From positions 288,001 through 352,000 of the forward strand of contig CAVSHB010000002.1 in NCBI GenBank assembly GCA_963727775.1: a stretch of 64,000 nucleotides of DNA. Reading direction: 5' to 3'. The notes under the pieces are model-generated. The model worked only from the letters and a program-made list of their open reading frames with translations. It had not been told where the DNA came from and ran no database searches. Shown piece by piece: positions 1 to 64,000 of the stretch. How positions within the stretch are numbered: position 1 is the first letter of the stretch; every line of letters begins with the position of its first letter. A program made the translations under genes and the position numbers. The stretch comes from an uncultured Nitrospiraceae bacterium (GTDB lineage: Bacteria; Nitrospirota; Thermodesulfovibrionia; Thermodesulfovibrionales; SM23-35).

Positions 1-1
1 C

Positions 2-142
2 ACTTATAATGCGGAATGGGAAGGCAAATTCTTTGAAGAAAAAGAGATTACAGTATATTATAAGTACAAAGGGGAACAGTTTATTTTATTGACTGCTAAG
101 GCAAGGTATGGAAAGGATTTTAAGAAAGGAGAAAAAAGATGA
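2..142 (+). CDS. 3' part of a small protein, DUF4258-like (likely partner of DUF2283); truncated by window edge
   Basis: Frame 2 reads TYNAEWEGKFFEEKEITVYY...RYGKDFKKGEKR*; its stop overlaps the next ATG (ATGA at 139-142), the usual DUF4258/DUF2283 coupling. Confidence 0.55.
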   Translation, partial: TYNAEWEGKFFEEKEITVYYKYKGEQFILLTAKARYGKDFKKGEKR

Positions 143-348
143 AAATTGAATACGACCTTGACCGGGACTTACTTTATATATATTTTGCAGAGCTTGAAAC
201 AAAGGCGGCTCAGACCATTACCATTACTCCCGGTGTACATGCTGATTTTGATAGGGACGGTAAGCTCATGGGGATCGAGGTTATAGAGGCATCCAAGGTT
301 ATGGGCAAGAAGATCGAGATTAAATTGCCTGAACTTACAGCGGCATAA
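139..348 (+). CDS. DUF2283 family protein (putative antitoxin)
   Basis: MKIEYD..D.LYI.F....D.D.DGK..GIEV pattern, 69 aa. Confidence 0.85.
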   Translation: MKIEYDLDRDLLYIYFAELETKAAQTITITPGVHADFDRDGKLMGIEVIEASKVMGKKIEIKLPELTAA

Positions 349-416
349 TATGTATTGCGTTCCAGAGTCTCGTTCTCTTGCGGAATATGTTGCGGTTTAA
401 GGGAGCAAATTTTTAA

Positions 417-1433
417 ATGTTGAATGATAAAGAGTTTGATTTCTTAAGGGATGACCATGGGAAGATGGTAGGCAATTTAAATAAAATTAGTGATGATTTG
501 TTAAAAGCAAAATGGTATTTTTTAACGACAATTTCAGCGATCGGATCGGCTTACTATTATGTTTTGAGTCAAGACAATAAATCAAACGAGTACTTTTATT
601 TCGCGATATGTCTATTTGGCAATATTGTCTTTTGGGTGTTAAGCGAATATATCGTATCACATGGTTTTCTTTTTAGATCTATACAGGCTAAAGTGGCAAG
701 AATGGAAAAAGAAATGTATACGCCGGGATATCCTATGTTAGTGAGACTTATCAAAGATCCTACTGACAAAAGTAATTTTATTGAGACTGAGAATGGGGCT
801 GAGTTGTTAAAATTCCATTACCTACTTCCGGATCAGTTTATCCCTCTATACTGGGCTTCATTGTGGAGTATTCTTATCAATACAGTAGTTGGTTTATATT
901 TCTCTTCTTTAGCAAAGAACAGCGATTATGACCGCTTAGAGTTTCTATTTTTGCTTATAAGCATTCCGCTTGTCTGGAAGATTTGGATGTATCATCGCCA
1001 TAAGTTGGAGGAATTTGTTAGTAAGAAGACATGTTGCTTCGAAATAGTCGTCTGTAAGGATCTAAACAATAAAGATAAAATTTTTTATGAGTTTCCTCAA
1101 TGGTGGATTCGACAGTACGCGCCATTATTTATAATTATGCTCATGATAGCACTTGCATTCTTTTTCGTGTGCTTTCCAGTTTTATATGGTGAGGTTCCCT
1201 TTTATCTTTGGTCTGTATCTTCGGCGTCATTACTTTTTTTCTTCTGGCCGGTTATAGTTGGAATTGCAATTCATATACTTCATTGTATTTTTGGATTTGG
1301 TGAGGAATTCAAGAAATGTAAATATTTTCGGCCTCCTATTTCTCATAACTGTGAAACAATATTTGTTGATTTTCAGAGTGGTAGTCTTGCTAATTTACGC
1401 TGGACTCTTTGTTTGCTCTATCATATAGTTTGA
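417..1433 (+). CDS. Hypothetical multi-pass membrane protein, AT-rich island cargo
   Basis: 338 aa ORF, several hydrophobic segments, visibly AT-rich relative to core genes. Confidence 0.65.
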   Translation: MLNDKEFDFLRDDHGKMVGNLNKISDDLLKAKWYFLTTISAIGSAYYYVLSQDNKSNEYFYFAICLFGNIVFWVLSEYIVSHGFLFRSIQAKVARMEKEMYTPGYPMLVRLIKDPTDKSNFIETENGAELLKFHYLLPDQFIPLYWASLWSILINTVVGLYFSSLAKNSDYDRLEFLFLLISIPLVWKIWMYHRHKLEEFVSKKTCCFEIVVCKDLNNKDKIFYEFPQWWIRQYAPLFIIMLMIALAFFFVCFPVLYGEVPFYLWSVSSASLLFFFWPVIVGIAIHILHCIFGFGEEFKKCKYFRPPISHNCETIFVDFQSGSLANLRWTLCLLYHIV

Positions 1434-1575
1434 ATATGAAAATTCTTCAACTATTAGGATTACAACTGTTGATTTTTAGGTCTTTTTTTGGGGGGGATAG
1501 CTAATAAATAAATCGGTGTCCATTTATTAAAAAAAATGTTATGAGACATAGTCTTATTTTAATACTGAATAGTCC

Positions 1576-1621
1576 ATTCGTAATCAGCAGGTCGTCGGTT
1601 CAACTCCGACCACCGGCTCCA
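1576..1621 (+). mobile_element. Duplicated 3' half of tRNA-Thr(CGT); att site bounding an integrated element
   Basis: ATTCGTAATCAGCAGGTCGTCGGTTCAACTCCGACCACCGGCTCCA has anticodon loop CGT, T-arm GTCGG-TTCAACT-CCGAC and 3' CCA; no D-arm or acceptor 5' strand upstream. Confidence 0.85.
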
Positions 1622-1684
1622 GAATTCACATAATCTTAAAATATTGGTCATAACCATGACATTAAATGACAGTCCGGTTAGTGT

Positions 1685-4600
1685 TCATAGCGGCACATGG
1701 AATTCTATCTCTTTCTCGCCCGCAAGGAATCTTTTCCTCATCACTTGTACTCGTACGGATTCATAGGGCTTCTTATGGCAAAGTGCAATTCTGACATCCT
1801 CAACCGTCTGAATTTTCCATCCATCCACTAATATAACTGCATCTCCCTTCTTCATCCCGGCTTTCAGCGCGGGGCTGTCAGGAGAAAAATCTTCAATGAT
1901 CACTCTGCCGTCTTTCCCCCGGAGTATGGCTCCCAGCTTTGCGCTGAAAGGCGGTTTAATGCTGTCCGCGAAGATTACGTAGTTCCCAATGCCTTCATCG
2001 AAGGCCCCGTTAATGAGAGTGGCATATTCCCTGCCGGTCAGCCTGTGAAGTCGGGCGGGTATCCCCGAACCATACATGATATGCTCCACTCCGGCCAGCA
2101 CCACGAGTTGATAGGCCGGCTTTTCTCTGAGAAAAGCAGCCGCCGAATGGGCCATCGTTTCGTCCCATAGTATCTGCGACTGGTAAAAATTGTCGAATTT
2201 TGTTCCGGCGGGATGGCTTTCAAAAACATTCTTCAGTCTCTCCCTGTAAGCATAATCGGACATATCCATGTCTTGCGGTATCTCCTTTTTCTCTTCCACG
2301 GAAAGGGAGTCGAGTCCGCCTGAGGCGACTTTGTGGACAACTTCCGACTTGAGGTTAAGCGCTACGATTGGGATTCCCTTGTCCCTAGCAAATTCGATGA
2401 TTTCCCTGTACTGGCTGTAATCAAGCCCCCACCTCTTGAAGTATTCCGATTTTTTCAGAAACTCCTTCTCATCGGTCTTCCCGGATATGTAATTGTCTAT
2501 CGCCTCCTGAAAGGGCTTCTGGAACATCTCCATGCCGATGGCGAATTTCTTTCCTTTTTTGTATAGCTCCATGATTACGCTGAGTTCCACTTTATGGTCC
2601 TCGTAATTCGCGTGCCTTTCACCAATGAATATGAGCGGCTTTTCAGCGACGTTGTCTATAATCTGTTCGAGTGCCGGTAATTTTTTCGGTACAACGCCTA
2701 CCATCGGTTCGCCGATGGCGAATATCATGCCCCGGTTCGCCTTTGCGATATCTTTTTCCACATTCTCCCCTTTTTCGAAACGGACACTCGTATATTTCCC
2801 GTAGTGGAATATTTTCTTCACAACAGAAACTACCTCTTCAGGGGAGTCAGCGTTTGCGCATGCAATTACTTTCCCGTTATTCAGCGGGTTGTCCCTCACC
2901 GTTAGAGTGAACCCTCGTCCGGGTTTTTTCGATCCTGCGAAAAGCCTTCCAATCACAGGGCTTTCATAACCCAAAATAAGTAAGGATGAAGTCCGGATAT
3001 CTTCATCCTTCAAGTCCTTAGTTTCTTTGAGCATAAAACCGTTATCCCTGAAGGTTTCGATCAGGCTGCCGTATATACTTTTTTCGCTTTCTGAATACAC
3101 TATCAATCTCTTTTCGTCTCCGAGGAGTCTCGATATGACAGGCGGGAATTCGTCTTCTCTGAGCCTCCTCATGATGTCATAGCCTTCATCGATTACGAGT
3201 GTCCGGGGGGTTTCATCGGTGGTGATTTCGATATACTGCCTTTGTGTCCCGAATTCCAATGTCTTTTTTGTATCTCCCTTTCCGGTGATAATGGATGCTG
3301 AAAGGCTTAATTTATAAGGCTCTCCCTCCTGTTCAAGCCTGAATGAAGCGGAATGGACTCCGTTCAGGACGAGGTCCCGCTGATCTTTCACAGCGATGGA
3401 GGGGACCCCTTTCCGGTCCAGCCACTGGCTGAAAAACCAGCCCAGGTCTTTCCCATATTCTTTTTCGAAAGATTTTTTTATGTTTTCCCATGTGGCGTTC
3501 CTGAAATGGTTGCTTTCTATAAGCAGTCTCAACGACCGATAGAAAGTTTCCTCCCCGACAAGGCTCCGGAGCATATGAAAGAGCATTGTCCCCTTCCCGT
3601 ATCCTATGGCCATCGATGCAAAACCGGTCCTCTCGGAAAAAGCTCTCAGGGGAAAGTCCTTCTCCGGCGTTACATAACTCTGGTAATCCGCGAGGATTTT
3701 TTTCCTGTATTCCCAGCCTTTCCCTTTCTGTTCTTCATAGCGATAGTCCGAAAGGAAGGTGGTTATAGCCTCAAGCCAATTGCCTTTCTGAAAATCTGCG
3801 AATACATAATTGCCGAACCACTGATGTGTAATCTCATGCCCCAGTGATGTCCGCACGATGAAGGGAAGGCGAACGACTTCCTGTCCCAGCAGCGTAAAAG
3901 TCGGCATCGAGTATCCTGTCGGCAGGATATTCTCGACAACGGAAAAGCGTTTGTAAGGGTAGGGGACCAGCAGCGCGCTGTACATCTCCAGATAAGTCTT
4001 AGTGTGTTCAAGATAAGTATCGGCAAGTGACAAGTCTTCGGGGAAAAAGTATGCATAAATATCTATGCCGCCTACGCTGCGTTTAATCTCTTTGTAATTG
4101 CCCGCGGCGAAGTGTATCCCATTAACGGGATGAGGGAAGGAGAACGAATATTCCTTGCCGGAGGGCGTTTCTCTTGATGTTATTTCTTCAGCTTCCGATA
4201 TCGCTGTGAATCCGGAGGGGACAAGAGCGGAAAGCCTGTAGTAGGCGAGCCCTTTCAGAGACGGGTACCAATTGCCGGTGAGGGAGATGCCGTCAGTGCT
4301 TACAATATCTCCGGAAACCGCACTGCCATCTTCAAGTTTTTTGACTTTTCCCTGCACTCCTCTGAATGTGCCTTCATATTTTATTTCGAGCGTGCCTTTT
4401 CCTGACACCTCTATAATGCCGTCCCTTTTTTTGTATTCAACAGGGTTTCCGTTCAGACCGGCGGACAGAATCCTTAGATTGCCTGTAAAGACTACGATGT
4501 CCTGCGACTCCGGGAAGGTGATCTGCGCGGAGCCTTTAAGGGAATTTTCCTTCAGATCGAAAGAGACGAAAAGATTGAAGGTAGGCATAGATTTTTGTAT

Positions 4601-4726
4601 GTCCTCTGCAAAACACGGTCTAGCGAAAATGGCCATGATCGCGGACATTAAGAGAAGGGACAGTTTTATTCTATTTATTGACATAATATTCCTTTCCAAA
4701 GAAACGGCTTCTTTCGGGTATCCCAA
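1685..4726 (-). CDS. Exported M1-family metalloaminopeptidase fused to ChaN-like domain and C-terminal PDZ (true start probably the MSINRIK Met)
   Basis: Signal-like N-terminus; HEITHQW..NWLE zinc motif; ChaN motifs FIGERH, IGMEMFQ, QILWDETMA, LAG.EH; PDZ signature SPALKAGMKKGD. Confidence 0.85.
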   Translation of the reverse strand: MGYPKEAVSLERNIMSINRIKLSLLLMSAIMAIFARPCFAEDIQKSMPTFNLFVSFDLKENSLKGSAQITFPESQDIVVFTGNLRILSAGLNGNPVEYKKRDGIIEVSGKGTLEIKYEGTFRGVQGKVKKLEDGSAVSGDIVSTDGISLTGNWYPSLKGLAYYRLSALVPSGFTAISEAEEITSRETPSGKEYSFSFPHPVNGIHFAAGNYKEIKRSVGGIDIYAYFFPEDLSLADTYLEHTKTYLEMYSALLVPYPYKRFSVVENILPTGYSMPTFTLLGQEVVRLPFIVRTSLGHEITHQWFGNYVFADFQKGNWLEAITTFLSDYRYEEQKGKGWEYRKKILADYQSYVTPEKDFPLRAFSERTGFASMAIGYGKGTMLFHMLRSLVGEETFYRSLRLLIESNHFRNATWENIKKSFEKEYGKDLGWFFSQWLDRKGVPSIAVKDQRDLVLNGVHSASFRLEQEGEPYKLSLSASIITGKGDTKKTLEFGTQRQYIEITTDETPRTLVIDEGYDIMRRLREDEFPPVISRLLGDEKRLIVYSESEKSIYGSLIETFRDNGFMLKETKDLKDEDIRTSSLLILGYESPVIGRLFAGSKKPGRGFTLTVRDNPLNNGKVIACANADSPEEVVSVVKKIFHYGKYTSVRFEKGENVEKDIAKANRGMIFAIGEPMVGVVPKKLPALEQIIDNVAEKPLIFIGERHANYEDHKVELSVIMELYKKGKKFAIGMEMFQKPFQEAIDNYISGKTDEKEFLKKSEYFKRWGLDYSQYREIIEFARDKGIPIVALNLKSEVVHKVASGGLDSLSVEEKKEIPQDMDMSDYAYRERLKNVFESHPAGTKFDNFYQSQILWDETMAHSAAAFLREKPAYQLVVLAGVEHIMYGSGIPARLHRLTGREYATLINGAFDEGIGNYVIFADSIKPPFSAKLGAILRGKDGRVIIEDFSPDSPALKAGMKKGDAVILVDGWKIQTVEDVRIALCHKKPYESVRVQVMRKRFLAGEKEIEFHVPL

Positions 4727-4776
4727 ATATTATATCAGTTCGGCCTGCTGGCTTGCCTTTCCAATCTCAAAGGTCT

Positions 4777-4940
4777 TAGCCTGCATAATTCATAAGATCG
4801 CTGACAGATATAGTATTTGCACGGTTTTAAATTCTTTCGAAGAAAGAATTTACCTCGGAGGCCCGATTTGTACCGGGCCGAGAATGAGCGCAAATACTGT
4901 ATTTGTCGGCCCATTCAAATTCTATGAATCACATGAGTCA
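4777..4940 (-). repeat. Structured TIR repeat family 1, copy A
   Basis: TAGCCTGCATAATTCATAA...CTATGAATCACATGAGTCA; core is the reverse complement of CGCTCATTCTCGG..CCTCCGAGG..AAACCG; near-identical to reverse complement of 7514-7678. Confidence 0.85.
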
Positions 4941-5100
4941 GGCCACTTTATGCATACAATGGGGTTATCAATAATGGCGGGCACGGTATTTTCGCTCATT
5001 CTCGGCCGTGCCGGCCTCCGAGGTTTTCGCTTATCAGCGAAAAAAACCGCTCAAATGCCGTGCCCGCCATTATTGACAATACTTCATGAATAATAAGTAT
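4939..5100 (+). repeat. Structured TIR repeat family 1, copy C (tandem to A)
   Basis: Outer stem TCAATAATGGCGGGCACGG / CCGTGCCCGCCATTATTGA encloses core 4993-5050. Confidence 0.8.
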
Positions 5101-5155
5101 CGGACATGCCTTATGCTATAATTTGGCCTAAGAATTATCGAGAGTTTTTCAGAAA

Positions 5156-6346
5156 ATGGCGCAGGAGAATAATCATCTATCAAAAAAAGATGTCGTGATC
5201 ATAGGCGCCGGAGCTGCAGGCCTTATGTGTGCGATAGAGGCCGGGAAACGGCACCGCTCGGTCCTTGTCCTTGAACACAAGAATAAGATAGGGAATAAAA
5301 TCAGGGTTTCAGGAGGCGGCCGCTGCAATTTCACCAATATAAATCTGCTGTCTGAAAATTACCTTTCTGCCAACCCACACTTCTGTAAATCCGCGCTTGC
5401 ACGTTTTACGCCCCATGATTTCATCGCTATGGTAGAAAGGCACGGGATTGCATATTACGAAAAGGAAAAAGGCCGGCTCTTTTGCCACGGGACCTCGGGG
5501 GATATCGTCAGGATGCTCCATGAGGAATGCCGCAGCGCGGGTGTTGAAATGCGCTTGAATTGCAGAGTCGGAAGCATAATGAGAACCGACCACTTCTCTA
5601 TCTCAACGAACTTCGGCAATATAGAAGCGGACTCTTTGGTTATTGCAACAGGCGGATTGTCTTATCCGCAACTCGGCGCAACGGACATGGGGTTCCGAAT
5701 AGCCCGGAGGTTCGGGATTAAGGCCACTCAACTGAAACCGGCATTGGTGCCTCTTGTTTTCGGTCACCAGGATTTGAAAAAGTACGCTGAATTGAGCGGA
5801 GTTTCATTTGATGCGATGGTTGAATGCAGAGGCAGGCAATTCCGGGAAGAAATCCTTTTTACTCACACGGGCCTAAGTGGGCCTGCTATCCTTCAGGTCT
5901 CATCCTATTGGGAACGCGGGGATACGATCATTATAGATCTGATGCCCGACACGGAAGCATATGAACTTTTTATGTCGAAACGCGGCAGCAGAATGGAGTT
6001 GAGCAACCTTCTCGCGGAACATCTTCCCAGGAGATTCAGCCACAGGTGGTGCGATATAAATACACCTTCAAGGCCATTATGCCGATTTACGGAAAAGGAG
6101 CTTAAGGAAATAGCGCATCTGATACACCACTGGACAATAAAGCCCGAAGGGACCGGGGGCTATAAAAATGCGGAGATTACAGCAGGCGGAATAGACACTG
6201 ATGAACTGTCATCCAGGACCATGGAAACAAAAAAAGTGCCCGGCCTCTATTTCGCCGGAGAGGTCATTGATGTCGCCGGACAGCTCGGAGGCTATAACCT
6301 TCAATGGGCCTGGTCCTCAGGATTTGTTGCAGGCCAGTATGCGTAA
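5156..6346 (+). CDS. HI0933/BaiN-family NAD(P)/FAD-dependent oxidoreductase
   Basis: IIGAGAAG, SGGGRCNFTN, ATGG.SYP, LFTH.GLSGP, GGYNLQWAWSSG. Confidence 0.95.
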   Translation: MAQENNHLSKKDVVIIGAGAAGLMCAIEAGKRHRSVLVLEHKNKIGNKIRVSGGGRCNFTNINLLSENYLSANPHFCKSALARFTPHDFIAMVERHGIAYYEKEKGRLFCHGTSGDIVRMLHEECRSAGVEMRLNCRVGSIMRTDHFSISTNFGNIEADSLVIATGGLSYPQLGATDMGFRIARRFGIKATQLKPALVPLVFGHQDLKKYAELSGVSFDAMVECRGRQFREEILFTHTGLSGPAILQVSSYWERGDTIIIDLMPDTEAYELFMSKRGSRMELSNLLAEHLPRRFSHRWCDINTPSRPLCRFTEKELKEIAHLIHHWTIKPEGTGGYKNAEITAGGIDTDELSSRTMETKKVPGLYFAGEVIDVAGQLGGYNLQWAWSSGFVAGQYA

Positions 6347-6347
6347 T

Positions 6348-6926
6348 ATGAAAACCATCATACTCGCGTCAGCTTCTCCGAGAAGAAAAGAGATACTCGA
6401 AAAAACGGGCCTGAAATTTAGAACCGATGAAAGCGATTACGAAGAGAAGATGGTATCCGGGCTGAAACCCCATGAGCTTGCCGTATTGCTTTCACGCAAA
6501 AAGGCAAGGGTCGTTGCCCGCAGATACAGGGACGCTATCATAATTGCTGCTGATACGGTCGTCGTATTAAGGGGCAGGCTTTTCGGAAAACCCCGCGACG
6601 CGGAAGAGGCAAGGAAGATGCTTAAGGCCCTGAGCGGAAAGTCTCATTACGTAATCACCGGTTTTACGATAATAGATACGGAAATCAAAAAAGAGCTGTC
6701 CCGGTCAATAGAAACAAAGGTCTTTTTTAAAAGGCTGAGCGCTGTTGAGATAGAGGCTTACATAAGGTCCGGCGAGCCCCTGGATAAGGCCGGGGCTTAT
6801 GGTATTCAGGGACTTGGCGCCGTGATTGTAAAAAAAATGGAAGGGGACTTCTTTAATGTGATGGGCCTTCCTTTGAACGCTGTGGTCGAGAGCCTGAAGA
6901 AGTTCGGAATAAATGTATTAGCTTAG
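6348..6926 (+). CDS. maf: Maf-family nucleoside triphosphate pyrophosphatase
   Basis: ILASASPRR, ADTVV, GKP, DKAGAYGIQG, NVMGLP; ATG at 6348 just after upstream stop. Confidence 0.95.
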   Translation: MKTIILASASPRRKEILEKTGLKFRTDESDYEEKMVSGLKPHELAVLLSRKKARVVARRYRDAIIIAADTVVVLRGRLFGKPRDAEEARKMLKALSGKSHYVITGFTIIDTEIKKELSRSIETKVFFKRLSAVEIEAYIRSGEPLDKAGAYGIQGLGAVIVKKMEGDFFNVMGLPLNAVVESLKKFGINVLA

Positions 6927-7068
6927 GCCCTCAAATAAAATTGACTGCACATATTTCTGCCTTATTTAGATTGCGCGAAATATTAGTATGGATTTTGATG
7001 CTGTAAAGCAATATAATTAATAAAATTGTTATATAAAATAATTGTGAAACGAATTTGGGAGGAGAGCC

Positions 7069-7428
7069 ATGATATCAACACTCGAAGAATTAAAAACGGA
7101 AAGAAAGATTATTAATGACATCGATTGGGAAATGACGCCTGAAATGGCTGTCCGGATGTATTTGGAATGGGGGAACATCTGGTCCCATGGGGAGGACCGA
7201 AGACATATAGTCCGTTCCAAAAGCGATTATTCGGTCTATTTTGTAGTATACTGCTGGGAAAAACCTTATTATATTTACCTCATGAGAAGAAATTCCGAAG
7301 ACGCGGTGGAGCTTGCAAAAATAGAATTGCCTGAAAGGTTTGAAAAAACAGTATGCAAGCTTAAAGGGGTATATGCGCTTGAAGGTGAACTCAAAGAATG
7401 GATGAGAAAAGAATTAAACGCCGCTTGA
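7069..7428 (+). CDS. DVU0772-family protein
   Basis: IDWEMTPE.AV.MYLEWGN..., YFVV..W, L..RNSE.A.ELA; RBS GGAGGAG upstream. Confidence 0.75.
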   Translation: MISTLEELKTERKIINDIDWEMTPEMAVRMYLEWGNIWSHGEDRRHIVRSKSDYSVYFVVYCWEKPYYIYLMRRNSEDAVELAKIELPERFEKTVCKLKGVYALEGELKEWMRKELNAA

Positions 7429-7513
7429 AAGATGACCGAACGCATTACTATTTGACTAAATAATAATGCGTTCAACTGAAAATATCTGCCGAACAATATT
7501 GTGATTTCATATT

Positions 7514-7678
7514 TAACCCACTTAATTCATGAAATTTGCGGCTGCCGACAAATACAATATTTGCGCTCATTCTCGGCCCGGTACAGATCGGGCCTCCGAG
7601 GTAAATTCTTTCTTCGAAAGAATTTAAAACCGCTTAAATACTGTATCTGTCGGCAATCTTATGAATAGTGTAAGTTTA
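7514..7678 (+). repeat. Structured TIR repeat family 1, copy B
   Basis: TAACCCACTTAATTCATGA...CTTATGAATAG; core 7564-7633 flanked by CAAATACAATATTTG / TAAATACTGTATCTG. Confidence 0.85.
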
Positions 7679-7732
7679 GATTGATTATCAGTTATGTCCG
7701 GGTATCGAACTTCGACGGACAAGGAGAGATGA

Positions 7733-10013
7733 ATGGAGATAAAGGAAGCACATTTTTCAATTATTTCTGAAGAGCTTGAGATAAAGACGGCACAGGTTAA
7801 GGCAACGGCCCTGCTTCTCGGAGAAGGGGCGACCGTGCCGTTTATAGCGAGATACAGAAAAGAGGCTACCGGAAGCCTTGACGAGGTTGCCGTCACAGCT
7901 ATCAGGGACAGGCTGGAGCAGTTAGCTGAATTGGACCAAAGGCGTGAAGCAGTCTTGAAGTCTCTCGATGAACGGGGGCTCATTACGGACGAGTTAAGGG
8001 GGAAGGTCGCAGGCGCCTCCTCTTTAACAGAACTCGAAGATATCTATCTGCCCTTCAGACCGAAACGCCGCACAAGGGCCACTGCGGCAAAAGAGAAGGG
8101 TCTCGAACCTTTGGCAGCAATGATTTTTGAACAGGGCGAAATCGACCCCGAGACTGAAGCCACTTCTTTTGTCGATCTGGAAAAAGGGGTCGAAACTGTT
8201 GAGGAAGCCCTTTCCGGCGCACGCGATATCATTGCTGAATGGGTAACCGAGGACCAGAAGGCCAGGGAAAAGATGCGTGAACTCTATTCCCGCAAAGGAG
8301 TGATGAAGTCAAAAGTCATCTCCGCGAAGGAAGAAGAAGGGATAAAGTACCGCGACTATTACGGATGGGAAGAGCCGGCTTCGAAGTCTCCTTCGCACAG
8401 GGTCCTTGCCATACGCCGGGGCGAAGAAGGAGGGCTTTCTCAGTTTGCGGATTGTCCCGCCTGAAGATGAGGCTATTACACTCCTTGAAGCTCTTTTCAT
8501 AAAAGGCGCATCTCCGGCATCCGAACAGGTAAAGACTGCTGTAATCGACAGTTTTAAAAGACTTCTCTCACTCTCGATTGAGACAGAGATACGCCTTGCG
8601 CTGAAAAAACGGGCAGATGAAGAGGCGATCAGGGTATTTGCAGAGAATCTGAGACAGCTTCTTCTTGCTCCACCGCTCGGAGGGAAAAACGTTCTGGCGA
8701 TCGATCCCGGCTTTAGGACCGGCTGCAAGGTTGTCTGCCTCGATAGACAGGGAAAGTTATTGGAGAATGATACAATTTATCCCCTTTTTTCGGATAAGGG
8801 CACATCGGAGGCAGCGGCGAAGATCAGGCAACTCTGTGAAAGGTTCGGGATAGAAGCTATCGCGATAGGAAACGGTACCGCCGGTAGGGAAACCGAGACC
8901 TTTGTTATGGGCATCGGTTTGCCGGAGAATATTGCGGTTGTAATGGTGAACGAAAGCGGCGCGTCAATCTATTCGGCTTCCGAGGTGGCGCGTGAAGAAT
9001 TCCCGGACCGGGATGTAACGGTGCGTGGCGCTGTTTCGATCGGGAGAAGGCTGATAGACCCTTTGGCGGAGCTGGTTAAGATCGATCCTAAATCGATCGG
9101 GGTCGGACAATACCAGCACGATGTCGACCAGCCAGCCCTAAAAAAGAGCCTCGATGACGTTGTTATCAGCTGCGTGAACGGCGTAGGGGTTGAGGTGAAT
9201 ACCGCGAGCAAAGAACTTCTTACTTACGTCTCCGGGTTGGGTCCGCAGCTTGCGAGAAACATCGTAGCATTCAGAAATGATAACGGACCGCTTAGGTCGA
9301 GGAAAGACCTCATGAAAGTCCCACGCCTGGGGCCGAAGGCCTTTGAACAGGCAGCGGGTTTCCTCCGTATCAGGGATGGGGAGAACCCTCTCGACAGAAG
9401 CGCAGTGCATCCCGAAAGTTATCACATCGTTGATACGATGGCGAAGGATATGGGATGTCCCATAGTCGAACTTATGGAAGACGAGTCTCTCAGAAAGACG
9501 ATTGATATTACCCGCTATGTGACCGATACGGTCGGAATTCCCACCTTAAGCGACATCATGGCCGAGCTTTCCCGGCCCGGCCGCGACCCGAGAGATAAAT
9601 ATGAATCTTTCCGGTTCACAGAAGGCATCGAGAAGCTGGAAGACGTGAAGCCCGGGATGAAGCTCCCTGGGATCGTTACGAATATAACCGCTTTCGGGGT
9701 CTTTGTGGACATCGGCGTTCATCAGGACGGCCTTATTCATATCAGTGAACTTTCCGACAGGTATGTGAAAAATCCTGCAGAGGTGGTGAAGGTCCATCAG
9801 AAGGTCTTTGTGACCGTCTTTGATGTGGACCTCCAGAGGAAGCGAATCTCCCTATCGATGAAAAGCAAGCCGGTTAAAACCGATGGACAGCCCGAGGCAA
9901 AGGAAAAAATAAAAGTAAACAGCGAGGCCATGAAGGAAAAGAAAGAAAAAAAAGGTAGTAGGCCGAAGCGGTTTGTGAATAACCCTTTTTACGAGGCACT
10001 CAGGAAGAAGTGA
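7733..10013 (+). pseudogene. tex: Tex (YhgF) RNA-binding transcriptional accessory protein split by a 1-nt frameshift near 8420-8432
   Basis: ORF1 has GATVPFIARYRKEATG..SHRVLAIRRGE; ORF2 continues KEGFL..DPGFRTGCK..IGVGQYQHDV and an S1 domain; mutation or assembly error. Confidence 0.85.
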
Positions 10014-10045
10014 GCTCAGCAGGCGAGCTGGAATTGTCTATTACC

Positions 10046-10312
10046 TTACCTGAATCGATCTATGAGTTTATGCGTACCGACAAAATAAAGCTTATAAATG
10101 TTGCCTTCCTGCTGGAAAATACACCTATAGAAGTCGTCTACATAAAACTCCCAGAAATCAGAACCTTCAAGCTTGTGTATTTTTAAGGAAGGAAGTTTTG
10201 GATTATCGTTGAGAAGGGATATTTGTTTTTTAAATTTTTTCTTTATACCTTTGGGTAATTCATCGTACTGCGCAAAGAAATCCGGCTCTATGGATATGAG
10301 ATAGTTGCTCAA
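10046..10312 (-). CDS. RelE/ParE-superfamily toxin
   Basis: 88 aa, NP..PSL..HKL.G...WE..V...YR..F....VG.H; overlaps antitoxin stop. Confidence 0.75.
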   Translation of the reverse strand: MSNYLISIEPDFFAQYDELPKGIKKKFKKQISLLNDNPKLPSLKIHKLEGSDFWEFYVDDFYRCIFQQEGNIYKLYFVGTHKLIDRFR

Positions 10313-10584
10313 TCTCTCTTTCCCAGTTCCTTTAGAAGCTCATCAACTTTATATGTCTTAGACCTGCCTTCTCTGAATGTCTTTTCAGCCTTCCTTATCT
10401 TTTCCTGTACCTCCTCAGACCAGAACCACGCCTGTGAGCGGGGAATGTGGATGGAGGGCTCAAGAACGAGCTTTCCTTCCCGTACCTCCAGAATAAGCTG
10501 ATCACCTTCCTTTATGTGAAGTATTTCACACACATCTTTCGGTATGGCTATCTGCCGTTTCGGCGAAACTGTCAGTGTCTTCAT
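10309..10584 (-). CDS. AbrB/MazE/SpoVT-family antitoxin
   Basis: RQIAIPK.V...L.IKEGD.L, C-terminal QAWFWSEE.Q. Confidence 0.85.
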   Translation of the reverse strand: MKTLTVSPKRQIAIPKDVCEILHIKEGDQLILEVREGKLVLEPSIHIPRSQAWFWSEEVQEKIRKAEKTFREGRSKTYKVDELLKELGKRD

Positions 10585-10604
10585 AACTCAATCTCCTTAC
10601 AAAA

Positions 10605-10645
10605 TTTTACTGCTTAGTAAAATAGTAAAATAATTTTACTATTTT
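10605..10645. promoter_or_regulatory. Overlapping palindromic operators upstream of the toxin-antitoxin operon
   Basis: TTTTACT-gctt-AGTAAAA and AAAATAGTAAAA-taa-TTTTACTATTTT, next to a minus-strand TTGACA (tgtcaa 10645-10650). Confidence 0.6.
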
Positions 10646-10760
10646 GTCAACGCTTATTGAAGTCCGTCAGATTCGGGATCAACTTCTGTAACTAATGACG
10701 TACAAAGAACGATAGATATGCATATTTGAAGTAACCGAAAAATTATTTTACGCCCACTAG

Positions 10761-12463
10761 GAGTCTGTCGGACTTGAATTGCTGTTTTTGACAGCGGTTG
10801 GAATCCGAGAGAGTCGATTGTAGTTATTTTTCATGATTTGATCGTCTGTCATCGGTTCTTTCCTGCCGGTGTTTTGTTGGATACATTATGCCATCGCCAT
10901 TTTCAGGCGCCTACCTGGCTGTTCCTCAATGCATGCAGCCTTTTGATGTTCCATGCAATGCAGATCATATCCCACTCGCCATTGACTGCAGTAAAACCAC
11001 GCAACAGGAATCGGTCAAATCCCATAGCTGCCTTGATTACCCCAAACGCCGGCTCCACAGTACTCTTGCGTATCGCATAAATTGCCTTACCGGCAACTGT
11101 CTTCAACCGATGTTTCATTCTTGTCACTGCATCAGCATCAACCGGCAATGGAGGCGGTTCGACGAATCGCTCCCATAAAGGCTGATTATGACTCTGCCGA
11201 TCTACTGCTATATATGGCTCTATTCCTTTGCTCTCACATTCTTGCACATTTGCTTCGCTGTAATACCCGCTGTCGGCTATTATAGTTTTTACTTTGCCAA
11301 GTTGTTCGGGCAGATATGTAAGCGCTTCAAGCGCTGGTTTCATCTGCTGTTTGTCATTGGATTGTTGTGTTACATGCGTTGCGACAATAAGCATTGTTTC
11401 TGTATCCACGGCTGCTTGAGCATTATAAGCCTGCTTGAATCCTCCACCCGATGCCGGCATTATGCGAGATTCTTCATCGGTCAGATTGACCTGATCTTTG
11501 TCAGTTGGCCCGGCTGCAGGCGGCTTGGGTCCTTTGCCTCGGGGTTTCTTGCCGCTCTGCTTTTGTTTGGCTACACGCTCTGCCTGTTTCTTTTCACTGT
11601 CGGCTTGTTCCATTGCATGCCGCTCTGCCGCACGGCGCTCTATCTCAGCTTTTGCTTCAGCTATCATTTTCAGCCGCTTCTCTCGCCGCTCCAGCTCTTC
11701 CGGGATGTTCATGCCGTCAGGAATGTCAGCTTTGTCAGCAGCCTCAGCTTTCTTCATCAGTTCCGCCACTTCCACTTTCAACTTATTCTCTATTTTGCAT
11801 GCATGCCCGTAGCTCAACGCCTTGTGCTTTGAGGCATTGGCTTTCATTTTGGTCCCATCCAAGCTGACCGTGCCTAACTTCAATACCCCGGTTTCTGCTG
11901 CTATCATTAGTATCTGCACAAACAGTTCTTTCAGCTTAGGCAAAAACCGACGTCGAAAGGTTGCTATTGTGTCATGGTCAGGGTGACTGTTGGCTGCCAC
12001 ATACCGGAATGCTACAGAGTCGTACGTGCTACGCTCTAATTGCCTGCTCGAAAAGACTCCCGTCGCATATCCGTAAAATAATAATGCCACCAGCATCTCA
12101 GGGCTGTATGCCTCACTGCCTCGTCCTGCATAATCATTTTTCAACCGGTCAAGATTAAGCTGATCCACTATCTCTACGACAAATCTCGCCAAGTGACCCT
12201 CGGGCAACCATTCCTGCACCGACGGCGGAAATAAATATATCGTCTCTCTGTCACATTGTTTGAACATTATGCTGATCTCCTGTTGTTCATTCTTATGCCG
12301 CTTGTCTATTATGCCATAAGGAACGCCCATGCAGGTCTGTCGGACTTAGATAATTACAGGCCGAAAAGATTTCTGCTGCCCAGTTTGCAATAAAGGTTCT
12401 TAAGAGACTGCCGTGTCCTTCAAGAAGTAAACTTTTCAGAAATGTTGAAAGTCCGACAGACTC
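10761..12463 (-). mobile_element. IS1182-family insertion sequence
   Basis: TIR GAGTCTGTCGGACT (10761-10774) / AGTCCGACAGACTC (12450-12463); CTAG duplicated on both sides. Confidence 0.9.
10903..12267 (-). CDS. IS1182-family DDE transposase
   Basis: PDHDTIATFRRR, DGTKMKANASK, NLTDEESRIM, ADSGY, RKSTVEPAFG; start set at MFKQ. Confidence 0.92.
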   Translation of the reverse strand: MFKQCDRETIYLFPPSVQEWLPEGHLARFVVEIVDQLNLDRLKNDYAGRGSEAYSPEMLVALLFYGYATGVFSSRQLERSTYDSVAFRYVAANSHPDHDTIATFRRRFLPKLKELFVQILMIAAETGVLKLGTVSLDGTKMKANASKHKALSYGHACKIENKLKVEVAELMKKAEAADKADIPDGMNIPEELERREKRLKMIAEAKAEIERRAAERHAMEQADSEKKQAERVAKQKQSGKKPRGKGPKPPAAGPTDKDQVNLTDEESRIMPASGGGFKQAYNAQAAVDTETMLIVATHVTQQSNDKQQMKPALEALTYLPEQLGKVKTIIADSGYYSEANVQECESKGIEPYIAVDRQSHNQPLWERFVEPPPLPVDADAVTRMKHRLKTVAGKAIYAIRKSTVEPAFGVIKAAMGFDRFLLRGFTAVNGEWDMICIAWNIKRLHALRNSQVGA

Positions 12464-12828
12464 CTAGAAAACAAAAACGTTTCTAACACCTTCTACTGGT
12501 TTATTATTGTCAAGAACTTTTTACGGAGTAACTCCCCTCTGATAGAGACAAGCCACTACTAAGGTTTCCTGGCTTCAATGGTTTCTGCTTCGTTCTTTGC
12601 CCCCAGATCCCTTGTCTCATTACGTAATCCATTCTGCATGTTTGAGAGCCAATTCTGAAAAAGCGGCTTCGTAGAAAGCTATAGGATCGATTATCTCAGC
12701 ATGACCCATATTACGGTATCCCCTGGATTCGGCGTTTCTCTTTTTTATGCCTCCTCTTGGCTCCTTTCACTTAACCTTATATCAACCTTCTCACTTCCAT
12801 CTCCATTAGGAGGAAGTCACTTTAGTCT

Positions 12829-12991
12829 TTGGTGTAGCACCTTGCCTGACACTGGTAATTCGAGGGTCTCAACAGAGCCCTGACCTTGCTTAATCGAGAC
12901 TAAGGTGCAAGCGGGGAGTTACAAGCTCCGCATGAAGGTCGGCTCAGCCGCCTTAGGTATCAGGTCGGTAATCTCCCCGCTTACACGCCAA
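12829..12991 (-). ncRNA. Putative bridge/seek RNA with two internal-loop hairpins
   Basis: Enclosing stem TTGGTGTA/TACACGCCAA; hairpin 12909-12982 (target loop) and 12837-12908 (donor loop), each stem-internal loop-hairpin. Confidence 0.7.
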
Positions 12992-13000
12992 TACTATAAG

Positions 13001-14263
13001 TTATGCAGCCTCCTGGTATTGAAGTGAGACTATAGAGAAATCTTTTTTGTATACACTTTGGTCACGCACAACAGCAAATATGATTCCAAGAAGTTTTCTT
13101 GCTACGGCGATCAGCGCCTTGGTCTTAGGCATGCCCCGCTCAAGGTACTTTTGATATTGATCGTGCATTATTCCACCTCTGCGGACTGTGTTGAGCGAGG
13201 CAAAGTACAAAAGTTTACGCAGCAGGTGACGGCCTCGCTTAGATATGCGTCGCTTCCCCTTGTATTGGCCAGAACTGATCTCATAAAGGTCCAGCCCTGC
13301 GAGCTTTAGGATCTCGGAGAGGGTTTGAAACTTCCGAAAATCACCCACTTCACCGATAAGACCGGCAGTGGTAACCTCTTTAATCCCCTTTATCGAGAGG
13401 ATCGAGCCACTGTAGGGAATCTGCTTCAGATAATACCCCATTTCCTTTTCCAGATCCCCGGTAAAGGACTCAGCAGCGTCCATGGCGATAAGAAGTTCTC
13501 TTATCTCACGTATAATGCTCGTCATGCCTTCGGTTACACCTATAGAAGCTGTTGCAGCCTCATAGAGGGCCTTGGCGCGATCTTCCTTCAGCTTTCCGCG
13601 GCTGACCTTATTGATCGTTGCACTCAAATTATCAAGACCGTACGCGACAATATCCTTGGGTGCTGGGCACTGCGCAAGGAGATATCGGGCAGTCAACGTC
13701 TTTACATCCTTCATTACCTGCAAAAACTCAGGAAAGATAATCGCAAGCAAGCTCTGGAGCTGGTTCACCAGGGATACATAACGCTCGTTGCTCCTTTCCC
13801 TGGCCTGAGTGAGCCTCCTGAGTTTGGCCGCTGGACCTTCCGGGATCACTACAGTCAGGGCGTGGCCAAGTGCCATAATATCAGCGATAACCTTTGGGTC
13901 TTTCTGGTCGGTCTTGTTCGGCGAATTACCCTGAAGCTCCTTAAGCCTCTTAGTGTGCATAGGGCTTACTTGTACCATGTGTACGCCTCTCGCACGCATG
14001 AAATGAACAAGAGGTTCGGCATACGGCCCGGTGGACTCGTATCCAAAAACAATATCTTCGATGTTATGGAGCTTTTTGGCATAAGATACACGATCCCAGA
14101 ACTCTTGGAAACCCCTGCCGTTGTTCCAGAAGGCAAAGGGCTTCACATCGCTTCCGTCCGGACAGCGCCAGTATCCAAAATGTCTATCCTTTCCCATATC
14201 AGCTGTCACAATCATCGTTCTACCATTGACTACTTTAAACTTTTTTGTTTTACTCTTCTTCAT
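13001..14263 (-). CDS. IS110-family recombinase/transposase (DEDD RuvC + Tnp20 domain)
   Basis: ADMGKDRH, GYESTG, KTDQKD, IKGI, LAGL....SSG, ISKRG...LR, A.ARKL. Confidence 0.95.
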   Translation of the reverse strand: MKKSKTKKFKVVNGRTMIVTADMGKDRHFGYWRCPDGSDVKPFAFWNNGRGFQEFWDRVSYAKKLHNIEDIVFGYESTGPYAEPLVHFMRARGVHMVQVSPMHTKRLKELQGNSPNKTDQKDPKVIADIMALGHALTVVIPEGPAAKLRRLTQARERSNERYVSLVNQLQSLLAIIFPEFLQVMKDVKTLTARYLLAQCPAPKDIVAYGLDNLSATINKVSRGKLKEDRAKALYEAATASIGVTEGMTSIIREIRELLIAMDAAESFTGDLEKEMGYYLKQIPYSGSILSIKGIKEVTTAGLIGEVGDFRKFQTLSEILKLAGLDLYEISSGQYKGKRRISKRGRHLLRKLLYFASLNTVRRGGIMHDQYQKYLERGMPKTKALIAVARKLLGIIFAVVRDQSVYKKDFSIVSLQYQEAA

Positions 14264-14504
14264 GGCTATACTCCTTTCTTTGGTTTGGATTTAACCAACT
14301 CGCACATTGGTCTGAATCAAGAAAGAGTATAGCCTTCTTTAACAAGGCCTAACTCTACAACAATATAGCAAGCTCCGCAGCCGAAATGTATTGAAATTAT
14401 TGCTGTATACTGGTACAAATATTGAGATCTTAAAAGAACAGTTTTTATAAAAAGGTTTCAGGTGTTGTTTGTCTTACGGAATTGGGGTAAAGATGAGTAG
14501 CATA

Positions 14505-14533
14505 ATATTATTAACCCATTAGGTTAATAATAT
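14505..14533. promoter_or_regulatory. Perfect 12-bp inverted repeat, probable HigA operator
   Basis: ATATTATTAACC-catta-GGTTAATAATAT just upstream of the higB-higA operon. Confidence 0.65.
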
Positions 14534-14552
14534 ATTGAAATTAATTTAATAC

Positions 14553-14891
14553 ACGGTTATACTATTTAAAACGACAAAGCTCGAAAGAGAGTGCAATAAT
14601 AAAAATCTTATGTTGAAAAGATTTGGTGCACTGAGATCAAAATTTTTGAAAAGAAGACTAAATGAACTGCAAGCGGCTGCTTCACTTGATGTTTTACGAT
14701 TTCTACCTCAGGCGCGGTCTCACGAACTGAAGGGAAATAGAAAAGGACAGCTCTCTGTCGATCTTGACCATCCGTACCGGTTGATTTTCGAGCCTGCAAA
14801 TAATCCGGTCGCTAAAAAGCCGGACGGTGGACTTGACTAGAATAAAGTAACAAGTGTGAGGATTATTGGCGTGGAGGACACACATGAGTAA
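14553..14891 (+). pseudogene. higB: HigB-like (RelE-superfamily) toxin, inactivated
   Basis: Frame reads (ACG)VILFKTTKLEREC..HELKGNRKGQLSVDL.HPYRLIFEP..DGGLD*NKVTSVRIIGVEDTHE*; ACG at expected start and TAG (14838) at the expected Trp. Confidence 0.75.
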
Positions 14892-15987
14892 AGAAATAAA
14901 AAGTGAATTTGTACCTGATTATGCGGTGCCTCCGGGAGAGACGCTTCTTGAGACGTTGGAGACAATAGGCATGTCCCAGGCCGAGCTTGCAGAACGCACC
15001 GGTAGGCCCAAGAAGACAATTAATGAAATCGTCAAGGGGAAGGCTGCGATTACTCCTGAAACCGCCTTGCAATTGGAAAGGGTACTCGGAGTGCCCGCAA
15101 GCTTTTGGAATAATCTGGAACGTAATTATCAGGAAACCCTTGCGCGCATTAACGAGCAAAAGAGGCTGCAAAAACAAATTAACTGGCTTGAGAAATTTCC
15201 CATTGCTTTATTTGTCAGGAATGGATGGGTTAAGGGTTATAAAGACAAAATTCAGCAACTTAAGGCAGTCCTGAATTTTTTTGGTGTAGCTTCTCCTGGG
15301 CAATGGACACTGAGATGGCTTGACGCTCAGGTTTCATATCGAAAATCAGCAGTATTCACGAGTGATCCTTATGCCGTGGCCCCATGGCTGCGGATAGGAG
15401 AGCTCATTGCTCAAAAGACTGAATGCAGGCCCTATGCTGCGGCCAAGTTCAGAAACGCGCTCTCTGAAATCAGGAAACTTACAACACAGCCTCCCGAGGT
15501 TTTTCAGCCTGAAATCATTCGCCTTTGCGCCGGATGCGGGGTGGCTGTTGTTTTTGTTCCTGAACTTCCGAAAATAAGGGCATGTGGCGCAACATGGTGG
15601 CTGAATCCCAGCAAGGCGGTGATCCAATTGAGCCTGCGCTATAAAAGCGACGACCAGTTGTGGTTCAGCTTTTTCCATGAAGCGGGACATATACTTATCC
15701 ACGGCAAGAAAGATGTTTTTATTGAGGGTAATAATCAAGGCTCTGATAAGGAAGACGAAGCTGATAGATTTGCTTCTGATATTTTGATTCCACCCAGGAA
15801 ATACAGTCAATTTGTGCACTCAGGAAGATGCAGTAAAGAAGCCATCAAGGATTTTGCCTCTGAACTCAGCATTGCTCCAGGCATTGTTGTGGGACGACTT
15901 CAGCATTTCGGTAAAATACCATATAGCCATTGCAATGATCTGAAACGAAGATTTGAGTGGCAGAATGCTGCGGCAAAAATTAGATAA
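14884..15987 (+). CDS. higA: HigA-family HTH antitoxin fused to ImmA/IrrE metallopeptidase domain
   Basis: PPGETL.E.L..MSQAELAER..INEI.KGK..IT.ETA..LE..LG..A.FW.NL, plus FFHEAGH..EDEADRFA. Confidence 0.9.
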   Translation: MSKEIKSEFVPDYAVPPGETLLETLETIGMSQAELAERTGRPKKTINEIVKGKAAITPETALQLERVLGVPASFWNNLERNYQETLARINEQKRLQKQINWLEKFPIALFVRNGWVKGYKDKIQQLKAVLNFFGVASPGQWTLRWLDAQVSYRKSAVFTSDPYAVAPWLRIGELIAQKTECRPYAAAKFRNALSEIRKLTTQPPEVFQPEIIRLCAGCGVAVVFVPELPKIRACGATWWLNPSKAVIQLSLRYKSDDQLWFSFFHEAGHILIHGKKDVFIEGNNQGSDKEDEADRFASDILIPPRKYSQFVHSGRCSKEAIKDFASELSIAPGIVVGRLQHFGKIPYSHCNDLKRRFEWQNAAAKIR

Positions 15988-16203
15988 ATTAACTACTTTA
16001 GGATGGGACATTCCAGCAGGTGCTTTCAGTACCTAAAAGATTGGGTGGAGAAGAAGATACGGCGGTATCTTATGAGGGCTCGAAAACGCGGAGGCTTTGG
16101 CTGGGACAGGTGGAGTAGAGACTGGTTTTACGGGCATCTTGGGCTTTATGCCGATTATAAGGTGAGGTATTACCGCGGACTCGAAAGCGCTGCCAGCGGA
16201 TAG
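15988..16203 (+). pseudogene. C-terminal (domain X/thumb) fragment of a group II intron reverse transcriptase/maturase
   Basis: NYFRMGHSSRCF..WVEKKIRRYLMRAR.R.GFGW.RWS; RT domain absent. Confidence 0.85.
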
Positions 16204-16438
16204 GCATCATAACCCTTGAGGAGAAGCCAATAGGAAAGCGTAGTGCGGGAAATCCGCACGCTGCGTTTGACGTGGCAGGGAATGGAAAAGTGCCATGGCG
16301 AACCTAAACGGGCACGAAACTGGAAACGGTGGATACAGCCAAGGGGAGACCTACTGTAACTCGCCATTCTTTGACCCTACTGATGAGGGGGAGCTGGAGA
16401 TAGAGCTTACATGCCCCTACGCCAGCTCTCTACTCTAC
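16204..16438 (+). mobile_element. Group II intron 3' remnant: DV, DVI and a second DVI from a host intron
   Basis: DV AAAGCGTAGTGCGGGAAATCCGCACGCTGCGTTT 16235-16268; DVI ends CCCTAC 16380; then TGATGAGGGGGAGCTGG..CCAGCTCTCTACTCTAC to 16438. Confidence 0.85.
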
Positions 16439-16595
16439 AGAAGTGAATCAGGGTTGATCTCGCAATCTTCATTTTTCCGTGCATCAGAGAATCCTATTTA
16501 TTCCATATCCCTGCAATTGTTACCAGATAAACTTAAGAAAGGAAAAGCAAAACTGTTGCGGACTACGAGAAAAAATATCAGTAATTCATTTATGT

Positions 16596-18107
16596 TTATC
16601 TGAAGAGACTTAGCTGGTCTTTCCTCAACTGGGCAAATCCTTCTTCCGGAAAATGGAAAGTGTTCTTAAAAACCCTGTTCATTACAGAGACTAATTGGCG
16701 GAATTTATAGGCGTCATGGTGGGAGTCCCCCGTTCGTTCGGACGAACGCCAGCTTTGTTCGTCGGATATGCGCAATTCTATGCCCAGGGTGTACTGTTGG
16801 GTTTTTTTGCTGACACGGTCTCTTTTCGAATACAGCGGGGTCCCGGGAATCATAATTTCGTTCGTTTCGGCGGTGCGGTGTATCGGCAGAGAAAAGTTAA
16901 TTTTGCACTGAAACTTCTTATGACCTAAGGAAGTATGCGGGTTCTTCGCCGCATTAACACTAAGGGCTTCATAGAATTTCTTCGCATTGGCAAGCAACTC
17001 TTCTTCCACCGGCATTTCATTATTGCCCTCGCTCTGAGCAAGGCTGATCATTAGTCTGCGAACGGCTTCAATCATGCTTTTCGGACCATCGAAGAGTGTC
17101 TGGGTTATGGAATGCGAAGCCGTGTTTTCCTGCAGGATGACACCTCTCTTCTGGAGGGCATGGAAAAGCTTCAGCGTGTCATCGATGCTCTTCAGAATAA
17201 AAGTGATCGCAAGGATGTCCCTTATATCATATGCTTCTGCTTCTACATTCTTTCCTAACTTGGTAAACATGCTTTGCGGGCTCTTTAACCTGGCTTTAAT
17301 CTCGGCAATGTCTACCTCAACACCGTCTCCGCTGTTGAAAATCAGACATGCCTTCTCCTTATCAAATGTCATCGACTCTTTCAGTTTATGGAAAAAAGTG
17401 GAAATCTTGACAAATGCCCTTAGCACGGATTCACGTTCGGGGAGAATTCCGGGATTTTCCCAGTCGTAATAGTACAAGTCATCAAGGCTCTGCCCCTGCA
17501 TTTCCAAAAAAAAGCCCAGCTGGGCGTAATCGTTAATGTCCTGGCTGTCCTCTTCAATTGCCTTAATCAAATGGCCCATTTTGAGAATGGAACAGGCCAC
17601 CTTCTGCCACTCAATGGGAACTTCCATCTTCCTCCCCTTATAACCAAAAAAGATATGCGGATACTTTCTGGAGGAGGCGAGAAGAAAAAGATGCCGGGGG
17701 TCTTCAGAGACTATCTGCCGGAACACTGTATTCTTCAGAAGAGATTCTATTTCTCCGATGGACTGCAAGCAACTCCGGTAAAGACCGGAGTTGGTGGAAT
17801 TCAGAGCATCCAGCCTTTCCAGTTGATCAATCGTGAAGGGGAGCATCCAGTCAAAAAAATACCTGTATACCTGTTCAATATACTTCAGTGCCCGTTCCTT
17901 CTCGCTACCCAGTAATTCATTATTACCGAAGATATCAAAACCCCGGTTGGCCATCATTTTAGTTGCCTGTCCGAGGGCGGTCTCATAATCCCCGGCAGGT
18001 AATAAGAGAAATGGGGTCATCTCGATCCTATCCAGTATAGAACCGAATATTTCGTGATGAAGTTCCTGGCCTGACGATCCGTGTTTCATAAGGAAAATAT
18101 CGTGCAA
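16596..18107 (-). CDS. Uncharacterised protein with RelA/SpoT-like nucleotidyltransferase fold (TIGR04552/TIGR04562-like)
   Basis: ARLKSPQSMFTKL, DIRDILAITFI, NPHTS, ELRI, H..YK motifs in RSH-synthetase order. Confidence 0.6.
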   Translation of the reverse strand: MHDIFLMKHGSSGQELHHEIFGSILDRIEMTPFLLLPAGDYETALGQATKMMANRGFDIFGNNELLGSEKERALKYIEQVYRYFFDWMLPFTIDQLERLDALNSTNSGLYRSCLQSIGEIESLLKNTVFRQIVSEDPRHLFLLASSRKYPHIFFGYKGRKMEVPIEWQKVACSILKMGHLIKAIEEDSQDINDYAQLGFFLEMQGQSLDDLYYYDWENPGILPERESVLRAFVKISTFFHKLKESMTFDKEKACLIFNSGDGVEVDIAEIKARLKSPQSMFTKLGKNVEAEAYDIRDILAITFILKSIDDTLKLFHALQKRGVILQENTASHSITQTLFDGPKSMIEAVRRLMISLAQSEGNNEMPVEEELLANAKKFYEALSVNAAKNPHTSLGHKKFQCKINFSLPIHRTAETNEIMIPGTPLYSKRDRVSKKTQQYTLGIELRISDEQSWRSSERTGDSHHDAYKFRQLVSVMNRVFKNTFHFPEEGFAQLRKDQLSLFR

Positions 18108-18257
18108 TTCACCTGTCCCGGATTGTAATCCAACGGCTCGGCTTTATATTTCTTTTACCTGATTATTATAGCTTATCAAACCTGAATTAAAACTGAAGCG
18201 GTCATACAAGTGGGGATTTTTTCGTATAGCACGAAAGATTTCAAATGCCGTCAGGCC

Positions 18258-20276
18258 TCAATCTCCGAGTATGGCCTTTATGTTTGCGAAGCACTTCTTG
18301 GCGTAGACCTTCTCCTGTTCCGGATCGAGTTTCTCGAATCTGTCGAGTTTTTTGATCGCTTCCTCGGGGATTTCCAGCAGAAACCTGGAGGGAACGGAGG
18401 TCTTGTTTTTGCCGTATTTGGATCTGTAATCGGTGTATGTAATGTAAAGCTCATTCATTGCCCTTGTTATCCCCACATAGAAAAGCCTTCTTTCCTCTTC
18501 GATATATTCTTCTTTATCCGCTGATTTCCTGTGGGGCAGAATGTCCTCCTCCACACCCGCAATGAACACAACGGAGAATTCCAGGCCCTTTGACGAATGG
18601 AAAGATATGAGCGTGACGCCGCGCCCGGCCTCATCTTCTTTTTCCTTCAATAGGTCCGTGAGCGCCATTGTTTCGAGAAACCCGTGAAGGGAAGGAGATT
18701 CCTCAGTGGCTTCGTAGTGGGCAAGGGAACCCACGAACTCCTCCATATTTTCGATCCTCCTGAATGCTGCTTCAGGGGTCTTATAGAGGCCGCTGATGTA
18801 ATCCCTGTAATTGATCTCTTCGACCAGCGCTTTAACGGTCTTGCCCATCTCCCGACCTTTGTTGAACATGTCCCGGTACCGGCCGATCAGCCCGGCAAGG
18901 GCCTCTGCAGAGGCGCCCGCCTTAGGACTGACACCGGATACTCCGGAGGCCCTGCTGAAAGTATCAAGAAGACTTATGGAGTTGGACCGTGCGAAATCTG
19001 AAAGCACAGCCAGCGCTGAAGTCCCGATGCCTCTCTTCGGTGCGCTTGAGGTCCTCAGAAGGCTCAGGTTGTCCGAGGGGTTTGCGATGATTTTGAGATA
19101 GGCAGCGAGATCCTTGATCTCCTTGTGTTCGAAATAACTCATCCCTCCTACCACCGAATAGGGAATCCTCTGCCTCCTTAATGCGGCCTCAAAAGGCCTC
19201 GAAAAGATATTGGCCCTGTAGATGACGGCGAAATCCTCATAAGGCATATTCCTCTCGAACTTTATCATCGATATCCTGTCTGCTACCCATTCCGCCTCGC
19301 CTTCCGTGTCCGCAGCCTTGAAGATGTTGACCTTGGGGCCGTTGCCCCTTTCGGTCCAGAGGGCCTTTTCCATCCTCCGCCTGTTGTTCCTTATGACTCC
19401 GTTTGCCGCATTGAGGATATTTCCGAACGAGCGATAGTTCTGTTCGAGCTTTACAGTTACGGTCCCGGGAAAGTCCTTCTCAAAATCGAGGATATTGCCG
19501 ATGTCGGCTCCCCTCCAGCCATAGATGGACTGGTCATCGTCCCCGACCACGCAGATGTTTCTTCTGGCATCCGCGAGAAGCCTGATGAATGTATACTGCA
19601 CCCGGTTCGTATCTTGGTACTCATCGACCATGATATACCTGAACTTCTCCCTGTATTTTTCAAGTACTGCCGGATGTTCCCTGAAGAGCTTCAGAGTAAG
19701 CAAAAGAAGGTCATCGAAGTCGAGGGCATTCAGCGACTTCAGCGCCTCCAGATACCTTGGATAAAGCAAAGTCGAGACCTCCTCGATAGGATCGTCTGAA
19801 GGAACGGTGTCCGTTGTAGTGAAATCGTTCTTCGTCCTGCTGATCCTTTCCAATATGGACTCTGCCTTGAAACTTTTGTCGTAAAATCTGATGTCCGACA
19901 GTATGTTTCTCAGGAGCGAAACCTGCTCCGAAGTATCGTAAATCGTAAAGTCTTTTCTATATCCGATGTGTTCGATCTCGGACCTCAAAATTCTGAGACA
20001 GAGTGAGTGAAATGTCGAAATAACGGGCGCGCCCTTCTCTCCCCTCAGCATGGCTTTTACCCTCTCCTTCATCTCCCTTGCCGCTTTATTCGTAAAGGTG
20101 ACCGCCACGACAGATCCGGCCCTGACACCGGTGTGGATAAGATATGCGGTTCTCGTGGTGATGACCCTCGTTTTTCCCGAACCGGCGCCGGCCAGTATAA
20201 GGAGCGGCCCCTCCATATGCATGACCGCTTCTTTCTGCCTTGGATTGAGGCGAGCTATTTCTTTCTCTATATCCAC
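18258..20276 (-). CDS. uvrD: UvrD/Rep/PcrA SF1 DNA helicase
   Basis: AGAGSGKT, TFTNKAA, VDEYQD, GDDDQSIY, LEQNYRS, H.SKGLEF, EERRLFYVGITRA. Confidence 0.95.
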   Translation of the reverse strand: MDIEKEIARLNPRQKEAVMHMEGPLLILAGAGSGKTRVITTRTAYLIHTGVRAGSVVAVTFTNKAAREMKERVKAMLRGEKGAPVISTFHSLCLRILRSEIEHIGYRKDFTIYDTSEQVSLLRNILSDIRFYDKSFKAESILERISRTKNDFTTTDTVPSDDPIEEVSTLLYPRYLEALKSLNALDFDDLLLLTLKLFREHPAVLEKYREKFRYIMVDEYQDTNRVQYTFIRLLADARRNICVVGDDDQSIYGWRGADIGNILDFEKDFPGTVTVKLEQNYRSFGNILNAANGVIRNNRRRMEKALWTERGNGPKVNIFKAADTEGEAEWVADRISMIKFERNMPYEDFAVIYRANIFSRPFEAALRRQRIPYSVVGGMSYFEHKEIKDLAAYLKIIANPSDNLSLLRTSSAPKRGIGTSALAVLSDFARSNSISLLDTFSRASGVSGVSPKAGASAEALAGLIGRYRDMFNKGREMGKTVKALVEEINYRDYISGLYKTPEAAFRRIENMEEFVGSLAHYEATEESPSLHGFLETMALTDLLKEKEDEAGRGVTLISFHSSKGLEFSVVFIAGVEEDILPHRKSADKEEYIEEERRLFYVGITRAMNELYITYTDYRSKYGKNKTSVPSRFLLEIPEEAIKKLDRFEKLDPEQEKVYAKKCFANIKAILGD

Positions 20277-20410
20277 CGATATTTCCTTTCAGACACGTTC
20301 CACGAAGATAATACAACAGTCTTTGCACTCTGGAAATTTTATATATCCGGCAGGACGCCGGAGAAAAGTTTAACACTTTTATATTACTGTTTTAGTGATG
20401 ATAAGGCAAT

Positions 20411-20578
20411 TAATCCAGATTATTCATAAAGCATGGGCAATCAGAACAGATGCAGTACCATCGCTCATTCTCGGTCCGCTTTTGCGGACCTCCGAGGTAT
20501 CCCGATCAAATCGGGATAAAGCCGCGCTGACACTGCATCTGCTCTGATTGAGTAAATATTTATTAATAATATAGGCTA
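20411..20578 (+). repeat. Structured TIR repeat family 1, copy D
   Basis: TAATCCAGATTATTCATAA...TTATTAATAATATAGGCTA; outer stem AATCAGAACAGATGCAGT/ACTGCATCTGCTCTGATT; core 20462-20526. Confidence 0.85.
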
Positions 20579-20652
20579 ACCAGCGCTTTCATAAGATTGC
20601 CGACAAATACTGTATTTGTCGACACCCGTAAATTTTATGAACTACCCGACTA
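20577..20652 (+). repeat. Core-less (empty) derivative of repeat family 1, copy E
   Basis: TTCATAAGATTGCCGA-CAAATACTGTATTTG-TCGAC..TTATGAA: arms of copies A/B with a single 15-bp palindrome and no core. Confidence 0.8.
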
Positions 20653-20701
20653 AAAAGTAAGTACAATTTAAGCGGAAATATCTGTTATAATCGCTCTATC
20701 A

Positions 20702-22171
20702 ATGAAAAAGAAGATATTGATAAACGCAAAGTATCCTGAAGAGAAAAGGGTCGCCATTGTAGAAGGAGACAAGCTTGTAGACTTCTACGTCCAGGTCTTA
20801 ACCAAAGAGCACCTCAGAGGCAACATTTACAAGGGTACCATTGTACGGATAGAGCCTTCATTGCAGGCTCTTTTTGTGGATTTCGGTTCCAAAAAACACG
20901 GGTTTCTCCAGAGGCGGGAGATAATGCCCAAATATTTCAAAGCCGATACACCGGAAAAGAAAAAAAGGCTACAGGACATTGTATCGGCAGGACAGGAAAT
21001 TATAGTGCAGGTCGAAAAGTCTGAGAGAGACACAAAGGGCGCAAGCCTTACGACTTTCATATCAATCCCTGGCAGGTATATTGTCATGATGCCGGGTCAG
21101 GAGAGGGTCGGGATTTCAAGAAAGATCGAGGACAAAAATGACAGGGCACGTTTAAAGGAACTCTTCGGCTCGCTCAAACTTCCCCCTAAAATGGGTTTTA
21201 TCCTCAGGACCGCCGGGATCGATAAAACCGGGGAAGACCTTTCGAACGATTTAAAATACCTGACAAAACTATGGGACAAGATACAGAAAGAGGCAAATGG
21301 GGTTGGGGCGCCGGCCCTCATTTATAAGGAGCAGGACATCGCCGTCAGAACGGTAAGGGATTATCTGACCTCGGATGTCGATGAAGTTCTTGTGGATGAC
21401 CAGGCGGCATTGAAGAACATAAAGGCGTTTCTGAGACAGACTCTGCCCTGGCGCAAGATAAACATCAAGTACTACAAAGAAAAAAGCCCTATTTTTGAAC
21501 TCTATAACATAGAAGATCAGGTATCAAAGATCAACGACAGATTTGTCCGCCTTCCTTCAAAGGGGTATCTGGTATTCGACAGGGCAGAGGCCCTCACCGC
21601 AATTGATGTTAATTCTGGCAGGAGCGGAAAAGAGAAGAACCTTGAACAGACGGCGCTGAAGACAAACCTTGAGGCTGCCGAAGAGATCGCAAGACAGCTC
21701 AGACTGAGGGATATCGGCGGTCTGATCGTCATTGATTTCATCGATATGCAACCCTCAAAAAACCGGCGGGAGGTCGAGACAACGCTGAAAGCCGCCCTCA
21801 GGGCAGATAAGGCCCATACCGATATAAGCGGAATATCAAGGTTTGGAATTCTGGAAATGACCAGGGAGAGGTTGAGGACGGCTTACTTTGATTCTTCATA
21901 TAAGAAATGCCGGACTTGCGACGGTTCTGGGGTCGTCAAGACGGAAGAGATGCTCGCCCTCTCCGCATTCAGGGATATTCACACAAAGGTCTCTAAGGGA
22001 GGGATAAAGAGCATTACCTGTAAGCTGCCCGTCTCAAGCGCTAACCATCTTATCAATGCGAAAAAAGAAGAACTCGTTGCCATGGAAAAAGAGTTCAAGG
22101 TAAGAATCAATATCTTTTCAGACCCTGCAGTTCCGCCGGGGCAGTTTGTTATAGACGTGGAACCGGTGTAG
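20702..22171 (+). CDS. Rne/Rng-family ribonuclease (catalytic domain only)
   Basis: GNIYKG S1 domain, IDVNSG, EIARQLRLRDIGGLIVIDFIDM, CxxC zinc link. Confidence 0.95.
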   Translation: MKKKILINAKYPEEKRVAIVEGDKLVDFYVQVLTKEHLRGNIYKGTIVRIEPSLQALFVDFGSKKHGFLQRREIMPKYFKADTPEKKKRLQDIVSAGQEIIVQVEKSERDTKGASLTTFISIPGRYIVMMPGQERVGISRKIEDKNDRARLKELFGSLKLPPKMGFILRTAGIDKTGEDLSNDLKYLTKLWDKIQKEANGVGAPALIYKEQDIAVRTVRDYLTSDVDEVLVDDQAALKNIKAFLRQTLPWRKINIKYYKEKSPIFELYNIEDQVSKINDRFVRLPSKGYLVFDRAEALTAIDVNSGRSGKEKNLEQTALKTNLEAAEEIARQLRLRDIGGLIVIDFIDMQPSKNRREVETTLKAALRADKAHTDISGISRFGILEMTRERLRTAYFDSSYKKCRTCDGSGVVKTEEMLALSAFRDIHTKVSKGGIKSITCKLPVSSANHLINAKKEELVAMEKEFKVRINIFSDPAVPPGQFVIDVEPV

Positions 22172-22309
22172 CCGCCTGACTTTGGATGTCCCTGCGCGGG
22201 AAGCCGCTATGTCATTAACCGGCGTGAGAAATGAATGTTTATTCTCATATGTTTTTATATATAAAAAAATATTGTCCTCTTATAAAGGTGCTTTAGGTAT
22301 AGTAAATAG

Positions 22310-23617
22310 ATGAGATTTGAAGAACTGGGTATACCTGAAAAGGTCCTTAAGGGGATCAGGGCCGCCGGATTTGTTGAGTGTACGCCTGTCCAGACCCTGA
22401 CATTGCCCGAAGCATTAAAAGGTAAGGACATTGCAGCCCAGGCCCAGACAGGCACCGGGAAAACCGCAGCCTTTCTGATAGCTGTCTTTTCGCGTATGTT
22501 GGGTATGCCTCCGCCGGGAAGGGGTCCGTCTCCCCGGGTGTTAATTATTGCGCCTACAAGGGAGCTTGTGGTCCAGATTGAAGCGGAAGCGAAACTGTTG
22601 GGAGGATCTACCGGTTTCAGGATCGTCGCGGTGTACGGCGGCATCGACTATATGAAGCAGCGTGGCGAACTCGCTGAGGGCGTAGATGTGCTCATAGGCA
22701 CACCGGGCCGGCTTATAGATTATCTCAAGCAAAAGGTTTACAGCCTCAGGAGGACCCAGTTCCTCGTAATCGATGAGGCAGACCGTATGTTCGATATGGG
22801 CTTTATCAGCGACCTCCGGTTTCTGCTCAGGAGGATGTCTCCCTATGATAAGCGGCAGTCCATGCTCTTTTCCGCAACTTTGTCCAACCGCGTGCTCGAA
22901 CTCTGTTATGAGCATATGAACAATCCGGAGAGGTTCTCTGTGACGCCGGAGAAGATGACGGTGGAACAGGTCGAGCAGGAAATGTTTCACGTCGGCAGAT
23001 CCGAAAAGTTCGGCGTTCTCCTCGGGATACTCAGGCGCGAACCCGGTGGCCGTTATCTTATATTCTGCAACACCAGAGTTGAAGCCGAGCGGCTTGAGGC
23101 CCTCCTTAATGCCAATGGTTTGGTAGCCGCTACTATCACGGGAGACATTCCACAGCACAAAAGGATCAAGGTCCTTTCCCTATTCAAGGACGGCGCATTA
23201 CCGATACTTGTGGCCACTGATGTAGCGAGTCGGGGACTGCATATAGAAGGTGTAACACATGTGATAAACTACGACCTTCCCCAGGACTCCGAGGACTACG
23301 TGCACCGGATCGGCAGGACCGCCCGAGCCGGCGCCGGCGGCAAGGCCATAAGCCTCGCCTGCGAGCAATATGTCCGGTCCCTCCCGGACATCGAAGATTA
23401 TATTAGGCAGAAGATACCGATCATGCCGTTGACCGATGAAATGATCGTTACCGGATATCGCAGAAAGCCGGCGTATGACAGTAGGAAGGAAGGCAGTAGC
23501 AGTCCGCAAAGGAGGGATTTCAGAGAAACACGCCGGAAAGAAAAACCTTCTCGGACGGGCAAACCATCGCGAGTGTCCGGGAAGACAGGCGCACGGCCTG
23601 ACAGGAAAAAATCTTAG
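22310..23617 (+). CDS. DEAD-box RNA helicase, RhlB-like
   Basis: AQTGTGKT, PTREL, DEAD, SAT, HRIGRTARAG. Confidence 0.95.
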   Translation: MRFEELGIPEKVLKGIRAAGFVECTPVQTLTLPEALKGKDIAAQAQTGTGKTAAFLIAVFSRMLGMPPPGRGPSPRVLIIAPTRELVVQIEAEAKLLGGSTGFRIVAVYGGIDYMKQRGELAEGVDVLIGTPGRLIDYLKQKVYSLRRTQFLVIDEADRMFDMGFISDLRFLLRRMSPYDKRQSMLFSATLSNRVLELCYEHMNNPERFSVTPEKMTVEQVEQEMFHVGRSEKFGVLLGILRREPGGRYLIFCNTRVEAERLEALLNANGLVAATITGDIPQHKRIKVLSLFKDGALPILVATDVASRGLHIEGVTHVINYDLPQDSEDYVHRIGRTARAGAGGKAISLACEQYVRSLPDIEDYIRQKIPIMPLTDEMIVTGYRRKPAYDSRKEGSSSPQRRDFRETRRKEKPSRTGKPSRVSGKTGARPDRKKS

Positions 23618-24285
23618 GAAGCGCTTCCTTTAAAAATACCGGGTTTATCAGTTGCAATGCCGTCAACGTCTTTGGCTATATATAATTTAGCTTCTGTTGC
23701 TGAATTGATAGTCCAGACGATTACCTTCAGGTTACTCTTATGCGCCTTTGCCACATCTCTTCTGTGAACGAATCTGTATAAAGGGATCAGGTACTGGGCG
23801 TTCAGCTCCAGCGCTTTTTCGATCGGCTTTTTGAATTTTGTATATATGAGTCCGGTTTCAATTTTTTTATCAAGGCTTCTTATTTGAGCAAGGGCCATTG
23901 TGTGAAAGGAGATAATGATGCTCCTCTCTCCCAATTTTTCCTTCTTGATCGCATCCAGGACCTTGCTTTCATACCCGACCTCTTTTAATTCAACCAGTAT
24001 TTTTTCTGCCTTACCGTCGATGAAGCGCAAGGCCTCTTCCAAAGTAGCAATCCTGTTACCTGTCAATTCTTTCAGGTCCTTCAGCGGAGTTTCATTTATG
24101 CGGACGTCCTTACCGAAGACTTTTTTCAGATTATCGTCGTGGCTGATGACCATTTCCCCGTCGCCGGAAGCTCGCACATCAAATTCGACGGCATTTGCGC
24201 CCAATTCGATTGCCTTATTAAAGCTCTCAAGGGTGTTTTCGGTTTCGTAAGCCTTGGCGCCGCGATGGCCCACTTTTAGAAACAT
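23614..24285 (-). CDS. Glycerophosphodiester phosphodiesterase family protein
   Basis: GHRGA...ENT, EFDV, HD, WTIN, VDGIATD.P. Confidence 0.92.
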   Translation of the reverse strand: MFLKVGHRGAKAYETENTLESFNKAIELGANAVEFDVRASGDGEMVISHDDNLKKVFGKDVRINETPLKDLKELTGNRIATLEEALRFIDGKAEKILVELKEVGYESKVLDAIKKEKLGERSIIISFHTMALAQIRSLDKKIETGLIYTKFKKPIEKALELNAQYLIPLYRFVHRRDVAKAHKSNLKVIVWTINSATEAKLYIAKDVDGIATDKPGIFKGSAS

Positions 24286-24324
24286 GGATATTTTACCTTT
24301 TCAGACCGGTCTGTACCGGACGTC

Positions 24325-24855
24325 CTATTTTATCTCCAGAACCTCTATGTCAAAGTTAAGAGTCTTGCCTGCAAGGGGATGGTTGAGGTCCATTACAACC
24401 ACATCGTCTTTGACTTCCACGATTTTAACAGGAATGCTCTGTCCGTCTTTAGCGTGCGCCATTAACATCATCCCTGCTTTCGGTGTTATCTCAGGGGGCA
24501 ACTGATTTTTAGGGACGTTCTGTCTGGCGGTTGGGTCCTCAGGCCCGTATCCATCTTCCGGTGCGACCTTAAAAGACTTTTTCTCACCGACCTTCATGCC
24601 CATTACAGTCTTCTCGAAGCCGGGGATAACCTGGTGGCTGCCCGGCTTAAATTCAAGCGGACCGCGCCCCTTAGAGCTATCCACCTCTTTCCCGTCAACG
24701 GTCAGGGTATAATTGACCTTGACCGTTTTGCCTTCCGAGATAACAACTTCTTCTTTTTTATCCTTTTCCGCTGCCTCGGAATAAGCGGCCAAAAACGACA
24801 GTCCCATGATGACCGCCAGAAGCACTGAGAACAACGTGACATTCCTTGTCTTCAT
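24325..24855 (-). CDS. SlyD-like FKBP peptidyl-prolyl isomerase with N-terminal signal peptide
   Basis: V.V.YTL..DG..DSS, IPGFE, PEDGYG, D.NHPLAGKTL.F; start set at MKTRNV. Confidence 0.9.
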   Translation of the reverse strand: MKTRNVTLFSVLLAVIMGLSFLAAYSEAAEKDKKEEVVISEGKTVKVNYTLTVDGKEVDSSKGRGPLEFKPGSHQVIPGFEKTVMGMKVGEKKSFKVAPEDGYGPEDPTARQNVPKNQLPPEITPKAGMMLMAHAKDGQSIPVKIVEVKDDVVVMDLNHPLAGKTLNFDIEVLEIK

Positions 24856-25144
24856 ACAACACCTCTCATTTGATTGTTTAAAACTTAAGGAATAAAAAAA
24901 CAATAAACCGCAATATAGAATACTTCGCGGTTTACGTCAAAATACTCCGGTAAGCTTTAGTAAATTGTAAATTATTATCGGCGACTTTGCAAGTAACGAA
25001 TATTTTTGATGGAGAAGAATAAAAGTTACCAAACGCGGTGACCCTATGCATTTGTGCGCTCGGGTGTTGTCATATATAATTATATAGACTATCCGGTAAT
25101 TTACGGTATACTTGCAGGATTGGGAACCTGGGAAAAGGAGAATT

Positions 25145-26509
25145 ATGTTCGAATTAATAAAGCGGATGATCTCAAAAACGTCTGCGGATTACGCGGATAT
25201 AAGGTATGAAATAATAAAAGAAACAAAAATTGTATTCACCGGCAGAGAGCTCTTTCACATTGGCACAAATTCGACCGACGGTTTCGTGATAAGGATTTTA
25301 AAAAATGGGGGTTTTTCATCAATAGCCTTTACCCGTCCGGATGATGCTGAAAATGCCCTCCGCATATCTGAAGAAAATGCCGCCTTGATGGCGCGGCATG
25401 TAAAGAATCCCGTGACCTTTGCAGCAACGGATGTTATAAAAGCCATATTCCTTCCGGATATCGATGAAGATCCAAGGCATGTTCCGATTGAAGAGAAACT
25501 CCAGTTAACGAGGAAATATAATTCCATAGCATTGGGGCATGAGAAGATCGCTACAACAAATATCGGGTATAGTGAAGTCATCCGCGAGAAATACTTTGTG
25601 AGTACGGAAGGCACGGAGATCAGGGAAGACCTCATTACGACCTCTTTAGGCGGGATGATTACGAGCAGGGAAGGTACGCTTACACAGAATGTTAGGGTCG
25701 CCGCCGGAGGAAGCCACGGATTTGCATTATTAAGGAACCAGGAAGAAGAGTTTGAGAAAAAAACGTCCATAGCGCTTGACTTGTTACAAGCAACGCCGGT
25801 TAGCGGCGGGGAATATAATGTCGTGCTCAATCAGGACATGGCCGGTGTTTTTGCCCATGAGGCTTTCGGCCATTTCTCAGAAGCTGATCTTATAGAAGAT
25901 TCTCCGACAATGCGGGACAGGATGAAAATCGGGGCTATGCTCGGGAACGAAGTGCTCGGTATTACAGATGATCCCACGATACCCCGCCAGTTAGGTTTCT
26001 ACTATTGCGACGATGAAGGTGTAAAAGCAAGACGTGTGCCGCTGATGAAACAGGGAATGCTTGCCGGGCGTCTGCATTCAAGAAGAACGGCTGCGGAATT
26101 CGGCGAAGGGTTAACGGGCCATTGCGTCGCTGAAGATTATCGCTATGCTCCCATAGTGAGAATGGGCAATATTTTTATAGAACCCGGCGAAAATACGTTT
26201 GAAGACCTTCTGTCAATGCTCGGCGACGGGCTGTACATCCTGGACCACAAGGGCGGACAGACAAGCGGAGAAAATTTTACCTTCGGGGCGCAGTACGGCT
26301 ATATAATAAAAGGCGGAAAGAAAAGGACGATGGTCCGTGACATTAATATGTCCGGTAACCTCTACCGTACATTAAAGAATATTACGGCGGTCGGAAATGA
26401 CCTTTGCCTTTCGAAGACAGGCGGTTGCGGAAAAGGGCAGACGAATATCCGCTCCTGCCACGGAGGTCCTCATGTACGCATCAATAATGTAATTATCGGG
26501 GGCGCGTAG
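25145..26509 (+). CDS. tldD: TldD metalloprotease
   Basis: HEAFGH..EAD, DDEG, RM.N, CGK.Q, GGPH. Confidence 0.92.
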   Translation: MFELIKRMISKTSADYADIRYEIIKETKIVFTGRELFHIGTNSTDGFVIRILKNGGFSSIAFTRPDDAENALRISEENAALMARHVKNPVTFAATDVIKAIFLPDIDEDPRHVPIEEKLQLTRKYNSIALGHEKIATTNIGYSEVIREKYFVSTEGTEIREDLITTSLGGMITSREGTLTQNVRVAAGGSHGFALLRNQEEEFEKKTSIALDLLQATPVSGGEYNVVLNQDMAGVFAHEAFGHFSEADLIEDSPTMRDRMKIGAMLGNEVLGITDDPTIPRQLGFYYCDDEGVKARRVPLMKQGMLAGRLHSRRTAAEFGEGLTGHCVAEDYRYAPIVRMGNIFIEPGENTFEDLLSMLGDGLYILDHKGGQTSGENFTFGAQYGYIIKGGKKRTMVRDINMSGNLYRTLKNITAVGNDLCLSKTGGCGKGQTNIRSCHGGPHVRINNVIIGGA

Positions 26510-26553
26510 CTGATTAATTGTAATATATCTAAAGATATGCTAAGCTATCTATA

Positions 26554-27180
26554 ATGGATAGGTTAATGGGGATAGGAGACGCATCCAGGATGTTGGGGAT
26601 TTCAATTTCCACATTACGACGTTGGGAACGCGAAGGGAAGTTATTGCCTGAGCGTACAGTTGGAGGACAGCGACGGTACGATATGGCGAAATTAAAACCT
26701 GAAGCATTCCGTCTTATCCCGGATGAGCGCAAGACAATAGCTTATGCCCGTGTCTGCAGTCATGATCAGAAAGATGACTTGGAGAGACAGAAACAAGTTC
26801 TTGAAATCTATTGTGCGCAACAGGGTTGGACCTTTGAAGTAGTAACTGATTTAGGGTCCGGCATGAACTATTACAAGAAGGGGCTGAAAAAACTCCTAAA
26901 TAATATTCTTGAAGGACAAATTGGACGGCTGGTCATCACTCATAAGGACAGGCTTCTCCGCTTTGGCGCTGAACTTGTATTCGCCATCTGTGAAGCTAAG
27001 AAAGTCGAAGTGGTTATTATCAATAAGGGAGAGGATCCCACTTTTGAGGAAGACTTGGCGAAAGACGTGCTGGAGATCATAACTGTATTCAGCGCCCGCC
27101 TCTACAGGAGCCGCAGCCACAAGAACCAGAAGTTGATTAATGGCGTAAGGAAAGCGGTGGAAGATGCTAACTGCCCATAA
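26554..27180 (+). CDS. tnpA: IS607 TnpA (MerR-HTH + serine recombinase)
   Basis: TLRRWE, YARVCS..QK.DL.RQ, DLGSG, KDRLLRFG, FSARLY. Confidence 0.95.
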   Translation: MDRLMGIGDASRMLGISISTLRRWEREGKLLPERTVGGQRRYDMAKLKPEAFRLIPDERKTIAYARVCSHDQKDDLERQKQVLEIYCAQQGWTFEVVTDLGSGMNYYKKGLKKLLNNILEGQIGRLVITHKDRLLRFGAELVFAICEAKKVEVVIINKGEDPTFEEDLAKDVLEIITVFSARLYRSRSHKNQKLINGVRKAVEDANCP

Positions 27181-28339
27181 AATAGCTCTTGACCCGAATA
27201 ACATTCAGGCAACCTATTTAGCCCGTGCCGCCGGCACAGCACGATTCGCATACAACTGGGCGCTTGCTGAGTGGCAGCGGCAATATGAAGCGCACACGGC
27301 TGATGAAAGGTCACCCAAACCGTCTGAAGCCGCTCTGCGGCGCAAGCTCAACAGCATCAAGCGAGAGCAGTTCCCCTGGATGTTGGAAGTTACGAATAAC
27401 GCGCCTCAGATGGCTATTATGCAGTTGGGCACTGCATTCAGAAACTTCTTCATGAAAAGAGCGCAGTACCCACAGTTTCGGCGAAAAGGCATTCATGACC
27501 GATTTACGCTTACCAATGATCAGTTCAGCATCGAAGGCTCACGCATCCGCATACCTGGCCTTGGTTGGGTGAAGATGCGTGAGCCGTTACGTTTCGACGG
27601 CAAGATCATGAACGCTACGGTCAGTCGTAATGCCGATCGCTGGTTTGCAGCAATAGGAGTGGATATGCCCGGCGAAACACCGTACCCGCCGGAAGGGTCG
27701 CCCATTGCACTGGATGTGGGATTGACCACATTTGCCGCAGACAGCGGCGGCGGTAAGTTGGAAGCGCCCAAGCCGCTGGCAAAAAACCTATTGAGACTGC
27801 GGAGACTTCAGCGTCGGTGTGCTCGGAAGGTGGAAGAGCAGAAGAAAAAGATGGGCTTGGATGGTAAGGCAATACCGAAAGGTGTGCGCCTGCCCGTTTC
27901 CAGCAATCTCAAAAAGGCGCGACAGGAAGTGGCAAAGCTCCATCACCGCATCGGAGATATTCGTAAGGATTTTCTACACAAAACTTCGACGAAACTGGCG
28001 AAAACCAAGCCGGTGATCGTTGTGGAAGATCTGCACGTCAAGGGGATGGTCCGTAATTCCAAGCTCGCCAGGCACATTGCTGATGTATCATGGGGCAAGT
28101 TTAGACGGCAACTGGCTTACAAGTGCCGGAAGTTCCGTTCAGCTCTTGTGGTTACCCCACGTTTTCTTGCCAGCTCCAAGCTGTGTTCCTGCTGTGAACA
28201 CCAATTGGAATCACTGGCGCTGTCTGTGCGAGACTGGACGTGCCCGGTGTGCGGAGCGCATCATGATCGAGATGTAAACGCGGCGAAGAACCTACTGAAT
28301 TGGTATATTAAACATGGCGACATATATTTTGCCGCATAA
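27164..28339 (+). CDS. tnpB: TnpB RNA-guided endonuclease
   Basis: RFAYNW; RuvC D (ALDVG), E (VEDL), D (DRDVNAA); CxxC zinc ribbon. Confidence 0.95.
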   Translation: MLTAHKIALDPNNIQATYLARAAGTARFAYNWALAEWQRQYEAHTADERSPKPSEAALRRKLNSIKREQFPWMLEVTNNAPQMAIMQLGTAFRNFFMKRAQYPQFRRKGIHDRFTLTNDQFSIEGSRIRIPGLGWVKMREPLRFDGKIMNATVSRNADRWFAAIGVDMPGETPYPPEGSPIALDVGLTTFAADSGGGKLEAPKPLAKNLLRLRRLQRRCARKVEEQKKKMGLDGKAIPKGVRLPVSSNLKKARQEVAKLHHRIGDIRKDFLHKTSTKLAKTKPVIVVEDLHVKGMVRNSKLARHIADVSWGKFRRQLAYKCRKFRSALVVTPRFLASSKLCSCCEHQLESLALSVRDWTCPVCGAHHDRDVNAAKNLLNWYIKHGDIYFAA

Positions 28340-28399
28340 TTACAATGCAACCCTATAATTCATGCCACTTCATGCGACAATTGTTATGACGGTATGTTT

Positions 28400-28549
28400 A
28401 GTACCGTGAGTTCCACGGGATTTCAAGCCTGCGGAGTGCCCTCTGATGGGTCTGTACTGTTGTTTGGTGCTGATAGTCATGGCACGTTGAAACAGGAATC
28501 CAGCTTCAAAGCTGCCTACGAGTAGCTTTGAGTAGGTATGGAGGAACGG
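28400..28549 (+). ncRNA. Putative omegaRNA/reRNA scaffold of TnpB
   Basis: ACCGTGAGTTCCACGGG..AAGCCTGCGGAG..GAAACAGGAA..AAAGCTGCCTACGAGTAGCTTT structured right end. Confidence 0.75.
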
Positions 28550-28554
28550 ATATA

Positions 28555-29847
28555 ATGGAGCAGCAGCTGCAGATGGCTGAAAAGGTCAGCGACAAAGCCG
28601 AGATATACTCAGTGGAAAGCATGGCGGATAATGTCTCATTCGAAAACGCGGCTTTAAAAGATATAGACAGCAGTATACAATCCGGGATCAGCCTGAGGAT
28701 CATAAAAAACGGCACTCTGGGGTTTGCATATATAAAAAATCTCATCAACAGGGAGAATCTTATACAGAACGCCCTTGATTCACTTAAGGGAGGAGTTGAT
28801 GGATTATTCGAATTTCCGGAAACAAAGGAACTGCCTTCACTTAATACTTACGACCCATCAATAGAGGGCCTGTCAAACTCGGCAATAGTTGAAGAATGCG
28901 TTAGAATTTGCGGGCTTCTGTCTCAGAAAACCAAAGGCCAATTAAACGTGTCGGCCCGGCGCTCAATAAGCGGCATAAGGATTATGAACAGTTCCGGCAC
29001 GGATGTTTCCCTGAAGTCTTCCGCGTATGTCCTGGATGTGCAGATACTTTATCCTTATTCTTATGCCTCCTTGCATCGTCCCCTTATATCTAAAGCATTC
29101 GAAAAGGCCCCTGTTGAATATCTGGATTATCTTGCGGATACATATAATCAGTCTGTTAAGGAATTGGTCCCTGAAGGGAAAAAGATGAAGGTCCTGTTTT
29201 TGCCTGAAACAGTATATCTTTTGATGTGGAGAGTCCAGACGGCAACGAGCGGTCAGAGTATTTACCAAAATATTTCTCCTGTAGCAAATAAAGCCGGTGA
29301 AAAAATATTCGATGACAAGCTCTCTGTATTTGATGAGCCATTAGATGACTCTCTCCCCGGTGCGAGGGCATTTGACGATGAAGGGACCCCGTGCAACCCG
29401 TTTACGGTAATTGAAAAGGGCGTGCTGAAAAACTTTTATCACGACCTTTACTTTGCCCAAAAACTGAAGGCATTGCCGACAGGGCACGGGTTCAAAGGCT
29501 CGATATCTTCAAAGCCTGTCCCGTCGCTCCATCACCTTTCAATATCACCCGGCAATGTGCCATTTTCTGATCTCCTGCATTCCATTGATAGAGGGATAAT
29601 CGTTGCGGGTGCTCTGGGAGCGCACAGCGGCAACATCCCGAACGGAGATTTTTCAATCGGGGTCTCTCCCGGGCTCTATGTCGAAGAAGGTAATATCATC
29701 GGGCATGTGAAAGACGCGATGGTTGCCGGGAATATATATGAAGTATTGAGAAATATCTGCGGGATAGAAGATACGAGCTACCCGAGTTTCGGAGGCAATT
29801 TCCCTTCTTTGTTATTTGACAATATTCCTGTGACGGTAAAACAATAG
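28555..29847 (+). CDS. pmbA: PmbA/TldE protein
   Basis: G.SLRI..NG.LGFA, FDDEG.P, TGHG, GDFS; lacks HExxH; ATG at 28555. Confidence 0.9.
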   Translation: MEQQLQMAEKVSDKAEIYSVESMADNVSFENAALKDIDSSIQSGISLRIIKNGTLGFAYIKNLINRENLIQNALDSLKGGVDGLFEFPETKELPSLNTYDPSIEGLSNSAIVEECVRICGLLSQKTKGQLNVSARRSISGIRIMNSSGTDVSLKSSAYVLDVQILYPYSYASLHRPLISKAFEKAPVEYLDYLADTYNQSVKELVPEGKKMKVLFLPETVYLLMWRVQTATSGQSIYQNISPVANKAGEKIFDDKLSVFDEPLDDSLPGARAFDDEGTPCNPFTVIEKGVLKNFYHDLYFAQKLKALPTGHGFKGSISSKPVPSLHHLSISPGNVPFSDLLHSIDRGIIVAGALGAHSGNIPNGDFSIGVSPGLYVEEGNIIGHVKDAMVAGNIYEVLRNICGIEDTSYPSFGGNFPSLLFDNIPVTVKQ

Positions 29848-29869
29848 AATTCAGGAACGAAGCCTTTTA

Positions 29870-30409
29870 TTAAATTTCATTTATCGTCAGCATCTGCCGG
29901 AGCTCTTCAATCAAGCCGACCTGCCCCTGATTGATTTTCTTTTTTGCCTCTGCGACCTCAAACCATGCGGCTTTATCTACTTCGGGAAATTCCTGCTGCC
30001 TGCCCGACCCGGCAGGCCATTCCATCGCAAAGGTATTACTTCTGACAGCCATTGGATCGCAATTTCCTTCGGCAGCCCATGCCTGTATCAATTTCCCGCT
30101 TTTCATCTTCGCGGGGGTAAGTTGAATAAGATGTCCGGAGACCTTAAACCCTGTTTCTTCCTTGAACTCACGCAATGCGGCTTCCAGAGGATCTTCGCCC
30201 GGATCAATTAACCCTTTCGGAATAGACCATGCGCCGATATCTTTATTGACCCAAAAAGGTCCGCCCGGATGGACCAGCAAAACCTGAATAGCTCCGGCAT
30301 GATAGCGATACATGAATATCCCCGCGCTGATCTTCGATATCGCTTTGTTGTTTTTCAATTTTTTTGAAATAGGTGAGGTCAACGGGAATTTTTGCAGAAG
30401 GTGATTCAT
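29870..30409 (-). CDS. NUDIX hydrolase (true start likely downstream of 30409)
   Basis: [33 protein letters not shown]. Confidence 0.9.
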
Positions 30410-30808
30410 TTAATTAAGTTCATCTTTGAGCTTTTTACATTCCAACGGGTCGATATCACAAAAACCTATTTCATCGGCTTCATCACATGTGTCGCATATT
30501 TCCCAGTGTTCGCAGTGGATATCATTCATTAAAGGCCTGCCGCATTCTGAACACCATAAATATCCGCACTTCATGCAAAGCCCCACTGTGAAATCCTCTA
30601 TGCCGTCTACACTGTCGCAGTCTTTTGTGTTAGTGCTGCCGCATTTCGGGCAATCGCCTATCATCACTTCTGCAATAAATTGTTCTTCGGAGATTGCCGA
30701 GGATTCCTCTATGGCCTTTTGTAAGGCTTCCTGTACATCTTTGGGCAAAGAATTCCATACTTCCCAAAAACTGTCTTTATCTTCCATCCGCCCCTCTTCT
30801 TCTTGCAT
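30410..30808 (-). CDS. Acidic cysteine-rich hypothetical protein
   Basis: CPKC, CMKC, CSEC, C.H..ICDTC and further Cys in 132 aa. Confidence 0.7.
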   Translation of the reverse strand: MQEEEGRMEDKDSFWEVWNSLPKDVQEALQKAIEESSAISEEQFIAEVMIGDCPKCGSTNTKDCDSVDGIEDFTVGLCMKCGYLWCSECGRPLMNDIHCEHWEICDTCDEADEIGFCDIDPLECKKLKDELN

Positions 30809-30988
30809 AACTTATATCTATATTAATTATATCTTGAAATCTAAAAAGATTTCAGCAGATTTCGTATCCTTAACCCGAAAAATGCAGATATTGTTCAAAA
30901 AATTATTTAACTCGATGAATTTATCGAGAATATCGTTATGCTGGTAGTCATAAAAGATTCCTGGGGTCATTTGTTAAAGGTACACTAA

Positions 30989-32266
30989 GTGCCCTGCTTC
31001 ATAAATTCGGTCACGTATTTCCCAGAGCTATGCGGCTAATGGAAAATGTACTATTGTAACCCTGCTTATCTTTTTGAGCAATTTGCCAAGATCCTGTCTT
31101 GTAAACTTCCACTCGAACGGCGTGGCGATTTTTTCATAATATTGTTCGAAGGAAATCAATCGGTTTTCAAGGGCCGAAAGCGAAGGGAAGGCATTAGGGG
31201 TCAGGGCTTTCCTTTGCAGGATCGAAAAATAGATTTCGATCTGATTCAGCCAGCTGGCATGAACTGGCCCATGAACAAGCTCCAGATTCGGATGCCTTTC
31301 CTTCAGTCGTGCGACCGACTTTACGCCGCGATGTGAGGAACCGTTGTCGACAATCCAGAAAACCCGTCTGGCTTCGTTATAGGGCGATTGTGCCATAACC
31401 TGCATCACTAATCGGTCGAATGGTGCAATCCCACTTTTTCTCTCGCAGCGTCCGAAAACTTTTGCCCGGTGAACATCGAGTGCAGCGATATATGCCCACG
31501 CACCGCATCGTTTGTACTCATGTTCCACCCTCATGGATGCACCTTGCGCTGGTGGCAGTGTTGGATGACGCCGAGATCGGGCCTGAATGCTTGTCTTCTC
31601 ATCAGCCGATAGGACAAATTCGTCGTCTTTTAGGCATTTTTTATTCCAAACCCTCTCGTAAAGGTCGAGAATACGACCAGCTTTCGCAGTAAATTCAGGA
31701 TCACGAGGAAAAATCCAGCAACGATGCTGCCACGGACGGATAGCATCTTCATTGAGCCAACGCCATACTGTGCAATCACTGATAGTAGAGACTAGTCCAG
31801 TCCGACGAGCCTCGCGAGTAATATCCGCTACACTGAATCGTGAGAGTGGGAGATTGTGTGTAGCAGGCAATTCGCAGGCCAGTGCCTTAATGCTCATGAC
31901 CAGCTCTGGGGGAAAAAGCCCGAGGCCGACCCGAGCGAGGGCGTTCTTCAATACCGTGCAACCGTTCTTCAAAAAAACGTTTTCTCCACATGCTGACAAC
32001 CTCCCGCCGCGTATTCAAACGGTGGGCTATTTCGTCGTTCGTTAACCCATCCGCGGCCAATAGAATCATCTTGGCGCGAAGTACTTGATAATACGGTAAC
32101 GTATATTTTGTGGCACATCTCATCAAGTGTTCCACTTCCTCTGGCGTCAGCCTTATGCTATATGGACTTTTCCTTGGCATTGATGACCTCCTTACGATCA
32201 ATCATGCCATATTCGATTCTATTTAGCAAGCTAATATTACGTTAGTGTAGTTATGATATTATGTAC
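30989..32266 (-). mobile_element. IS630-family insertion sequence
   Basis: Imperfect TIR GTGCCCTGCTTCATAA / TTATGATATTATGTAC; flanked by TAA in a CTAAG context; empty site CTTAG at 40886-40890. Confidence 0.9.
31028..32180 (-). CDS. IS630 transposase expressed across a T5C5 frameshift site (orfA 31887-32180, orfB to 31028)
   Basis: orfA HTH ..RSGRPRAF; orfB PPELV..ADEKTSIQA..VDNGSSH..SWLNQIE; TTTTTCCCCC on minus strand at 31908-31917. Confidence 0.88.
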
Positions 32267-32287
32267 TAAGGTATCGAAAAATAATTA

Positions 32288-32430
32288 ATTAATCTCCATA
32301 CCCCGCCGTCTCTGCGGCGGGCACCTTACATCGTCGGGGTGCAGGGCGTCGGAGCGAAGCGCAGACCCTTGCCGACCCACGGGGTCTAATACCCCGCGGT
32401 GTCGAAACGAGCAAAGCGAGTTTAGTTTAT
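32288..32430. repeat. ~140-bp GC-rich multi-hairpin insertion (REP or IS200/605-end-like)
   Basis: CCCGCCG-tctctg-CGGCGGG, CCACGGGGT-ctaat-ACCCCGCGG, GCGAAGC; absent from the 40.9-kb copy. Confidence 0.65.
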
Positions 32431-32501
32431 TTCACAACACCCGCATTTTTCTAATTGCAGTCTTTGGATGAATAACATGGGTCTCATGATATACTTTGCA
32501 T

Positions 32502-34214
32502 ATGAAGAACCGGGAGATTGCGAGTATCTTCAATGATATTGCCGACCTGCTCGAGATCAAAGGTGAAAACCCATTCAGGATAAGGGCTTACAGACGCGCC
32601 GCGCTGAATTTGGAAAGTCTTGCCAGGGATGTTGCTGAGACGTCTAAAGACGAGTTGATGGAAGTCCCCGGCATCGGGCAGGACCTTGCGGGAAAAATTG
32701 AAGAATATGTGAAGACAGGAAGGCTGGAGTTTTATGAAGACCTTAAGAAAGGAGTGCCTGAAGGCCTCGGTGTGCTTCTGTCTGTCCCCGGCCTTGGCCC
32801 GAAAACCGCAAAGCTTCTTGCCGAAAAACTGAAGATAAAAAACCTGGGAGACCTTGAACGTTTTGCGAGGGAGCACAAACTCAGCGGCCTGCCGGGGATT
32901 AAGGAAAAGACAGAGGAGAATATCCTGAAAGGCATCGGGATGTTGAAACGAGGGATGGAGAGGCAGCCGTTGGGGAAGGTGCTGCCCGTTGCAAACGATA
33001 TTTTAGACCATCTCGGAAAGAAAGCCCCCGTTAATAAGATCATTGTCGCAGGGAGTATCAGGAGATGGAAAGATACGGTTAAAGACATTGATATCCTCGC
33101 TACGTCACGGGACCCGAAGGCTGTTATGAGCGCCTTTATTCATCTGCCCCATGTCAAAGATGTCCTCATGCACGGCCCGACAAAATCGAGTGTCATAATA
33201 CACGAAGGTCTTCAGGTTGATCTTCGTGTTGTTGAAGAGGAGAGCTTCGGCGCCGCTCTGGCATATTTTACAGGAAGCAAAGCCCATAATATCAGATTGA
33301 GAGAAATGGCGGTCAAAGCCGGCCTGAAGATAAATGAATACGGCATATTCAGGGAGAAGGACGATCAAAAAATCGGCGGCAGCAAAGAGGAAGATGTTTA
33401 CAGGATACTCGGGCTTCCCTACATCCCACCCGAGTTGAGGGAAGATTCAGGGGAGATAGAAGCGGCAAGAGAAGGCAGGCTGCCAAATCTTGTCGCTTTA
33501 AGTGACATAAAAGGTGACCTCCATGTGCATACGAAACGAAGTGACGGGAGCCATGATTTTGAAGAATTGATTGCAATAGCGAGACAAAGAGGATATGAAT
33601 ATATAGCAATAACAGACCACTCCAAGGGTCTCGGCATTGCGAGGGGACTGAATGAAGAAAGACTGATAGAGGAGAAAAGGGAGATAGAGGCGTTTAATAA
33701 AAAGTTAAAGGGGTTCAAACTATTGGCCGGCGTGGAGGTGGATATACTAAGCGACGGACATATGGATCTGCCCGATGAAATTCTGAAACAGTTGGACATT
33801 GTGGTTGCATCGATTCATTCAGGATTCAGGCAGAGCAGAGACCGTATTACACAAAGAATAGTGTCTGCCTTGAGAAACCCTTATGTATCGGTGATAGCAC
33901 ATCCAACCGGACGGCTAATCGGAGAACGCGACCCGTATGACGTCGATATGGCCGAGGTTCTCAGGGTTGCCGCTGAAACAGGAACGGCAATGGAAATCAA
34001 TGCTTATCCCCTCAGGCTGGATTTAAGCGACATGCATGCAAAGATGGCAAAAGAAATGGGGGTGCCTGTTGTAATAAGCACAGATACCCATGTGACCGAC
34101 CAGTTTTCTTATATGTCTTATGGGGTATCGATTGCAAGAAGGGGTTGGATAGAGAAAAAGGATGTTCTGAATACAATGAGTTATAATAGTTTGATAAAAG
34201 CTTTAAAAAAGTGA
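32502..34214 (+). CDS. polX: DNA polymerase X with PHP 3'-5' exonuclease domain
   Basis: GENPFRIRAY, AGSIRR..DIDIL, YFTGSK.HN, DLHVHT..SDG, TDHS, AHPTGR, TDTH. Confidence 0.95.
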   Translation: MKNREIASIFNDIADLLEIKGENPFRIRAYRRAALNLESLARDVAETSKDELMEVPGIGQDLAGKIEEYVKTGRLEFYEDLKKGVPEGLGVLLSVPGLGPKTAKLLAEKLKIKNLGDLERFAREHKLSGLPGIKEKTEENILKGIGMLKRGMERQPLGKVLPVANDILDHLGKKAPVNKIIVAGSIRRWKDTVKDIDILATSRDPKAVMSAFIHLPHVKDVLMHGPTKSSVIIHEGLQVDLRVVEEESFGAALAYFTGSKAHNIRLREMAVKAGLKINEYGIFREKDDQKIGGSKEEDVYRILGLPYIPPELREDSGEIEAAREGRLPNLVALSDIKGDLHVHTKRSDGSHDFEELIAIARQRGYEYIAITDHSKGLGIARGLNEERLIEEKREIEAFNKKLKGFKLLAGVEVDILSDGHMDLPDEILKQLDIVVASIHSGFRQSRDRITQRIVSALRNPYVSVIAHPTGRLIGERDPYDVDMAEVLRVAAETGTAMEINAYPLRLDLSDMHAKMAKEMGVPVVISTDTHVTDQFSYMSYGVSIARRGWIEKKDVLNTMSYNSLIKALKK

Positions 34215-34288
34215 GATATAATGAGATATCTGGAATAGAAATTGCTATTATATTCATTTTTAAATAAAATTGCGATAATCGGGAAATA

Positions 34289-35698
34289 ATGAAAAAAGAA
34301 ATATTCGTTTATGAGAGAGATGAAGATGTCCTTAAGTTTTTGAAATATTTCTTTAAGGGAAAAGATGCGTATTCGGCCCGTTTTATTAAAGAAAGGGATA
34401 TCTTAAAACAAAGGCTGAAAAAGAAAGCGCCTGATGTCCTGATCATAGGCAGCACTGACGGGCTCAGGCATCTGACCTCTTCGGAGATTCAATGTCCCAT
34501 CATAGCCGTTCTTCCCCCGGTTAAAGACGATAAAACCGTCGGCGCCGGTTCTGCGGTAAAACCGGAGGTGGATTGTTATCTGCTCAGTCCGTTCCATAAG
34601 GACGACCTTGATAATAAACTCATGACGGCAGTTAAGGGACAGCACTGGTTTGATATTTTTTACCGGGAAAAGAAAGACTTGCAGGCCATTATTGAGCTTA
34701 CCTCCATCATTTCTTCGACTCTCAATCCCAAAGAAGTGCTCTATCATATTGTGAAGAAATTGTCTGAAATTGTTCAATTGACGCGGTGTTCCATGATAAG
34801 CATAAATGCCGATAATCAGAGATTTGCGAATATCGTTTCTTCATTCGAAGACCCGTCGATCACGAACTTGAAAATCGATCTCCGGAAATATCCGGAAATA
34901 AAAAAGGCATTGTCCGTTAAAAAGCTCATACTGATCAAAGACGCGCAAAGGGACCCTCTGATGAAAGAGGTTAGGGACATTATTGCTCCGATAGGAATTC
35001 GTTCTATTATTGTGGTCCCCGTGATCTTTCGCGACGAGGTCATAGGCTCCTTATTGTTGAGGACGTCAAGGGCGGGCCACTCTTTTACGAAAAGAGAAAT
35101 AAAACTCTGCACCGCTTTTGCTAATTCCTCTGCGCACGCCCTGTATAATGCATTCTTGTATGAAAGTCTTGATAAGGAGAAGTCAAAGATAGAGAGGCTT
35201 GCGATCACGGACTATCTGACGGGCGTTTACAACATCAGATATTTCTACAACAGGCTTCAGGAAGAATTCAGTAGGGCTGAAAGGTATAAAATCCCCTTAA
35301 GTTGCATAATGTTCGATATCGACTATTTCAAAAAGATCAACGATACCTATGGACACAGGGTCGGAGATATGGTGCTCAGGGAATTTGCGCAATTTGTTAA
35401 GACGCGCACGAGAAAGTCCGATGTCTTCGCCAGATACGGAGGGGAAGAGTTTATCATGCTCCTGCCCCAGACAACGGCTAAAGGCGCGCTTTCCGAGGCA
35501 GAGCGACTTAAAGAGGCTGTCGGGTCACATCGGTTCCATGCCGATCATGGGGAGATCCGCATAGCGATTAGTATGGGGATATCATGCAGTCCTCATAAGA
35601 AGATAAAAAACTACGATGATCTAATAAATTCCGCTGACAATTCCTTATATGTTGCTAAGGCCAAGGGACGCGATCGGATCGTAGTAACCCCTTCTTAA
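34289..35698 (+). CDS. Diguanylate cyclase (degenerate REC-GAF-GGDEF)
   Basis: TDYLTG, DIDYFK.IND.YGH..GD, RxxD I-site (RKSD), RYGGEEF. Confidence 0.92.
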   Translation: MKKEIFVYERDEDVLKFLKYFFKGKDAYSARFIKERDILKQRLKKKAPDVLIIGSTDGLRHLTSSEIQCPIIAVLPPVKDDKTVGAGSAVKPEVDCYLLSPFHKDDLDNKLMTAVKGQHWFDIFYREKKDLQAIIELTSIISSTLNPKEVLYHIVKKLSEIVQLTRCSMISINADNQRFANIVSSFEDPSITNLKIDLRKYPEIKKALSVKKLILIKDAQRDPLMKEVRDIIAPIGIRSIIVVPVIFRDEVIGSLLLRTSRAGHSFTKREIKLCTAFANSSAHALYNAFLYESLDKEKSKIERLAITDYLTGVYNIRYFYNRLQEEFSRAERYKIPLSCIMFDIDYFKKINDTYGHRVGDMVLREFAQFVKTRTRKSDVFARYGGEEFIMLLPQTTAKGALSEAERLKEAVGSHRFHADHGEIRIAISMGISCSPHKKIKNYDDLINSADNSLYVAKAKGRDRIVVTPS

Positions 35699-35720
35699 GA
35701 AAGACCTTGGATTATTTCTT

Positions 35721-35796
35721 AAGGGTATATTAAGAAATCGAAAAATAACTTTTCCACAATCCCGATATCCATCGGGACATTATCTCAATTGCAATT
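35721..35796 (+). repeat. Degenerate right part of MITE family 2 with an inserted TCCCGAT..ATCGGGA hairpin
   Basis: AAGGGTATATTAAGAAATCGAAAAATAACTTTTCCACAA..CATTATCTCAATTGCAATT resembles 40877-40940. Confidence 0.5.
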
Positions 35797-35815
35797 TTTA
35801 GGTTAAAATAGACCT

Positions 35816-38422
35816 ATGGATATAATAACCTCACATATAAATGCTGACTTCGATTCTCTTGCCTCAATGGTGGCTGCGAAGAAACTGTATCCAAAAGCGG
35901 AAATAGTTTTTCCCGGTTCCCAGGAGAAGAAACTCAGAGATTTTCTTGAGGTGTTCCATCCCACAACGATAAAACGCATAAAGGACATAGATCTTTCGAA
36001 GGTCACAAGGCTTATTATCGTAGACACAAAGCTGCCCGGAAGGATCGGTCCTTTGGCTGAACTGCTTTCCAATAAGAACATAAAAATACATATCTATGAC
36101 CACCACCCGTTTAGTAAAGGTGATATCAGAGGTGAGGTTGAGGTAATCGAGAAGGTCGGGGCGACCGCGACCATTTTTGCGGAGATGCTGAAAAACAAAA
36201 AATTACACCCTGCGCCGATGGAAGCGACCATACTCGCATTGGGGATATATGAAGAGACAGGCTGTCTCCTTTTCCCTTCAACAACGGAGAGAGACCTCCT
36301 TGCCGCCGCATATCTCCTTAAAAGAGGGGCCAACCTGAATATTGCATCAAACTTCCTGAAGATGGAAATGAGCATGGAAGAATTCGATGTCCTGAACGAG
36401 CTTGTCCAGTCATCGAAGGAGTTTGTTATACAGGGGATCAGGATAAAGATAGGGAAGGCTTCACGAGAACAGTACCTTGGAGACGCGGCGCATTTTGCGC
36501 ACAGGATGATGGACATGGAAGATATAGACGCAGTGATTGTCCTTCTGAGTATGGACGGGAAGATACTGATGGTCGCAAGGAGCAAGGTCCCCGAGCTTGA
36601 TGTATCGAAAGTGATGAAGGAGTTTGGAGGAGGAGGGCATCCGACTGCTGCTTCGGCAACAATAAAAGAGGCGTCTCTCGAAGTCGTTGAAGAGAGACTG
36701 ATCGATATGCTGGATTCATCCGTAAAACCCGGGAAGGTTGCAGCCGATATCATGACCCGCCCCGTCATCAGCGTTCAGTCTGATGTGCCCGTCAAGGATG
36801 CAGAGTCAATGATGACGCGGTATGGTGTTAATGTGCTGCCGGTCCTGGAGGGTGAAATCTATGCGGGTCTTATATCGCGCGAGATTGTGGAGAAGGCCTT
36901 ATTCCATGGTTTCGGGAAAAGCCGGGCGATAGATTTTTCGACGCCTGACGCGATAATTGTAGATCCGTCCGCCCCGATCAGAATGATAGAGACATTGATG
37001 ATCGAACAGAACCAGAGGTTCATGCCGGTTGTCGAGGACGGCAGGATTATCGGCGCAATAACGAGGACGGACCTGCTCCGCACTCTTTATGAAGAATTCC
37101 TCAGGAGGAGGAGGATAGAAGAAACCGTTACAAAGGAAAAGCCGACTATCGGGAGAAATTTATCTTCATGGCTCAAAGATAAGTTCCCGCCGGAGGTATA
37201 CGGCCTCCTGAAACTTTCAGGAGAGGTAGCTGAAGAGTTGGGATTCGGCGCATATATTGTCGGAGGATCGGTGAGGGACCTGCTGCGGGGCGAAGCAAAC
37301 CTTGATATTGATATCGTTATCGAAGGGGACGGTATTTCATTTGCAAGGGCATTCGGTGAAAGGCTGAGCGCAAAGGTGAGGACACATCAAAAGTTTGCTA
37401 CTGCTCAGATCATCACTGATAAAATGAAACTCGACGTCGCAACTGCAAGGACGGAATACTACGAATCACCCGCGGCCTTGCCCAAGGTCGAGACGTCATC
37501 CATTAAGAAAGACCTTTACAGAAGAGACTTTACTATAAATACCCTCGCTATTAAATTAAACCCGAGGGATTTCGGCTTTCTCATAGATTTTTTCGGCGGA
37601 CAGAGGGACTTAAGAGAGAAAGCGATCAGGGTGCTTCATAATCTCAGTTTTGTTGAAGATCCTACAAGGGCGTTCCGCGCGGTCAGATTTTCTGAAAGGT
37701 TCGGATTTAAGATCAGCAGGCATACGGAAAACCTTATTAAATCCGCTATTGAGATGAACCTATTCAACATGCTTTCAGGCCCGAGACTCTATGAAGAACT
37801 CCGCCTGGCATTTCATGAGACCGAGCCGATCAAAACATTGAGGAAACTTTCCGATATGGGCCTCCTGAAGGTCATACATCCCAGTCTTGTGTTTACAATA
37901 GAGCTTGAAACAACGCTCAAAGCGATGCAGGAGACACTCTCATGGTTTAACCTTCTTTTTCTCGAAGAAAAGACAGACAAAGGGGTCCTCTATCTTATGG
38001 CTTTACTTGCGGGGTTAAAGGAGGAGGATATAAAGGCTGTTGTGGATAGGCTGGCGCCGCCGCCAAGAGTGAGGGAGGTGATTTTGCAGGGAATTCCTCT
38101 GGCAAAGAACATATTGCGGAAGTTTCCCACTGGTGATCCGGTGGAGATACATAAACTCCTGAGCAATCTTAAACTCGAAGTTGTCCTGGTTTTGATGGCA
38201 CTGAGCAAAGACAGAGAAAAGCAGAAGATGATATCCCATTATCTTACTGAATTGAGGAACGTTAAGACGGTCTTTAAGGGAGAGGACTTAAAGAGAATGG
38301 GTATTCATCCGGGGCCGGTCTATTCAAAAATTCTCACGAAACTCCTCGAAGAAAAGCTCAGGGGCAATCTTACAACGAGAGAAGATGAAGAGAAATTTGT
38401 AGAAGAATTTGTTAAAGGATAA
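35816..38422 (+). CDS. DHH-CBS-tRNA nucleotidyltransferase fusion (A-adding/CCA-type)
   Basis: H.NADFD, DHH, GGGH, CBS pair, VGG.VRD..DIDI, RRDFTIN, EDPTR. Confidence 0.92.
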   Translation: MDIITSHINADFDSLASMVAAKKLYPKAEIVFPGSQEKKLRDFLEVFHPTTIKRIKDIDLSKVTRLIIVDTKLPGRIGPLAELLSNKNIKIHIYDHHPFSKGDIRGEVEVIEKVGATATIFAEMLKNKKLHPAPMEATILALGIYEETGCLLFPSTTERDLLAAAYLLKRGANLNIASNFLKMEMSMEEFDVLNELVQSSKEFVIQGIRIKIGKASREQYLGDAAHFAHRMMDMEDIDAVIVLLSMDGKILMVARSKVPELDVSKVMKEFGGGGHPTAASATIKEASLEVVEERLIDMLDSSVKPGKVAADIMTRPVISVQSDVPVKDAESMMTRYGVNVLPVLEGEIYAGLISREIVEKALFHGFGKSRAIDFSTPDAIIVDPSAPIRMIETLMIEQNQRFMPVVEDGRIIGAITRTDLLRTLYEEFLRRRRIEETVTKEKPTIGRNLSSWLKDKFPPEVYGLLKLSGEVAEELGFGAYIVGGSVRDLLRGEANLDIDIVIEGDGISFARAFGERLSAKVRTHQKFATAQIITDKMKLDVATARTEYYESPAALPKVETSSIKKDLYRRDFTINTLAIKLNPRDFGFLIDFFGGQRDLREKAIRVLHNLSFVEDPTRAFRAVRFSERFGFKISRHTENLIKSAIEMNLFNMLSGPRLYEELRLAFHETEPIKTLRKLSDMGLLKVIHPSLVFTIELETTLKAMQETLSWFNLLFLEEKTDKGVLYLMALLAGLKEEDIKAVVDRLAPPPRVREVILQGIPLAKNILRKFPTGDPVEIHKLLSNLKLEVVLVLMALSKDREKQKMISHYLTELRNVKTVFKGEDLKRMGIHPGPVYSKILTKLLEEKLRGNLTTREDEEKFVEEFVKG

Positions 38423-38456
38423 CCTCTCTTTGAGTTTTCCGCAAACTGTCTGTAAT

Positions 38457-38762
38457 TTATTTTTTCAGTGATTTCCCTATTCTTTTTTCTATTGATTTTA
38501 CCTTTTCATCTATCCTGTTGCGTTTCCCCTTCCTGTCATCGATAGATATCGTTGTAAGCGCTCTTTCCCCTTTTTTCATTACAGCCATATGGCATTTCTT
38601 GATGAGCTTTATTATCTCATCCCATTCGCCTTCAACAACCGTGCCCATCGGGTTAATCTTGTAAGGGAGACCGCTTGCATCGACGATCTTCAATACTTCC
38701 GCGAGACGGTCGCCTATACTGCTGCCCATACCTATTGGAACTATGCTGAATTCCGCAAGCAT
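38457..38762 (-). CDS. MTH1187/YqgV thiamine-binding family protein
   Basis: AEFSIVP.G, SGLPY...PMGTVVEG.W, I.ID.R. Confidence 0.9.
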   Translation of the reverse strand: MLAEFSIVPIGMGSSIGDRLAEVLKIVDASGLPYKINPMGTVVEGEWDEIIKLIKKCHMAVMKKGERALTTISIDDRKGKRNRIDEKVKSIEKRIGKSLKK

Positions 38763-38829
38763 ACAACACCTCCTTGGCTGATTAAATACACACTATAAAA
38801 AGTGATGATAGCAAAAGGTTTCTTAAAAG

Positions 38830-38859
38830 AAAAGGGGCAAGAATAACTCGCCCCTTTTT
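38830..38859. terminator. Intrinsic terminator downstream of HU
   Basis: AAAAGGGGCAAG-aataa-CTCGCCCCTTTT. Confidence 0.7.
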
Positions 38860-38874
38860 ATGAAAGCTATTATA

Positions 38875-39147
38875 TTATTTTACTGCGTCTTTGAGAGATT
38901 TGCCTGATGTAAACTTCGGTATCTTTGCGGCAGGAATGGTGATAACAGCCCCGGTCCTGGGATTACGGCCCTTCCTGGATTTTCTTTTCACGACCGAGAA
39001 GGTCCCGAACCCGACGAGAGTGACCTTCTGCCCTTTCTTTAACGCTGCCCTGATAGAAGTAAGAGTTGAATCCAGCGCTCTTGAGGCATCTGCCTTGCTC
39101 AACCCTGTGCCGGATGCGATCTTGTCAATAAGCTCCGCTTTTGTCAT
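38875..39147 (-). CDS. hup: HU DNA-binding protein
   Basis: MTKAELI..V.LVGFGTF..R..R.GRNP.TG. Confidence 0.97.
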   Translation of the reverse strand: MTKAELIDKIASGTGLSKADASRALDSTLTSIRAALKKGQKVTLVGFGTFSVVKRKSRKGRNPRTGAVITIPAAKIPKFTSGKSLKDAVK

Positions 39148-39509
39148 CTATTATTTCCCCCCTTTCATGGAAATAGAATTAGTTAATAATAATAAATAAT
39201 GCTGAGATAACAGTATCAAGGAAGAAATCCATTTGTCAAGCCAAAAATGAGCCTTTATTGTTAGAAAAACTCGTGCCAGATAATGGTTTGCGTCTGTACA
39301 TTTTTATGTGTGAGATTAAGCACGAGCATATTAAGGCGGTAAAAGCGATAGCCCCGTTTGTTCTGCGGCGACCAAAGGTTGATAAAATACTCAGGCATAT
39401 GATATCTTTAACAATATGCCGGCATCAGAGAGTCTCGTGTTAAAGCCCTAATACGCATTGGAAATTTATAAAATAAGACAAAAACTGATTTCGTAGTTTA
39501 TATTTTTAA

Positions 39510-40727
39510 ATGGCTAGCAATCAATTTCCTGTAATCATTTTCCCTAATAATCCGCGCAGTCCCGATATAGAAAAACCAGGCTTCAGCAGTGGTCTTTATC
39601 TGAAATCTGCCGCGTCAGTATGGTTAATTCTTTTGTCGGTGGTTTGTATCATGGTTTTTCTTGATCCTTTTGGACACACCGTTACTCCTGTTTATCACAT
39701 GGCGGTCGAGAAATGGCTTTCGAATGAATCTCTTTATTCCAGCAATGTGATGCACTATTTCCCGCAGTTTGTTTTTATGTTTATGCCGTTCCACCTTTGT
39801 CCGGTTCCTGTCGGTGACATCCTTTGGAGAATAATTTCTGTCGGATTATTAGCATGGAGCTTATGGAGGCTTGTCGGTCTTGAAGGTTCACCGAGAAACG
39901 CTGAGCTTTTTTTATATGTCTCTTTGCTTGCGATCGCGCCGTGTATCGGCGCAATACGGAACGGGCAGGCCAACGTTGTTTTCGCCGCCTTAACGATTCA
40001 TGCTGCTGTTTCGATTGCCCGGTCACAATGGTGGATTGCGACGGTTTGCCTTATTGTTGCTTTAATAAGCAAGCCTATTGGATTGGTAATGATGCTGCTT
40101 GCATCCGCGGTCTATCGGCCCCTCATCCCGAGACTCTGCATCGGCTTGGCTCTTTTTTTGTCGTTCCCTTTTTTCTTCGGCGGTCCTTTTTATGTATTCT
40201 CGCAGTATCAGCAATTTTATTATCATATGATTCAGTGTTCTCTTATCCTTAAACACATTTTCGCCGATCTTAACGGCCTCCTGAGATTTATCGGTATCGG
40301 CCTGCCGGGAAATGTTTCGCAAATCGTCCGGATTTGTGCCGGCATAGTAACATTGGGTCTGTGGTGGGTGGGGTCTGCCCGCACCAAAGAGCCTGAACGG
40401 GCATGGCTTCTCCTTGGCCTGACTACTGCCTATCTTATGCTTTTTAACCCAATGACCGAAGTGAACAGTTATGTCATCGTGGCGCCCGTCATTGCGTTTT
40501 ATGCAGTCCATTTTCTAAAGATCGAAGACAGTCCCGTACTCGGTTGGGGGTTAGCGCTGAGCGGACTTTCAATCGGCCTTTTACCTGAGATCTTCAGCCA
40601 TGCGGTCCGTGGATTCGGACTATTATGGGATCCGTTGATGGCGATTGTCTTTTTTGTTTTTTTAGTGTCTATGGTCTTATCAAAATGGTCACCGAAGAAA
40701 AAGTCTCTCCAGATACCTCTGCCTTAG
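39510..40727 (+). CDS. Glycosyltransferase family 87 (DUF2029) membrane protein
   Basis: Y.P.F..F.PF, NGQAN, KP, LFNPMTE.NSY; many transmembrane segments. Confidence 0.8.
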   Translation: MASNQFPVIIFPNNPRSPDIEKPGFSSGLYLKSAASVWLILLSVVCIMVFLDPFGHTVTPVYHMAVEKWLSNESLYSSNVMHYFPQFVFMFMPFHLCPVPVGDILWRIISVGLLAWSLWRLVGLEGSPRNAELFLYVSLLAIAPCIGAIRNGQANVVFAALTIHAAVSIARSQWWIATVCLIVALISKPIGLVMMLLASAVYRPLIPRLCIGLALFLSFPFFFGGPFYVFSQYQQFYYHMIQCSLILKHIFADLNGLLRFIGIGLPGNVSQIVRICAGIVTLGLWWVGSARTKEPERAWLLLGLTTAYLMLFNPMTEVNSYVIVAPVIAFYAVHFLKIEDSPVLGWGLALSGLSIGLLPEIFSHAVRGFGLLWDPLMAIVFFVFLVSMVLSKWSPKKKSLQIPLP

Positions 40728-40773
40728 GAAAAGACATCCTTTTTTTAAAAAACTGTCTTTTTCAGATCAACCC

Positions 40774-40929
40774 GAAAAATGCGGATATTGTTCACAAAAT
40801 TATTTAACTCGATAAATTTATATTGAGAATATAGTTATGTCGGTGATCATAAAAATATTCCTGGGGTCATACACATAAGGGTACACTTAGGTATCGAAAA
40901 ATAATTTTTTCACAACACCCGCATTTTTC
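40774..40929. repeat. MITE-like family 2, intact copy
   Basis: TIR GAAAAATGCGGATATTGT / ACAACACCCGCATTTTTC. Confidence 0.8.
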
Positions 40930-41039
40930 TAATCGCAGTTTATTAAGTCTATATATAGTAGCCCATCGATTCTATTCATACAGAATATTGATTCCAAAAT
41001 TTTTTTCTTGACATTCGATTTTAATATATATATATTGAT

Positions 41040-41065
41040 GTGGAGGAAAGTGGTAAAAGGTGGAG
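41040..41065 (+). promoter_or_regulatory. MraZ boxes
   Basis: GTGG at 41040, 41050, 41060 (10-bp period) upstream of mraZ; TTGACA at 41008. Confidence 0.75.
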
Positions 41066-41070
41066 GAGAA

Positions 41071-41523
41071 ATGTCTGCTTTCTCAGGTAAATATTACTAC
41101 ACGGTTGATCCAAAAGGAAGAATTATAATTCCCGCTCCTTTCAGGGAGATTATTACAAGTAATTATAGCGCAAAACTTTGTGTTACGAATGCGCCATTTG
41201 ATAAGTGTCTTTATATATATCCTATGGAGGAATGGAATAAGCTGCAGGATCAAGTGCGGACAAAGCCGAAATCTGATGAGGCGATAAGATTTTTCTTAAG
41301 GAGAGTAGTAGCATCAGCCATCGAAGTTGATATGGACAAACAAGGAAGGGTTCTCGTCCCTGCTGCCCTCAGGGAGGATGCGAATATCAATTCGAATGTT
41401 GTTATGGCCGGGCAGATAGAAAGGATTGAATTATGGGACAGAAGTGAGTGGGACTCCTTATTTGATCCTGCAAAGATAGATAGAAAAGCTATTGAAGAAA
41501 GACTTGCAACCCATGGTCTTTAA
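41071..41523 (+). CDS. mraZ: Transcriptional regulator MraZ
   Basis: DPKGR..IPA.FR and DKQGR..VP repeats. Confidence 0.95.
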   Translation: MSAFSGKYYYTVDPKGRIIIPAPFREIITSNYSAKLCVTNAPFDKCLYIYPMEEWNKLQDQVRTKPKSDEAIRFFLRRVVASAIEVDMDKQGRVLVPAALREDANINSNVVMAGQIERIELWDRSEWDSLFDPAKIDRKAIEERLATHGL

Positions 41524-41547
41524 GCTTATATAGACAGGAGATTAACT

Positions 41548-42423
41548 ATAGAGACTACGCATCTGCCGGTTATGCAGCACGAGGTGATTGAGATGCTTAA
41601 GCCCGGGCAGGGGGGAGTGTATGTAGATGCAACGATCGGAGCCGGGGGACATGCTGAAAAGATATTGGCCCGTATCGGTCCGGAAGGAAAACTCATCGGA
41701 ATAGACAGAGATGCTGATGCCCTGAAAATAACAGAAAGAAAGCTGTCGGATAAAAGGGTTGTTTTGAAAAGGGGGAGTTTTTCGGATATGGAAGGTCTGC
41801 TCCATGAAGAAAGGATATCCGTGGTTGACGGAATTCTTTTTGACCTTGGTGTATCAATGATGCAGTTAAAGGACCTTAACAGAGGATTTAGCTTTTCCTC
41901 TGTCGAACGTCTCGATATGAGAATGGATGAAAGGCAGAAGGTGTCCGCATGGGATGTCGTGAACAAATACCCGGAAAAAGAGCTTGAACGGATACTGAAA
42001 GATTTCGGTGAGGAGCACCTGTCAAGAAAGATAGCCAGGGCAATAATCATGGTAAGGGGTAAAAAACCGATTCAAACAGGCGTTGAACTGTCCAAAATCG
42101 TGGAAGGCGCTTATGGCGGAAGGGGGAGATTGCATCCCGCTACAAGGACATTCCAGGCATTGAGGATTGAGGTCAATAAAGAGCTTGACCAACTGACAAA
42201 AGGGCTTAAAGCGGCCCTGCGTCTCCTTAAGAAAGGCGGCAGGTTGTGCGTTATCGCATATCACTCCTTAGAGGACAGGGTTGTAAAGCACTTTCTGGCG
42301 GATTGCTCGAAAAGCGGTTTGATGAAGATAATCACGAAGAAGCCGATAACTCCGTTACTTGAAGAGCAAAGATTCAATCCCTCTTCAAGGAGCGCAAAAC
42401 TCAGAGCGGCGGAAAGGATATGA
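41548..42423 (+). CDS. rsmH: 16S rRNA m4C1402 methyltransferase (probable ATA start; first ATG 41572)
   Basis: HLPV, DAT.GAGGH, DLGVS, LDMRM, FQALRI.VN, HSLED, SRSAKLR. Confidence 0.93.
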   Translation: METTHLPVMQHEVIEMLKPGQGGVYVDATIGAGGHAEKILARIGPEGKLIGIDRDADALKITERKLSDKRVVLKRGSFSDMEGLLHEERISVVDGILFDLGVSMMQLKDLNRGFSFSSVERLDMRMDERQKVSAWDVVNKYPEKELERILKDFGEEHLSRKIARAIIMVRGKKPIQTGVELSKIVEGAYGGRGRLHPATRTFQALRIEVNKELDQLTKGLKAALRLLKKGGRLCVIAYHSLEDRVVKHFLADCSKSGLMKIITKKPITPLLEEQRFNPSSRSAKLRAAERI

Positions 42424-42767
42424 TGCGGAAAGGCATTCTGAGCATGTTGTCTTTCATCGTCAAACCTTGCCTGATCATCCTACTGATCTTTGGGGTATTC
42501 GGCGTTGTTTATATCAGGTCAAGCTTTTTGAGATTGGAATATAGCCTCGGTGAACTCGAAACAAAAAAGATGAATTATCTTAGGGAAAGAAAGATACTGC
42601 TTGCCGAAAAGATAAGCCTGCTGTCTTTTGCAAAATTTGAGGGGGATCAAAGGGGCAGCGACAGTTTTATCTTGCCTGACAGGATTAAGGTAATTCACGT
42701 AGATAGGCAGAAAAGATTTTTGCCTTATAAGGCCTCTCTGGAGAGAAAGCAATTGTCCGAACCTTAA
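42420..42767 (+). CDS. ftsL: FtsL-like cell division protein
   Basis: Single TM plus coiled coil between rsmH and ftsI. Confidence 0.6.
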   Translation: MMRKGILSMLSFIVKPCLIILLIFGVFGVVYIRSSFLRLEYSLGELETKKMNYLRERKILLAEKISLLSFAKFEGDQRGSDSFILPDRIKVIHVDRQKRFLPYKASLERKQLSEP

Positions 42768-42785
42768 AGAGACGGGGGTGGGGGG

Positions 42786-44486
42786 TTGAGTAAAAAAAGG
42801 GCGATCATCCTCAATACTGCAATAATCTTTAGTTTTATATTAATATCTCTGCGCCTTGTTGACCTGATGGTCATCAACCATAAGCGTTTGACGGATAAGG
42901 CGAACCAGCAGCATATAAAAGTTGAAGATATCCAGGTCAGAAGGGGGATAATATTCGACAGGCGCGGCAGGGAACTTGCGCTGAATCTCGACCTCGAATC
43001 TCTTTACGGTAACCCTGATAGCCTTAATCTTGACGATGAAGGAGTAAAAAAACTTGCATCGGTGATAGAAAAAAATCCCGGAGATATTATCTCAAAAATT
43101 CCTCAGGAAGGGAAATTTGTGTGGATAGAGAGGAAGCTCGATCCGGATATCGCAGATAAAGTAAAGGGGTTGGACATCGATGGATTGGGGTTTATGACGG
43201 AGGCAAAGAGATTTTATCCGAAAGGAGAACTCGCCTCTCATATCCTCGGGTTTGTCGGTGTTGACAATCAGGCGCTTGAAGGTGTCGAGTTAAAATATAA
43301 CAAATATCTTAAAACCACAGGCGGGAAAGTATTCCTGGAGAGGGACGCAAGCGGCAGGACATTGTCATCGGGAGTGAATACAGAGGCCAAGGGGAATAAC
43401 ATTGTGCTGACAATAGATGAAGTGTTGCAGCGCCTTGTTGAGAAGGAGCTCGATAAAGCCATGTCGCAATGGAGGGCTGCCGCCGCTTCAGTAATCATGA
43501 TGGACCCTTTTACAGGAGAGATACTCGCCCTTGCAAACAGGCCTGCATACGACCCGAACAAAGGGAGTAAAGCGGGCGCTAACGAGAAGCGGAACAGGGC
43601 CATTACCGATTGCTATGAGCCGGGATCGACATTCAAGATAATAATCGGCACAGGTTCACTCGAAGAGAACATAGTAAAACCGGGCACATTATTTGATGTC
43701 AGCAGGGGAGGGATAGACGTCGGAGGGAAGACTATCCGGGATGTCCACAAGCACGGAGTCCTTACTTTTAAGGAGGTCATCCAGAAATCTTCGAATGTAG
43801 GTTCAATCATGATCGGCATGAAGCTCGGTAGGGAAAGGGTTTACAAATATGCAAAGCTGTTGGGTATCGGCGAAAAGACAGGAATAGACCTTGTGGGTGA
43901 GGTTTCAGGCTGGATACATTCGCCTGAAAGGTGGTCGAGTACATCCATCGGCGCAATACCTATCGGGCAGGAGGTCGCTGTGACACCTTTACAGATTCTA
44001 AGAGCTTATTCAGCGGTTGCCAATGGCGGGTTTCTTGTCAGGCCGCATGTTGTGACCGAGATAATCTCACCTGAGGGACAGATTATCGCGTCAATGAAGG
44101 ACAAAGAAATGAAACGGGTTCTTTCTGCAAAAACTGCGGAAACCTTTAAAGATATATTAAAAAGCGTTACAGAAGAAGGCGGGACAGGAAAGGGCGCAGC
44201 GGTAGAAGGGAATGAGGTGGCCGGCAAAACAGGCACCGCGCAGATAATAAACCCCTTAACAAAAAGGTATTCGAAAGAAAAGTATGTCAGCTCGTTTGTG
44301 GGGTTTGTGCCGGCCGACAAACCGAGGTTTGCAATAATCGTCGTCGTTTATGAGCCGAAAGGCGCGATTTATGGCGGCGCGGTGGCCGCGCCTGTCTTCA
44401 AGGAGATTGCGAGCCAATCATTGTCGTATCTTGATGTGCCGATGGAAGACAATCGTTCCCGCAATCCTTTGATGGTTTTGAGATGA
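42786..44486 (+). CDS. ftsI: Class B penicillin-binding protein (PBP3)
   Basis: RG.I.DR.G, R.YP.G, EPGSTFK, SSN, KTG. Confidence 0.93.
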   Translation: MSKKRAIILNTAIIFSFILISLRLVDLMVINHKRLTDKANQQHIKVEDIQVRRGIIFDRRGRELALNLDLESLYGNPDSLNLDDEGVKKLASVIEKNPGDIISKIPQEGKFVWIERKLDPDIADKVKGLDIDGLGFMTEAKRFYPKGELASHILGFVGVDNQALEGVELKYNKYLKTTGGKVFLERDASGRTLSSGVNTEAKGNNIVLTIDEVLQRLVEKELDKAMSQWRAAAASVIMMDPFTGEILALANRPAYDPNKGSKAGANEKRNRAITDCYEPGSTFKIIIGTGSLEENIVKPGTLFDVSRGGIDVGGKTIRDVHKHGVLTFKEVIQKSSNVGSIMIGMKLGRERVYKYAKLLGIGEKTGIDLVGEVSGWIHSPERWSSTSIGAIPIGQEVAVTPLQILRAYSAVANGGFLVRPHVVTEIISPEGQIIASMKDKEMKRVLSAKTAETFKDILKSVTEEGGTGKGAAVEGNEVAGKTGTAQIINPLTKRYSKEKYVSSFVGFVPADKPRFAIIVVVYEPKGAIYGGAVAAPVFKEIASQSLSYLDVPMEDNRSRNPLMVLR

Positions 44487-46078
44487 TGCTGAAACAGATA
44501 CTCGATGATTGTCGTTATATGAGTAATAATATAGATATGGAGAGAGATATATCAGGGATAGCGTATGATTCACGAAACGTTAAGGATGGATATCTTTTCG
44601 TCGCGATAAAAGGAGAAAAGGTTGACGGGCACGATTTTATCAAAGACGCGGGAGAAAGGGGCGCGGTCGCGGTAGTGTGCGAGCGCAATTATGCAAAATA
44701 CAACCTGTCTCAATCGGAGATGAACGAGGAAAGTAATTCGGAATTCTCTTTAATACACGTCGATAACAGCAGGATAGCGCTGGCATGCATAGCGAATAAT
44801 TTTTACGAAAGACCGTCGGAGAAATTGACGTTAATAGGCATAACCGGTACAAACGGAAAGACGACGACCACATATCTGCTGAAGTCTATTCTTGAATCAT
44901 GGGGGCGGCATGTTGGACTCATCGGCACTATTCAATATATGATAAAAGATAGGGTCTGCCCCGCGCTCCATACAACACCTGAATCCCTCGAGTTTCAGTG
45001 TCTTTTAAGGGAGATGTTTTTATCGGGATGTACTCATGTTATCTCAGAGGTCTCTTCTCACGCCCTTGCGCAGCATAGGGCGGACAGAGCTGTCTTCCAT
45101 ACGGCAGTGTTTACTAATCTTACAAGGGACCATCTGGATTTTCATAAAACAATGGAGGATTACTTTAAGGTAAAAGAGAGGCTGTTTACAGAACTTCTCG
45201 ATGATAAAGGTACGGTTGTCCTCAATGCGGATGACCCCTACGGGAGGAGACTGGGTTCTGAGCTGAAAACCGCCGGCAATGGCTATAAAAATATATTGAC
45301 ATACGGCCTTGGGAAAGGGGCGGATATCGCTGCCGGAGATATTGGCAACTCAATCCTGGGGTTGAGATTTAAGCTCTCGTTTAATGGGGAAAACTTTTAT
45401 ATTACATCTCCGCTGATGGGACTCCCTAATGTATATAACATATTGTCTGCGGTGGGGGCCTCGATATCATTGGGTGTGTCCTGGCAGGCAATTCTTGAAG
45501 GCATTGCAAAAACGGGAAATATACCGGGCAGGTTTGAAAGGGTTGATATAGGACAAAGCTTTTTATGCGTTATTGATTATGCTCATACTGAAGATGCGCT
45601 CGAAAGGCTGATATCTACCGCAAGGGAGCTGATTGCGTCCTCCCATCCCCACCTTACTAAGGGGGGGTATGAGGGGGGTGAGTACTCCACGGTAGCCGCT
45701 CGTCATCCCCGGCTCATCACCGTATTCGGCTGCGGGGGAGACAGGGACCGGGGCAAGAGGCCTGTGATGGGAGCGATTGCAACGAGGCTCAGTGACGTTG
45801 TGATTATCACCTCTGATAATCCGAGGTCTGAAGAACCGACAGCAATCATTAAGGATATCGAAGAAGGGACGATAAGGAAAAACTATATCATAGAGACTGA
45901 CAGAAGACAGGCCATTGTGAAGGCAGTTGAAACGGCTGATGACGGCGACCTCATTCTCATCGCAGGGAAAGGGCATGAAGATTATCAGGAGATAAAAGGC
46001 GTCAGGTTTCATTTCAGCGACAGGGATGAGCTGACAAAGGCAATCAAAGATAAATTAAGAATTGATAATACTCAATGA
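44483..46078 (+). CDS. murE: UDP-MurNAc-tripeptide synthetase
   Basis: GTNGKTT, EVSSH, DYAH, FGCGGDRD, DNPR (mDAP), AGKGHE. Confidence 0.96.
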   Translation: MMLKQILDDCRYMSNNIDMERDISGIAYDSRNVKDGYLFVAIKGEKVDGHDFIKDAGERGAVAVVCERNYAKYNLSQSEMNEESNSEFSLIHVDNSRIALACIANNFYERPSEKLTLIGITGTNGKTTTTYLLKSILESWGRHVGLIGTIQYMIKDRVCPALHTTPESLEFQCLLREMFLSGCTHVISEVSSHALAQHRADRAVFHTAVFTNLTRDHLDFHKTMEDYFKVKERLFTELLDDKGTVVLNADDPYGRRLGSELKTAGNGYKNILTYGLGKGADIAAGDIGNSILGLRFKLSFNGENFYITSPLMGLPNVYNILSAVGASISLGVSWQAILEGIAKTGNIPGRFERVDIGQSFLCVIDYAHTEDALERLISTARELIASSHPHLTKGGYEGGEYSTVAARHPRLITVFGCGGDRDRGKRPVMGAIATRLSDVVIITSDNPRSEEPTAIIKDIEEGTIRKNYIIETDRRQAIVKAVETADDGDLILIAGKGHEDYQEIKGVRFHFSDRDELTKAIKDKLRIDNTQ

Positions 46079-47454
46079 ATACTTTGGAATGCAGTAAAAC
46101 AGATAGTACGGACATGTTAAAAACCGAAGACATTATAGAGGCAACGGGCGGTAATGTCATTTATGGAAATGCAAGGCCTTTTACAGGGGTTTGCATAGAT
46201 TCAAGGCAAATAAAGGAAGACGAGCTGTTCATAGCGCTTAAAGGTGACAGATTCGATGGACATGATTTCCTCACGGAGGCATTGGAGAAAGGAAGTGGCG
46301 CTATCGTAAGCCTTCACGCAGTGAAACCTGTCAGGGATAAAACGATATTCCGTGTGAACAATACATTAAAGGCATTGCAGGATTTAGCGCGTTTTATGCG
46401 TTTCCGAAAGGATGTCCCGGTTGTTGCTATAACCGGTTCGAACGGAAAGACAACGACAAAGGAGTTGGTCGCTTCAATCCTTGCGAAGAAATATCGGGTA
46501 TTGAAGAATACAGGGAATCTGAATAACCATATCGGTCTTCCTTTGACTCTGACAAAGATAAGCGATGAGGACGAAGTTGTTGTACTTGAGATGGGTGCGA
46601 GCGGACCCGGTGAAATCAAGGAACTCTGCAGGATAGCGGCCCCTGATTACGGAATCTTGACGAATATAAGCCGTGCCCATCTTCAGGGATTTAAGGATAT
46701 TGAAACAATAAGAAAGACGAAGCTGGAACTTATAGACACTGTGAAGACGGCTATTGTTAATGCGGATGATATTTTTATGATGGAAGGAGTTCATGCGTCA
46801 GGGTTTAGAGGTTTGCTAATCAGATACGGGATAAAAAACCCTGCGGAGATCAGTGCCGCTGATATAAAACTGTATGATAGAGGTTCAAGCTTTACATTGC
46901 ATACCGCCGGGGATAAGTCTGTGGCAGTCAACTCAAAGGTATCGGGGATGTTTAATATTTACAACATCCTCGCAGCTGCTTCAGTCGGCCATCTCATGAA
47001 CATTGACCCAACGGATTTGAAGGATGCGATCGACTCTTTCACAGGCGTTCCGATGAGGCTTGAGCTAATAGAATTGAATGGGATTAAGGTGATTAGTGAC
47101 GTCTATAATGCCAACCCTGCGTCAATGGAAGAAGCTGTGAAAGAGCTTGTCAGAATAAAGAAAGGAAGGGCAATCGCTGTCCTTGGAGATATGCTGGAGC
47201 TCGGACCATATGAAGAGGAGGCCCACAGAAAAATCGGCATCTTGATGTCGGAGCTTCCGGTTGACATCTTTATTGCAGTGGGACATCGTATGGCATTCGC
47301 CGCGTCTGAATTTAAGGGGGAGGTTCATAAACTGAATACCTCAACGGAAGCAGGAAGGATGTTAAAAGATCTTGATAAAAAGGGAGATACGGTTCTAATA
47401 AAGGGATCGAGGGGAATGAACATGGAAAAGGTTCTGGAGGAATATGCTCTATAG
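46075..47454 (+). CDS. murF: UDP-MurNAc-pentapeptide synthetase
   Basis: TGSNGKTTTK, NN.IG.P, YNANP.SM, GDMLELG, KGSRG. Confidence 0.96.
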   Translation: MNTLECSKTDSTDMLKTEDIIEATGGNVIYGNARPFTGVCIDSRQIKEDELFIALKGDRFDGHDFLTEALEKGSGAIVSLHAVKPVRDKTIFRVNNTLKALQDLARFMRFRKDVPVVAITGSNGKTTTKELVASILAKKYRVLKNTGNLNNHIGLPLTLTKISDEDEVVVLEMGASGPGEIKELCRIAAPDYGILTNISRAHLQGFKDIETIRKTKLELIDTVKTAIVNADDIFMMEGVHASGFRGLLIRYGIKNPAEISAADIKLYDRGSSFTLHTAGDKSVAVNSKVSGMFNIYNILAAASVGHLMNIDPTDLKDAIDSFTGVPMRLELIELNGIKVISDVYNANPASMEEAVKELVRIKKGRAIAVLGDMLELGPYEEEAHRKIGILMSELPVDIFIAVGHRMAFAASEFKGEVHKLNTSTEAGRMLKDLDKKGDTVLIKGSRGMNMEKVLEEYAL

Positions 47455-48526
47455 CCTTTTATATGGCCTGCATGATTGGTTTTCGCCCCTGAATGTCTTC
47501 AGATATATAACATTCAGGACATCGTTGGCTATTATTACAGCGATGCTTTTTGCTTTGTTGCTGGGGCCTCGGATAATCGGTAAACTCAAGAAATTGAGCT
47601 TGACCCAGCATATACGCGATGACGGCCCCAAGGCCCATATGGGCAAAGAAGGCACGCCTACCATGGGGGGGCTTCTTATTATCCTCTGTATCCTCCTCTC
47701 TATACTGATGTGGGGTGACCTCAGAAATATCTATATCTGGGTAATGATTATTCCATTGATAGGGTTTGGGGGAATAGGTTTTCTTGATGATTATCTGAAA
47801 ATTGCGAGGAACAGCCACAAAGGTCTCAGGGCTTATCAAAAATTCGGACTTCAGATAGTCCTTGCTGTGCTTATTGGACTATTCCTTTACATGAACCCCA
47901 AAGACCCCTATGCAGATGTGCTGAGCATCCCTTTTTTTAAGAAATGGCTCGTTGATCTTGGACTGCTCTATATACCTTTTTCGGTGGTGGTCATGGTAGG
48001 TTCATCAAATGCCGTTAACCTCACCGACGGTATAGACGGGCTTGCGATCGGTCTTGTCGCTGTAGCGGTCCTGGCCAATGGGGTACTTGTTTATATATCC
48101 GGGAATAAGGTATTGGCACAGTATCTCCAGGTTTTGTATCTGTCCGGTACCGGGGAGCTTACGGTTTTTTGCGGCGCAATGTTCGGGGCCGCGCTGGGGT
48201 TCCTATGGTTCAACTCTTATCCGGCAGATGTTTTTATGGGCGATGTGGGGTCTCTCGCGCTTGGCGGTACACTCGGTACCCTTGCTGTAATAACTAAGCA
48301 CGAGATAGTTTTGGCCATTGTCGGCGGTATCTTTGTTATCGAGACAATCTCCGTAATGGTGCAGGTGGCATCCTTCAAGCTTACAGGAAAAAGGGTTTTC
48401 AGAATGGCGCCCATCCATCACCATTTTGAGTTGAAGGGCTGGCCTGAGCCGAAGGTAATCATAAGGTTCTGGATAATCGGAATCATGCTTGCTCTCTTGA
48501 GCCTGGCAACTTTAAAAGTGAGGTGA
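47444..48526 (+). CDS. mraY: Phospho-MurNAc-pentapeptide transferase
   Basis: TPTMGG, NAVNLTDG.DGL, FMGD.GS, APIHHHFE. Confidence 0.97.
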   Translation: MLYSLLYGLHDWFSPLNVFRYITFRTSLAIITAMLFALLLGPRIIGKLKKLSLTQHIRDDGPKAHMGKEGTPTMGGLLIILCILLSILMWGDLRNIYIWVMIIPLIGFGGIGFLDDYLKIARNSHKGLRAYQKFGLQIVLAVLIGLFLYMNPKDPYADVLSIPFFKKWLVDLGLLYIPFSVVVMVGSSNAVNLTDGIDGLAIGLVAVAVLANGVLVYISGNKVLAQYLQVLYLSGTGELTVFCGAMFGAALGFLWFNSYPADVFMGDVGSLALGGTLGTLAVITKHEIVLAIVGGIFVIETISVMVQVASFKLTGKRVFRMAPIHHHFELKGWPEPKVIIRFWIIGIMLALLSLATLKVR

Positions 48527-49647
48527 TTATGAACAAAAGTATACAGAATATAGCAGTCCGTAGAAAGGGAAAGAATAAAAGGTATTTATTTATTTTCCTG
48601 TTTGCTGTCTGCTGTTTGCTGCCTGCCGGCTCTTTCGCTGGTGAGATTCGGTCCCGTGCCGCTGTAGCGATAGATGTGTCAACGGGGAAGACCCTTTACG
48701 CAAAAAACCCTGATCTCAGATGCGCTCCGGCGAGCACAACAAAACTGATGACCGCAATAGTCGCGATAGAAAATGCTGACTTTAAGGATGTTGTTACGAT
48801 AAGCAGGAATGCGTCTCTCGTCTCCCCCCATAAGGCGGGGTTTAAAGCCGGCGATAAGGTAACGATAGAGAAGCTCTTGTATGCTGCGCTTATCGGCTCT
48901 GCGAACGATGCAGCCGTTGCTCTTGCAGAAGGGGTTGCCGGCTCCGAGGCTGAATTTGTCGAACTCATGAACAGAAAGGCCGCGACAATCGGTGCAAGGA
49001 ATACGAGATTCATAAATCCTAACGGGCTTCCGGGACCCGGACAATATACCACTGCGTCAGATTTATCAAAGATAATGAATTATGCGCTCAGATATCCAAA
49101 GCTGAGGGAGATCATAGGGACCCGCGTTGCGGAGATCTCGACACAGAGCGGTAAAACCATATTTTTGAAGAACACGAACAGGCTTTTATGGTCCGATGAA
49201 GAACTTGTTGGAGGAAAGACGGGATATACACGAAAAGCAAGACACTGCTTTGTATGCGCTGCCGAACGCGACAAAGATACGGTCATTGTCGCAATTCTCG
49301 GCAGTCCGAGCAGGGATGAACTCTGGAAAGAGTCGGAAACACTTATCGGGAAGGGATTTGAAGTAAAAGGAAACAGGGAGAACCCGGTTGTTTATGTTAC
49401 ACAGATAGACAGCGATTCATTTGATTCAGAGAAAGCATCCTTCAAGAAAAGGTCAAAAATCAAAGGTCAAAAATCAAAAATACACAAGGGTAAAAGATAT
49501 ATAGCACAGAAGGCTGGAAAACATAAGAAGGCAACGGCATTGGCAAAGAGCAAGTGTAAAGCAAAGATATATGCAAAATGCAAGAGCACTAAAAGGAAGA
49601 ATTACAGGGTTGCAAAGAAAGGCGCAATTGAAAGAAGTGAAGGGTAA
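48523..49647 (+). CDS. Peptidase S11 D-Ala-D-Ala carboxypeptidase with Lys-rich tail
   Basis: PASTTKLMTA (SxxK), SAN, NPNGL, KTG. Confidence 0.9.
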   Translation: MIMNKSIQNIAVRRKGKNKRYLFIFLFAVCCLLPAGSFAGEIRSRAAVAIDVSTGKTLYAKNPDLRCAPASTTKLMTAIVAIENADFKDVVTISRNASLVSPHKAGFKAGDKVTIEKLLYAALIGSANDAAVALAEGVAGSEAEFVELMNRKAATIGARNTRFINPNGLPGPGQYTTASDLSKIMNYALRYPKLREIIGTRVAEISTQSGKTIFLKNTNRLLWSDEELVGGKTGYTRKARHCFVCAAERDKDTVIVAILGSPSRDELWKESETLIGKGFEVKGNRENPVVYVTQIDSDSFDSEKASFKKRSKIKGQKSKIHKGKRYIAQKAGKHKKATALAKSKCKAKIYAKCKSTKRKNYRVAKKGAIERSEG

Positions 49648-51052
49648 AAATGTTGCGGTCGTCGGTCTTGCGAGGAGTGGAGCAGGCGCCGCAAACCTGC
49701 TTTCTGAACTCGGCGCAAAGGTGACCGTGACAGACATAAAAACAGAGGAAGAGTTGAAGGATTTCATTCCGGGGCTTAATCCGTCCGTCAGGCTTTCTCT
49801 CGGATCACATCCTGCGGGTATTTTTATTAACGCTGATCTTGTGGTAGTAAGCCCCGGAGTCCCGCTTGATATCCGGCCTGTTCTTGACGCGCGATCGAGA
49901 GGGGTCCCGATTATAGGTGAACTTGAACTTGCATATCAAACGGTAAACAGCCTGCAGGATAGAGTGCAGATACCGTTCCTCTCCGTTACCGGAACAAACG
50001 GGAAATCAACAACTACAGCGTTGCTTGACTTCATGATGAAAAAGGCCGGATTCAGAACAATCCTCGGAGGGAATATCGGAAATGCACTGACAGAGGAAGT
50101 TTATAAGCAGAAAATATTCGGCAGGGAACAATCGGTAGATTTTATCGTTGCCGAGGTGTCGAGCTTTCAGCTTGAAACTATAGTGGAGTTCAGGCCGAAG
50201 GTTGCCGCGATAGTCAATATTACTCCCGACCACCTCGACAGGTATCATTCATCGGATGAGTACAGCAGCGCAAAGGCAAGGATGTTCGAAAACCAGAAGA
50301 AGGAAGACTCCCTGGTATTGAACTTTGATGACGCCGGAACAATGAAAGTATTTAGAGACTCGTTGAGAACTCGGAGTTCGGAGTTTCCCAAAACCTTTTT
50401 CTTCAGCAGGAAAGGAGAAGTCAACGGCATCTATTCTAAAAATGGTGTTGTTTATTGCAATTTTAAGGACTCAGAACTCATGACTCAGAACTCAGAACTT
50501 ATAAAGGCCGATGAGATAAAAATAAAAGGTGTCCATAACCTGGAGAACGCCATGGCTGCTTCAGCCATGGCTCTCCTTGCAGGCTGTCCTGTCGGGGCGG
50601 TTATAGAATCCCTGAAGGAATTCCAGGGTCTTGAGCACAGGCTCGAATTTGTCAGAGAACTGAACGGGGTTTCATATTTTAATGATTCAAAGGGAACGAA
50701 TGTCGGAGCGGTCATGAAGTCACTCGAAAGTTTTTCAAGTCCCGTTATTCTGATAGCTGGAGGCAGAGATAAGGCGGGTGACTTCTCTATATTAAAGGGA
50801 TTGGTAAAAGAAAGAGTGAAGTCAATTGTACTTATAGGAGAAGCAAGTCAAACGATCAGGAAGGCCCTTGGAGATATCTCTGATACCGTTATGGCCGTAG
50901 ATTTACGGGACGCCGTAAACAAAGCAAGAAGCATAGCGTTAAAAAGAGATATTGTTCTCCTTTCGCCTGCATGCGCCAGTTTCGATATGTTTTTAAATTT
51001 TGAGGACAGAGGGAAACAATTCAAAAAGATCGTAATGGAAATGGAACAATGA
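49628..51052 (+). CDS. murD: UDP-MurNAc-L-Ala:D-Glu ligase (TTG start)
   Basis: GLARSG, SPGV, TGTNGKSTT, E.SSFQL, DHLDRY, NDSKGTN, SPACASFD. Confidence 0.96.
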   Translation: MKEVKGKNVAVVGLARSGAGAANLLSELGAKVTVTDIKTEEELKDFIPGLNPSVRLSLGSHPAGIFINADLVVVSPGVPLDIRPVLDARSRGVPIIGELELAYQTVNSLQDRVQIPFLSVTGTNGKSTTTALLDFMMKKAGFRTILGGNIGNALTEEVYKQKIFGREQSVDFIVAEVSSFQLETIVEFRPKVAAIVNITPDHLDRYHSSDEYSSAKARMFENQKKEDSLVLNFDDAGTMKVFRDSLRTRSSEFPKTFFFSRKGEVNGIYSKNGVVYCNFKDSELMTQNSELIKADEIKIKGVHNLENAMAASAMALLAGCPVGAVIESLKEFQGLEHRLEFVRELNGVSYFNDSKGTNVGAVMKSLESFSSPVILIAGGRDKAGDFSILKGLVKERVKSIVLIGEASQTIRKALGDISDTVMAVDLRDAVNKARSIALKRDIVLLSPACASFDMFLNFEDRGKQFKKIVMEMEQ

Positions 51053-52224
51053 GGAAATACGACAAGTGGCTCTTGCTCGTGACGGCTTTGCTCATAGGAT
51101 TCGGAGCGCTCATGATATACAGCTCCACATCCGTCATTACGCCTGTCCTCGCAAAGAAAAAGATTTCGGAATTTTATTATTTTAAGCGGCATCTATTTAC
51201 AATCATCATAGGGTTCTGTTTCCTTGTCTTTGCTTACTTCAAACTGAAACCTTCTTATATGAAAAAAATTGCCGTTACCCTTCTGATCTTTTCAGGTGTG
51301 CTTCTTATACTCGTTTTTCTGCCCGGCATTGGGGTTACAGCAGGCGGCGCGAGGCGGTGGATAAGGCTGTGGCCTTCTACCTTCCAGCCGTCGGAACTCG
51401 TAAAGCTCTCTATGGTTATATTCCTTGCGAAGTATATGTCTATGCCTGATTACAAAATAGATAGCTTTGTATCATTCATAAAACCTGTCCTTATTATGGC
51501 TTTATTTCAGCTGGCCATACTGAAACAACCCGATTTCGGGGCTGCCATGAGTCTTGCGTTTCTCACGTTTGCAATGCTCTTTCTTTCGGGGATCAGGATA
51601 AGGTATCTCGCTTCCTTGCTGGTCCTTGCCGTGCCGGTAATCATAAAATTGGCCATGGAGCCTTATCGCCTGAAGAGAATAATCAGCTTTCTTGACCCAT
51701 GGAAAGATCCGCAGGGGTGCGGCTTTCAGCTGGTGCAGTCCTTTATAGCGCTCGGGAGCGGAGGGTTGACGGGAGTGGGTCTTGGAAGTTCGAAACAGAA
51801 ATTATCGTACCTCCCCGAGTCGCACACGGATTTTATATTTTCCATTATAGGTGAAGAGTTCGGGCTAATCGGGGTCTTATTTGTGATAACGCTTTTTCTC
51901 ATTTTATTCATAAAAGGGATATCCATTGCCAACAGGGCAAAGGACAGTTTTGTCTATTACCTTACTGTAGGACTTTCTATGATGATAGCTCTGCAGGCGC
52001 TTATTAACTTTGCGGTTGCAACAGGCCTGGTCCCCACAAAAGGGCTGCCCTTACCATTTGTGAGCTACGGCGGCTCTTCACTCCTTGTTAACATGACGGC
52101 GATAGGTATGCTCCTGAACATATCCAAGGGTGAAGAGAGTCAGCCGTTAGTATATGACCGCGAAATGATTATAAGGAGAAAAGCAAGGCGAAATGTATAC
52201 GGCAACAATTCAGCCGCGAGATAA
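51049..52224 (+). CDS. ftsW: SEDS peptidoglycan glycosyltransferase FtsW
   Basis: GARRW, QPSE..K, QPD.G, LPE.HTDF, SYGGSS. Confidence 0.96.
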   Translation: MRKYDKWLLLVTALLIGFGALMIYSSTSVITPVLAKKKISEFYYFKRHLFTIIIGFCFLVFAYFKLKPSYMKKIAVTLLIFSGVLLILVFLPGIGVTAGGARRWIRLWPSTFQPSELVKLSMVIFLAKYMSMPDYKIDSFVSFIKPVLIMALFQLAILKQPDFGAAMSLAFLTFAMLFLSGIRIRYLASLLVLAVPVIIKLAMEPYRLKRIISFLDPWKDPQGCGFQLVQSFIALGSGGLTGVGLGSSKQKLSYLPESHTDFIFSIIGEEFGLIGVLFVITLFLILFIKGISIANRAKDSFVYYLTVGLSMMIALQALINFAVATGLVPTKGLPLPFVSYGGSSLLVNMTAIGMLLNISKGEESQPLVYDREMIIRRKARRNVYGNNSAAR

Positions 52225-52271
52225 TCGTCGATCCATACCCGCCTGTCGGAGAGTTGGATGAAGACTTTTTC

Positions 52272-53405
52272 ATGAGGCTGATAATAGCGGGGGGTGGTAC
52301 AGGAGGGCATCTCTTTCCGGGGCTGGCGGTTGCTGAGGAGTTTAAGCACAGAGACCCTTCAGCAGAGGTAGTATTCGTCGGGACCGAACATGGAATAGAA
52401 GCGAGGGTAATCCCGCGCGAGGGATATCCGATCAAGTTTTTGAGGGCGGAAGGTTTGGTAGGGGTGTCTGTACTAAAAAAGATAAAGGCGATGATAAAGC
52501 TGTTCTTCTCTTTTGTTGAGTCATTTAATATTATTAAGACCGTTAAGCCTGATATCGTGATCGGCGTCGGCGGGTACGCGTCCGGGGCGATAATGGTTGC
52601 CGCGTTCCTTATGTCGATACCGACCATTATACTCGAACAGAATTCGGTCCCAGGCCTTACAAATAAAATTCTTGGGAAGGTCGTCAATACAATCTGCGTG
52701 ACGTACCAGGAGAGTATCTCGTTTTTCCCGAGGGACAAGACTTTTCTTGCTGGAAACCCTGTCAGGATGCAGGTGCTGAAGGGTAACATAGAGTCCGCAT
52801 ACAGGCTTTTTTCTCTTGAGAAGGGGTTGTTTACCATATTGATCTTTGGCGGCAGTTCAGGCGCAAGGAGAATAAATACGGCGTTGGTAGATGCGCTTAA
52901 CCATATGCATGACCTGAGAGCGGATATTCAATTCCTCCATCAGACAGGACCGCACGATTATGAAAATATCAGGGGAGCGTACAGGGAAAAGGGATTCAAA
53001 GGAACGATAACCCCGTTTATCTATCAAATGGGAGAAGCATATGCCGTAGCCGATTTAGTCATCTCAAGGGCAGGCGCGACGACCTTGGCAGAATTGACCG
53101 CTCTGGGGAAACCGGCAATATTAATCCCTTATCCTTTTGCCGCCGGAAGACATCAGGAAATGAACGCGAGAAAACTTCTCAAAATGGGAGCAGCGAAAAT
53201 GATACTTGACGGCGAACTGCAGGGCGAAACTTTGGCAGGCGCTTTAAGGGAATTATATCTGAACCGGACTTTAAGGTCGGAGATGCAGAGAAACAGCAAG
53301 GCGGTCGGAAGGCCGGAGGCATGTTCAAAAATAGTTGATATTGCGATGGCCCTTATTAAACAGTCGATAGTAGTCAGCTCAAAGGAACGTAAGGATAATG
53401 TTTGA
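52272..53405 (+). CDS. murG: MurG GlcNAc transferase
   Basis: GGGTGGH, GGY, EQN, GNPVR, GGS.GA, RAGA.T..E. Confidence 0.97.
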   Translation: MRLIIAGGGTGGHLFPGLAVAEEFKHRDPSAEVVFVGTEHGIEARVIPREGYPIKFLRAEGLVGVSVLKKIKAMIKLFFSFVESFNIIKTVKPDIVIGVGGYASGAIMVAAFLMSIPTIILEQNSVPGLTNKILGKVVNTICVTYQESISFFPRDKTFLAGNPVRMQVLKGNIESAYRLFSLEKGLFTILIFGGSSGARRINTALVDALNHMHDLRADIQFLHQTGPHDYENIRGAYREKGFKGTITPFIYQMGEAYAVADLVISRAGATTLAELTALGKPAILIPYPFAAGRHQEMNARKLLKMGAAKMILDGELQGETLAGALRELYLNRTLRSEMQRNSKAVGRPEACSKIVDIAMALIKQSIVVSSKERKDNV

Positions 53406-54825
53406 AAGATACAGGGTGATACATTTTGTCGGGATAGGCGGAATAGGCATGTCCGGGATTGCAGAAGTGCTCAGTAATCTCGGATACGAAGTGACGGGCT
53501 CCGATTTAAAAGTCTCGAAGACGACAGCGAGATTACAAGGTTTGGGGATAAAGGTTTACACAGGACATAAAGCGGAAAATATAGATGACGCGCATGTAGT
53601 AGTCATATCATCGGCGGTTTCAATGGATAATCCGGAGGTGATTGAAGCAAAAAGAAGATCTATTCCGGTAATACCGCGCGCAGAAATGCTCGCAGAGCTG
53701 GCAAGACTGAAATACGGGATACTCGTTGCGGGAGCTCACGGCAAAACTACGACAACGTCTTTAATATCAACAGTCCTTGCCCATGGCGGGTTCGATCCGA
53801 CTGTTGTTATAGGTGGAAGACTGAAGGCAACCGGAAGCAATGCAAGGCTCGGACAGGGAGAGTTCCTTGTGGCCGAGGCGGATGAAAGCGACGGTTCGTT
53901 CCTGAAGCTGTCTCCGACAATTGCGGTTGTCACAAATATTGACAGAGAACACATGGATTTTTTCAAGACAATGGATTCATTGAAAGATGCTTTCCTTTCT
54001 TTCATAAATAAGGTCCCATTCTATGGCGCAGCAATAGTGTGCTTTGAAAATGACCATCTGCGGGAACTTCTGCCGTATATCCACAGGAGATGCATAACCT
54101 ACGGGCTTACCAAGGACGCGCTGCTTTATGCTGAAAATATCAGAAAAGGTTTTATGTCGTCAAGCTTTGACGCGGTTTATAAAGGTAAGCACATAGGGGC
54201 TTTCGAACTCCCTGCGCCGGGAACACACAACATTCTCAACAGTCTTGCAGCTATTGGAGCGGCATTGCTTCTGAAGGTGGATATCACGGTCATTCAACAT
54301 GCGCTGGAAGGTTTTAGCGGAATACAGAGACGATTGGAGTTCAAAGGCGAGATAAACAGGGTAAGAGTTTACGATGATTATGGACATCATCCTGCAGAGA
54401 TTCAGGCAACATTAAAAGCCGTAAAAGAAGGGCTTGTCGCCGGGAATCAGTATGCGACCGGGAAACCTGAAGGCAGCGCGCGCGACAGCAAACGGTTGAT
54501 TGTTTTGTTCCAGCCCCATAGATATACGAGAACAAAAGACCTGGCTGATGATTTCTCGGTTTCATTCCATGATGCGGACATGCTGATAGTCCTGGATATT
54601 TATCCAGCCGGAGAAAAACCCATAGAAGGTGTGAATGCCGCAGCCCTGGTTGAAAGGATAAAAAAAGCAGGTCATGAATATGCGGTGTACGAGAAAAACA
54701 GGAATGAAGCAATCAATAATGTTGTCTCTTCCATCAGGGAAGGAGATATTTTCCTTACCCTCGGCGCGGGCGATGTATGGAAGGCGGGAGAAGATATATT
54801 GGATAGGTTAAAAATAAAAAGTTAA
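53398..54825 (+). CDS. murC: UDP-MurNAc:L-Ala ligase
   Basis: GIGGIGMSG, GAHGKTTT, EADESD, DDYGHHP, FQPHRY. Confidence 0.97.
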   Translation: MFERYRVIHFVGIGGIGMSGIAEVLSNLGYEVTGSDLKVSKTTARLQGLGIKVYTGHKAENIDDAHVVVISSAVSMDNPEVIEAKRRSIPVIPRAEMLAELARLKYGILVAGAHGKTTTTSLISTVLAHGGFDPTVVIGGRLKATGSNARLGQGEFLVAEADESDGSFLKLSPTIAVVTNIDREHMDFFKTMDSLKDAFLSFINKVPFYGAAIVCFENDHLRELLPYIHRRCITYGLTKDALLYAENIRKGFMSSSFDAVYKGKHIGAFELPAPGTHNILNSLAAIGAALLLKVDITVIQHALEGFSGIQRRLEFKGEINRVRVYDDYGHHPAEIQATLKAVKEGLVAGNQYATGKPEGSARDSKRLIVLFQPHRYTRTKDLADDFSVSFHDADMLIVLDIYPAGEKPIEGVNAAALVERIKKAGHEYAVYEKNRNEAINNVVSSIREGDIFLTLGAGDVWKAGEDILDRLKIKS

Positions 54826-54827
54826 AA

Positions 54828-55760
54828 ATGGAACGTCAAGAATTGAAGGACATTTTCAATGAAGTACTTATTGAAGGAGAGGCTAAATTTATGGAGCCTA
54901 TGAGCGCTCATACTTCTCTCAGGATCGGAGGACCTGCGGATATCTTTGTTATGCCCCGAACCCGTTCGTCGCTCATGAACCTCCATATGAATTGTAAAAG
55001 AAGCCGGATCCCTTTTTTCCCTTTAGGCGGCGGCACCAATGTTTTAGTCAGGGACGGCGGCATTGAGGGAGTTGTCTTGTCGTCTATGCAGTTCAGAAAC
55101 AAAGAAGCTGTGAAGGAAGACGATACGCATGTATATTTATCCGTTGACGCCGGGACAATGCTTCAGGGGCTTGTGAATTTTTCCAGGGAAAACGGGTATT
55201 CGGGAATAGAAGGACTTGCAGGTATCCCTGGAACTGTAGGCGGGGCAATCTGCGGGAATGCCGGAGCCTACGGTTATGAAATAAAGGATGTCCTTGTTTC
55301 GGTTGAGAGTATGGATTCAGAAGGCAAGATTGGGCGGGTAAGGGCGGCTGAAATTTTTTTTGGATATAGAAGCTCAGGTATTTTGCCGGGTGAATTAGTT
55401 CTAAGCGCGGAGATAAAACTCAGGAAGGATGAAAAACGCGAAGTTTCTGCAAGGGTTGATAATTTTCTGAAGATGAAACGGGAGAAACAGCCTTTACGGG
55501 AGATGTCTGCAGGATGTGTATTTAAGAACCCTTCAGGCGTGTCCGCCGGCAAGCTTGTGGATGAAGCAGGATGCAAGGGGCTGAGGACCGGAGATGTCGA
55601 GGTGAGCAGACTACATGCGAATTTTTTTATCAATAAAGGAAAGGCGAGCGCCTCTGATTTTATAAGGCTTATGGAAGAAGTCTCCCGTAGGGTTAAGGAA
55701 AAACTCGGTGTTGTACTCGAGCCGGAAATAAAGATTGTGGGGAGAGATGCGGTTAACTGA
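54828..55760 (+). CDS. murB: UDP-N-acetylenolpyruvoylglucosamine reductase
   Basis: IGGPA, GGGTN, GIPG.VGGA..GNAGA, SAG.VFKNP, HANF. Confidence 0.96.
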
Positions 55761-56658
55761 TAGAAAAATAGGGGTATTGATGGGTGGTGTATCTACCGAG
55801 AGAGAAGTGTCTCTAAGGAGTGGAAGCGCAGTCTATAATGCTCTGAAAGGATTGGGCTATAACGCGGTTGCCGTAGATGTCGGCCCGGATATTTGCAGCG
55901 TGTTAAAGAGTGAAGGGATAGAAATAGCATTCCTCGCTCTCCACGGCGGATATGGAGAAGACGGTTCTATGCAGGGAATGCTTGAGGTTTTGGAGATCCC
56001 TTATACAGATTCGGGAGTGCTTGCGTCTGCCCTCGCAATGGACAAAGAAGCATCCAAAAAGATATTCCTCTATCACAATATCCCGGCGCCGCCTTTTATT
56101 GTTTTGAGCGGCGGGCGCGGAACCGGTGATTTACACTTCGGGTTCCCGTGTGTTGTAAAACCGGTGTCGGAAGGATCGAGTGTCGGGGTGAGTATTGCGA
56201 AAGATAAGGATGGTTTTGAGAATGCGCTGAAAGAAGCCTATGTCCACGGATCAAGGATTATCGTTGAGAAATATATTGATGGTAAAGAGATTCACATCGG
56301 AATTCTCAACGGCAAGGTGTTGGGAGGGGTTGAAGTAAGACCATCTCTTGAATTTTACAATTATAAAGCTAAATACACGTCAGGACTTACGGAATATATA
56401 CTGCCTCCGGAAATAGACCGTGAAATTTATGACAAAGTGAAGATAACGGCCCTGTCTGCTCATAATGCCTTGGGGTGCAAAGGCGCTACAAGGGTTGATC
56501 TAAGAATAGATGCAGCGGGGAATCCATATGTGCTTGAGGTGAACACTATCCCCGGCATGACGGAAACAAGCTTGTTGCCCAAGATTGCGAAGCTTGCAGG
56601 TTTTGACTTCCCGGGCTTGATAGCAGAGATCCTCAAAGGTGTTATTGATGAAGGCTAA
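55747..56658 (+). CDS. ddl: D-alanine-D-alanine ligase
   Basis: [36 protein letters not shown]. Confidence 0.96.
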
Positions 56659-57412
56659 TAAAGTGAGAAAAACCGGCCAAAGGAAAAATCTGTTCAGCAT
56701 AGTCTGTAATATTGCTGTCCCGGTATTTATCTTTACGGGCGCGATTATTATTTATTTCTATATTTATTCCCACCCTCTGGAAGTGTTTTGCCCGCTGAAA
56801 CAGATTGCTTTTGCCGGGAACAAGCATTTGACGGATGAGGAGTTGAAAGCGATTTGCGGAGTCAACATGCGTGAAAGTCTGGTGACGATTTCAAATAATA
56901 AAATCAGCCGGCAGTTGCTTAAATCTCCATGGGTAAAGTCTGTAAGCCTCAGGAAGGAATTTCCCGGCACATTGTCTGTGACAATAAAGGAGGCTGAACC
57001 GTTTGCTTTGCTTGATATGAACAAACACCTCTTTATAATAGACGAGAACGGGAGTTTGCTTGAAGAGCTCAAAGGGGATGCGATACCTTTCCTGCCCATA
57101 ATAACAGGGGATCCGTTCAAAGAAAAGGAGGGTTTCTCCGAGGCACTCAACCTTGTAAAACTGATGGATGCCAAAGGGTTTCCTTCGGAGAGGGACCATA
57201 TCGGGATAACCGCGCATAAACCGCATGAACTCAGCGTGGATATGGACGGGATAGTTGTAAAAATAGGCGCGGGCAGGCATGAAGAAAAACTCGAAAAGCT
57301 GATACGACTGGAAGAGGACATAAAGAGTATGCATATCCCGGTTGACTATATTGATTTAAGGTTCGAGAACAAGGCGATTGTGAAACCTGTAGCCGAGAAG
57401 GTGATTAAATAA
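56648..57412 (+). CDS. ftsQ: Cell division protein FtsQ
   Basis: TM + POTRA (PWV..V...K.FP), YIDLRF. Confidence 0.9.
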
Positions 57413-58635
57413 TGACACATCGAGACCATCGTGGAAATATTATTGTGGGGCTTGACATAGGGACGACAAAGATTTGCGCTGTTGTCGGCGAAGTTGTCAA
57501 TGGCGGGCTGGAATTCCGAGGTGTCAGCACTTCTCCGTCAACAGGCCTCAGAAAGGGGATGGTAGTAAATATCGACGCGACGGTCGAATCAATAAAGAAC
57601 GCCGTGAAGACAGCGGAGTCTTTAACCGGGGTCGAAATAAATACAGTATATGTAGGTATTTCAGGTGGGCATATAAAAGGCTTTAACAGTTACGGAGCTG
57701 TCGGGATAAAAGGCAAAGAAGTTACGTATGCTGATATAGATCGCGTGATCGATTCTGCAAGCGCGGTTTATGTACCGCTTGACAGGGAGGTGCTCCATGT
57801 GATCCCGGCCGGATATACGCTCGACGGGCAGAACGGCATCAAAGACCCTATCGGGATGGTGGGGGTTAGGCTTGAGGCAAATGTTTATATACTGACGGGC
57901 GCTGTCACTTCATTACAGAACCTCATGAAGTGCTGTGAGAAGGCCGATATCGAGGTTATCGATATCGTATTTGAGCCCTTGGCTTCCGCGGAAGCGATAT
58001 TAACCGATGATGAAAAAGATCTCGGGGTTGCTGTTGTGGACATCGGAGGCGGCACAACGGATATTATCATTTATAAAGATGGCTGCCTTAGACATTCATC
58101 CGTCCTTGCCATCGGCGGGAATCATTTTACAAATGATATCGCCGTCGGTCTAAGAATTTCCGTGGCCGAAGCCGAACGGATAAAAAAGAGTTTCGGTTCC
58201 TCAATAGTAAATATGGTTCCCGACTCTGAAGAAATTGAGATTGTCCAGGCGGAACAGGGCAGGAATATTTTGCGCAGGCACTTATCCGAGATTATCCAAC
58301 CGAGGACGGAGGAACTGCTTGATTTAATAAAAAAAGAACTGCTTTCCTGCTCAGGATATGAAATGGCATCGGCGGGCGTTGTCCTTACGGGGGGCGGGTC
58401 TTTGCTCGATGGTCTCGACAGGATGGCGGAGATAGTCCTGGGGCTGCCCATTAAGGCTGGGTTGCCGGGATGCGTTGCAGGATGCGAAGAGATTATAAAC
58501 AACCCTATATTCGCAACCGGCGCAGGTCTTGTCCTTTACGGATTTAATAGCGAATCAGACAGGGTGATCTGCCCTGATACTTTTACAGGAATATTCGGGA
58601 AGATGAAGGATTTGGTTAAAGGAATTTTGAGATAA
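57412..58635 (+). CDS. ftsA: Cell division protein FtsA
   Basis: GLDIGTTK, DIGGGTT, VLTGGG, amphipathic C-terminus. Confidence 0.97.
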   Translation: MTHRDHRGNIIVGLDIGTTKICAVVGEVVNGGLEFRGVSTSPSTGLRKGMVVNIDATVESIKNAVKTAESLTGVEINTVYVGISGGHIKGFNSYGAVGIKGKEVTYADIDRVIDSASAVYVPLDREVLHVIPAGYTLDGQNGIKDPIGMVGVRLEANVYILTGAVTSLQNLMKCCEKADIEVIDIVFEPLASAEAILTDDEKDLGVAVVDIGGGTTDIIIYKDGCLRHSSVLAIGGNHFTNDIAVGLRISVAEAERIKKSFGSSIVNMVPDSEEIEIVQAEQGRNILRRHLSEIIQPRTEELLDLIKKELLSCSGYEMASAGVVLTGGGSLLDGLDRMAEIVLGLPIKAGLPGCVAGCEEIINNPIFATGAGLVLYGFNSESDRVICPDTFTGIFGKMKDLVKGILR

Positions 58636-58647
58636 AAAAAGGAGGGT

Positions 58648-59820
58648 ATGATTATGTTCGAGATCGAAGAGGTAAGGGGACAGAAGGCAAAGATCAAAGT
58701 AGTCGGGGTCGGTGGGGCCGGCGGGAATGCGATAAACAACATGATAGCGTCGAACCTCCACGGAGTTGAATTCATCGCGGTCAACACCGATATGCAGGCA
58801 TTGGAAACCTCTCTGGCGTCCGTTAAAGTCCAGATCGGGGCTAATCTTACAAGAGGTCTCGGGGCAGGGTCGAACCCCCAGATCGGAAGGGAGGCGGCCC
58901 TTGAGGATCCCTCCGTGATCGCTGAGCATCTTGAGGGATCCGACATGGTATTTATAACCGCCGGCATGGGTGGCGGCACGGGGACAGGCGCGGCACCTGT
59001 GATTGCGGGTATTGCAAAGGAACTCGGAGCTATAACGGTTGCGGTTATCACAAAACCGTTTTTCTACGAAGGAAAGATCAGGTACATGAACGCGGAGGAC
59101 GGGGTAAAAGAGCTGAAGAAAAATGTGGATACCCTGATCGTTATTCCGAATGACAAGATCGGACTTGTAGTCGATAAAGGAACTCCTCTGCTCAAATCCT
59201 TTGCCGTAGCCAATGACGTCCTGAAACAGGCGGTACAGGGGATATCGGACATTATCCTGATTCCGGGACTTATCAATGTCGACTTTGCAGATGTTAAGAC
59301 CATTATACAGGACAAAGGGCGCGGAGTTATGGGGTCAGGTGTCGGCAGAGGAGAAGGCGGTGCGATTGATGCGGCAAAAAAGGCCATATCAAATCCGTTG
59401 CTCGAAGAGTCCTCGATTGAAGGGGCAAAAGGCATTCTCGTCAATATTACGGGAGGGCTTGAACTTCCGCTCAACGACGTTAAGGATGCTGTTTCTTATA
59501 TATATGATTCTTCACATGAGGAAGTACACCTCATATTTGGCGCGGTTATAGACCCTGATATCGGAGACGAAGTCAGGGTTACGGTAATCGCAACGGGCTT
59601 TGACGGTCAGAAAGAGAAGGTAGATCTTCCCCAGATTAAAAAGTGGACTCCCGTTAAGGAGCCATTGGCTTACAGGGGTTCCGACAGGGTTTTGTCAAAG
59701 AGTCTTAAGTCCGGCTACGGGCTGGACCTTGTTGTAACGGATATCATGTCATCATATGAAGAACATATTGATGTGCCTACCTTTATGAGGAAGGCGCCTC
59801 AACCCCAAAAAGACATATAA
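58648..59820 (+). CDS. ftsZ: Cell division protein FtsZ
   Basis: GVGGAGGN, GGGTGTG, N.DFAD, C-terminal DVPTFMR. Confidence 0.98.
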   Translation: MIMFEIEEVRGQKAKIKVVGVGGAGGNAINNMIASNLHGVEFIAVNTDMQALETSLASVKVQIGANLTRGLGAGSNPQIGREAALEDPSVIAEHLEGSDMVFITAGMGGGTGTGAAPVIAGIAKELGAITVAVITKPFFYEGKIRYMNAEDGVKELKKNVDTLIVIPNDKIGLVVDKGTPLLKSFAVANDVLKQAVQGISDIILIPGLINVDFADVKTIIQDKGRGVMGSGVGRGEGGAIDAAKKAISNPLLEESSIEGAKGILVNITGGLELPLNDVKDAVSYIYDSSHEEVHLIFGAVIDPDIGDEVRVTVIATGFDGQKEKVDLPQIKKWTPVKEPLAYRGSDRVLSKSLKSGYGLDLVVTDIMSSYEEHIDVPTFMRKAPQPQKDI

Positions 59821-59835
59821 GTTTCCCTCCCACAA

Positions 59836-59859
59836 GGGGTCTCCTCCCCCGGAGACCCC
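59836..59859 (+). terminator. GC hairpin after ftsZ, possible terminator
   Basis: GGGGTCTCC-loop-GGAGACCCC; U-tract is weak. Confidence 0.5.
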
Positions 59860-59918
59860 CCCCCATATTTTAATTGCATTATTCAGCATAATTTTGCAAG
59901 ATGTAATATAAGAATAAA

Positions 59919-60356
59919 ATGTTAAAGAACCAGATTAAATATATTCAAAATTTATTTTATGACCTGCTGAATGATTACGGACAGGTTTATGTGGCCGTAA
60001 GGTATTCTGAAAATTCAGCTGTAGGAAACCGGGGCTTCACAGAGGAGGAGAAAAAGAAAGGTCTTGTCCTGGTCTTTAACCGTAGAAATCATAATAACCT
60101 TGTGTGGAATGAAGATGGAAGTATTACGGCTACGCTGGGCTTTGGGGTCGGCAACAGGTCTGAAAAATGTTTTCTCCACTATGATGACATAGTGTCCGTA
60201 TTTTCTCCGGATGCGAGAATTAAGCTTGACAGGTGGGACATCTGGAGCGCGAAAGACCAAACTCAAACCGCTGAAATATCCGGCGTGCCTGAAGCCGGAG
60301 AATCCACCGATAAAAAAATAGTGTCCCTCGACAGTTTCAGAAAAACAAAAAACTGA
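59919..60356 (+). CDS. Hypothetical protein, SspB-like adaptor candidate
   Basis: LVL.F..L.W..I.ATL.FG..C...D.I..VFS pattern and flexible tail ending VSLDSFRK. Confidence 0.5.
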   Translation: MLKNQIKYIQNLFYDLLNDYGQVYVAVRYSENSAVGNRGFTEEEKKKGLVLVFNRRNHNNLVWNEDGSITATLGFGVGNRSEKCFLHYDDIVSVFSPDARIKLDRWDIWSAKDQTQTAEISGVPEAGESTDKKIVSLDSFRKTKN

Positions 60357-60427
60357 TTCTATCTCTTGACTGCGACATTCCCGATCCCCGAAGGTTTCCG
60401 TCCATGAACAGGTCCCTACATCGATCA

Positions 60428-61435
60428 TCAAGATTGCATTTTTATGTCATAACACCGGTGAGCCAATTCAACGAGCTTATCGAGCTTCCACGTGCCTCGG
60501 TCATTAAGATAACCTGTTAAGCGCGCCGGTATTGCGCTGATTCCCAAATGGGCCCCGCTGACAGCCCCTGCCATCGCCGCAGTTGTATCGACATCTCCCC
60601 CAACTCCAATAGCCGTGCATATCGTCTCCCAGTAGTTATCGGGGGTCTTAAGAAAGGAATAGAGGCTCCAGAGAACACTACTGATAACATATGCGGACAT
60701 GCCTTTCCATTCATCGTCATCAATATATTCAGCATCAAATCCGGCCTTTGCGATAAAAGTCGCCGCCTCTCCAGGAGGTTTCGGCAGCCATTCAACTAAT
60801 TTCTTCAGCTCGGAGGCAAAGCGGGCGTCAACGACGCTTGTCCATTCCGCAAGGGTAGAGATAAAAGACCCGGTGTCTATCGCTTCGTTCTGCAATGCCA
60901 ATGCAATCGCTCCGCTGATTGCCACTGCGCCTGCCGAACACCGCGGATCTGTATGGGTAATGCGTCCCTGATTATGTGCTGCCTGCACAAGTGTCTGTGG
61001 ATCATCAAAAAAGAACAAACCTATCGGAGCGGCCCGCATTGCGCTGCCGTTTCCCGCTGAAGGAGCCGGTGTGCCGGATTCTTCCCAGGAGACACCCTGC
61101 GCCAGCTTTTTTGCAGCTTCTTTTGTGGAATATCCGAAGGCAACGATCCTTTTTTCGGCGAAGATAAGTTTTATCCTTTCCGCATAATCTGCGGGATCGA
61201 ATTTCCTGCGTTCCTCATAGCTCTGCATCAGCTCACGCGCGAGCTGTGAATCATCGGAATACTGACCGAAGAGGAACGGGAAATGACCAAAATCTATTGC
61301 CTGGCCCGTTCTCAGGATATCTTCGATATATCGTTTACACGCCTCTGGGGAAAAACCTTCAACGACAAACCCGAGCGCGTCTCCCAGGCACTGACCGATC
61401 AGGCAACCGCTGTATTGATCTTTATGTGGCAACAT
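60428..61435 (-). CDS. ADP-ribosylglycohydrolase family protein
   Basis: GDALG, SDDSQ, GNGSAMR, TH, GGDVDTTAA. Confidence 0.93.
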   Translation of the reverse strand: MLPHKDQYSGCLIGQCLGDALGFVVEGFSPEACKRYIEDILRTGQAIDFGHFPFLFGQYSDDSQLARELMQSYEERRKFDPADYAERIKLIFAEKRIVAFGYSTKEAAKKLAQGVSWEESGTPAPSAGNGSAMRAAPIGLFFFDDPQTLVQAAHNQGRITHTDPRCSAGAVAISGAIALALQNEAIDTGSFISTLAEWTSVVDARFASELKKLVEWLPKPPGEAATFIAKAGFDAEYIDDDEWKGMSAYVISSVLWSLYSFLKTPDNYWETICTAIGVGGDVDTTAAMAGAVSGAHLGISAIPARLTGYLNDRGTWKLDKLVELAHRCYDIKMQS

Positions 61436-61446
61436 GCGGGGACGGA

Positions 61447-61767
61447 TTATCTTATGATACTTCCGGGCGGGACATCTCTATCCGGATGTAAAAGGAAGGG
61501 TTTTCCGTTGACGGATACCGCGAGAATCATTCCTTGGCTTTCGACCCCTCTTATATTCCTCGGCTCCAAGTTCATAAGCACAGGGACTTCTTTCCCGATT
61601 AGCTGGTCGGGCTGATATGTCTCGGCTATACCGGCAACGACCTGTCTTTTTCCAGTATCAAAGTCGACTGCCAATTTTATTAATTTATCGGTTCCATCCA
61701 CTTTCTCAGCGGACAAAATTTTCCCGACGCGTATGTCCAATTTTTTAAAATCATCAAAAGTGATCAT
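61447..61767 (-). CDS. tRNA-binding OB-fold protein (MetG C-terminal/CsaA/Trbp111-like)
   Basis: F.KLDIRVG.I, DKL, NL.PR...G.ESQGM.L. Confidence 0.92.
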   Translation of the reverse strand: MITFDDFKKLDIRVGKILSAEKVDGTDKLIKLAVDFDTGKRQVVAGIAETYQPDQLIGKEVPVLMNLEPRNIRGVESQGMILAVSVNGKPFLLHPDRDVPPGSIIR

Positions 61768-61853
61768 TGCTTATTATCTATAGTAATAACATTTTTTGCA
61801 ATAAGATCTTTTCTCGATCCTTATAAGAGAAGGGTTTACATAGTTCTCCCTGT

Positions 61854-62378
61854 ATGATAGAATTTTTAATGAAGAAAGTTTTAATGGTAGGGCTTTCTGT
61901 CTTGTTTTTCAGCGGTCTTTTCCTGATGGTGAGGACCGGTAAGGAATTCAGCGGGGACCTGAAAATAACCGGGGGGTCTTTTATCGAAGGCCTCAAGATT
62001 TTGCAGAAGAAAAACGGAACAACAATCTGGACTCTTACGGCAACCAAGGCGCATTTTTTGGAAGACGAGAACAGAGCTGAGTTGAGCGATATCAGCATGA
62101 GGTTACAAAAAAACGGAGTGGTGCTCTATGCCGATAAGGGTATCTATAACCTTTCTGAAAGAAGCTTCACAACAAGCAGTGTTGTAAAGGCTGATGCGAA
62201 GGATTACAAAATAACAGCCGACTCGGTTGATTATGATGTGTCTTCAGGGAATATTAAGACGGGAGGCAGGATAAAGGTTGAAGGTAAAGGGTTTAAGGTT
62301 GAAGGCAAAGGGATGGAATCAGACGGCGACAAGAAGGTGAAAATATTAAACGATGTCACTGCAACATTTGATAGATAA
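61854..62378 (+). CDS. lptC: LPS export protein LptC
   Basis: N-terminal TM, W.L.A..A jellyroll; upstream of lptA and lptB. Confidence 0.8.
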   Translation: MIEFLMKKVLMVGLSVLFFSGLFLMVRTGKEFSGDLKITGGSFIEGLKILQKKNGTTIWTLTATKAHFLEDENRAELSDISMRLQKNGVVLYADKGIYNLSERSFTTSSVVKADAKDYKITADSVDYDVSSGNIKTGGRIKVEGKGFKVEGKGMESDGDKKVKILNDVTATFDR

Positions 62379-62859
62379 GTTTTCCCGCGTCAGCGCTTCT
62401 CTGATCATCTTGCTTTTACTGTCTGTAAACGGTTTTTCGGCGGAACAGAAAAAAACGGGACAGGAAAAGAAGATAAAGGGACCTATCACCATAACATCTA
62501 AAACGATGACGACTGATAATAAGGCCCATACAGCCCTTTTTGAGAATTCCGTTGTGGCAAGAACGACGGGTATGACCATATACTCCGATAGGATGCTTGT
62601 CTACTACGAAGAAGGCACAGGAAATGTCACAAGGATTGATGCGGCAGGAAATGTGAAGGTGATTAAAGAAAATAAGGTCATTACTTCCAATGAGGCCATC
62701 TATTATGCCGGGGTGGAAAAAGTTATTTTTACGGGTGAACCGAGGGCCGTAGAGGGTGAGAATGTTGTTACAGGCAAAATAATGACCTATCTTATGGATG
62801 ACGACCGTTTCCTTGTTGAAGACAGTAAGGTTATTCTCACAAAGAAGAAAGAACAGTAA
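62353..62859 (+). CDS. lptA: LPS export periplasmic protein LptA
   Basis: Signal peptide, PI.I.S, I.A.GNV, TG.P OstA-like. Confidence 0.85.
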   Translation: MSLQHLIDKFSRVSASLIILLLLSVNGFSAEQKKTGQEKKIKGPITITSKTMTTDNKAHTALFENSVVARTTGMTIYSDRMLVYYEEGTGNVTRIDAAGNVKVIKENKVITSNEAIYYAGVEKVIFTGEPRAVEGENVVTGKIMTYLMDDDRFLVEDSKVILTKKKEQ

Positions 62860-62870
62860 CAGGGTTACGT

Positions 62871-63593
62871 ATGCATCTCCTTGAGGCAAAAGGACTTTCA
62901 AAACATTATGGGAAAAGGCATGTTGTCAACGGCCTGAATCTAAGTGTCCACACAGGTGAGATTGTGGGCCTCCTCGGCCCTAACGGCGCCGGGAAAACAA
63001 CAACCTTCTATATGATGGTTGGGCTTATTAAACCCGATGGCGGGAATATCTTTCTTGATAATGAAGACCTGACAACGCTCCCCATGTACCGAAGGTCCAG
63101 GATGGGGATCAGCTATCTGCCACAGGAACCGTCCATCTTCAAAAAGCTTACTGTTGAAGACAATCTCCGGGCTGTGCTCGAGATAAAGGGACTCCGCCGG
63201 GATGAAATTGAGGTTGAAACGGACCGTTTGCTAAAAGAATTTAATCTTGTCGAGCTTTCGCAAAAGGACGGCTATAAGCTTTCGGGGGGGGAGAGAAGGA
63301 AGACGGAAATAGCCAGGGCCATTGCGATAAAGCCCAGGTTTATACTGTTTGACGAACCTTTCGCGGGAATTGACCCTATTGCGATTATAGAACTCAAGAA
63401 AATGCTCAGTTATCTGAAAGAAAAAGGCCTCGGCGTATTGATAACGGACCATAATGTGCGGGATACCCTTTCCATAACGGATAGGGCTTATATTATTAAT
63501 AACGGCGAGATACTCGAAGAGGGAAGTCCCGGGAAAATTATAGTTAACCCGCGGGTTAAAGAGGCCTTTCTTGGAGAGGAGTTCACACTGTAA
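62871..63593 (+). CDS. lptB: LPS export ABC ATPase LptB
   Basis: [35 protein letters not shown]. Confidence 0.96.
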
Positions 63594-64000
63594 TGGCGTT
63601 GGAAAGCAGACTTGAACTCAGATTATCGCAAAAATTAATACTTACGCCGCAGCTCCAGCAGGCAATAAAGATGCTCCAACTGCCCCATCTTGAGCTTACC
63701 GAGTTCCTGAATCAGGAACTTATGGAAAATCCGTTGCTGGAAGAAACTCCGGATGAGGTACCGGATGAAGAACTTACAGCCGAAGAAAGAGATTCGATAG
63801 AAGTCGAAGATACCTTTGAAGACGCAGGCGCTCCGCTCGAAAGGCTTATGAACTTTTCGGTAGATGAATACTTTGAGGAGAGAGGGTCTGACGGAAGGGA
63901 CATGGGGTATTTCAATCCCGGTGTTATAACTCCTCCATCATTCGACCAATTCCTCTCCAAAAAACCGGACTTGTACGACCATCTCCTGTGGCAATTGCGG
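63593..64000 (+). CDS. rpoN: RNA polymerase sigma-54 factor, 5' part (runs off window)
   Basis: [42 protein letters not shown] coupling to lptB. Confidence 0.95.

Follow-up and report, generated by a model that had tools for sequence, protein, structure and literature searches.

A three-way-junction module of about 115 nt, carried by an IS1380-derived MITE and separable from it, occurs across bacterial phyla

Repeat copies in the window and their IS1380-derived shell

The window analysed here is a 64,000-nt stretch of a contig from an uncultured Nitrospiraceae bacterium. It contains four copies of a MITE whose middle is a three-way-junction module, and a fifth copy that lacks the core:

4780..4942, minus strand: copy 1, IS1380-type MITE with the three-way-junction module (124.9 bits); matched by the model over 4797-4912, with the invariant core at 4853-4888 and a likely target duplication, TTAG, at 4776-4779
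4943..5099, plus strand: copy 2, adjoining copy 1, with outer stem, hp1 and hp2 all unlike those of copy 1 (81 bits); model match 4971-5074, core 4995-5023
7517..7674, plus strand: copy 3 (128.1 bits); TIRs 7517-7533 and 7659-7674, flanked by TTAA (7513-7516) and TTTA (7675-7678); P1 formed by 7544-7565 with 7633-7654, CTCATT 7566-7571, P2 and hp1 7572-7600, core match 7566-7601, hp2 7602-7626, AAACCG 7627-7632
20414..20575, plus strand: copy 4, a third combination of outer stem, hp1 and hp2 (76.6 bits); model match 20440-20549, core 20464-20497; TTAA (20410-20413) and CTAA (20576-20579) on either side
20580..20649, minus strand: core-less 70-bp derivative of the same MITE, recognised by its sequence

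The exact pattern CTCATTCTCGG-N5-30-CCTCCGAGG matches four times in the window and in none of 100 dinucleotide shuffles, so that the core-hairpin-core arrangement given in the preliminary description holds for all four copies and is not expected by chance. The variants of the two hairpins read the same in all four copies as first noted: hp1 is CCGTGCCGG in the copy with its core at 4995, CCCGGTACA[A/G]ATCGGG in those at 4853 and 7566, and TCCGCTTTTGCGGA at 20464, and hp2 takes the forms TTTTCGCTTATCAGCGAAAA, TAAATTCTTTCTTCGAAAGAATTTA (twice) and TATCCCGATCAAATCGGGATA. The closing block had been given as AARCCGC; AA[A/G]CCG indeed closes every copy, but the final C is present in three, the copy at 4797-4912 having a T instead. 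The outer stems, 22 bp long, differ in sequence between copy types and remain complementary in all of them, as had been proposed. In the core-less copy the two inverted ends and the distal outer-stem arms are joined directly, with CTAA on each side (20576-20579 and 20650-20653), and the genome has 2 places with a junction of this form. The end first noted for the repeats, 20652, takes in this fifth copy.

The preliminary description had read the ends as resembling TARCCnnnnTWATTCATAA. These ends are real, but are better read as a 4-bp YTAR duplication followed by the inverted repeat CCCAC[AT]TAATTCATAA, which equals the ends of the four resident IS1380 elements. The latter appear in C1 of the source genome (G000) as four inverted TIR pairs spaced 1,656-1,657 bp, with ends that read CCCACATAATTCATAA. 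Their 448-aa product matches PF13701 (E 1.9e-153) and NF033539 (410.1 bits, cut-off 180), so that the transposase gene with the same TIRs, for which a search had been proposed, encodes an IS1380-family DDE transposase. Both ends were recognised in 23 copies; of these, 10 carry identical flanking 4-mers (TTAA, TTAG, CTAA) and 5 more match at three of four positions; all four full IS copies have YTAR on both sides. Target-site duplications in the IS1380 family measure 4-5 bp (ISfinder). A shell first called MITE-like is thus confirmed as a MITE derived from the IS1380 family, with TIRs and 4-bp duplications that match the resident elements.

What this MITE shares with IS1380 elements is the inverted ends, only about 20 bp on each side, and the YTAR duplications, whereas the 116-nt middle is unrelated to them and occurs without such ends. 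The literature listings searched contained no description of such a passenger. PF13701 does not track the module in draft relatives, being absent in G019, G024 and G037, each with 14-18 exact copies.

Distribution and fold of the junction module

The three-way-junction module is separable from the MITE shell and is spread across phyla. Covariance model R1 gave 116 matches in the source genome, that is 74 distinct places and 42 opposite-strand echoes, with 150 of the 673 first-look candidates scored. Many of the copies are near-identical, and they are dispersed in operons (for example in the proA-nadD and pyrK-pyrD gaps), placed after a stop codon and before the next ribosome-binding site. No inverted end is recognisable in 19 of 68 parsed copies of this genome, and all module copies inspected in G035, G147 and G124 are shell-less; such copies occupy gaps of 6-30 nt within operons. 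The distribution is patchy, with the exact pattern in 23 of 41 relatives and in 11 of 151 genomes of a phylum sample. At E<=1e-4, the model matched 78 times in Planctomycetota, 32 in Competibacteraceae, 9 in Deltaproteobacteria, 4 in Parcubacteria and 2 in Saccharibacteria, each group being represented by one genome and named by the genome title. Distant carriers are otherwise described as a Desulfobulbales-like MAG and as Patescibacteria MAGs. In the Competibacteraceae MAG the module sits between different, conserved flanks, and in the Planctomycetota MAG there are no common flanks. Two orthologous sites have the element in 4 of 30 and 2 of 18 loci; most relatives have a short gap with none, and in other genera orthologous gaps carry unrelated repeats.

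In an alignment of 67 sequences, which is fitted to the model and so biased towards structure, 88.8% of cells pair, compared with 58.4% in shuffles, and 38 of 43 pairs are changed on both sides. Covariation was scored at 0.654 versus 0.160; none of 500 shuffles reached the higher value, and slid controls stayed near 0.09. The larger alignment that the preliminary description had called for thus shows strong covariation. Orthologous outer stems also differ by paired changes, between G000 and G008 in the proA-nadD gap and between G147 and G124 at two sites. In the Planctomycetota MAG, the distal arms of the outer stem have an identity of 0.59 between copies (0.52 for random 18-mers), with 19.1 of 22 positions paired. 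The length of the closing stem ranges from 21 to 30 bp.

The unchanged parts are P2 (CTC/GAG, a 3-nt bulge and a G-C pair) and both junction strands. P2 does not covary, its pairs being CG in 67, UA in 67, CG in 66, GC in 67 and GC in 64 of the 67 sequences. Junction bases are identical across elements of 37-75% G+C from five phyla in which every helix is rewritten, 18 of the invariant positions being preset by the pattern used for collecting sequences other than the genome's own; at least 90% conservation is also seen at 13 positions beyond that pattern (CG, CT, G, AA, CCG, C). Some 28 junction bases that stay fixed across phyla while helices are rewritten are the mark of a fold that is either recognised or catalytic. 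With its strong covariation and invariant P2, the module bears out the earlier suggestion that conserved junction bases and free but paired helices reflect selection on a structure. Rfam 15 gave no match at the gathering score over the whole window, and none at E<=1 on both strands of 4600-7800, in agreement with the preliminary description, which did not recognise a named family.

Strand orientation and competing explanations

In 45 of the 50 informative cases, counted with crude gene calls from long ORFs, the CTCATT strand is the sense strand of the flanking genes: 30 of 33 co-directional cases in the source genome, and 15 of 17 in G035, G147 and G124. Co-directional gaps of the Parcubacteria MAG hold two sense copies and one antisense. 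MFE is lower for the opposite strand in 54/68 and 57/68 copies, and in 9/9, 8/10, 17/19 and 4/4 copies of four further groups. On the CTCATT strand, the outer stem contains 96 A.C and 30 G.U oppositions and hp1 contains 11 G.U and 3 A.C, and a conserved tandem U.C/C.U mismatch by the junction corresponds to tandem G.A on the opposite strand; Watson-Crick pairs replace this mismatch in about 10-20% of copies. Sigma-70-like promoters in or beside the copies are not in excess (7, with 5.9 expected), and the direction of replication was not readable from GC skew. The gene-sense orientation of the CTCATT strand is in conflict with the better fold of its complement. That the non-mRNA strand folds better speaks more for single-stranded DNA, a nuclease substrate or protein binding than for a plain mRNA element; the asymmetry could also result from selection that weakens the fold in mRNA.

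With this in mind, we tentatively prefer the reading that the middle of the IS1380 MITE is a junction module that may be bound, as folded single-stranded DNA, by a specific protein. According to this reading, the element would work as one strand that has folded on itself, probably the DNA complement of the mRNA, and the invariant bases would be a recognition surface that the fold presents to a sequence- and structure-specific protein. The fold would serve the spread or retention of the element and not any single neighbouring gene, and the IS1380 transposase would mobilise shelled copies in trans, to which the near-identical, dispersed copies lend indirect support. REP sequences with RAYT, and the attC bottom strand with IntI, provide analogies. 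NTS with Ssn offers a further analogy (Chenal et al. 2025; PMC11893778). Our preference draws on the covariation, the invariant core, the independence from the shell, the cross-phylum spread and the non-mRNA fold. It also draws on habits of a DNA palindrome, namely loops that are not GNRA- or UNCG-like, hp2 loops found flipped (CTTCG and CGAAG) and deletions of the centre, and on the lack of a promoter excess. Against it count the sense orientation and co-transcription with operons, which are expected of a cis-acting RNA, as well as the predominance of G.U over A.C in hp1, the replacement of the mismatch in some copies, and the failure to find a partner protein.

That search covered PF01797, PF01541, PF02599 and PF13701, and the proposals of a RAYT, Ssn or CsrA partner all failed. 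The Y1 domain expected of a RAYT partner (PF01797) was not found in the motif carriers G024 (18 exact copies), G026 and G035, whereas several relatives that lack the motif do have it. Ssn repeats often flank a small GIY-YIG gene; the one PF01541 match in the source genome lies in a 610-aa ORF, and no small gene was found with this model, which a very divergent homologue may have escaped. CsrA (PF02599) was not found in the source genome or in 23 of 24 other genomes of its family; 8 of the 41 relatives and 2 of the 5 distant carriers have a match.

REP/BIME, ERIC and Correia sequences are short non-coding hairpin repeats in transcribed gaps, often with mRNA orientation effects, and Correia and ERIC are MITE-like. 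Their likeness to the module, also a short hairpin repeat in transcribed intergenic gaps, is one of design only. To our knowledge they are restricted to one family or genus and conserved as whole sequences, whereas the module conserves the junction alone, with helices rewritten across phyla, and shows no co-occurrence with RAYT/Y1. In attC sites, conserved R''/R' boxes lie at the base of the stem and the sites form cassette arrays. As attC is generally described, the module would resemble it in working as a folded single strand that is the non-mRNA strand (for the module, as proposed here); the two are also alike in a variable terminal structure between conserved boxes and a position after co-oriented genes. 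In contrast to attC, the module varies most at the base of the stem, its conserved bases lie at the inner junction, and its copies are scattered in housekeeping operons without cassette arrays.

The NTS/SRM repeats of Ssn nucleases are multi-copy, cross-phylum hairpins recognised as single-stranded DNA, and the SRM search string HGTCWY...RNCYNB requires GTCWY (Chenal et al. 2025, PMC11893778). NTS and the module are both multi-copy hairpin repeats spread across phyla, with an oriented, non-palindromic 5' box beside the stem that starts CGTCATTCCCGCG in NTS and CGCTCATTCTCGG in the module. The module, however, folds into three arms over about 115 nt, where NTS is a 30-nt hairpin, and the GTC of the SRM string is absent from the invariant blocks CGCTCATTCTCGG, CCTCCGAGG and AANCCGC.

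The main rival, to which we give a real if minor chance, is that the CTCATT strand acts in cis in operon mRNA, affecting processing or stability or insulating translation, in the way of REP/BIME or ERIC sequences in mRNAs; hosts would tolerate or use it, and MITEs would spread it. The orientation with flanking genes (including two of the three Parcubacteria copies), the location between stop codon and ribosome-binding site, the paired changes at orthologous sites and the G.U pairs of hp1 all speak for such a role, and the exposed UCC bulge and frequent AUCC loops of hp1 may be anti-Shine-Dalgarno-like. Yet in all lineages tested the CTCATT strand folds less well than its complement, and the conserved tandem mismatch on it would read U.C/C.U. 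The patchy distribution, the predominance of orthologous gaps without the element and the unrelated repeats in the same gaps of other genera also weigh against this rival.

One may also speculate, at a rather low probability, that the three-way junction does the work in a mobile single-stranded nucleic-acid element, of a class that spans phyla and is so far undescribed. The junction would then be either catalytic or the handle for an enzyme that copies the module into operon gaps, each time with a freshly made self-complementary stem, and the MITE shells of different transposons would offer a second route of travel.

Hammerhead and twister ribozymes join freely varying helices to a junction that is invariant, and are present in many copies. 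A small self-cleaving ribozyme of this kind on either strand is improbable. The module is like them in its invariant junction nucleotides, free helices, copy number and sporadic cross-phylum spread, and a non-covarying P2 and the lack of a match to a known family fit this reading, but the junction sequences differ, no Rfam model matches, and the closing stem far exceeds those of known small ribozymes. Moreover, its loops are not RNA-like, the better-folding strand has no promoter signal, and a ribozyme in sense orientation would sever the operon mRNA at about 45 of the 50 sites.

It is likewise doubtful, at a low probability, that the module has no function, its invariance reflecting common descent and gene conversion and its complementarity being a by-product of palindromic MITE origin or repair. 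Hairpins do swap as modules between the invariant blocks (one hp1 occurs with three different hp2 and outer stems), and the flipped loops, centre deletions and near-identical copies also speak for this reading. Against it stand a junction constant across five phyla, the near-random yet paired Planctomycetota arms, and the scarcity of core-less shells, which occur at 2 places when the subfamily has dozens of copies that bear the core.

An antisense sRNA or CsrA-type sponge made from the better-folding strand is very improbable: that strand has an invariant GGA in the bulge and GGA in many hp1 loops (ACAGGAUGU-like on the reverse complement of hp1 in several lineages), which the CsrA consensus presumably resembles, but there is no promoter signal, shell-less copies have no room for a promoter, and the CsrA part is largely refuted by the scarcity of CsrA described above.

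Significance

Bacterial MITEs and REP-like repeats usually show whole-sequence conservation within one genus. In the module, by contrast, about 28 junction bases are constant in Nitrospirota, Planctomycetota, Gammaproteobacteria and the tiny genomes of Patescibacteria. The shell is an IS1380-family MITE; to the preliminary description the analysis adds that the module is separable from it, cross-phylum and gene-oriented, with its better fold on the non-mRNA strand. If the module is the docking site of a protein, as we tentatively propose, it would be an undescribed kind of structured genomic signal, and with its partner, if one exists, it would form a new system for recognising single strands by both sequence and structure, like the useful Ssn, RAYT and IntI. 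If the RNA is active, it would represent a new motif class absent from Rfam. In uncultured Nitrospirota the module fills many operon gaps, and so bears on operon expression and on the annotation of MAGs.

The repeat family and its junction module

The repeat family is real and uncatalogued, with an ordinary shell and an unusual core. All four copies reported in the preliminary description are present: the exact core, CTCATTCTCGG-N5-30-CCTCCGAGG, occurs four times in the window and in none of 100 shuffles. That description was also right about the sequences of the hairpins and about the closing AA[A/G]CCG, whose next base is C in three copies and T in the one at 4797-4912. A fifth copy consists of the miniature transposon (MITE) alone, with its inverted ends and distal stem arms directly joined and CTAA on either side.

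Repeat copies in the window (cores located with the pattern CTCATTCTCGG-N5-30-CCTCCGAGG)
4853-4888, minus strand: exact core of copy 1
4995-5023, plus strand: exact core of copy 2
7566-7601, plus strand: exact core of copy 3
20464-20497, plus strand: exact core of copy 4
20580-20649: core-less MITE copy of 70 bp beside copy 4, without the entire junction module

Copies 1 and 2 adjoin end to end at 4942/4943 in opposite orientations, one having probably inserted at the other's edge.

In the source genome (G000; 3.43 Mb, 4 contigs, 45% G+C), a relaxed regular expression gave 75 matches: 68 with a pairing outer stem, 3 deletion variants and 4 that appear to be chance. Six copies of equal length, used because the MAFFT alignment of the variable hairpins was too ragged to annotate, served to build a covariance model, R1, with 116 positions and 43 pairs. 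With 150 of 673 candidates scored, it returned 116 matches, namely 74 places, 50 of them with the exact 20-base pattern, and 42 opposite-strand echoes. Four DNA runs gave a high summed depth over the repeats and revealed six other hp1 sequences between the invariant blocks; no empty-site joint was seen in them. A check for RNA evidence over 3000-9000 of the window listed none. No named family had been recognised at the outset, and Rfam indeed returned no match. The retrieved portions of the literature on MITEs in Nitrospirota, IS1380 MITEs and three-way junctions in MITEs held nothing relevant, and the 11-mer, searched as text, occurred in such portions only within unrelated primers.

The module is a three-way junction of about 115 nt, arranged in a fixed order.

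Order of the unit
outer stem P1; CTCATT; CTC/GAG helix, 3-nt bulge (TCC) and G-C; hp1; G; hp2; AANCCG

P1 measures 20-29 bp in 62 of 84 copies, hp1 is a variable hairpin and hp2 a variable hairpin or branched arm. The inner helix P2 was initially drawn as CTCGG/CCGAG, of which the CTC/GAG part stands; the GG instead pairs with the CC adjoining hp1 and leaves TCC bulged, a revision prompted by copies in which the flanking blocks have their last G and first C jointly replaced by A..T or T..A. Various combinations of at least eight types of hp1, five of hp2 and six of outer stem are found in the source genome, so that the hairpins act as interchangeable modules set between invariant blocks. No conserved ORF was found on either strand of the module.

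Several variants were observed. The hp2 loop is flipped, in a flip/flop-like manner, to CGAAG or CAAAG instead of CTTCG at C3:134142 and C3:365617 of the source genome and in locus L037. In the proA-nadD gap of the related genome G008 (L132 1393-1484) a reduced module retains the outer stem, CTCATTCTCG and AAAACCGCTC, with a single hairpin replacing the 3' half of P2 and hp2. Many copies in other genomes carry a further small repeat within hp2: C6/G6 runs (CCCCCC..GGGGGG..) that form a double hairpin.

C6/G6 double hairpins
L018, L020, L026, L044, L087: in the hp2 region
L151 2267-2433: double hairpin

The double hairpin is also found by itself in the G001 proA-nadD gap (L134), and an unrelated repeat of CAAGATACAGGAT / CATCATGCATC-like units occupies that gap in G023, G002 and G019 (L141, L148, L150), so that the gap is a hot spot for small repeats of several kinds.

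An IS1380-family shell and a separable, cross-phylum module

A search with the end motif found 110 sites, including four inverted pairs spaced 1,656-1,657 bp, each enclosing a 448-aa DDE transposase that matches PF13701 (E 1.9e-153) and NF033539 'IS1380 family transposase' (410 bits, cut-off 180). These IS1380 elements and the small repeats have in common the ends CCCAC[AT]TAATTCATAA and 4-bp YTAR duplications, and are unrelated past about 22 bp. This identifies the shell, already described as MITE-like, as an IS1380-family MITE that carries the junction module as a passenger. Both ends could be recognised in 23 small copies, of which 10 are flanked by identical 4-mers and 5 more by 4-mers that agree at three of four positions. 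Core-less shells of the main subfamily occupy only two places in the source genome.

Insertion sequences are very abundant in the genome: PF13701 matches 30 times, in at least three size classes, and Y1_Tnp 22 times. Two 161-aa IS200/IS605-type Y1 transposase genes (C1:672113-672478 and C3:133614-133979) stop about 140 nt short of a MITE copy, and beside both a GC-rich hairpin, CCCCGCCGTCTCTGCGGCGGGG, takes the place of the MITE left end, which suggests that this insertion sequence targets the TTCAT end of the MITE.

The module also occurs outside its shell. Of 68 parsed copies in the source genome, 19 have no inverted end, and about 12 copies fill operon gaps of 6-30 nt (for example proA-nadD, pyrK-pyrD, and a secretion-gene/pilin-like pair). 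At two orthologous sites, element-less relatives have short gaps without a hairpin. Insertion into existing hairpin loops was considered and rejected, as the source genome has no 'empty' hairpins with the same arms.

The exact core is found, at 1-50 copies, in 23 of 41 genomes including the source; of 24 other genera in the source genome's family, 18 have it. The reversed pattern occurs in none of the 41. In an even sample of the phylum, with 24 candidates per genome scored, at least 11 of 151 genomes, mostly of the same order, had matches at E<=1e-6. When one genome per species was scanned, at least 120 loci were obtained, many of them chance matches in GC-rich coding DNA. Among the matches listed were full elements in metagenome-assembled genomes (MAGs) titled Nitrospirae/Thermodesulfovibrionales, and elements in MAGs titled Planctomycetota, Deltaproteobacteria/Desulfobulbaceae, Parcubacteria, Saccharibacteria and Competibacteraceae; in one genome of each, R1 matched 78 times in Planctomycetota, 9 in Deltaproteobacteria, 4 in Parcubacteria, 2 in Saccharibacteria and 32 in Competibacteraceae. 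The Competibacteraceae MAG (L209-L218) carries the module between other conserved flanks, ..ATACGGGTTCCAGAAA..CCCGCTGATTGGCC.., which resemble the ends of a different transposon family. The Planctomycetota copies share no flanks, and their GC-rich outer stems are individual to each copy: distal arms are near-random between copies (identity 0.59 vs 0.52 for random 18-mers) and pair at 19.1 of 22 positions, while identity between copies is 0.82 in hp1 and 0.71 in hp2. Viral contigs held no exact match, and plasmids gave no blastn match.

Covariation, folding strand and gene orientation

In 67 sequences aligned to the model, an alignment that is itself fitted to the structure, 88.8% of pairing cells pair, vs 58.4% in shuffles, and both sides change in 38 of 43 pairs. 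The covariation score is 0.654 vs 0.160; none of 500 shuffles attains 0.654, and slid controls lie at about 0.09. The selection on paired but otherwise free helices proposed in the preliminary description thus finds strong backing in a larger alignment. Covariation was never seen in the five P2 pairs. The invariance of 18 pattern bases arises by construction, since the sequences from other genomes were gathered with the exact 18-base pattern; 13 more positions (CG, CT, G, AA, CCG, C), not required by the pattern, are at least 90% conserved. Paired substitutions in outer stems also separate orthologous sites, between the source genome and G008 (the proA-nadD gap) and between the related genomes G147 and G124 (two sites). 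The analysis shows a separable module, found across phyla, in which pairing is selected for and both the junction and P2 are sequence-specific.

Read on the CTCATT strand, the outer stem contains 1163 Watson-Crick cells, 96 A.C, 30 G.U and 43 other; A.C exceeds G.U in 45 of 67 sequences and the reverse holds in 11. For hp1 the counts are 3 A.C and 11 G.U, and for hp2 10 and 7. Predicted energy is lower on the opposite strand in 54 of 68 source-genome copies and 57 of 68 others, as well as in 9/9 Planctomycetota, 8/10 Competibacteraceae, 17/19 further Nitrospirota and 4/4 Patescibacteria copies. Two positions adjoining the junction are unpaired in 52 and 54 of 67 cells, forming a conserved tandem mismatch, which the CTCATT strand shows as U.C/C.U and the opposite strand as tandem G.A; TCG/CTC occurs there in all lineages, with Watson-Crick pairs instead in a minority of copies. 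Mutation bias, through deamination of the non-template or lagging-template strand, would produce the opposite A.C/G.U asymmetry. Selection is therefore the likelier cause, and could act for a fold of the non-mRNA strand or against an overly strong fold of the mRNA.

Orientation was scored against genes called crudely as long ORFs, leaving out GC-rich MAGs, where such calling fails. In the source genome 66 of 68 copies are intergenic, and between co-directional neighbours the CTCATT strand is sense in 30 and opposite in 3; G035, G147 and G124 together give 15 and 2, and a Parcubacteria MAG two sense copies and one antisense. GC skew tracks the local gene strand, with no replichore pattern. Because gene strand switches often along the contigs, the bias most likely tracks transcription and not replication. 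The module is thus strongly oriented with respect to genes, and its better fold lies on the strand not transcribed with them.

Candidate roles of the junction

Several specific roles were tried and set aside. No excess was found for a promoter or terminator role; a U-run follows the stem in only 4 of 84 copies, a count that A/U pairs at the base of the stem confound, and an intrinsic terminator was rejected. A small ORF (GGAGG...ATG) on the better-folding strand is not conserved, its frame crossing the variable stem and, in L172, stopping after two codons. A CsrA sponge was discarded, CsrA not being found in the source genome or most carriers. Among possible partners, Y1/RAYT genes do not co-occur with the module and IS1380 transposase genes show no association with it.

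Among broader readings, a cis-acting element of the operon mRNA would reside on the CTCATT strand, which is usually sense to its neighbours and folds less well; we consider it the chief alternative, but rather unlikely. A ribozyme is improbable, and there is equally little chance that the module has no function. An antisense RNA, made from the better-folding strand, is very improbable.

The NTS/SRM repeats of Ssn nucleases are like the module in design and in a 5' box, CG(C)TCATTC (PMC11893778). They are set apart from it by their SRM string, which needs GTCWY (PMC11893778). An Ssn/GIY-YIG partner was rejected, PF01541 matching only a 610-aa ORF in the source genome and no small GIY-YIG gene. 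As the likeliest of these readings, though tentatively, we suggest that the junction is the surface by which a protein would recognise a folded single strand, most likely of DNA, and that it would serve the spread or retention of the element.

Follow-up and report, generated by a model that had tools for sequence, protein, structure and literature searches.

The closest described relatives of the element reported here are IS621 and ISCro4 (IS622), the IS1111 or seekRNA elements (ISEc11, ISPa11 and ISKpn4), and a set of IS110-type elements with a non-coding region downstream of the gene. In IS621, the bases that follow the second guide of a loop act as handshake guides, pairing with the partner DNA after first-strand exchange, and handshake covariation was described at the position next to the core (position 7) (PMC11208158). 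An insertion bias is on record for the IS621-type system (PMC13626964). For the family as a whole, it is disputed whether excision proceeds by cut-out or by single-strand copy-out (10.64898/2026.08.31.748434; 10.1101/2025.10.25.684509). 3' bridge RNAs were predicted in 93% of IS1111 elements (PMC11208160), and a 3' bridge RNA is to be expected in the IS110 family; processing of this RNA from a long transcript has been proposed for IS1111 (PMC11187229). Whether the reversed guide order of 3'-RNA elements reflects a different mechanism is a question that the Discussion of the same paper leaves open. Our literature search, with most subscription papers outside its range, returned no description of the clade treated here or of the other-strand equivalence set out below. 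A survey of 32,190 bridge RNA loci may include the clade (10.64898/2026.10.21.760802), and the left-end motif was not found in the readable supplements of PMC11208160 and PMC11187229.

The locus lies in a stretch of 64,000 nucleotides from an uncultured Nitrospiraceae bacterium, hereafter the window. With IS621 and ISCro4 (PMC11208160, PMC11208158, PMC13626964, 10.1101/2025.05.14.653916) it has in common the DEDD plus serine catalytic set, the order of target loop then donor loop (both simple internal loops with two guides each), a junction promoter, a core-adjacent handshake nucleotide that pairs with non-cognate DNA, a CT core when read on the other strand, and ATA and TAT flanking the donor core region in this CT frame. 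It differs from them in that its RNA lies 3' of the gene and theirs 5', and in a recognition frame that runs the other way with respect to gene and promoter: IS621 has a left-end RNA and CT on the gene-sense strand, our element a right-end RNA and AG on the gene-sense strand. Its protein is also longer (420 aa against 328, with 17-19% identity in a fold alignment), its 5' target guide of 7-8 nt shifts in register, and its 5' donor guide does not pair with the core. The IS1111 elements described in PMC11187229 share with it a short left end and a long, RNA-bearing right end, an RNA in which the top-strand complement comes ahead of the bottom-strand match, a junction promoter and insertion at a repeated host site. 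They differ in protein size (330-350 aa) and in their subterminal repeats, which measure 11-13 bp at 7 and 3 nt as against 8 of 9 bp at 7 and 4 nt here; the 7-17 bp range in PMC11208160 would admit the 8-of-9 match. Many IS1111 elements have a multiloop (PMC11208160), whereas the donor guides of our element sit in a simple internal loop. To judge by the 420 aa and the short imperfect subterminal repeats of its sequence, the element is not IS1111 proper. It fits among the IS110-type exceptions with a 3' region in section 6 of PMC11187229, which share its size class (395-455 aa), the 3' region and short imperfect subterminal repeats; this comparison is by description, the passages on them giving no RNA structure, guides or activity.

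The insertion sequence occupies 12496-14374 on the minus strand and measures 1,879 bp with both AG cores counted (left core 14373-14374, right core 12496-12497, each CT on the + strand). The genome holds four near-identical copies with one or two internal differences, each 1,879 bp from AG to AG; all four end at the same cores, their reading frames are open and their RNA regions identical. Of the earlier bounds, 12496..14379, the right-hand coordinates are sound, while 14375-14379 turns out to be the left target flank and thus host DNA, as is the right flank at 12487-12495. The ends are not inverted repeats, ends and target having a short core in common, and the best subterminal inverted match (8 of 9 bp) lies 7 and 4 nt inside the cores. 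The short left end (14264-14372, 109 bp) carries its donor half-site and an extended -10, and the right donor half-site (12498-12513) includes a -35 hexamer. The right end, at 503 bp against a family median of 233, is the longest among 70 guide sets. It exceeds this median by about 270 bp. Its non-coding spacer (12514-12837) includes a 29-codon frame, and part of it recurs in one relative, L107 (83% over 84 bp). A second member of the clade lies in the same genome at C2:272832-276063 (L216); it is 46-48% identical, has its own guides, and is broken, being split by another insertion.

The recombinase gene (13001-14263, minus strand) encodes 420 aa that match PF01548, PF02371 and NF033542 (188.7 bits; cut-off 140). 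When aligned to IS621 (8wt6), residues E76, D119, D122 and S331 fall on E60, D102, D105 and S241, and D22, assigned from the Pfam start, is invariant in 12 homologues. The protein carries the DEDD RuvC domain and the Tnp domain with catalytic serine by which the IS110 family is recognized. An AlphaFold model is of modest confidence (mean pLDDT 69, below 50 in the C-terminal domain); its ten best PDB matches are IS621 and ISCro4, at 17-19% identity in the fold alignment.

Behind the stop codon, 181 nt form two modules, each made of stem, internal loop and hairpin (z -3.9, with none of 200 shuffles equally stable), namely a target-binding module at 12907-12984 and a donor-binding module at 12838-12907, both on the minus strand. 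The first-pass annotation, made from the letters of the window, had proposed this fold, which was reproduced by folding and covaries in relatives: two-sided changes occur at 30 of the 39 pairs. In an alignment of 58 of the 102 cluster representatives, the window included, 97.6% of cells are paired, a percentage that leans towards the structure because the structure was derived from the same alignment; 0 of 500 shuffles reached any of the measures, and in slid controls pairing fell to 36-52%. The RNA strand is not decided by folding alone; frequent G-U pairs favour the gene-sense strand. The family sample comprised 75 loci from genomes, the best 80 of 241 from metagenomes and 30 from relatives, and 161 of these 185 were kept (identity at least 43%). 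The RNA was located in 144 of the 161 by its donor-guide pattern, so that the constancy of the donor guides in this set is by construction; the pattern missed 17, and members missed in this way were recovered with an RNA model. Flanks on either side and the full set of guides were available in 116 of 146 records, giving 111 distinct sites and 72 guide sets. A quick protein tree, built without reference IS1111 proteins, served for description only. The RNA model had no match at the loci of homologues that are 23-33% identical, Rfam gave no gathering-level match within the element, and the best homologues in a plasmid collection are about 33% identical. In one relative (L072:2780-2947) the target module is whole and the donor-binding module apparently broken by other DNA.

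The two guides of the target loop correspond to the flanks of this very insertion. The 5' target guide (12957-12965, minus strand; equivalent to the LTG of IS621) base-pairs with the right flank together with the core G, and the 3' target guide (12926-12932, minus strand; RTG equivalent) is identical to the left flank plus core. Both matches together (7 of 7 on the left, at least 7 of 9 on the right) were reached by 1 of 200,000 random 16-mers from the genome, which bears out the earlier claim of a guide-flank match. The left flanks of the four copies are TGCGG in three and TGTGG in one, and the right flanks TAGAAGGTG in three and TATCAGGTG in one. Three of the four local targets, the window's among them, show the same two mismatches to the guide (positions 3-4 of the right flank, which ends in an unguided conserved G), and TATCAGGTG is the exact complement of the 5' target guide. 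The target TGCGG-AG-TAKMAGGT deduced in the first-pass annotation holds, the fourth copy supplying the perfect right-hand match that it predicted. With RNA-RNA energies as proxy, the tandem G-A is the most stable of nine double mismatches, by only 0.5 kcal/mol; alternatively, the GA mismatch shared by three targets may derive from an earlier guide variant. A trans-acting sister with a guide for the mismatched flank was looked for, and the RNA model found in this genome only the four identical copies and the one paralog with a different guide. No empty perfect target is left in the genome, where one site has a single mismatch and 12 have two.

Across the 72 guide sets, the 3' guide agrees with the left flank at 313 of 360 positions (null mean 150, maximum 184) and the 5' guide with the right flank at 421 of 504 (null mean 266, maximum 297). 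The left match persists under permutation inside 70% and 80% protein clusters. For the right flank the best of three registers was taken, alike for data and null; an earlier run with one fixed register had given a much weaker signal, and the test was redone because the register of the 5' guide shifts by one base among members (53, 18 and 1 sets). Target guides thus track flanks across the relatives, far above the shuffles. The two outcomes that would have refuted the first-pass reading, ends lying elsewhere in other copies and loops that fail to covary with insertion flanks, were both checked and did not occur. Over the 12 scored positions, the 111 sites have no mismatch in 13 cases, one in 42, two in 33 and at least three in 23. 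The core was AG at 140 of the 140 left ends found (146 records), in a search that admitted only AG or AA, and 13 of the 18 register-shifted sets have A in place of C opposite the core G. Beyond the guided stretch a G follows in 62 of 72 sets; it may pair with an invariant loop C across a bulge, or be read by the protein. Of the relatives, several insert one base off the usual guide register, and most (L049-L099, L080-L093, L144-L150 and others) target short tandem-repeat or REP-like intergenic sequence.

On the other strand the core reads CT. In this frame both loops have a 5' guide with the sequence of the left arm and a 3' guide complementary to the right arm plus core, an order that matches that of IS621 (PMC11208160). 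In the donor loop, the 5' guide (12885-12890, minus strand; LDG equivalent) pairs with bases 1 to 6 of the left end, without pairing to the core, and the 3' guide (12852-12856, minus strand; RDG equivalent) is identical to the end of the right end plus core. All guide and hexamer segments quoted beforehand lie at their minus-strand places, and the match of the donor-loop guides to both sides of the predicted circle junction stands. Among relatives, the donor guides follow the rare changes of the ends. Four compensated changes were seen in three distant elements: both donor guides and both ends are changed in L094, and one donor guide together with its end in L097 and in the L216 paralog. The guide is changed without the end in L048, L116 and L005, uncompensated or by wobble only. 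Invariant AA and ACCAG, with a short gap between them, resemble the discontinuous donor guide of IS621.

The handshake nucleotides were found where the mirror reading places them. Those of the target loop (CU, 12924-12925, minus strand) match the first left-end bases; the first of them agrees with the first donor base in 66 of the 72 sets and with the target base in a single set, which is conservation rather than covariation because that donor base hardly varies. In the donor loop (UG, 12850-12851, minus strand) the first nucleotide tracks the first target base: the two agree in 56 of 72 sets, as against a null mean of 35.5 and a null maximum of 46, and agreement with the cognate donor base is seen in one set; permutation within clusters gave p <0.0002 at 70% and 0.009 at 80%. 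The second handshake position showed no covariation (11 of 72 sets; null 14.9), and pairing with non-cognate DNA is seen at the first position only. Where handshake and target guide disagree, the first target base agrees with the handshake in 14 sets, with the guide in 8 and with neither in 5. The mirror-image correspondence with IS621 suggests that the 5'- and 3'-RNA layouts of the family share one mechanism. By analogy with IS621, the chemistry would be the same, with the + strand of the window cut first and a bias towards insertion.

The element is evidently an IS110-family member, and very probably it works as IS621 does, in mirror image. The tolerance of the sites, the two mismatches shared by three local targets, the shifting register of the 5' guide, the uncompensated donor-guide changes, the second handshake position, the narrow split of 14 to 8 to 5 and the E147K of the window copy count against this. 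Three other readings have to be set against this bridge-recombinase reading. The loop-flank matches could be a coincidence, or the RNA a copy of flanking DNA with the protein choosing the target; donor guides of just 5-6 nt would allow for this, as would the low-complexity repeats that make up many targets of the family and so raise chance matching. The probability of this reading is next to nil: the two target matches at 1 in 200,000, a family-wide covariation that beats every shuffle, and the same protein clades bearing different guides with correspondingly different flanks refute it. A second reading would follow the IS1111 seekRNA route, in which a processed, target-loop-only RNA does the targeting, the protein reads the ends through their subterminal repeats, and the donor loop is secondary. 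The 3' non-coding region and top-strand-complement-first order of the element are indeed the IS1111 pattern (PMC11187229), a target-loop-only RNA is the main species of CazIS110-1 (10.1101/2025.10.25.684509), and the inverted match inside the ends and the missing core pairing of the 5' donor guide would suit it as well. We nevertheless hold it to be quite improbable, since donor guides and ends change jointly in three distant elements, the subterminal repeats are shorter than the 11-13 bp of IS1111, and the donor-loop handshake base tracks the target, the donor loop therefore being needed in the synapse.

The remaining reading accepts the family as described and takes the window copy to be crippled, so that only its three siblings, acting in trans, maintain or move it. 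It turns on residue 147, which is K in the window copy alone and E in the three siblings; among 151 homologues it is E in 134 and K in none, and in the AlphaFold model it stands at the start of a predicted coiled-coil. The same position accepts Q, D, H and others in 17 of the 151 homologues, and the window copy has an open frame, the full catalytic set, and ends and RNA identical to those of its siblings, which makes a crippled copy unlikely, if still to be reckoned with. The recombinase had been called intact: this applies to the open frame and all catalytic residues, and is qualified by the private E147K. From its sequence we infer that the enzyme is active and reprogrammable.

Returning to the mirror-image reading, the element would, by analogy with IS621, be copied or cut out as a circle, and the joined ends would form a strong sigma-70 promoter that drives the recombinase and then, 1.3 kb further on, the bridge RNA, which would probably be processed out of the recombinase transcript. 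One RNA loop would open the target and the other the joined ends. Since CT is what the core reads opposite to the gene strand, the first cleavage, 3' of CT, and the first exchange would fall on this CT-reading strand, the + strand of the window; the nucleotides 3' of the second guide in each loop would then pair with the incoming partner DNA and so favour insertion over excision. Directed as it is to the edge of an intergenic module that recurs in the host, the guide would keep insertions out of genes. The predicted junction sigma70 promoter was recovered with its 17-nt spacing between hexamers at 12513-12508 and 14367-14362, on sequence grounds only. Joined ends give a hexamer spacing of 17 nt in 67 of 70 guide sets, where only the spacing and the -10 are independent because the -35 motif was part of the right-end search pattern. 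With the element in place, the extended -10 of the left end could give low expression. A search for a separate promoter before the RNA gave one weak 9-of-12 site at 13194-13167, at chance level; processing of the RNA from a long transcript is therefore likely. No end-to-end circle joint was found in four DNA contig sets, contigs being unable to show its absence.

The edge of a dispersed intergenic module serves as the target; with the left flank as the only query, similar DNA was detected in 25 of 56 family genomes. In the window the module is made up of 14375-14422, its left part, and 12487-12495; it spans about 59 bp and has a sharp edge after AGGTG (loci L220-L256). Similarity begins sharply at 14422 in 27 of the module loci, and AGGTG, which was outside the query, stands at the exact right-flank place in 19 of them and within three bases in 2 more; locus L247 is an uninterrupted homologue of the target site. 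Since a 16-mer has an expectation of 0.001 in the genome, the three identical targets therefore indicate a repeated site. Promoter-like hexamers occur on the + strand at 14391-14396 and 14414-14419, where a promoter scan made no call. The module mostly heads what we take, from the starts of the proteins, to be restriction, helicase, toxin-antitoxin and other accessory genes on the opposite strand, and at this locus it precedes a broken higB and a higA-like gene. A matrix of the module end scored above 16 at 23 genome sites against 4 in a reversed control, 18 of the 23 being outside long frames; it placed the four rebuilt targets in the top ten, which is partly circular for the window's own site. 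Several module sites stand in same-orientation runs (C2 232-248 kb and C3 558-575 kb). The L216 paralog sits within the CTTCCTG box of a second module type, a promoter module, whose pattern has 29 sites against 3 in the control, and the two module types start alike. As candidate roles for the module we consider a cassette site, an attachment site and a shared promoter element. Searched across the order, the target pattern was not enriched overall (29 matches in 28 of 301 genomes, 30 in the reversed control); GA is missing from the two free positions in all 29, of which 10 have TC there and 8 have GC.

Other identities of the site were tried and set aside. An attC-type site is not indicated: the module is not palindromic by inspection, a 271-nt paralogous region folds like its shuffles (z 0.31), and a hairpin is present at the target in only 2 of 4 sites. 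One paralogous target region had no gathering-level match in Rfam. Another module end, at 16016-16022, was considered as a cassette bound; it lies inside group II intron DNA that is found elsewhere in the genome. Nor does the metagenomic clade with CTTCCTG-like targets lie in the L216-type promoter module, an extended -10 being found in 1 of 123 left flanks and that one outside the clade. A repeat of about 230 bp (C1:489768-490005, C1:785694-785916 and C1:345312-345357) ends in a small hairpin with compensatory changes; two of its copies contain this IS110 and one is empty. One copy is shortened by what is presumably an IS91-like element with a tyrosine recombinase gene.

A guide aimed at a recurring intergenic site is also known from IS621 in REP sequences, the IS1111-attC group, IS4321/IS5075 in Tn21 ends and ISPpu10; the site differs here in being an undescribed intergenic module and not a REP, an attC or a known transposon end. 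As a tentative extension, possible rather than probable, the element may be a parasite of an undescribed gene-cassette system of this host group, its guide aimed at a CACCTG-type boundary and that of L216 at a CTTCCTG-type one, in a family whose 3'-RNA members would be IS621 machines in mirror image, exchanging the template strand first and relying in part on a donor-loop base for target choice. If the cassette part of this proposal were true, bridge RNA guides would map recombination sites as IS1111-attC elements map integrons. The kind of system is already known, and that is unchanged by our finding. The clade does offer a direct test of the mechanism, as it predicts the first-cut strand and the positions of the handshake bases, and its approximately 70 natural guide sets supply design rules. 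It is a ready candidate for bridge-recombinase screens: far removed from IS621, it combines a fixed donor with many targets that have been reprogrammed in nature. The target of its guide also draws attention to a repeated, uncharacterised site next to defence and accessory genes.

Next to the right flank, at a distance of 20 bp, an IS1182-family element occupies 10757-12467; the genome has about 12 copies or pieces of it that are nearly identical. A further, internal copy of its terminal repeat lies near 12336-12350, so that a unit of about 130 bp is enclosed at one end of the element. Beyond it, at 10046-10584 on the minus strand, a PF04014 gene is followed by an 88-aa gene without Pfam match, a pair that we take to be toxin-antitoxin-like with an AbrB/MazE-type first gene. 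On the other side, a HigB-like toxin gene (PF05015; 14610-14891, + strand) has an in-frame stop at 14838-14840 and is followed by a HigA/IrrE-like gene at 14866-15987. Directly behind the latter lies a group II intron-like 3' fragment (15989-16446, + strand), of which fuller copies occur at C1:319135 and C1:41692.
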